From Candidatus Vampirococcus lugosii (GTDB taxonomy: Bacteria > Patescibacteriota > Gracilibacteria > Absconditabacterales > Absconditicoccaceae), in contig NZ_JAEDAM010000017.1 of NCBI RefSeq assembly GCF_018420025.1, positions 1 to 17,561 on the forward strand: a stretch of 17,561 nucleotides of DNA, written 5' to 3'. Shown one piece after another: positions 1 through 17,561 of the stretch. The first letter of the stretch is position 1; every line of letters begins with the position of its first letter. The translations under genes and the position numbers were made by a program. Below the pieces are notes generated by a model, which saw nothing but the letters and a program-made list of their open reading frames with translations, was not told the origin of the DNA and made no database searches.

Positions 1-454
1 ATATTACTTTATCATATTCATCTATCAATACTACTACCTGCTTTCCTGTTTTTTTGTATATTTCTTTTAACAAATATCATAAATTTATACTTTTTGTAAA
101 ATCATTTAATTCATATATTTTATCTTCTATATATATATTCAAATTATATTTTATAAATTCTTCTACATCTTCAAATTTATTATAACTTGCAAAACTTATA
201 TACACTACTGGATTTGTTTCTTCAAAATTTCGTTTATTATAAATATATGTATTTTGGAATAATTCTTTTTCTCACATATACAAATATTTTATCATTGATA
301 ATGTCAACGATTTCCCAAATCTTCTTGGTCTAGACAAAAAATAATATTTATTACTTATCAATAAATTATGTATTGTTTTAGTTTTATCTACATAGTAACT
401 ATTCCTTGTTATCAACTCTCTAAAATCTTGTATTCATATCGCTATTTTTTTCAT
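1..454 (-). CDS. AAA-ATPase-like domain protein (PF09820-type, normally fused to a PD-(D/E)XK nuclease domain); 3' end runs off the window
   Basis: Minus-strand ORF from the ATG at 452-454 to the window edge. Table-25 translation MKKIAIGIQDFRELITRNSYYVDKTKTIHNLLISNKYYFLSRPRRFGKSLTLSMIKYLYMGEKELF... matches the family N-terminal signature (IGIQDF..L....YYVDKT, then F.SRPRRFGKS/T). The Gly in IGI is a TGA codon. Confidence 0.8.
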
Positions 455-550
455 CTCTTTATTTTTTTAATATTACTAAATCTCTTTCATTATATTTTTT
501 TCTTTACCAAAATCAACATTTTTTCCTCGCTCACGGGTGAAATTATATTT

Positions 551-1576
551 TTAAAGTTTCAATATTCTATTTTCAGAAATTACATATAAAAAATCATCTT
601 TAGAAATAATATAATTTTTATTATAATATATATTATTATCTTTATAATTTCTTATTCATATAATATTAACATCTTCTTTTAAATAATTACCTATCAATTC
701 CCATAATTGTTTACCAGTCCATTTTTCATCTAATTCTACTTGATAAATTTCTTTACCAAATCTATTGTCTAATAATTCATATATAATATCACTAACATTA
801 TCAGTTAATGATCTTACAAACAATCTATGTCATATTAGATTAGAATTTATAACTTTATTTACTCAAGCTTTTTGAAATAAAATAATATTTTTATCATCTT
901 TTATTTCGGATAATATATATATTTTTTCGTTTTTTATTCTAATATTCATAATATAAGCCAAAGTATTTTTATCTGCTTGATCATTATTTTCAGATAATAT
1001 TATAAAATTTTTGGCATTTGTTATATTAGACTTATATAAAGATTCATCATTTTCAGGACTACCAGCTACAAAATAAACATCTATTCATTCTCATTGTAAA
1101 TTCAAAATACCATTAGGTATTTTATCTAAATTTGATAAAAAAACTATTTTAGTCTTATTTTCATTATAGAGTTGTCTTATTATGCTATAAGTACTATATT
1201 TTGCTTCTCAATATACAATACTATGATTTCAAAAATTTATAGATAAAGTTCAATTCATTTTTTTTTCATTATTTGTAAATAATATATTTGTAATTTTTAT
1301 AGCTATATCTCAAATTATTCATAAAGTCAAAAGAATATATATCATAGCTAAAAACTGTCATAAATATGTTATAGGATATTTATCTCAATATCATATAGTT
1401 GTAGATGTAATAAAAGCCCACCATAAAATATCCCACCAAGAAGAAAAATATTCATTATTTCATTTTTCAACTAAATATATTAATATAACTAATAAAAACA
1501 TAATAAATAATATAGAAAAAACAGTTTTATTAGTTTTAATCTTATTTCAAATATTTTTAAGTAATACAAAAATCAT
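551..1576 (-). CDS. Two-TM potassium channel with a C-terminal RCK/TrkA_N-like domain (MthK-like)
   Basis: 341 aa, length divisible by 3, first ATG after an in-frame TAA. The N-terminal TM helix is followed by a pore region [22 protein letters not shown]. Its canonical T-x-G-Y-G-D filter has both glycines encoded by TGA (1382-1402). The cytosolic part HSIVYGEAKYSTYSIIRQL...VYFVAGSPENDESL resembles an RCK domain. The gene starts 21 bp after the dnaX stop. Confidence 0.9.
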
Positions 1577-1597
1577 TAGTAAAAATTACTATATAAA

Positions 1598-2848
1598 TTA
1601 ATCAATTTTTATTAAATCAATTTTAATTTCAATTTCTTTATTAAAAATTTTATTCAATATTTTTTTTAATACTTGTAAATTTTTTTCGTTTGTAATTACT
1701 GCATATTGAAATTCATTTGACACATTCATATGTAGATATCAATTTTGAAAAGATTGAATACTTGAATACCTTTTCAAAGCTGTTTTTAAAGAAGTAGAAT
1801 CAATATTTTGAACTATTTTTTCAATTAAATCATCATTTTTATCTATTCATTCATATTTTGTTGTAAAAAATTTAGATAACTCTTTTTTGTAAAGAATAGT
1901 ATTTATAGGATAAATTTTGGAATCTTTAATAATATTTATCATACAATCAGATAATTTAGTATAAAGTTCTTGATCTTCCAAAAAATGTTCATCACTATAT
2001 ACAATTATTTGTTTTGCAAAATCTATCAAATCTATTCATCAATTAGAAATTTTTTGTAATAATTCAAAACTAGATTTTAAATCTAAATTTTTAATATATT
2101 CAATAAATTCTATAATTGTAGAATTTCAAACAATTCATAAAAATTTAATAACATTATCTTCAGTAATTTTTTCAAAAAAGTTTATTTGTTCCAAATACTT
2201 AATTGAATCTCTCATAGCTCAATCAGAATTTTGTGCTATCAAATTTAAAGCTTGTTTATCATAATTATATCATTCTTGCTCACAAATATAAGATAATCTT
2301 GCAGATATATCATCTATATTTAATTTTTTAAAATTAAATACTTGACATCTAGAAACAATAGTATCTTTTATTTTATTTATTTCAGTAGTAGCTAATATAA
2401 AAAATAAATATTCAGGTGGTTCTTCCATTATTTTTAATAATGCATTAAAAGATGAGCTTGAAAGCATATGTACTTCATCTATAATATAAACTTTTTTCTT
2501 CAAAACAGAAGGTGGATAAAAAGCTTTATCTATAATTTCTTTTCTTATATTATCTACTTGTGTGTGAGATGCAGCATCTATTTCTACAAAATCTATATTC
2601 TTATTTTCATTTATACTAATACAAGAAAAACATTTATTACAAGGATTTCAATTTTTAGGATTTTGACAATTAACTGCCTTTGCCAAAATTCTAGCAACAC
2701 TAGTTTTTCAAGTTCATCTAGATCAAAAAAATAAATAATTACTGATTAATTTTTTATTTATTACTTGATATTGCAATATATCTATAATATGTTTTTGATT
2801 TACTACCGTATCAAAATCTCTGGGACGATATTTTATATATAATGACAT
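1598..2848 (-). CDS. dnaX: DNA polymerase III subunit gamma/tau (short form, 416 aa)
   Basis: MSLYIKYRPRDFDTVVNQKHI; Walker A FGSRGTGKTSVARILAKAVNC (three Gly = TGA); Zn module CNKCFSC; KVYIIDEVHMLSSSSFNALLKIMEEPPEYLFFILATTE; IVSRCQVF; SDGAMRDSIKYLEQ. The standard-code ORF 2270..2503 is an internal fragment of this gene. Confidence 0.95.
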
Positions 2849-2886
2849 AAATTATTTATTTATAAATAAAAAAACTATATATAAAC

Positions 2887-2914
2887 TATATATAGATTTT
2901 ATTCTTTTTTTCAA
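2887..2914 (-). promoter_or_regulatory. Candidate sigma70-like promoter for dnaX (TTGAAA, 16-nt spacer, TATATA) inside a recurring AATTGAAAAAAA motif
   Basis: The minus strand reads aaaTTGAAAaaaagaataaaatcTATATA. The TTG lies 66 nt upstream of the dnaX ATG. The same motif and spacing recur upstream of the sufD-like gene. In DNA this AT-rich, such hexamers also occur by chance. Confidence 0.25.
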
Positions 2915-3064
2915 TTTATTATTTATTTATTATTTATATTTTAAATAAATTAATTTATAAATAATATTCATTTTTATTTTTATTTTTCAAAAAATTATTT
3001 ATTAATTTTAATATACAAAACCAAATAAAAATTAGTTTAAATATTTAATTTACTATAATAAATT

Positions 3065-3298
3065 CTATTTACCACCAAAAGAACCTCATCATCGTGAAGA
3101 ACTTGAAGAACTTGAAGAATAATTTCTACATGTTCATACACAAGGTCAATAACTTGTAGAATATATCCAATCTATATTTGCTTTTCATGTTTTCATATCT
3201 ATTTGTTTAGATATTGGTTCAGGACTTTTTCCATAACTTATAAATCATATAACAGACCCCATAACTATACTTACGAAGAAAAGTATATAAATACTCAT
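3065..3298 (-). CDS. Small (77 aa) membrane-anchored or secreted protein with a Cys pair and a poly-Ser/Gly tail
   Basis: MSIYILFFVSIVMGSVIGFISYGKSPEPISKQIDMKTGKANIDWIYSTSYGPCVGTCRNYSSSSSSSSRGGGSFGGK. The ATG lies one base after the stop of the upstream gene, which suggests translational coupling. The N-terminus is hydrophobic. No family recognised. Confidence 0.55.
3096..3120 (-). repeat. 9-bp tandem repeat (gaagaactt x about 2.8) encoding the poly-Ser run of the 77-aa protein
   Basis: The plus strand reads gaagaactt gaagaactt gaagaat. On the coding strand this is (AGT TCT TCA)n. Confidence 0.7.
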
Positions 3299-3299
3299 T

Positions 3300-4754
3300 T
3301 TATTCATTTAATTTTATATTATCTAGTAAATAATTTTTTATTATACCTCCACTATATGGATATTTTTTATTTCATATATAAATATCTCATTTTTTATCAT
3401 TATTATTGAAATAATTTATATTATTTTTATATTTTTCAAATTCATTTAATATTTTTTTATCTTCTTCAGTTTTTATAGAAAATTTTATTCAACTTATATC
3501 TTTAAATTTATTTTTTGTTCAACCATAATCATATTTTTTTTCTCAATCTGGTAATTTTAATATATTATTTTTATCAAAACTTATTTTATAATTTCAATTA
3601 TCTTGATTTTTAAATGAATATTCTTTTGGTCATATAAAAAAACTTAAACTTAAATATGCGAATAAAGCAGATAAAATTAAATTAAGTACAAAATATAATT
3701 TTATATTTTTTATTTTAAATTTAATATATAATACACAATAAGTAACAATAAGTATTAAGAATGATATAATCGGAGATATTCGTATAAGAAAAAGAGAAAG
3801 ACATATAACAACAATACTGGATATAATTATTAAATTATTTTTAATATCTTTTAAATTTAATAAGTTGTTTAATGGCTCATAACTATAAGACACTTCATTA
3901 TATTTATTTAAATATACTTTTTTTCTTTCATAAATTCAAACCTCTTTTTGTGTTCAAGAGGATTCTTTTTCAAGAATATAATCTTTTCAAGAATACGAAA
4001 AATAATAAAGAATAACTTCCTCTCAAATAGTATATGATTTAGTATTTTCTCAATAAATTTTTTCAACTTTAACTTGATTAATTTCATCTATAGTAATATC
4101 TCATTTATTAGTTTTTATATATCAAGAATTTATTTCTTGTATATCAAAAATAGGAATTATTTTCCAACTAAGTTCTGTTTCATCTTTTTTTCAAACATTC
4201 CAATATGCTCTTGATTCAGAAAGATAATTTATTTCTCAAGTTATATCTACAAGCAAATATTCATTATATTCCAAACCTCACAACTCATCCCCTTCTTTCC
4301 ATTCTCATTTATAATTAACTACAGAAGATATAGTATAATTCCTAGATTCTATATCTATATTTTTTCACACTCAAACATTATCAAGAAAAATTGATTTTAT
4401 ATTATGTTGTTGCCAAACGAATTTTGTTCAACAACTTTCACAAGCAAATTCAAGCTGTTTAGTTTCTCAATTTTTGTAATCTTGATAAATTTTTTTTACA
4501 TTTTCATTCATTCTCAAATAATTTCAACAACTTGTACATTGTATAGCTTTTCATCATATTTTTACTTTTCATTCTCTTTGTGAGTATTCTCATCCTTGTG
4601 AATCTTTACAAATGTTTTGATACATTTGTTTATATTTTTTTAGATATGGACTATCAGGTTCTTCTTTTTCTAAGGAAACTAAAAGATTTTGCATCTTATT
4701 GCAATCTTTATTTACATAAGCATCATATAAATCTTTTAGTATTGAAGAACTCAT
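3300..4754 (-). CDS. Membrane protein: N-terminal C4 zinc ribbon, two DUF4178-like beta modules, a TM segment, and a C-terminal domain of unknown function
   Basis: 484 aa, length divisible by 3. Zinc ribbon: IQCTSCGNYLRMN...LEFACESCGTKFVW. The modules YTISSVVNYKGEWKEGDELGGLEYNEYLLVDITGEINYLSES and YTIGEEVILYYFSYSGKDYILEKESSG resemble the DUF4178 pattern. Hydrophobic stretch: LIIISSIVVICLSLFLIRISPIISFLILIVTYCVLYI...LYFVLNLILSALFAYLSLSFFI. It sits directly downstream of a DUF350 gene, a known pairing. The DUF4178 assignment is from memory of the family and was not searched. Confidence 0.65.
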
Positions 4755-4781
4755 AAAATTAAAAATTAAAAATATTAAATA

Positions 4782-4991
4782 TTATCAGTGTATAGCAGCA
4801 GCTATTATTATAGCAATAGATATAAATAAACATCAAATTATAATTCATAAAGATACATTTTCATCTTCTATCAATTCTTTATGTAAAGACCAAGGAGTTA
4901 CTTTATCAAGTACGATTATTATTGTTACAAAAATTAATATTCAAATAAATATATAAACTAAACTTCATATTAAAACATTTGTGTCTAACAT
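4782..4991 (-). CDS. DUF350 (YjfL-like) small integral membrane protein
   Basis: 69 aa: MLDTNVLIGSLVYIFIGILIFVTIIIVLDKVTPWSLHKELIEDENVSLGIIIGCLFISIAIIIAAAIHG. This matches the DUF350 layout: a TM helix, then (D)xxTPxxLxxEIxExxNVAxxI, then a second TM helix ending AAAIH. Confidence 0.8.
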
Positions 4992-5055
4992 TATTTATAT
5001 AATTAATAAATTAAAAGTGTATATTCATTATAAATATTTTTTATTATTTATCAAA

Positions 5056-6003
5056 TTATTTTTGATTTTTTCTTAATTTATTAAGTTTATTTAATTTAAA
5101 ATAGCGAGCTAATTTATTTCATATACTTAAAACAAATCAATCATTATTTTTTATTTTACAAGTATCAAATATACAAATCACTTTTCAAGTATTGGAATTA
5201 CTTATTATATGTTTTCAATTTCAAAATCCTACAAATATTAAACCTTCATTTCATATACTTTTAATATTTCATATATTATTAAATACATATTGTTTTCAAG
5301 TATTTCAACTATTATTTTGATATCATTCATTATCACTATTGTCTTGTAATCATTTATTTCAAACATTATATTGTATTCATAAATTTACACTATTATTTTG
5401 TTCTCAAGAATTTGAAAAATTATATTGTTCTCAATTATTATAACTATTATTCTGTTCTCAAGAATTTAAAGCATTATATTGTTTTCAACAATTAGAACGA
5501 TTATTTTGTTTTCAAGAATTAGATTTATTATCTTGTAATCAATAATTAAAATCATTTTCTTGAATTCAACAATTAGCTACAATAAATTGATTTCAATTAT
5601 TTCAAATATTATATTGAACTCAATTATTTCAATAAATATGTTGAACTCAATTATTTCAATCATTATGTTGAATTCAATGATTAGCAATAATATATTGAGT
5701 TCAATGATTGTCAATATTATATTGTGTTCAATTATTATTTTTATTTATTTGTAATCAATAATTTAAAGAATTGTATTGTTCTCAATCATTTTCAAAACTG
5801 TATTTTCTTCAATAATTACATCTATTAATAAGTTTTGATTCAGACCAATCAGAATTATTTTTAAAATATTTTTTTTCTTGTTTATCTTCTTGACTTTCTT
5901 CATTTTCTTCATTTTCTTGAAGAACTAAACATATACTATAACTAAAATCCTTTTCATCAAAAATATCTAAATTTTCACATTCATTAAATTTTGTAGTTTC
6001 CAT
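5056..6003 (-). CDS. Nonapeptide-repeat protein (consensus G-x-Q-x-N-x-x-N-x, 21 units) with an acidic N-terminus and a basic C-terminus; no recognisable family
   Basis: 315 aa, length divisible by 3. N-terminus: METTKFNECENLDIFDEKDFSYSICLVLQENEENEESQEDKQEKKYF (this is the standard-code ORF 5809..6003). Repeats follow, for example GTQYNIDNH GTQYIIANH GIQHNDGNN GVQHIYGNN GVQYNIGNN ... GEQNNSYNN GEQYNFSNS GEQNNSVNL GIQYNVGNK. Tail: ...KLARYFKLNKLNKLRKNQK. No signal peptide or TM helix is evident. Confidence 0.75.
5245..5811 (-). repeat. 27-bp coding tandem repeat array (21 units, diverged): TGA nnn CAA nAT AAT nnn nnn AAT nnn
   Basis: Plus-strand tca (a minus-strand TGA) occurs at exactly 27-nt spacing at 5269, 5296, 5323 ... 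5782, 5809, with no exceptions (21 in-phase occurrences checked by coordinate). Confidence 0.9.
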
Positions 6004-6154
6004 AAATATGTAATTATATAGTAAAATTATAATAAAATTTATATAATTAAAAAAAATAAAATGTCAATAGATAAATATTATTTTTATATTTTCTATAAAA
6101 GTTTTTAAATAAATTTACTATAAGTCAAATAAAAAAATATATTATATAAAATAA

Positions 6155-7029
6155 TTAATTCATATTGTGCCAAATTTTTCAATTTGATAAAACAAAATAA
6201 GATTTTATATTATTTTTTTCACAAAATTCTTTTCATAAATCAAATCACATACTTAAAATACTTGTAGATAAAGAATCAGTTTTGTATGCAAATTTGTCCA
6301 AGACACTAATAGTTATTATATCAAATTTTTGATTTTTTTCTCAAGGAGTTTTTATATGATGAAATTTATTTCAATTATTATTTTTTCGTTTTCTTATATT
6401 AATTCAAGAACTTGATAAAGAACAATTTGTCAAAGAAAAGTTTATTAATTTATTATTTTGAAGTCAATTTGGAACTGAAACTATCCAATTTTTTCAATTT
6501 TGATTTTTCCCAGATACATATATATCACCACCAACATTAACTAAAAATTATTTACATTATTTAATTTCAAAAATTTAGCTATCAAATCAGACAAATATCA
6601 TTTTCCTATTGCACCAAAATCTAAATTCATACCATCTTGCAACACTACAGTATCTCAAAATATTCATATTTTATTAAAATCTAAATTTTCTTTATTTTTT
6701 TCAAAATCAAAATTATTTATTTCCCAAGATTTTCAATATCATATATTTGACAAATTTACCAAAGGATTAAAAAATCAATTAGTAAAATCATAAATTTCTT
6801 TAGATTTAATCAAAAGTCATAAAAAATCTTGATCTATTTTTAATTTTTTTTCATTATTTAATATAGACAAAAGAGAATTTGGAATAAATCTAGAATATTT
6901 TTTTTCAAAATCACTAGAAATTTGATAAACTTTTTTGATAAGATTATCAGCTTCTTTTTTGTCAGAAACAATTAAACTAATATGTAAAATAGAACCAAGT
7001 CATTTGAATACATATTTAAAAATTTTCAT
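6155..7029 (-). pseudogene. apbE: FAD:protein FMN transferase (ApbE family) split by a 1-nt frameshift in a T5 run. This could be a true pseudogene, a slippage-rescued gene or a homopolymer assembly error
   Basis: Frame A (7029 to 6541) reads MKIFKYVFKGLGSILHISLIV...FNPLVNLSNIGYG...LDFGAIGKGYLSDLIAKFLKLNNVNNF and ends at TAG. Frame B (6547 to 6155) reads FLVNVGGDIYVSGKNQNGKNWIVSVPNG...NKFHHIKTPGEKNQ...DKFAYKTDSLSTSILSMG. Adding one T to AATAATTTTTAG gives a continuous ...NNFLVNVGGDIY, the canonical ApbE motif. Confidence 0.8.
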
Positions 7030-7084
7030 AATTATAAATTAAAGCTTTTTATAAATAAGTTTTTATTAAAATTAAATAATTTAT
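7029..7084. repeat. 56-bp inverted repeat, copy A (partner at 14352-14407)
   Basis: taattataaattaaagctttttataaataagtttttattaaaattaaataatttat. Its reverse complement recurs at 14352-14407 with 55/56 identity. Copy A abuts the apbE start codon. Confidence 0.9.
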
Positions 7085-7282
7085 ATATAATAAATATTAT
7101 TAACAATTCAATATTAAAAGTAATTTATATTTTTTTATTTATTTGATATATCAATATTTTTTAAAATAATTTGAAACTTTGCTAGAAAAGATTATATAAG
7201 TTCTATAGAATACATAAAACAAATATCTGTTCTAATTAATTTTCAATTACGACAAATAAAGACTTGATTTAAGAAAATGTAT

Positions 7283-7317
7283 AAAAAAAACTACAAATTG
7301 TAAATTATTTGTAGTTT
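7283..7317 (-). terminator. Rho-independent terminator after the ftsL-like gene
   Basis: The stem ctacaaat (7291-7298) pairs with atttgtag (7307-7314) around an 8-nt loop. On the minus-strand transcript it is followed by U8 (plus-strand A8 at 7283-7290). It lies 17 nt downstream of the stop at 7331-7333. Confidence 0.65.
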
Positions 7318-7330
7318 AAATTTGAAATTA

Positions 7331-7723
7331 TTAGTTATTACTTGTAAGTTTAACTTCAGTATTTATATAAATAATTCTATCATTTACAGTAAGTCATTGA
7401 GGTTGTTTTCATACATTATTTTGTTTAAATCATGAATTATCTTGTATATCTTGCCAAACTTTTTTTTGTGCTCTTAATACTTCCAACTGTACCAAACTAT
7501 GAGAGAATTTTTCTTCTTCCAAAATCCCCATCTCTTGTCTCAAAAAATATCATTTAGTTGAACTAATATTTACAAAGAACAAATACGACAATATTACAGA
7601 TACTAATATCATAGATATTGTTACAAGTTTCAATTGATTTATTAATCTACGATTTTTTTTAACATTATTTTTAATTTCTATATATTTTTTTGATATACTT
7701 TCAACAAAAACAAATTTATTCAT
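7331..7723 (-). CDS. FtsL-like bitopic cell-division protein (tentative)
   Basis: 130 aa: MNKFVFVESISKKYIEIKNNVKKNRRLINQLKLVTISMILVSVILSYLFFVNISSTKGYFLRQEMGILEEEKFSHSLVQLEVLRAQ... It has a single TM helix followed by a coiled-coil-like stretch, and starts 20 bp downstream of rsmH, the classic ftsL position. The call rests on architecture and synteny only. Confidence 0.55.
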
Positions 7724-7743
7724 TTATTACATAAATATTAATA

Positions 7744-8616
7744 TTATAAAGCCTTTATTATTCTCAATTTTGCACTTCTAGAAGCATTATTTTTTTGTAT
7801 TTCTTGATAAGAAGGTTTTATTACTTTTTTGTTTATGAGTTGAAAGTTTCCAATTCTAGATTTATCCTTAAATTTATATTTTACTATTCTATCTTCTATA
7901 CTATGATAAGTTATTATGAAACATTTTCATCCAGAATTCAAATATGAACCAAAATTATCCAAAAATTTTTCCAAATGTCAAAGTTCATTATTTACTACAA
8001 TTCTAACACATTGAAAGACTACAGATATTTTTTTAGTTCACAATCAAATATTTTTTAATAAATTAACAAAATCAAATGTAGTAGATAATTTAGATTTTTT
8101 CCTTTCTCAAATTATACAATCTGCCATATAATCAGCAAATTTTGTAGTAAAATCTCAATATTTATTAAAAGCTTGAGAAATATCAGATCTATTTCAATTA
8201 TTCAAAAAATCGTAAGCAGAATATTGCGAACTACTATCAAATCTCATATCTAGATTTCAATCTTTTTTTATAGAAAAACCTCTATCTGACAATTTGAAAT
8301 GATCCATATTTACTCATAAATCAAGTAGTATTCAATCAAATTTTTTATCTCATATGTTTTTGGAAATATTTTCCAAATCTGAATAATTATTATTTTGAAA
8401 AATTATTTTATCTCAAAATGAAGTTAAATAAGATTTAGCTTTTTTTAACATTTGTGCATCTCTATCAACCGCAACAAATAATGTATTATCAAAATTTCAA
8501 TTTGAAAAAAAATACTCTATATGTCATCAGTGTCAAATAGTTCAATCCATAAATACAGACATATCCTCTGATAAATTTTCTAATATTTCTTTTGCTAAAA
8601 CTGGAATATGTCTCAT
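7744..8616 (-). CDS. rsmH: 16S rRNA (cytosine1402-N4)-methyltransferase
   Basis: 290 aa: [15 protein letters not shown]...FMDGTIGHGGH (four TGA glycines)...AVDRDAQML...GILLDLGVNMDHF...[16 protein letters not shown]...[14 protein letters not shown]...[18 protein letters not shown]...[14 protein letters not shown]. Confidence 0.95.
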
Positions 8617-8950
8617 TTTAAATAAATTAATCTAAATAATAATTATACAAATAATTTGAAAATAAAACCTCAAAAACATCATAGTTACTATATACTCAAT
8701 AAATTTAAAAAGTCAAAACATTATAAAAAAATAATAATTGACTTTTTATTAAAAGTATTTATTTTATATTTAAAGTCATTTTTCATAAAATTACTAACTT
8801 AAAGAAAAAAAAATTAAGGTTAAAATACTTTTTTGAGATGAATAATTTTATTTTAAATATAATTAAAAATATTTTAAAAACTATATTTAATTTGTTTTTT
8901 TAATAAAAATAATTATAAAACTAGATATTTTATATGAATAAATTTTGTTG

Positions 8951-10519
8951 ATGAAAAAAAAATATTATTTTATATTAATTTGATTGTTTTTTTTATGGTG
9001 AATTTTTTTGAGATTTTATAATTTATGATGAGCAAGTTTTTGGATAGATGAATGATATAGTAGTATTACTTCTTATTATTCTTTACAAAATAATTTTTTG
9101 CCTTTATTGCAATCTGGTAGATATGATTTTAGTCAATATTTTTTTACTTTATCTCAAAATTTATCTTTTTCTATATTTTGATATAGTGATTTAAGTGCTA
9201 GAATTCCATCTTTTGTTTTTTGAATATTACTTATGATTTTGAGTACTTTATTTGCATATGAACTACTTAAATGACATAAATATAAATATATTTGAGTTTT
9301 ATTTATAAGTTTTCTATCTTATTTTTCTACTTGGCAAATTATTTGGTCTAGAGAAGCTAGATTTTATGAATTACTTGCTCTTATTTTGTTGTTTTGAGTA
9401 TATTTATTATATAAATTTGAAATATCTAAAAAATGAATTTATTTTTTGATTTTTTCAATAATAGCTTGAATAGGAAGTATTTATCATCCTTTTTTATTAT
9501 CGCTTTTTGCTATATGATGAATTTATTTAATATATTTTTTTGTCAGTAAATTTATTATGTCAAATTATGATAAAACTATTATTAAAAAAAATTTAAAATA
9601 TATTTTTATGATATTTTGATGATTTTTATTTTATTTATCAATTACTAGTTTATTTAAATATATCACAAATTGATGAGTTGATATTTGAAATATTGTACCA
9701 AATACTTTTGATTTACCACAAAATTTAAAAGAAAATTATATTAATTTTTATAATAATTTATTATTAGAAGAATTATGAATTTTGCATATATTTTTTATAT
9801 TTTGATCTTTTTATTTAGCTTATATTAGAAAATATTTTTATTTGATAATATTTTTATGAACATTTTTGATTAATTTTTTTGTTATTTCTCAAAAATGAAT
9901 AATGCTTCATTCTAGATATATGTATCATATATTTAGTATTATAACTATATTTGGATCTTATATTTTTTTTATTTTTATAAGTTATTTATATGACAAAAGT
10001 ATTTGATTCAAAAATAAAATATATAAAATATTGTTATATATATTTATAATATTTTTAAATTTTAGTTTATTTTATAGTTTCAATATTAATCTACTACCTA
10101 AAAATGTTTATTATATAGATTATACTTCACCAAAACCCAATTTTAAATCAGCTTATAATTTTGCAAAAAATAATTATCCTAATACCAAAATAATATCATG
10201 AATGCCACAATTATGTGTATGGTACAATATAGAAAATAAAAATATTTGTCAATATTCTATGAGAGTTAATCTTACTTGAAAAAAATCAGCTAATGAAAGA
10301 CTTATACAAGAAACAAATCATAATTATACTGCTATTCCTTATATAAATAACATATCTCAAATATGAAATAATTTATTTATACTTGATGATTTATCTTTAA
10401 GAATGAGTATTAATAAAGAAATAATTGACTATGTATTAAATAATTGTAATAAAATATTTGAAGATATTTGAAACGAAAAAAAATATAATTACATTTGAGT
10501 TTGGAAATGTAAAAATTAA
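8951..10519 (+). CDS. GT-C fold membrane glycosyltransferase, family 39 / ArnT-PMT-like
   Basis: 522 aa. The frame was checked codon by codon along every line. MKKKYYFILIGLFFLWGIFLRFYNLGGASFWIDEGYS carries the GT39 signature (R.yNLg..s.w.DE). About 10 or more TM helices follow, then a soluble C-terminal domain. Confidence 0.8.
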
Positions 10520-10550
10520 GTTAATAAAAAATAAATAATATTTTAAAAAA

Positions 10551-11144
10551 TTAAATTTTGATAATATATATTTCTTTACTTTCTTTCCTCGTAGATTTTG
10601 GTTTAAAAGTTTTTATTGATTTTGATCAATAAATCTTTTTTAGATCAGACAAAAATTCTTCAAATCAAGGTCCCATAAATATTTTTATTACAAATTTTCA
10701 TTCATATCAGAGATATTTTTTGTAGATAGGTAAAGTTTTTTCTATAAGAGCTATAGATTTGATAGCATCCAAGTCTTTAATTCAAGTAGTATCTGGAGCC
10801 ATATCAGATATGATAATATCAAATTTTTCAATATTAGATTCTTTCAATATTTTTTGTACATTATCAAAATCGGAAATATCTTGTTTGTATGTAAAAACAT
10901 TTTCCAAGTTTAATGAAACTTCTTTAAGATCAAATCAAATTATTTTGTAATTTAAATTATTGTTTATCTTGTTCCAAGTATATTGTATCCAACTTCATGG
11001 TGAACATCATATATCCAAAACTTTTTTAATAGTTTTATCAAAAAGATTAAATTTTTGATCAATTTCTTCAAGTTTAAAAACACTTCTAGCTTTATATCAA
11101 GATTTTTTAGCTTTTTTGAAATAATAGTCGTATGGATTATACAT
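10551..11144 (-). CDS. rlmE: 23S rRNA (uridine2552-2'-O)-methyltransferase (FtsJ/RlmE)
   Basis: 197 aa: YYFKKAKKSGYKARSVFKLEEIDQKFNLF...VLDIGCSPGSWIQY...IIISDMAPDTTGIKDLD...GKFVIKIFMGPGFEEF...KTFKPKSTRKESKEIYII. These are the canonical FtsJ motifs. Confidence 0.9.
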
Positions 11145-11164
11145 ATATATTTTTAAAAAATAAA

Positions 11165-11575
11165 TTAATCATCAAGTCACAAATCATCAAAATCATCAAT
11201 TTTTCAATCATTTATATATTTGTGAATTGCATTCCTAGTAGCCAAAAGTCAAAGCAATACTGCCCTATTTCTTCTAGAACTAACTTGCATTCATAATTCT
11301 TCTCTCATAAAATCTAAATCCCATGCAAGAATTTCTTGCAAATCAATTCATTGAATTTCTTCAGCAAGTAAACTTACTGCTGTAGTAGTTATCATAGAAG
11401 TATCTCAAGTAAAACTAAATTCTTTTATTTTATTATTTTCTATTTTCAAAAAAACATTTATTCAATCACCACAAACTGGATTTCATTCTTGATAAGAAAT
11501 ATCAAAATCTTTCATTTCATAATTATTAACTGGATTGCTTGAATAATCTTGAATCAATGTAGCAATATCAAACAT
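11165..11575 (-). CDS. IscU/SufU (NifU N-terminal) family protein retaining only the first of three ligand cysteines
   Basis: 136 aa: ...IQDYSSNPVNNYEM...GNPVCGDGINVFLKIENNKIKEFSFTGDTSMITTTAVSLLAEEIQG...VSSRRNRAVLLGLLATRNAI. NPxCGD is intact. The G-x-G-C-x-I-S position reads GDTSMIT, and the R-x-x-C-A position reads RNRAVL. Confidence 0.7.
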
Positions 11576-11602
11576 AACATTTTATTAAAAAAATAAATCT
11601 AA

Positions 11603-12271
11603 TTAATTATTGATATAATCAAAAAATTTATTTGAAATATTTTCATTATTTAAATTTTCATTAAAATTATTTATATAAGAACTAATAATAAGATTATAAT
11701 AAGATTTTAAATCTATTCATTTGGAACAAATATAAAATTTATCAAATTCATTTAATTTTGAAATACTTGCTCAATGACTTGCTTTTACATCATTACAAGA
11801 AACATTTAATGTAGGAGTAATATTGCTCGTTCAATTATCTGTCAAAAACACTGTTTTTTGATTCAAATATCATTCTGATTTATAAGAATCAAAATCAATA
11901 AATACATTTCAACTAATATTTATTACTCATCAATCATCACATAATCATATAATTTCAGTATTTGAATAAATTTCTTTATTTAATAAATTAATAGATAAAT
12001 TTCAATTTATTTCTTCTTTATTTTTGGAAAAAGAAAGAGATTTGATATTTACACAAGATTCTCAAGATAATATATCTATTTTTATATCAAAATTATTTTT
12101 TCATACAATTCATAAATTGTAATTTATATTAGCTGGACAAGATATTTTTATATATCTTTTAGTTTCATTATTTACCAAAAAATCTATAATTAAAATATTT
12201 TTTCAATCCAAAACTTCAATATATTGCTCAGAATTGTTTATATAATAAATTCAATCTTCAAAAATTTTCAT
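11603..12271 (-). CDS. Short SufB/SufD-family protein (C-terminal beta-helix region only)
   Basis: 222 aa. TPTLNVSCNDVKASHGASISKLNEFDKFYICSKGIDLKSYYNLIISSYINNF matches the SufB/D C-terminal signature (P.L.i..ddVkcsHGatvg.ld.e.lfYL.sRGi....A..l). It is about half the usual SufD length. Confidence 0.7.
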
Positions 12272-12309
12272 ATTTTTATGAAATTATTTTCTAAAAATAC
12301 TAGTAAATA

Positions 12310-12337
12310 TTTATAAGAATTATATTTTTTTTTTCAA
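12310..12337 (-). promoter_or_regulatory. Candidate promoter for the sufD-like, sufU-like, rlmE operon (TTGAAA, 16-nt spacer, TATAAA)
   Basis: The minus strand reads taaTTGAAAaaaaaaatataattctTATAAA. The TTG lies 66 nt upstream of the ATG at 12271. It is embedded in the 20-mer T10-CAATTAAAAA (12325-12344), which recurs identically at 14897-14916. Confidence 0.3.
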
Positions 12338-12429
12338 TTAAAAATAAATAGATTTTTTGATTTTAAAACTTGATTTATTTAAAAAATTTATTAATAATAA
12401 GTTGTTTATTATAAAATAATTAATTATAT

Positions 12430-13017
12430 ATGAAAATATATTTATTTTTCAAAAAATATTATGTAGCTATGTGATATAAATTAGCTATGTTTTTATCAAA
12501 ACAAAAAATGCATCCAAATACTGCTAGTTTAATTTCTATATTTATTATTTTTCCTATGTTTTTTTTTATAGATAATTATATTTATAATAATTTATTATTA
12601 ACTATATATTTATTTATTGCCATAAATATAAAACTTATTTTAAATGCAATTGATTGAATAATTGCTAGAGATCAAAATATAAATACAAAATTTTGAATGT
12701 TTTTAAATGTATGAACGGATATATTACCTGATTTATATATCATATATATAATTTTGAATAAATTATGAGTAGATATTTTTTTAATTTATTATATATTATT
12801 GATAATTATTTTTTATTTTATATTAGAAATATTATTTATATATTTGTATAATAAACAAAATATTTTTATATGATGAAAAGAATCTAGAACATTTTTTTAT
12901 TTATTAATATTAATTGTATGATATTTTAATTTTAATTATAATATTTTATTATATTTTTATATATTTATAACTATTTTACATAATGCTTGATTTTTTATTA
13001 AAAAATATAGAAATTAA
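12430..13017 (+). CDS. CDP-alcohol phosphatidyltransferase family protein (divergent motif)
   Basis: 195 aa from the first ATG of the ORF; alternative starts are at 12469 and 12487. HPNTASLISIF is followed by LNAIDGIIARDQNINTKFGMFLNVGTDILPD. This fits DG-x2-AR-x8-G-x3-(D)-x3-D, but Asn occupies two of the four Asp positions by my manual alignment. Multiple TM helices. Confidence 0.7.
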
Positions 13018-13693
13018 TTTACTTATTTTATTTTTTATTATAGCTTTTATTTGTTTTGTAAGTATCAAAAATGATTATATTCATGAAAAAATTAAATGAT
13101 GGATATATATAATATTATTTAGTTTTTTGTTATTTATAAACAATATTACTTTAATATTATCTTTAATCATTATTTGAACGGTTGCAATTTATGAATTTAT
13201 AAAAGTTTTGAAGTTTTCATTGATAAAAAATATAATATATTGATCAATATTTTTATTTTTATTAATATGATTTTTGTATTTTATGTATATGAAAGTAAAT
13301 TTATTTTTTTATTTGTTTATTATTTTATCTTTTTCTGATATAATAGCTTATTTTGTTTGAAAATGAATAACATGGAAAAAATGATTTACTAAACTGAGTC
13401 CAAATAAATCACTTAGTTGAGTTATAGCTCAAATATTTTTTATATTTATAATACTTATAAATATACTTGTATTTATTTTGGAAATAAATATTTTTTATTC
13501 TTTATTTATATCATTATTTATTTGATTTTTGGGACCAATATGAGATTTGATTGAATCATATTTTAAAAGAAAATCTTGAATAAAAGATATGGCTAATTAT
13601 ATACCTTGACATTGATGATTATTAGATAGAATTGATTCTATTTTTTTGAGTGCATGAATTGTATGACTTATTTATTTTTTTATTAGTTTTTAA
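12983..13693 (+). CDS. cdsA: Phosphatidate cytidylyltransferase (CDP-diglyceride synthase)
   Basis: 236 aa: ...SFSDIIAYFVGKGITWKKGFTKLSPNKSLSGVIAQ...[44 protein letters not shown]. This is the canonical CdsA C-terminal signature. It overlaps the upstream gene by 35 nt in another frame. Confidence 0.85.
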
Positions 13694-13695
13694 CT

Positions 13696-14340
13696 ATGTT
13701 TTTCCCAGATATAAAAAGAAATGATATATGGCAAAATTGACACAATAAATTATGTAGTATAGAAAAAAATTGAAATAAATTTATTATTGAAAATATAAGA
13801 GATTTTGATCATGAAAATAATGAATTTAATTATATAAATAAAATATATGATTTAGAAAATTTGGAAAAAATTATATTACATTCTTGTCCTTTTTGATTTA
13901 AAAAATTATTTTCACATTTGATAATAGAATTTTGTTTTTCATGAGAAAAAAGTTTATTTTTATCAGTAGAATCAAGAAGACAAGAATGAGAATGATTCTC
14001 TATAATTAAATGATGTTTTAGACATTATGGTTTGATATTTGTTTGGTGAACAAAAAAAGATTTAATACATTTAAGAACAAAAATAAGAAAAACAAAAATT
14101 GAAACTTATGAATTAATGTTTGATGATAAAAAAATGAAAGAATGATTTCTATATTTAATAGAAAAAACTAATTCTCTCATACAAAATCCTAAATATTATA
14201 ACTCATTTTTTTGTAATTGTGTAACTAATTTATATGATGTTTTGAAAATATATTCAAAAAAAAATATAAAATTTTCATCAAATATAATCTTTTCTAGCAA
14301 AGTTCCAAATTATTTAAAAAAATATTGATATATCAAATAA
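13696..14340 (+). CDS. DUF4105 (Lnb N-terminal domain-like) protein
   Basis: 214 aa: FIIENIRDFDHENNEF...SHLIIEFCFSGEKSLFLSVESRRQEGEGFSIIKGCFRHYGLIFVWGTKKDLIHLRT...ETYELMFDD...NPKYYNSFFCNCVTNL. This follows the DUF4105 pattern (vRNf.y...aHt.lsF.f....l.iSvE.R.e.ge.ys...g.fr.yeL.yv...e.D....Rtn...Y.L...P..Yn....NC.T). It starts 2 nt after the cdsA stop. Confidence 0.7.
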
Positions 14341-14351
14341 ATAAAAAAATA

Positions 14352-14407
14352 ATAAATTATTTTATTTTAATAAAAACTTATTTATAAAAAGCTTTAATTT
14401 ATAATTA
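14352..14407. repeat. 56-bp inverted repeat, copy B (partner at 7029-7084)
   Basis: ataaattattttattttaataaaaacttatttataaaaagctttaatttataatta is the reverse complement of 7029-7084 with one mismatch. It covers the last 11 sense nt, the stop codon and the 3' flank of the minus-strand gene 14394..14828. Confidence 0.9.
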
Positions 14408-14828
14408 AAGATAAAAAAATTATTAAAGCAAAAAAACTTAAGATACTATAAGACCAAATCTTAATAGATAATTTGTAGTATAACATTTTAGTTTCTTTAT
14501 CTATTGTGTCTTTACATCTATATTTAATTAATATAATATAAATTATACTTGCAACTAATAATGTAGTAATTAATGCACTTAATAATGTAGTAATTAATAT
14601 TTCTCATATTCATCAACTTAACTGTAAATCATTTAATAATATATTTAAAATGGGTAATAATATTATAGATAATAAATTTATTAATAATAAATCTATTATC
14701 GTACTTTTATAACTTAATTTTATGTTAAAAGTAATTAAATGTTTATTTTTAATTAAAATAATATTATAAAAAAAATAAATAAGTCAATTAATCAATAATG
14801 TTACTAAAATAAGTGGTATCTCTAGCAT
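14394..14828 (-). CDS. Hypothetical polytopic membrane protein (144 aa)
   Basis: MLEIPLILVTLLINGLIYFFYNIILIK...LLLINLLSIILLPILNILL...GEILITTLLSALITTLLVASIIYIILIKYRC...IWSYSILSFFALIIFLSLIIN. Length divisible by 3, about 4 hydrophobic helices, no family recognised. It contains a 24-bp internal duplication (LITTLLSA / LITTLLVA). Confidence 0.5.
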
Positions 14829-14880
14829 ATCATTTGTATTATTAATTAAATTTAAAATTCATTTGATGAATTATCAAATT

Positions 14881-14909
14881 AATATATAGTTTTTACTTTT
14901 TTTTTTCAA
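14881..14909 (-). promoter_or_regulatory. Candidate promoter for the 144-aa membrane protein gene (TTGAAA, 17-nt spacer, TATATT)
   Basis: The minus strand reads taaTTGAAAaaaaaaagtaaaaactaTATATT. The TTG lies 81 nt upstream of the ATG at 14828. It shares the identical 20-mer with the 12325-12344 site. Confidence 0.3.
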
Positions 14910-15085
14910 TTAAAAAGCCATAATTTTTTATTGTCAAATACAATAATATTTATTGAAATAAAAATCTTCAAATCATAATTCTCATTATTACTAAATATCA
15001 AGATTTAGATAGAATCATTACTCAAGATAAATTTATTTTAGTTTGACTCAAATTCTTAATCTAAAAATTTTGTACATAAAATATA

Positions 15086-15118
15086 AAAAAATCTCTGTTT
15101 TTGAAACAGAAATTTTTT
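15086..15118 (-). terminator. Rho-independent, bidirectional-looking terminator after gdh
   Basis: The stem tctgttt (15094-15100) pairs with aaacaga (15104-15110) around the loop ttg. It is flanked by an A-run upstream and T6 downstream, which can extend the stem. On the minus transcript the hairpin is followed by a U-run. It begins 28 nt after the gdh stop. Confidence 0.65.
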
Positions 15119-15138
15119 AAAATTGTATTTTTATTAAA

Positions 15139-16378
15139 TTATTTTCATTTGATATTTATTGCTTGCAATATTCTATCCAAAGATAAAATATAAGAAGAAT
15201 CTCTCAAAGAGATAGATAATTTACTTGACATATCAAAAACATCTTTTGTTGATTTTTCCATTTGTTTTTTAAGTTTTTGATCAACTTCAATTTCTTCCCA
15301 ATAATAATTTGCATTATTTTGTACTTGTTCAAAATAACTAACCAAAACTCAACCAGCATTTGCAAGTATATCTGGAATTACTGTAATTCATTTTTTTTGA
15401 TAAAATATTATCAGCTTGCATATTTATAGGTCCGTTTGCCAACTCCAATACAATATTTGATTTAATATTATCAGCATTTGATTCTGTTATTTGATTTTCT
15501 AATGCAGCAAGTATCAAAATATCTACATCTAATTCAAGCAATTCTTCATTTGTCAAAATATTAACATTTTCATATTCTACTACGGATTTTTTATTATCTT
15601 TTATAGATTTTATTAAATCAAGATTTAATCATTCTTCAGAATATATTCATCATTTGCTATCAGATATAGCTGTTAATTTAGCTCATGAATCAGTTAAATA
15701 TTTAACTATATTAATACCAGCATTTCAAGCTCATTGAATAGCAATTTTTTTTCATTTCAAATCATAATTTTTTAATTCCAAGATTTTATTAAGAACAAAA
15801 AATCATCATCTACTTGTGGCTGTATCTCTACCAATAGATCATCAAACTTGTATAGGTTTTCATGTAAAACTTCAAGGATTATTATTATTTGATAATTTAC
15901 TATATTCATCCATCATCCATGCCATTATTTGAGGAGTAGTTCAAACATCTGGAGCTGGAACATCGTAATCAGGTCATAAATATCTTGATAGTTTTCTTAC
16001 ATATCATCTTGAAAGTTTTTCTAATTCATTATCAGAGAGACTTTTAGGATCTACAATTATTCATCATTTAGCACCTCATAAAGGAATTCAAACTAAAGCA
16101 GTTTTCATACTCATCCATACTGATAAAGCTTTAGTTTCATCCATAGCAACTCATTGATGAAATCTTATTCATCACTTATATGGACCTCTTACATTATTAT
16201 GTTGTGATCTATATCATACAAAATTTTTTACTTCTCAGTTATCCATTTCAACATTAATATTTACTTGTATAACACGATCTGGATAAAGTATATATTCTAA
16301 ATCATTTTTTGTAAATTTATTTTCCAAATATTCAAATGATTTTTTTATTTGATTTTGTGCATTTTCAAAAGAAGACAT
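15139..16378 (-). pseudogene. gdh: Glutamate dehydrogenase (Glu/Leu/Phe/Val dehydrogenase family) interrupted by one extra base in an A8 tract. This could be a pseudogene, a slippage-rescued gene or an assembly error
   Basis: The span is 1240 nt (3n+1). Upstream frame: MSSFENAQNQ...RSQHNNVRGPYKGGIRFHQ...MSMKTALVGIPLGGAKGGIIVDP...APDVGTT...IAIQGAGNAGINIVKYL...LELANGPINMQADNILSKK. After the run TCAAAAAAAATGA (plus-strand T8 at 15391-15398) the homology continues one frame over: [33 protein letters not shown]...LQAINIKGK. The standard-code ORFs 15338..15556 and 15145..15345 are the two sides of the break. Confidence 0.85.
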
Positions 16379-16470
16379 ATTTTTTTATTTTAATATATAA
16401 ATGTGATATTAATATTATCAAATTTAAACTAAAAATATATAGCAAATATTAAATAAAATATTTTTTTATT

Positions 16471-17276
16471 TGTAGTTGAAAAATAAGTTGAAACTCATCT
16501 TTATAAACAAAAAATAGTTAGCTTTGTAGTGGAGAATATTATTGTATTTTCTCTTGAGATTATAATTTTTTTCATTATATTAAATATAATATTTATTATC
16601 TTTTATTATTTTAAGTAATAATAATCATAATATGTTTATTAAAAAAGTACTCATAAATATAATTGAAAAACTTATATCACTCATCATATTGTTGAATCTT
16701 TTAGAAATAAAGATATAAAAAAAGTAAAACATAATGTTTCACATGGATACAAAAAACTACCTTACATAAAAGACGATAAAGAAAAAATTAAAGAATATTT
16801 ATTTGTATGAATTGATGATTTTAGTAGAGAACTTTATGTTCATATTGCAACAGACAAAACCTAATCTTCAGCGACAGAAGCTCTAGCACAATTTATTGAT
16901 GAATGTCCTTATATTATTGAATGTCTATATACAGATAATAGTAAAGAATATAAGTGAACACCAGATCATGAACTTATGAAATATTGTCTTGAAGCATGAA
17001 CAAAGAAAAAATACACAAAAGTAAAAAGACCACAAACAAATGGTAAAGCTGAAAGAGTAATAAGAACATTAATGGATATGCGACATAGTAAAGAAACATT
17101 TATTTCAAGAGAAAATAGAAAAAAGTCTTTAAAAAGGTTTGTAAATCGATACAATTGTGTTAAACTTCATAAATGAATTGATAATAAAACACCATATGAA
17201 ATTATAGATGAGTTTTATCACTGAAAATAAAAAAACTGTAAACAACTCTACCATTTCTTAAAAATTTTGAAATACA
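16471..17276 (+). mobile_element. Decayed, internally shortened IS481-family insertion sequence relic (boundaries tentative)
   Basis: It contains the degraded DDE transposase listed below. The putative terminal inverted repeats are TGTAGTTGAAAA (16471-) and the reverse complement of the right end, TGTATTTCAAAA (-17276), matching at 10 of 12 positions and starting TGT as in IS481 elements. The roughly 0.8 kb length is shorter than an intact IS481 element. No convincing target-site duplication is visible in this AT-rich flank. Confidence 0.4.
16734..17230 (+). pseudogene. IS481-family DDE (rve) transposase, C-terminal catalytic part only, with one frameshift and one in-frame TAA
   Basis: MFHMDTKK is followed by a frame change at the A6 run 16751-16756. 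Then LPYIKDDKEKIKEYLFVGIDDFSRELYVHIATDKT, TAA (16862-16864), SSATEALAQFIDECPYIIECLYTDNSKEYKG...KRPQTNGKAERVIRTLMDM...RFVNRYNCVKLHKGIDNKTPYEII. The D, D and E positions (hMDtKK, TDNsKEY, TNGKAER) are recognisable. The N-terminal HTH region is missing, and the upstream frame carries two further TAA codons. Confidence 0.8.
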
Positions 17277-17297
17277 AATTATTTTAAAAAAAATTAG

Positions 17298-17325
17298 TTG
17301 ATATTTTAATAATTTTTGTTATAAG
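17298..17325 (+). promoter_or_regulatory. Candidate sigma70-like promoter for mnmA (TTGATA, 16-nt spacer, TATAAG)
   Basis: agTTGATAttttaataatttttgtTATAAGat. The -10 element ends 44 nt upstream of the mnmA ATG. Hexamer matches of this kind are weak evidence in AT-rich DNA. Confidence 0.25.
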
Positions 17326-17369
17326 ATATCTAAAACTATAAATCGTATATTTAAAATGAATTAACATTT

Positions 17370-17561
17370 ATGAAAAAAATATTGGTATGACTTAGTTGAT
17401 GAGTAGATAGTGCAGTAAGTGCTTATTTATTACAAAAAAAATGATATGATGTAACTGCTTGATTTATGATAAATTATATGGCAGATGATAATTCTTGTCC
17501 TACTAAACAAGATATTCAAGAAGCAAAAAAAGTTGCTGAATATTTATGAATTAATTTTTTT
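17370..17561 (+). CDS. mnmA: tRNA 2-thiouridine(34) synthase, N-terminal 64 codons (continues beyond the window)
   Basis: MKKILVGLSGGVDSAVSAYLLQKKGYDVTAGFMINYMADDNSCPTKQDIQEAKKVAEYLGINFF. The PP-loop SGGVDS has TGA glycines, followed by the typical GY.V.G.fM.nw....C motif. Confidence 0.9.

Follow-up and report, generated by a model that had tools for sequence, protein, structure and literature searches.

How does a 17,561-bp stretch of DNA that holds no start-to-stop ORF longer than 88 aa under the standard table encode its proteins, and which genetic code describes it in full? The stretch analysed here (the window) is a complete contig of Candidatus Vampirococcus lugosii, a predatory Absconditabacterium (SR1), and a sequence-only reading had proposed that TGA is decoded as glycine throughout it, under genetic code 25. 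That code (UGA to Gly) was reportedly described in 2013, by Campbell and by Rinke, in Absconditabacteria/SR1 and Gracilibacteria/BD1-5. Code 25 of both groups is also treated in Hanke 2014, with proteomic support for UGA as glycine in the sister group, and the V. lugosii genome paper states the UGA-to-Gly reassignment and called proteins with Prodigal table 25. The organism, the reassignment and the table-25 annotation are thus all already published. We asked what the contig itself supports.

TGA is a sense codon throughout the contig

Under code 11, only two start-to-stop ORFs reached at least 85 aa (87 and 88 aa), in keeping with the short fragments first described. Reading TGA as sense raised the summed length of stop-to-stop ORFs of at least 60 aa from 2,692 aa to 8,939 aa, with a longest ORF of 525 codons and about 22 non-overlapping ORFs across the window (Table 1), close to the roughly 20 contiguous genes previously proposed; freeing TAG in place of TGA gave no comparable gain. 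The resulting proteins reach the ends of their family profiles, RsmH for example spanning profile positions 3-307 of 309. TAA and TAG occurred 16 and 3 times in the coding frame, compared with 299/360 and 121/92 times out of frame, and complete genes ended in TAA (16) or TAG (3), terminal codons that the ORF set partly imposes by construction. The observation that TGA is read as sense is confirmed, far beyond chance. A nonapeptide-repeat gene (g07) illustrates the pattern: the glycine of every repeat in its 27-nt tandem array, at about 5233-5880, is TGA. A Pfam search found no family for this protein or for the polytopic membrane protein g12.

Table 1. Genes of the window, with the basis of each assignment and codon counts.
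Gene	Product	Coordinates	Strand	Basis	Codons
g01	AAA-ATPase_like (PF09820); 3' end cut by contig end	2..454	-	Pfam E=6e-37	3 TGA, 1 CGA (codon from 232, minus strand)
g02	MthK-like K+ channel, RCK domain	551..1576	-	Pfam, MthK alignment	15 TGA, two of them the filter glycines (1382-1402)
g03	DnaX (DNA polymerase III gamma/tau)	1598..2848	-	Pfam; identical to MBS8121822	12 TGA, 0 GGN
g04	Small membrane protein (named DUF4247 in UniRef)	3065..3307	-	ORF; identical to MBS8121823	6 TGA, 1 CGA (3094)
g05	Zinc-ribbon and transmembrane protein, family not assigned	3300..4754	-	ORF; faint zinc-ribbon Pfam matches only	27 TGA, 1 CGA (3782)
g06	DUF350 membrane protein	4782..4991	-	Pfam E=5.9e-10	5 TGA, 0 GGN
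g07	Nonapeptide-repeat protein (G-x-Q-x-N-x-x-N-x)	5056..6003	-	Translation, tandem array	32 TGA
g08+g09	ApbE/FAD:protein FMN transferase, split	6155..7029	-	Pfam halves, PDB alignments	16 TGA, 1 CGA (6388)
g10	FtsL-like small membrane protein	7331..7723	-	ORF; UniRef name 'cell division protein FtsL'	4 TGA
g11	RsmH (16S rRNA m4C1402 methyltransferase)	7744..8616	-	Pfam E=2.5e-65, PDB; identical to MBS8121808	17 TGA
g12	Polytopic membrane protein	8951..10519	+	ORF; no Pfam match	29 TGA, 3 GGN
g13	RlmE/FtsJ methyltransferase	10551..11144	-	Pfam E=5.2e-37	9 TGA
g14	SufU/NifU_N-like Fe-S scaffold	11165..11575	-	Pfam	8 TGA
g15	SufB/D-like	11603..12271	-	Pfam	14 TGA, 0 GGN
g16	Membrane protein, no family	12430..13017	+	ORF	9 TGA
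g17	CdsA (phosphatidate cytidylyltransferase)	12983..13693	+	Pfam, PDB 4q2g	16 TGA
g18	Lnb_N-domain protein	13696..14340	+	Pfam	10 TGA
g19	Membrane protein, no family	14394..14828	-	ORF	4 TGA
g20	Glutamate dehydrogenase (GDH), split	15139..16378	-	Pfam, PDB alignments	28 TGA
g21	IS481-like transposase remnant	16643..17230	+	120 homologs	6 TGA, 2 CGA (17081, 17147)
g22	MnmA N-terminus, 3' end cut by contig end	17370..17561	+	PDB 2der	6 TGA

The absence of longer code-11 ORFs would be expected if TGA were still a stop and the window were an assembly artefact or an accumulation of broken pseudogenes; two frameshifts and one IS remnant are indeed present in the contig. We give this explanation practically no credence: the 276 in-frame TGAs lie in 21 ORFs that match known families over their full length, the coding frame strongly avoids TAA and TAG, and two independently assembled read sets reproduce the contig sequence. 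Both frameshifts, moreover, are homopolymer-length errors of the deposited contig rather than decay. The GDH gene is split by a 1-nt insertion (T8 at 15391-15398, + strand), and an intact 412-aa GDH is present in a Logan assembly with one base fewer; the ApbE gene is split by a 1-nt deletion (A5 at 6543-6547, + strand) into halves that cover Pfam profile positions 2-151 and 152-265, and an intact 291-aa ApbE is present in a Logan assembly with one extra base. Because of these errors both were deposited as truncated proteins. Pseudogenes and programmed frameshifting sites were rejected for GDH and ApbE, as the independent assemblies are in frame.

The IS481-like transposase remnant is a different case, as its N-terminus is missing and it carries an in-frame TAA at 16862-16864, in a column that is Q in 114 of 120 homologs. 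We rejected the possibility that this TAA is itself a sense codon: 16 genes end in TAA, relatives carry CAA at the position, and the element lacks its N-terminus.

Conserved columns assign TGA to glycine

Across 21 genes (4,995 codons), TGA accounts for 276 of 321 glycine codons (86%), followed by GGT (27), GGA (13), GGG (5) and GGC (0), so that it is indeed the commonest glycine codon; TGG occurs 34 times. Glycine makes up 6.4% of residues when TGA is translated in this way. Column identities, which the original reading had proposed to check, were compared wherever standard-code homologs showed 70% conservation or more. TGA fell on glycine in 11 of 11 such columns and on tryptophan in none, and the control codons AGA, AGG and CGT fell on arginine in 15 of 15.

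Individual motifs agree with solved structures, and all those quoted in the sequence-only reading are present with TGA (x) at their glycines. In the K+ channel, the reverse complement of 1382-1402 reads ACA ACT ATA TGA TAT TGA GAT, exactly where the filter had been placed, giving TTIxYxD against TVGYGD in MthK, with TGG on tryptophan in the same alignment. The three TGA columns of the DnaX Walker A motif (FFxSRxTxKTS) are glycine in 53/53, 52/53 and 53/53 standard-code homologs, and Walker A and sensor columns together in 52-53 of 53; recoded relatives carry GGN or TGA at these glycine columns. RsmH has DxTIxHxxH against DGTFGRGGH in a PDB alignment, CdsA has PxHxxLLDRID against PGHGGMLDRID of PDB 4q2g, and MnmA (LSxxVDS) has glycine at all six TGA columns in PDB 2der, including GMSGGVDS. 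For GDH (motif PLxGAKxx), 19-21 of 25 TGA columns are glycine in two solved GDHs and tryptophan in neither. In g01, two TGA columns hold glycine in 107/117 and 104/117 of the homologs, respectively. A few TGA columns, fewer than half, in GDH, RsmH, g01 and DnaX are variable and non-glycine in homologs, as expected for positions that are not conserved.

Decoding of TGA as tryptophan, the code 4 used by Mycoplasmatales and by a number of insect endosymbionts of similarly low GC, might seem natural, since a GC content of 18.8% is typical of code-4 organisms and public Logan gene calls put W at TGA in these genes. The codes are alike in that a stop codon has become a major sense codon in an AT-rich reduced genome; they differ in that code 4 (Mycoplasmatales, Entomoplasmatales, insect endosymbionts) yields tryptophan rather than glycine, and in that this lineage belongs to the CPR. 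Against code 4 stand the conserved TGA columns, the invariant glycines of Walker A, the K+ filter, PGHGG and SGGVDS that are TGA, and a tryptophan share that would reach about 6.2% of residues. TGG, moreover, occupies the conserved tryptophan columns of GDH (QIMAWMMDEY) and MthK and therefore excludes code 4, as had been argued from the retention of Trp on TGG; we put the probability of that code here at close to nil.

Glycine at TGA columns, tryptophan at TGG and termination at TAA and TAG are thus shown here. As a whole, the contig is best explained by UGA as a glycine sense codon, UAA and UAG as sole terminators and residual use of GGN, a reading that we hold to be nearly certain. The attribution of this pattern to the SR1/Absconditabacteria lineage was also right: Gly-for-TGA translations of five window genes are identical to V. 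lugosii GenBank/RefSeq proteins.

TGA share follows base composition among recoded relatives

The contig shares with code 25 the presence of TGA at conserved glycines, TGG as tryptophan, TAA and TAG as sole terminators, low GC and a CPR lineage, and differs from it in degree only: its GC is 0.188, compared with 0.21-0.53 quoted for Absconditabacteria and Gracilibacteria, and its TGA share of glycine codons is 0.86, compared with a maximum of 0.68 among the 26 relatives sampled. The nearest DnaX relatives among the matches listed are Absconditabacterales/SR1 MAGs at no more than 73% identity. In the 26 recoded relatives (GC 0.28-0.43), TGA shares computed on a greedy non-overlapping ORF set ranged from 0.13 to 0.68 and correlated negatively with GC (Spearman -0.62), and the window lies at the extreme of this GC-driven trend. 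TGA dominates because the contig is AT-rich and every other glycine codon contains more than one G/C, whereas TGA has a single one; extreme AT-richness would thus have acted through mutational bias to make TGA the main glycine codon, with GGN as a leftover.

If V. lugosii follows what has been published for its clade, UGA would be decoded by a dedicated tRNA-Gly(UCA) and release factor 2 would be absent; the clade's tRNA-Gly(UCA) and RF2 loss are given in Shulgina & Eddy. The glycine identity elements described for the code-25 tRNA(UCA) are G1:C72, C2:G71, G3:C70 and U73. For V. lugosii, the genome paper gives a total of 38 tRNA genes and no further particulars. tRNA and Rfam scans found no tRNA gene and no Rfam match within the 17,561-bp window, no release-factor gene was present among the Pfam-searched window ORFs, and ARAGORN found no tRNA(UCA) and no tRNA-Gly in the loci of 27 relatives (~330 kb).

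CGA probably encodes tryptophan

The UGA-to-Gly part of the label 'genetic code 25' stands, but the label is probably incomplete here, since CGA falls on tryptophan or aromatic columns and never on arginine columns. CGA occurs six times (four in the 21-gene set and two in the transposase remnant, ~12 per 10,000 codons) and CGG not at all, alongside AGA (79), AGG (7), CGT (4) and CGC (1) in the 21-gene set. On conserved columns CGA matched arginine in 0 of 3 cases and tryptophan twice, in contrast to 15 of 15 arginine matches for the other arginine codons (Fisher P = 0.0012), with CGT for example on the arginines of DnaX K-Y-R-P and GDH P-x-R. One transposase CGA column is W in 107 of 120 homologs, and all 11 R among them come from the closest recoded relatives; the other is aromatic (F74/W19/Y13). 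The g01 column is W in 94 and R in 0 of 117 homologs. The ApbE column is L/F/Y in PDB alignments, the g05 codon sits within a hydrophobic helix, and the homolog search for g04 returned only g04 itself and one gapped relative mistranslated with W. Two of the six codons are decisive and two compatible only, and two of the six lie in the transposase pseudogene.

CGA as ordinary arginine (plain code 25), with lineage-specific Trp-to-Arg changes or pseudogene decay at the tryptophan columns, would accord with the small number of codons, two of them in a remnant with a nonsense mutation, with the g04 context SSSS-CGA-GGG, which would fit arginine, and with the R annotated by GenBank and RefSeq. Beyond the column comparison above, it has to contend with two recoded relatives whose intact transposase genes encode R at the same tryptophan column by CGA/CGG, though AGA is their main arginine codon (14-16 per gene), and with all three V. 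lugosii PF09820 paralogs, which keep 'R' where the alignment column has 80% tryptophan. Repeated neutral decay is improbable because TGG to CGA takes two substitutions. Codetta (Shulgina & Eddy 2021) also predicts, with tRNA reasoning, that Absconditabacteria read CGA/CGG as tryptophan. We therefore consider arginine unlikely at these codons.

Taken together, the column data suggest that V. lugosii probably also reads CGA as tryptophan, for which the deposited annotation gives arginine. Somewhat less firmly, V. lugosii likely uses a three-change code (UGA to Gly, CGA and probably CGG to Trp) rather than table 25. CGA would presumably be read by a tRNA(UCG) with tryptophan identity; the extended Absconditabacterales code expects tRNA(UCG)/tRNA(CCG) with G73 and no A20. 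The contig resembles that extended code in its rare CGA, AGA as main arginine codon, CGT still arginine and CGA on tryptophan or aromatic columns; it differs in having no CGG, so that the comparison is limited to CGA, and Codetta also used tRNA evidence. In the literature searched, V. lugosii was not found linked to CGA/CGG-to-Trp reassignment.

Implications for annotation and code evolution

The genetic code can be inferred from raw sequence, and was inferred correctly here, for a TGA phenomenon that was itself already known. Logan is a large public collection whose proteins include Trp-for-Gly versions of the window genes, and these put 'W' into glycine columns of our alignments; such code-4 translations are wrong here and contaminate homology searches. 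Table 25 in turn is probably wrong in giving arginine for CGA, including at strongly conserved tryptophans; if CGA is tryptophan, the window's six CGA codons and every CGA of the deposited proteome are mistranslated. If the three-change code holds, V. lugosii, at 18.8% GC, would also have taken UGA capture further than any other known case: in the contig the ancestral GGN box retains 14% of glycine codons, and GGC does not occur.

UGA is read as glycine

Under the standard code (table 11), the window (18.8% GC over 17,561 bp) holds only two start-to-stop ORFs of at least 85 aa (87 and 88 aa), in line with a sequence-only reading that this table yields only short fragments. The summed length of stop-to-stop ORFs of at least 60 aa rises from 2,692 aa under table 11 to 8,939 aa with TGA as sense (longest, 525 codons), whereas freeing TAG as a control brought no comparable gain. 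With TGA as sense, the window resolves into about 22 non-overlapping ORFs; terminal codons were TAA (16) and TAG (3).

We masked every TGA as X before searching Pfam, which presupposes no amino acid. Matches were obtained for 15 ORFs, to PF09820 AAA-ATPase, a K+ channel with RCK, DnaX, DUF350, ApbE (two pieces), RsmH, RlmE/FtsJ, NifU_N/SufU, SufBD, CdsA, Lnb_N and glutamate dehydrogenase (GDH), and comparison with homologs or structures further identified an IS481-type integrase and MnmA. The sequence-only reading had placed TGA at glycine positions in motifs of DnaX, RsmH, GDH, CdsA and MnmA, as we found in all of them, and its K+ channel filter matched the reverse complement exactly. Among standard-code homologs, the DnaX Walker A columns that are TGA here hold Gly in 53/53, 52/53 and 53/53 sequences and the sensor-motif column in 53/53, while recoded relatives show a mixture of TGA and GGN (GGT, GGA, GGG and GGC) at the same columns. 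Gly occupies six of six TGA columns in MnmA and, against two solved GDHs, 19–21 of 25 in GDH, with Trp at 0. Conserved TGA columns in RsmH are Gly (DGTFGRGGH, DLGV, PGG) and variable ones hold mixed residues; the MthK filter TVGYGD and the reference CdsA motif PGHGGMLDRID are likewise consistent with glycine.

In a small Codetta-style tally (DnaX, AAA-ATPase and transposase; restricted to columns with a conservation of 70% or more among standard-code homologs), TGA fell on Gly in 11 of 11 conserved columns, and the controls behaved as expected for Arg (AGA 13/13, AGG 1/1, CGT 1/1). TGA occurs 276 times versus 45 for GGN; residue shares would be 6.4% Gly if TGA is glycine and approximately 6.2% Trp if it is tryptophan. 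Code 4 (UGA to Trp), which the sequence-only reading had judged unfit, is excluded by the column tallies, by composition and by the TGG codons that occupy conserved Trp columns in the GDH and MthK comparisons, no conserved TGA column being Trp. Tallies and composition also exclude TGA as a stop within pseudogenes. TGA is a sense codon for glycine, TGG encodes tryptophan, and TAA and TAG terminate.

The TGA observation is thereby confirmed and its interpretation as glycine supported; for Candidatus Vampirococcus lugosii the finding is right and, for this same sequence, was known before (Moreira et al., the genome paper). Glycine translations of RsmH, DnaX, the K+ channel, the FtsL-like protein (g10) and a small membrane protein (g04) are exact GenBank/RefSeq proteins of this organism, so the window is the whole contig. 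Among the matches listed from species-representative genomes, the closest DnaX relatives are Absconditabacterales/SR1 MAGs, at no more than 73% identity over a conserved segment. According to Shulgina & Eddy, tRNA-Gly(UCA) together with RF2 absence is the expected signature of UGA-to-Gly recoding, and proteomics of a BD1-5 bacterium (Hanke 2014) gave 97 peptides unique to a UGA-Gly database versus 3 unique to UGA-Trp. By analogy with the clade literature, tRNA-Gly(UCA) would decode TGA in V. lugosii and RF2 would be absent; the window itself contains no tRNA genes and no Rfam matches.

Across 26 clearly recoded relatives (GC 0.28–0.43), TGA makes up 0.13–0.68 of Gly codons, a share that decreases with rising GC (Spearman −0.62, P = 8e-4). 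The window stands at the far end of this trend (TGA share 0.86, GC 0.188), its GC, that of one contig, lying below the 0.21–0.53 cited for Absconditabacteria and Gracilibacteria. Within the 21-gene set, neither GGC nor CGG is used. Because heavy TGA usage in code-25 bacteria has been noted previously, we regard the window as the extreme case of a trend that is already known and driven by mutation bias, rather than as a new phenomenon.

CGA as a probable tryptophan codon

Shulgina & Eddy (2021) predicted with Codetta that both CGA and CGG have come to encode Trp in Absconditabacteria. The window contains six CGA codons and no CGG. CGA fell on Arg in none of three conserved columns, versus 15 of 15 for AGA, AGG and CGT (Fisher P = 0.0012). 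Arg does appear at the 17081 column of the IS481-like ORF in 11 sequences, all of them the closest relatives: eight carry W at glycine columns, betraying TGA recoding, and V. lugosii itself contributes one, a paralog. In two recoded relatives this Arg is CGA and the second site is CGA or CGG, with AGA, at 14–16 copies per gene, as the main Arg codon. The CGA column of the AAA-ATPase gene (g01) is annotated R in all three V. lugosii paralogs. Taken from alignments, it is quite likely that V. lugosii reads CGA as Trp. This case is a new member of the predicted Absconditabacteria pattern, and we found no mention of it for V. lugosii in the searchable literature. Of the earlier assignment to genetic code 25, the UGA-to-Gly part was borne out; the label is probably incomplete.

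Features of the window and their coordinates
Feature	Position	Strand	Observation
CGA, g01 (AAA-ATPase)	232	−	Column W in 94/117 homologs, R in 0
CGA, g04	3094	−	
CGA, g05	3782	−	Inside hydrophobic helix
CGA, ApbE	6388	−	Column L/F/Y in solved structures
CGA, IS481-like ORF	17081	+	Column W in 107/120 homologs
CGA, IS481-like ORF	17147	+	Aromatic column (F74/W19/Y13)
Partial PF09820 AAA-ATPase gene	2-454	−	At contig end
K+ channel filter	1382-1402	−	ACA ACT ATA TGA TAT TGA GAT
Three-gene membrane cluster	3065-4991	−	g06 DUF350; g05 zinc-ribbon/TM without family; g04 (UniRef DUF4247)
g07	5056-6003	−	27-nt tandem units at ~5233-5880, ~17-24 copies
ApbE homopolymer	6543-6547	−	A5 on + strand; 1-nt deletion splits gene
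GDH homopolymer	15391-15398	−	T8 on + strand; 1-nt insertion splits gene
Inverted duplication, left / right	7029-7197 / 14282-14407		~130 nt, imperfect
Logan contigs L084, L085	7133-14346		
Logan contig L086	14378-16493		
Logan contig L087	4629-7058		
IS481-like ORF	16643-17230	+	In-frame TAA at 16862-16864

Assembly errors in the deposited contig

Both GDH and ApbE are split by single-nucleotide homopolymer changes and are represented in GenBank by a truncated 346-aa protein (MBS8121819) and by only a 162-aa N-terminal piece (MBS8121829), respectively. Logan assemblies of SRR13241708 carry 7 bases versus 8 at the GDH homopolymer (L086) and 6 versus 5 at that of ApbE (L087), giving an intact 412-aa GDH and an intact 291-aa ApbE; homopolymer length is the sole difference between these genes and the window. 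To judge from the assembled sequences, both frameshifts are errors in the deposited contig, and pseudogenes are ruled out by the intact genes in independent assemblies. Over the 7.2 kb at 7133-14346, 12 substitutions, every one a transition, separate the SRR13241708 assembly from the window, against 1 for the SRR13241709 assembly; whole-genome-amplification errors or microdiversity between sorted consortia could be the cause.

Repeats and mobile remnants

The glycine of every g07 repeat, a nonapeptide G-x-Q-x-N-x-x-N-x, is TGA (32 TGA versus 2 GGN codons across the gene). No Pfam family matches g07, which possibly belongs among the fibrous surface proteins mentioned in the genome paper. Blocks of ~57 and ~70 nt make up the inverted duplication, whose left copy carries an insertion of 43 nt; its arms flank 7.1 kb of sequence that extends from rsmH to the Lnb_N gene. 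The arms are exactly where independent Logan contigs end; the flanked segment is perhaps one that can invert or has been rearranged, or the duplication may simply be an assembly-breaking repeat.

The IS481-like ORF lacks its N-terminal DNA-binding part and has a TAA where 114/120 homologs have Gln and relatives have CAA, and is therefore a remnant. Another V. lugosii contig, of 25 kb, carries a partial paralog that is 87% identical. Partial PF09820 genes (paralogs, 76–82% identical) also end two further contigs, of 14,747 bp and 13,301 bp; this multicopy gene probably breaks assembly.

Implications for annotation

Public Logan gene calls for L084–L087 use code 4, so the stored proteins have Trp in place of each TGA; in our alignments these sequences put a spurious W into glycine columns, and mistranslated proteins of this kind show up as false W in homology searches. 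GenBank, using table 25, renders all six CGA codons as Arg, and if CGA is Trp its proteins carry Arg where Trp is expected. The additions made here are modest, namely evidence for CGA-to-Trp reassignment in V. lugosii and corrections to its annotation.

What the first reader, a model, noticed from the sequence alone, without database searches (positions are those of the whole stretch)
5056..6003. Unclassified protein of 21 nonapeptide repeats whose invariant glycine is always the reassigned stop codon
The 315-aa ORF is dominated by 21 in-phase 27-nt units (5245-5811) with the consensus G-x-Q-x-N-x-x-N-x. Every repeat-initial Gly is TGA, at exact 27-nt spacing, and none is GGN. Several units carry a second TGA Gly at position 7. 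In the later units, position 4 alternates Tyr with Asn or Asp, giving an 18-residue super-period. Rotated, the pattern x-N-x-G-x-Q-x-N-x resembles the RTX nonapeptide G-G-x-G-x-D-x-U-x with amide residues in place of the Ca-binding Asp. In RTX beta-rolls two nonapeptides form one 18-residue turn. A metal-independent Asn/Gln-ladder beta-roll or beta-solenoid is therefore a reasonable guess, but only a guess. The protein has an acidic N-terminus (QENEENEESQEDKQEKK), a basic C-terminus and no signal peptide. I recognise no family. Under the standard code this gene is invisible and looks like a noncoding 27-bp satellite full of stops.
Basis: partly seen in the sequence, partly recalled or inferred. 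Interest (0 to 1): 0.75.

Follow-up and report, generated by a model that had tools for sequence, protein, structure and literature searches.

The report
Hidden Asn/Gln nonapeptide-repeat protein family
This is a real gene of the predatory bacterium Candidatus Vampirococcus lugosii whose protein has 21 nine-residue Gly-x-Gln-x-Asn-x-x-Asn-x units and a conserved tail domain; it belongs to a small undescribed family, of unknown function, seen so far only in bacteria that read UGA as glycine, so protein databases almost entirely miss it.

Summary
On the minus strand, 6003..5056 is a 315-codon ORF. It holds 21 in-phase 27-nt units (5811..5245), each starting with TGA. The window is a whole contig of Candidatus Vampirococcus lugosii, and conserved motifs show that TGA encodes Gly. 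The gene is real. Six homologues from metagenomes keep the frame, the 9-residue register and a roughly 55-residue C-terminal domain followed by a basic amphipathic tail. Four of six complete genes have TTGACA about 60 nt upstream of the ATG. GGA or GGG replaces TGA at 10 of 121 repeat-initial glycines.

The "always TGA" point is not special. In the window's other genes 86% of Gly codons are TGA, and in the GC-richer relative TGA use tracks how AT-rich each gene is. No Pfam, NCBIfam or PDB family fits, and the RTX definition is not met. The nearest profile is the nonapeptide array of DUF7666/phrog_4433 proteins, whose function is also unknown.

My best reading is inferred, not shown. Each unit would be a short beta-strand plus an Asn-x-Gly turn, stacking into a Gln/Asn/aromatic-ladder beta-solenoid or sheet. 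The protein would be cytoplasmic and tethered by its cationic C-terminal helix. Structure prediction of the correct translation was not possible with these tools.

The parts
6062..6067 (-). Exact TTGACA (-35-like box), 64 nt upstream of the ATG
   Evidence: One search places it at 6062-6067 on the minus strand. TTGACA lies at -64, -62, -59 and -61 from the ATG in 4 of 6 family genes, binomial p about 5e-5.
6038..6045 (-). -10-like TATATA/TATAAA, 16-18 nt after the TTGACA
   Evidence: Read from the sequence. The consensus scanner did not list it because the last base is A. L188 has a perfect TTGACA-N17-TATAAT at the same place.
5056..6003 (-). Coding sequence: 315 codons plus TAA, read with table 25 (32 TGA = Gly)
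   Evidence: Frame 0 has no TAA or TAG, whereas the other five frames have 7-51. BLASTP to homologues gives E = 1e-38 to 1e-55.
5812..6003 (-). N-terminal region, aa 1-64: acidic, variable between homologues, no signal peptide. It ends in a degenerate pre-unit, SKLINRCNY.
5245..5811 (-). Array of 21 nonapeptide units (aa 65-253) with consensus G-x-Q-[YN]-N-x-x-N-x
5104..5244 (-). Conserved C-terminal domain, aa 254-300 (GLIFVGFGNGKHIISNSNTGKVICIFDTCKIKNNDGFVLSIGNKLAR). Gly stays in the 9-residue register for three more units, and Ile/His/Val replace Gln3.
   Evidence: Alignments A1 and A2. The A2 profile finds only the six complete family members among all loci held.
5059..5103 (-). Basic tail, aa 301-315 (YFKLNKLNKLRKNQK). 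Together with the preceding SIGNKLAR it forms a cationic amphipathic helix.
   Evidence: Helical hydrophobic moment is 0.64-0.87 and net charge is +5 to +13 in all seven tails. The AlphaFold model of relative P0122 puts a helix here with pLDDT 54-73.
4782..4991 (-). Downstream neighbour on the same strand, 64 nt after the stop: a DUF350 small membrane protein (MBS8121825.1). Co-transcription is possible, but this pairing is not conserved in relatives.
   Evidence: neighbourhoods.

Best explanation
The feature is an expressed, stand-alone protein-coding gene of Candidatus Vampirococcus lugosii, and it belongs to an undescribed protein family found so far only on low-GC contigs that use TGA as a Gly codon.

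Family architecture (shown). Members have a variable N-terminal segment without a signal peptide. This is followed by 5 to 34 nonapeptide units with consensus G-[EK]-Q-[DN]-N-S-[W/F/Y/G]-N-[K/N/E], which never vary in length. Then comes a conserved beta-strand-rich domain of about 55 residues that continues the Gly register, and finally a lysine/arginine-rich amphipathic helix.

Proposed working (inferred). Each unit would be a six-residue beta-strand (positions 2-7) closed by an Asn8-x9-Gly1 turn. The odd positions Gln3, Asn5 and the aromatic residue at 7 lie on one face. They would stack from unit to unit as Gln, Asn and aromatic ladders. The array would then be a rigid beta-solenoid, or a stacked beta-hairpin sheet, whose length is set by the number of units. 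The hydrophobic terminal units would cap it.

Location (inferred). No member has a secretion signal, so the protein is probably cytoplasmic, and the cationic C-terminal helix would tether it to the membrane or to nucleic acid. My most likely guess for its role is a scaffold or spacer, possibly linked to the envelope or to cell division.

Confidence by layer: real gene and new family about 0.95; regular beta repeat fold about 0.5; cytoplasmic membrane-tethered scaffold about 0.25.
For: Gene and genetic code:
- TGA lies in frame at invariant Gly residues of DnaX, RsmH and GDH.
- The organism is identified by a 100% RsmH match, and PMC8080830 states the UGA=Gly reassignment.
- The sense frame is the only one free of TAA/TAG in all seven family genes.
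- Mononucleotide shuffles of the target sequence give a mean of 30 in-frame stops and never fewer than 15.

Family:
- A TGA-specific DNA pattern scan of metagenomes returned L177, L179, L188, L241 and L252.
- BLASTP between members gives E = 1e-38 to 1e-69.
- The last 12 units plus the C-terminal part align without gaps over 180 columns, with 67% mean column identity.
- GGA or GGG stands in register with TGA at 10 of 121 repeat-initial Gly residues. Contigs L179, L241 and L252 put TGA at invariant Gly residues of housekeeping motifs; L188 uses TGA as a rarer in-frame sense codon.

Expression signal: TTGACA lies 59-64 nt upstream of the ATG in 4 of 6 genes, p about 5e-5.

Regular structure rather than a loose linker:
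- 131 units show no insertion or deletion.
- There is no proline in 1179 array residues, against 1.8% Pro in the window's other proteins.
- The invariant positions are spaced i, i+2, i+4 (G1, Q3, N5) plus N8.
- The short members P0122 and P0123 carry Phe or Ile at positions 3, 5 and 7.
- The flanking units replace Gln3 with Ile, His or Val: GIIDN at the N-side; GxIxS, GxIxxxFG, GxHNI and GxVxxIF at the C-side.

Tail: amphipathic moment and positive charge are conserved.

No signal peptide or transmembrane segment.
Against: - No structure could be predicted for the correct translation. The tools refuse table-25 products.
- The only model, of the W-mistranslated relative P0122, has pLDDT 48 and is uninformative for the repeats.
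- The array is extremely polar (GRAVY -1.34; 36-42% Asn+Gln). Most predictors would call that composition disordered or prion-like.
- The only PDB sequence match of the family profile is the disordered nonapeptide C-terminal repeat region (CTR) of Spt5.
- pN/pS between members is only 0.35-0.99, which is weak evidence for purifying selection given saturation and AT bias.
- No operon partner is conserved. The link to division genes is post hoc: ftsL two genes away in the window, ftsK adjacent in L188, ftsA three genes away in L252.
- There are no expression or proteomic data.
Confidence: 0.5

Rival explanations
1. The array is an intrinsically disordered, prion-like Gln/Asn/Gly/Tyr-rich region. 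It would act as a flexible spacer or a condensate-forming or aggregation-prone domain, like the Sup35 PQGGYQQYN repeats or the Spt5 CTR. Only the C-terminal domain and tail would be folded and functional.
For: The composition is 28% Asn, 12% Gly and 12% Gln across family arrays, with GRAVY -1.34. The only PDB hit of the profile is the Spt5 nonapeptide CTR. The low-confidence AlphaFold model has no beta structure in the repeats, though its input was mistranslated. Unit number varies from 5 to 34.
Against: There are no indels in 131 units and no proline in 1179 residues. The conserved residues follow a strand-like i/i+2/i+4 pattern. Hydrophobic substitutions fall at exactly those positions in the short members and in the terminal units. 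Strict periodicity alone does not exclude disorder, since CTD-type repeats are also strict.
Confidence: 0.3
2. It is an exported surface fibre or adhesin that contributes to the fibrous envelope of Vampirococcus. Export would not use a Sec signal, for example by a C-terminal signal as in RTX proteins, and the repeat number would set its reach.
For: The architecture of a nonapeptide array followed by a conserved C-terminal region resembles RTX substrates. Cells have a thick fibrous surface, with fibrous material filling the gaps of 20-100 nm between cells and between epibiont and host (PMC8080830). Repeat number varies between relatives.
Against: No signal peptide occurs in any of the seven members. 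No transporter gene is adjacent in any locus. The RTX motif is absent. The authors attribute the fibrous layer to giant membrane proteins of 1392-4163 aa. A 315-aa solenoid would span only about 5-10 nm.
Confidence: 0.12
3. It is not a gene but a noncoding 27-bp satellite, or the real gene is the antisense ORF on the plus strand (5105-5443).
For: Tandem arrays can keep frames open by descent. A codon-aligned antisense frame has few stops in some relatives: 0 in L241 and L257, and 1 in L177 and L252.
Against: The sense frame alone is open in all seven genes, including the non-repeat ends. The antisense frame has 7 stops in the window and 10 in L179. The non-repetitive C-terminal domain is conserved at the protein level. 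TGA and GGN interchange in register. The promoter box is conserved on the sense side.
Confidence: 0.02
4. TGA is read as Trp (table 4), so the repeat would be W-x-Q-x-N-x-x-N-x, as in the database entries P0122-P0124.
For: Public gene calls for the three short relatives, and for this organism's own reads in Logan, carry W at these positions.
Against: TGA sits at universally conserved Gly residues of the DnaX P-loop, RsmH, GDH, PyrH, Der and thioredoxin reductase motifs. GGA, GGG or GGT replace it in register within the family. The published genome analysis states UGA=Gly. RsmH P0002 is 94% identical to P0001, and its 17 TGA codons out of 290 account for the 6% difference. That marks the W entries as table-4 miscalls.
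Confidence: 0.01

Closest known systems
Nonapeptide arrays of DUF7666 / phrog_4433 proteins (for example in Haemophilus influenzae, Anaerovorax, Phascolarctobacterium and their phages)
   Same: Both have about 20 strictly 9-residue units placed between an N-terminal part and a C-terminal domain into which the repeats fade. They share G1, frequent Q3 and N8: G-[DYN]-[QRW]-S-A-A-T-N-T against G-[EK]-Q-[DN]-N-S-x-N-x. phrog_4433 is the best profile hit of the target (E = 2e-6) and of L188 (E = 5e-6), confined to the array.
   Different: The target has no DUF7666 domain and its C-terminal domain is unrelated. Those repeats have small Ser/Ala/Thr residues where this family has Asp/Asn/Ser/aromatic. 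Their function is also unknown. The match is short-period and may be convergent.
RTX nonapeptide repeats (GGxGxDxUx, Pfam HemolysinCabind PF00353), calcium-bound beta-roll
   Same: Both have a period of nine, an invariant Gly, roughly one hydrophobic or aromatic residue per unit, an array followed by a C-terminal region, and no N-terminal signal peptide.
   Different: This family has one Gly per unit instead of three, and Gln/Asn where RTX has the calcium-binding Asp. There is no PF00353 hit even at E <= 10. No ABC transporter or membrane-fusion genes are nearby. The host is a single-membrane bacterium.
Curli subunit CsgA (Curlin repeat, S-x5-Q-x-G-x-G-N-x-A-x3-Q), from my own knowledge of the family
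   Same: Conserved Gln, Asn and Gly residues recur in a strand-turn-strand repeat that stacks as a beta-solenoid with Gln/Asn ladders. This is the closest mechanistic analogue for the proposed fold.
   Different: Curli units are 19-23 residues long and curli is secreted by Sec and CsgG. There is no Pfam Curlin_rpt hit. Curli has a hydrophobic core that this family lacks.
Spt5 C-terminal nonapeptide repeat region (PDB 8qsz chain Y, residues 953-1055) and Sup35-type Gln/Asn oligopeptide repeats
   Same: They share a period of nine and the W-N-x-G / N-x-G spacing. Spt5 is the only PDB sequence match of profile A1 (E = 6e-12). The composition is rich in Gln, Asn, Gly and Tyr.
   Different: Those repeats are eukaryotic, proline-containing and disordered, and they serve as phosphorylation or prion domains. 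The match is periodic and compositional, with no shared flanking domains.
Bactofilins (PF04519), from my own knowledge of the family
   Same: They are cytoplasmic beta-helical scaffold proteins with about 18 residues per turn, Gly at the corners, and a terminal membrane-targeting amphipathic segment. They often act in division or morphogenesis. This is an analogue for the proposed role.
   Different: There is no Pfam hit. Bactofilins have a hydrophobic core, a fixed length of about six windings, and an N-terminal rather than C-terminal membrane anchor.

Membership tests
RTX / HemolysinCabind (PF00353) | Nonapeptide GGxGxDxUx with Gly at positions 1, 2 and 4 and Asp at position 6 | tested here: not met
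   Units have one invariant Gly. Gln3, Asn5 and Asn8 are conserved, and no position is a conserved Asp (Asp4 in 54 of 134 family units, 2 of 19 in the target).
RTX / HemolysinCabind (PF00353) | Significant match to the Pfam model | tested here: not met
   hmmscan at E <= 10 lists only MCM10_OB and Collagen, both far below cut-off. The homologues give the same result.
RTX / HemolysinCabind (PF00353) | Linked type I secretion genes (ABC transporter, membrane-fusion protein) | tested here: not met
   None is found among the neighbours in the window or in L179, L188, L241 and L252.
Collagen-like adhesins (Scl, Lcl; PF01391) | Gly every third residue (G-x-y)n | tested here: not met
   Gly recurs every ninth residue. 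NCBIfam scores of 28-33 bits compare with cut-offs of 325-500.
DUF7666 / phrog_4433 nonapeptide proteins | N-terminal DUF7666 domain (PF24703) | tested here: not met
   It is present in L012 and L019 (E = 1e-37 and 7e-35) and absent from the target and its homologues.
DUF7666 / phrog_4433 nonapeptide proteins | Match to the array part of the PHROG profile | tested here: inconclusive
   E = 2e-6 (target) and 5e-6 (L188), over profile positions about 125-228 only. A true member scores E = 1.6e-143.
Bactofilin (PF04519) | Match to the DUF583/bactofilin model | tested here: not met
   No hit at E <= 10 for the whole proteins or for the C-terminal domain alignment.
New family defined here (target, L177, L179, L188, L241, L252, L257/P0122, P0123) | In-register G-x-Q-x-N-x-x-N-x units without indels | tested here: met
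   The target has 19 contiguous units with Q3 and N8. The five long-array homologues have 16-34 and the short member L257 has 5.
New family defined here (target, L177, L179, L188, L241, L252, L257/P0122, P0123) | C-terminal domain G.I.S....G.I...FG.G.H.I.N...G.....FDT.....N.G....IG....R plus a basic tail | tested here: met
   The target scores 112.7 bits (E = 5e-33) against profile A2. 23 columns are invariant in six sequences.
Table-25 (UGA=Gly) coding | TGA at invariant Gly residues of conserved proteins, and interchange with GGN | tested here: met

The most novel reading that the evidence does not exclude
The family would be a new structural class: a metal-free beta-solenoid or beta-arcade whose core is built from stacked Gln, Asn and aromatic ladders instead of aliphatic residues, in effect a soluble, length-tunable polar-zipper rod. 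It would be confined to UGA=Gly bacteria. In these episymbiotic predators it would work as a membrane-tethered cytoskeletal or spacer element, for example in septation of the stacked cells.
Probability: 0.15. Interest if true: 0.8.

Novelty: new variant of a known kind. Interest (0 to 1): 0.55.

Why it matters
About half of the proteins of Vampirococcus and other candidate-phyla-radiation (CPR) bacteria have no annotation (PMC8080830). This case shows a concrete blind spot. A gene with a TGA every nine codons is shredded by standard-code gene callers, and it is mistranslated as Trp by table-4 models. As a result a conserved family is represented by only three short, wrong sequences, both among 5.8 billion protein clusters and in a library of 1.84 billion representatives.

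If the repeats fold as proposed, they would be a natural example of a polar Gln/Asn-ladder solenoid. That would interest work on amyloid and prion structure and on repeat-protein design. Even if they are disordered, the family remains useful. It is a lineage marker for Absconditabacteria-like genomes and a candidate component of their unusual cell biology.

Tried and rejected
That entry has W in place of G, and the model has pLDDT 48, so I ran no fold search on it.
3. My first genome-contig scan used K-G-N for Gly.
4. The viral-contig scan gave only out-of-frame chance matches.
5. A sequence search with the target alone found nothing. The family profile A1 found only P0122, and a phmmer search with P0122 found only P0123 and P0124.
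6. Synteny around rsmH in Absconditicoccus praedator and two other relatives shows no family member within 10 kb.
7. Nei-Gojobori pN/pS was weakly informative at 0.35-0.99.
8. I tested whether the strong TGA preference of the L188 gene is gene-specific. It has 22 of 29 Gly codons as TGA, against 18 of 137 in its neighbours. I rejected the idea because another AT-rich neighbour gene has 7 of 9.
9. Rfam and tRNA scans of the window were empty.
10. Looking up the 64-aa table-11 fragment to find independent assemblies of the array failed.
11. I could not establish whether GenBank annotates this ORF. The 315-aa product and the 41-aa product from the only other canonical in-frame start long enough to test (GTG at 5181) are both absent from the collection. 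One accession, MBS8121826.1 / WP_213348696.1, is unaccounted for between the DUF350 gene and apbE, and it may be a CDS in this interval.
Full report
**Observation**

The window is 18% G+C. On the minus strand, 6003..5056 holds a 315-codon ORF with no TAA or TAG but 32 TGA codons. From codon 65 to codon 253 (window 5811..5245) the sequence falls into 21 units of exactly 27 nt. Each unit starts with TGA. Tandem Repeats Finder reports the same array with periods of 27, 54 and 108.

Within the 21 units the conserved nucleotide columns are whole codons. These are TGA (21/21), CAA (19-20/21), AAT at position 5 (15-20/21) and AAT at position 8 (21/21). In the other columns the commonest base is present in only 6-19 of the 21 units, mostly 8-17. 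Six units have a second TGA at position 7. The 22nd in-phase unit starts with GGT.

**Genetic code and organism**

Read in frame, TGA falls on glycines that are invariant in well-known proteins encoded in the window. Examples are the DnaX P-loop (GSRGTGKTS), the RsmH motif DGTIGHGGH and the GDH dinucleotide fold GAGNAG. The RsmH protein is 100% identical to that of Candidatus Vampirococcus lugosii, on a contig of 17561 nt, which is the length of the window. The genome paper describes this organism as an Absconditabacteria-related epibiotic predator of Halochromatium in which UGA is a glycine codon (PMC8080830). Table 25 is therefore correct and table 4 is excluded.

**The TGA monopoly is not meaningful**

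It is at most marginally meaningful. In sixteen other ORFs of the window, TGA supplies 223 of 259 glycine codons (86%). Twenty-one out of twenty-one then has probability 0.043, and the whole gene (32/34) does not differ from the background (Fisher p = 0.28).

One relative, L188, comes from a genome where housekeeping genes rarely use TGA (6 of 111 Gly codons in htpX, map and ftsK). Its repeat gene still uses TGA for 22 of 29. An unrelated AT-rich neighbour gene does the same (7 of 9), so TGA use tracks gene-level AT content and the common descent of the units. Across the family, GGA or GGG replaces TGA at 10 of 121 repeat-initial glycines. This confirms the amino acid and shows that the codon itself is not conserved.

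**It is a real gene with relatives**

A protein search with the target alone found nothing. A DNA pattern scan of metagenome contigs for three and a third units with TGA, CAR and AAY in register returned five true relatives among 110 matches:
- L177: 16 units.
- L179: 34 units.
- L188: 20 units.
- L241: at least 24 units, with the 5' end cut.
- L252: at least 16 units, with the 3' end cut.

A profile of these then retrieved P0122 (locus L257), which has 5 units. An exhaustive phmmer search with P0122 added P0123 and P0124.

The supporting evidence is as follows:
- BLASTP between members gives E-values of 1e-38 to 1e-69.
- The last twelve units and everything downstream align without a single gap over 180 columns.
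- The sense frame is the only one of six that is free of TAA/TAG in all seven genes.
- Four of the six genes with an intact 5' end have an exact TTGACA 59-64 nt before the ATG, followed by a -10-like hexamer. L188 has TTGACA-N17-TATAAT. The binomial p is about 5e-5.

The noncoding-satellite and antisense-gene readings are therefore rejected.

**Family anatomy**

Over 134 units the consensus is G-[EK]-Q-[DN]-N-S-[G/W/F/Y]-N-[K/N/E]. Gly is present in 121 units and Asn5 in 124. Gln3 and Asn8 were the selection criteria for counting a unit. The arrays are contiguous, so there is no insertion or deletion in 131 units. There is no proline in 1179 array residues, although the window's other proteins contain 1.8% Pro.

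The target is a divergent member. It has Tyr, His or Phe rather than Asp or Asn at position 4.

Downstream of the array all complete members share a domain that is not in Pfam, NCBIfam or the PDB. Its pattern is G.I.S....G.I...FG.G.H.I.N...G.....FDT.....N.G....IG....R. The Gly register of nine continues through the first three of these units, while Gln3 is replaced by Ile, Ile and His. The sequence then becomes three obvious beta-strands (KIIAIF, TVISVF and KVISI in L241).

The last 20-28 residues carry a net charge of +5 to +13 and a helical hydrophobic moment of 0.64-0.87. The only available AlphaFold model, of P0122, puts a helix there.

Upstream of the array the sequences are unrelated, except for a degenerate first unit with Ile or Phe in place of Gln (for example G-I-I-D-N-K-Y-N-N in L179). 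None has a signal peptide or a transmembrane segment.

**How it probably works**

This section is inference. The invariant residues sit at i, i+2 and i+4 (G1, Q3, N5), followed by an aromatic-or-Gly position 7 and N8. That spacing is what a six-residue beta-strand closed by an Asn-x-Gly turn would give, with one face made of Gln3, Asn5 and the aromatic residue at 7.

Three observations fit a regular, capped, stacked strand-turn repeat better than a flexible linker:
- Proline is absent and the unit length never varies.
- The short members P0122 and P0123 carry Phe or Ile at exactly positions 3, 5 and 7.
- The units at both ends of every array replace Gln3 with aliphatic residues.

The fold could be a two-sheet beta-solenoid with two units per turn, or a beta-hairpin sheet. 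I cannot decide between parallel and antiparallel stacking.

The 18-residue period that would favour the solenoid is seen only locally in the target and in L179. It is not seen in lag statistics across the family.

With no export signal and a cationic amphipathic C-terminal helix, a cytoplasmic, membrane-tethered or nucleic-acid-tethered scaffold whose length depends on unit number is the most economical guess.

Gene neighbourhoods differ between loci. The window has apbE upstream and DUF350 plus a zinc-ribbon membrane protein downstream. L179 has der and DUF2103, L188 has ftsK and a MazG-like gene, L241 and L177 have dcd, and L252 has a glycosyltransferase, rlmE and ftsA. No operon partner helps. 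The recurrence of division genes nearby (ftsL, ftsK, ftsA) is only a weak, post hoc lead.

**Rivals**

The main rival is that the array is disordered and prion-like. It is 36-42% Asn+Gln with GRAVY -1.34. The only PDB sequence matched by the family profile is the disordered nonapeptide repeat region of Spt5. I give this reading about 0.3.

A second rival is export without a signal peptide as a surface fibre, which would fit the fibrous envelope of this organism. This is possible but unsupported: there is no transporter nearby, the protein is small, and the authors attribute the fibres to giant proteins.

**Comparison with known families**

- RTX membership fails on its defining motif, on the Pfam model and on linked secretion genes.
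- Collagen-like hits in NCBIfam are periodic noise.
- The closest described profile is phrog_4433 (E = 2e-6), which I showed to be the DUF7666 family. These phage and prophage proteins carry about 20 units of N-T-G-x-[QRW]-S-A-A-T. They share G1, Q3 and N8 with the present family but nothing else, and their function is also unknown.
- Mechanistically, the nearest well-understood analogues are curli CsgA (Gln/Asn ladders with Gly arcs), the RTX beta-roll (nine residues, two units per turn) and bactofilins (a cytoplasmic beta-helix with a membrane-targeting end). I recall these resemblances from knowledge of those families. The Pfam models for RTX, collagen and bactofilin did not match.

**Novelty and limits**

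The family appears to be undescribed. In the protein collections it exists only as three short entries translated with Trp in place of Gly. Neither the 315-aa product of the target nor its alternative GTG-start product is in the collection, although its neighbours on both sides are. One accession is unaccounted for in the run between the DUF350 gene and apbE (MBS8121826.1 / WP_213348696.1). The GenBank record may therefore contain a CDS in this interval that I could not retrieve.

I also could not fold the correct sequence. I rate the feature as a new variant of a known kind, a tandem nonapeptide-repeat protein, with moderate interest. It is a solid, conserved and unexplained family, but its function is not established.

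Noticed in passing
window 7029-7197 and 14282-14407: Inverted repeat of about 83-170 nt, 83-92% complementary, flanking a 7.1-kb block of genes (g13687 to ftsL). Two independent Logan contigs of the same organism (L121, L122; 99.8-99.99% identical) end exactly inside both arms. This could be an invertible segment, or a chimera from the MDA/MALBAC amplification used for this genome.
   Followed up: partly
window 6541-6547 and about 15338-15423: Two conserved genes are split by frameshifts. ApbE (FAD:protein FMN transferase) is annotated as two proteins, MBS8121829.1 and MBS8121827.1. Glutamate dehydrogenase continues in another frame after ...ADNILSKK. These are either pseudogenes or assembly or amplification errors.
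   Followed up: partly
L177 498-1313 and 1306-2154 (minus strand): The upstream region and the first 16 or so codons of the repeat gene (MLGQIESNPEATGQSK, preceded by ...LKNIK) are duplicated at the start of the adjacent HD-domain gene, as if a promoter plus 5' cassette had been copied.
   Followed up: no
L257 359-487 and 1064-1186; ORF 1104-1343: About 130 nt of the 5' part of the short family member is duplicated 700 nt downstream. It is followed by three repeat units and then an RluA-like ORF in another frame. This is a partial tandem duplication of the family gene.
   Followed up: no
L012 5794-6828 (Haemophilus influenzae), L013, L019, L110, L008: DUF7666 / phrog_4433 proteins carry about 20 strict nonapeptide repeats, N-T-G-[DYN]-[QRWY]-S-A-A-T, between the DUF7666 domain and a C-terminal domain. 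The repeat array itself is not covered by any Pfam model.
   Followed up: partly
L188 (PDWI01016123.1), whole locus: Within one contig, genes fall into two composition classes. Housekeeping genes have about 40% GC and TGA for 5% of Gly. AT-rich genes (g1344, the repeat gene) have 23-25% GC and TGA for 76-78% of Gly. This suggests that the use of the reassigned codon depends strongly on gene-level composition or gene origin.
   Followed up: partly
L148, L190, L223 (Ga0310695, Ga0247609; GC 0.15-0.17): Near-perfect 27-nt arrays read I-N-K-G-I-Q-I-[CYF]-[HK] with TGA in phase. They are of unknown origin and coding status, and they lack the family's C-terminal domain.
   Followed up: no
window 3300-4991 (minus strand): Directly downstream of the target lie a DUF350 membrane protein (4782-4991) and a 484-aa protein with an N-terminal double CxxC zinc-ribbon-like segment and several hydrophobic helices (3300-4754, MBS8121824.1). 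The larger protein has no significant Pfam match.
   Followed up: partly
L170 7334-8161 (marine metagenome contig, GC 0.37): About 30 near-identical units of [GR]-[EQ]-Q-S-N-S-P-N-S, with TGA at many unit starts and no family C-terminal domain. It may be an unrelated satellite or a distant proline-containing cousin of the family.
   Followed up: no
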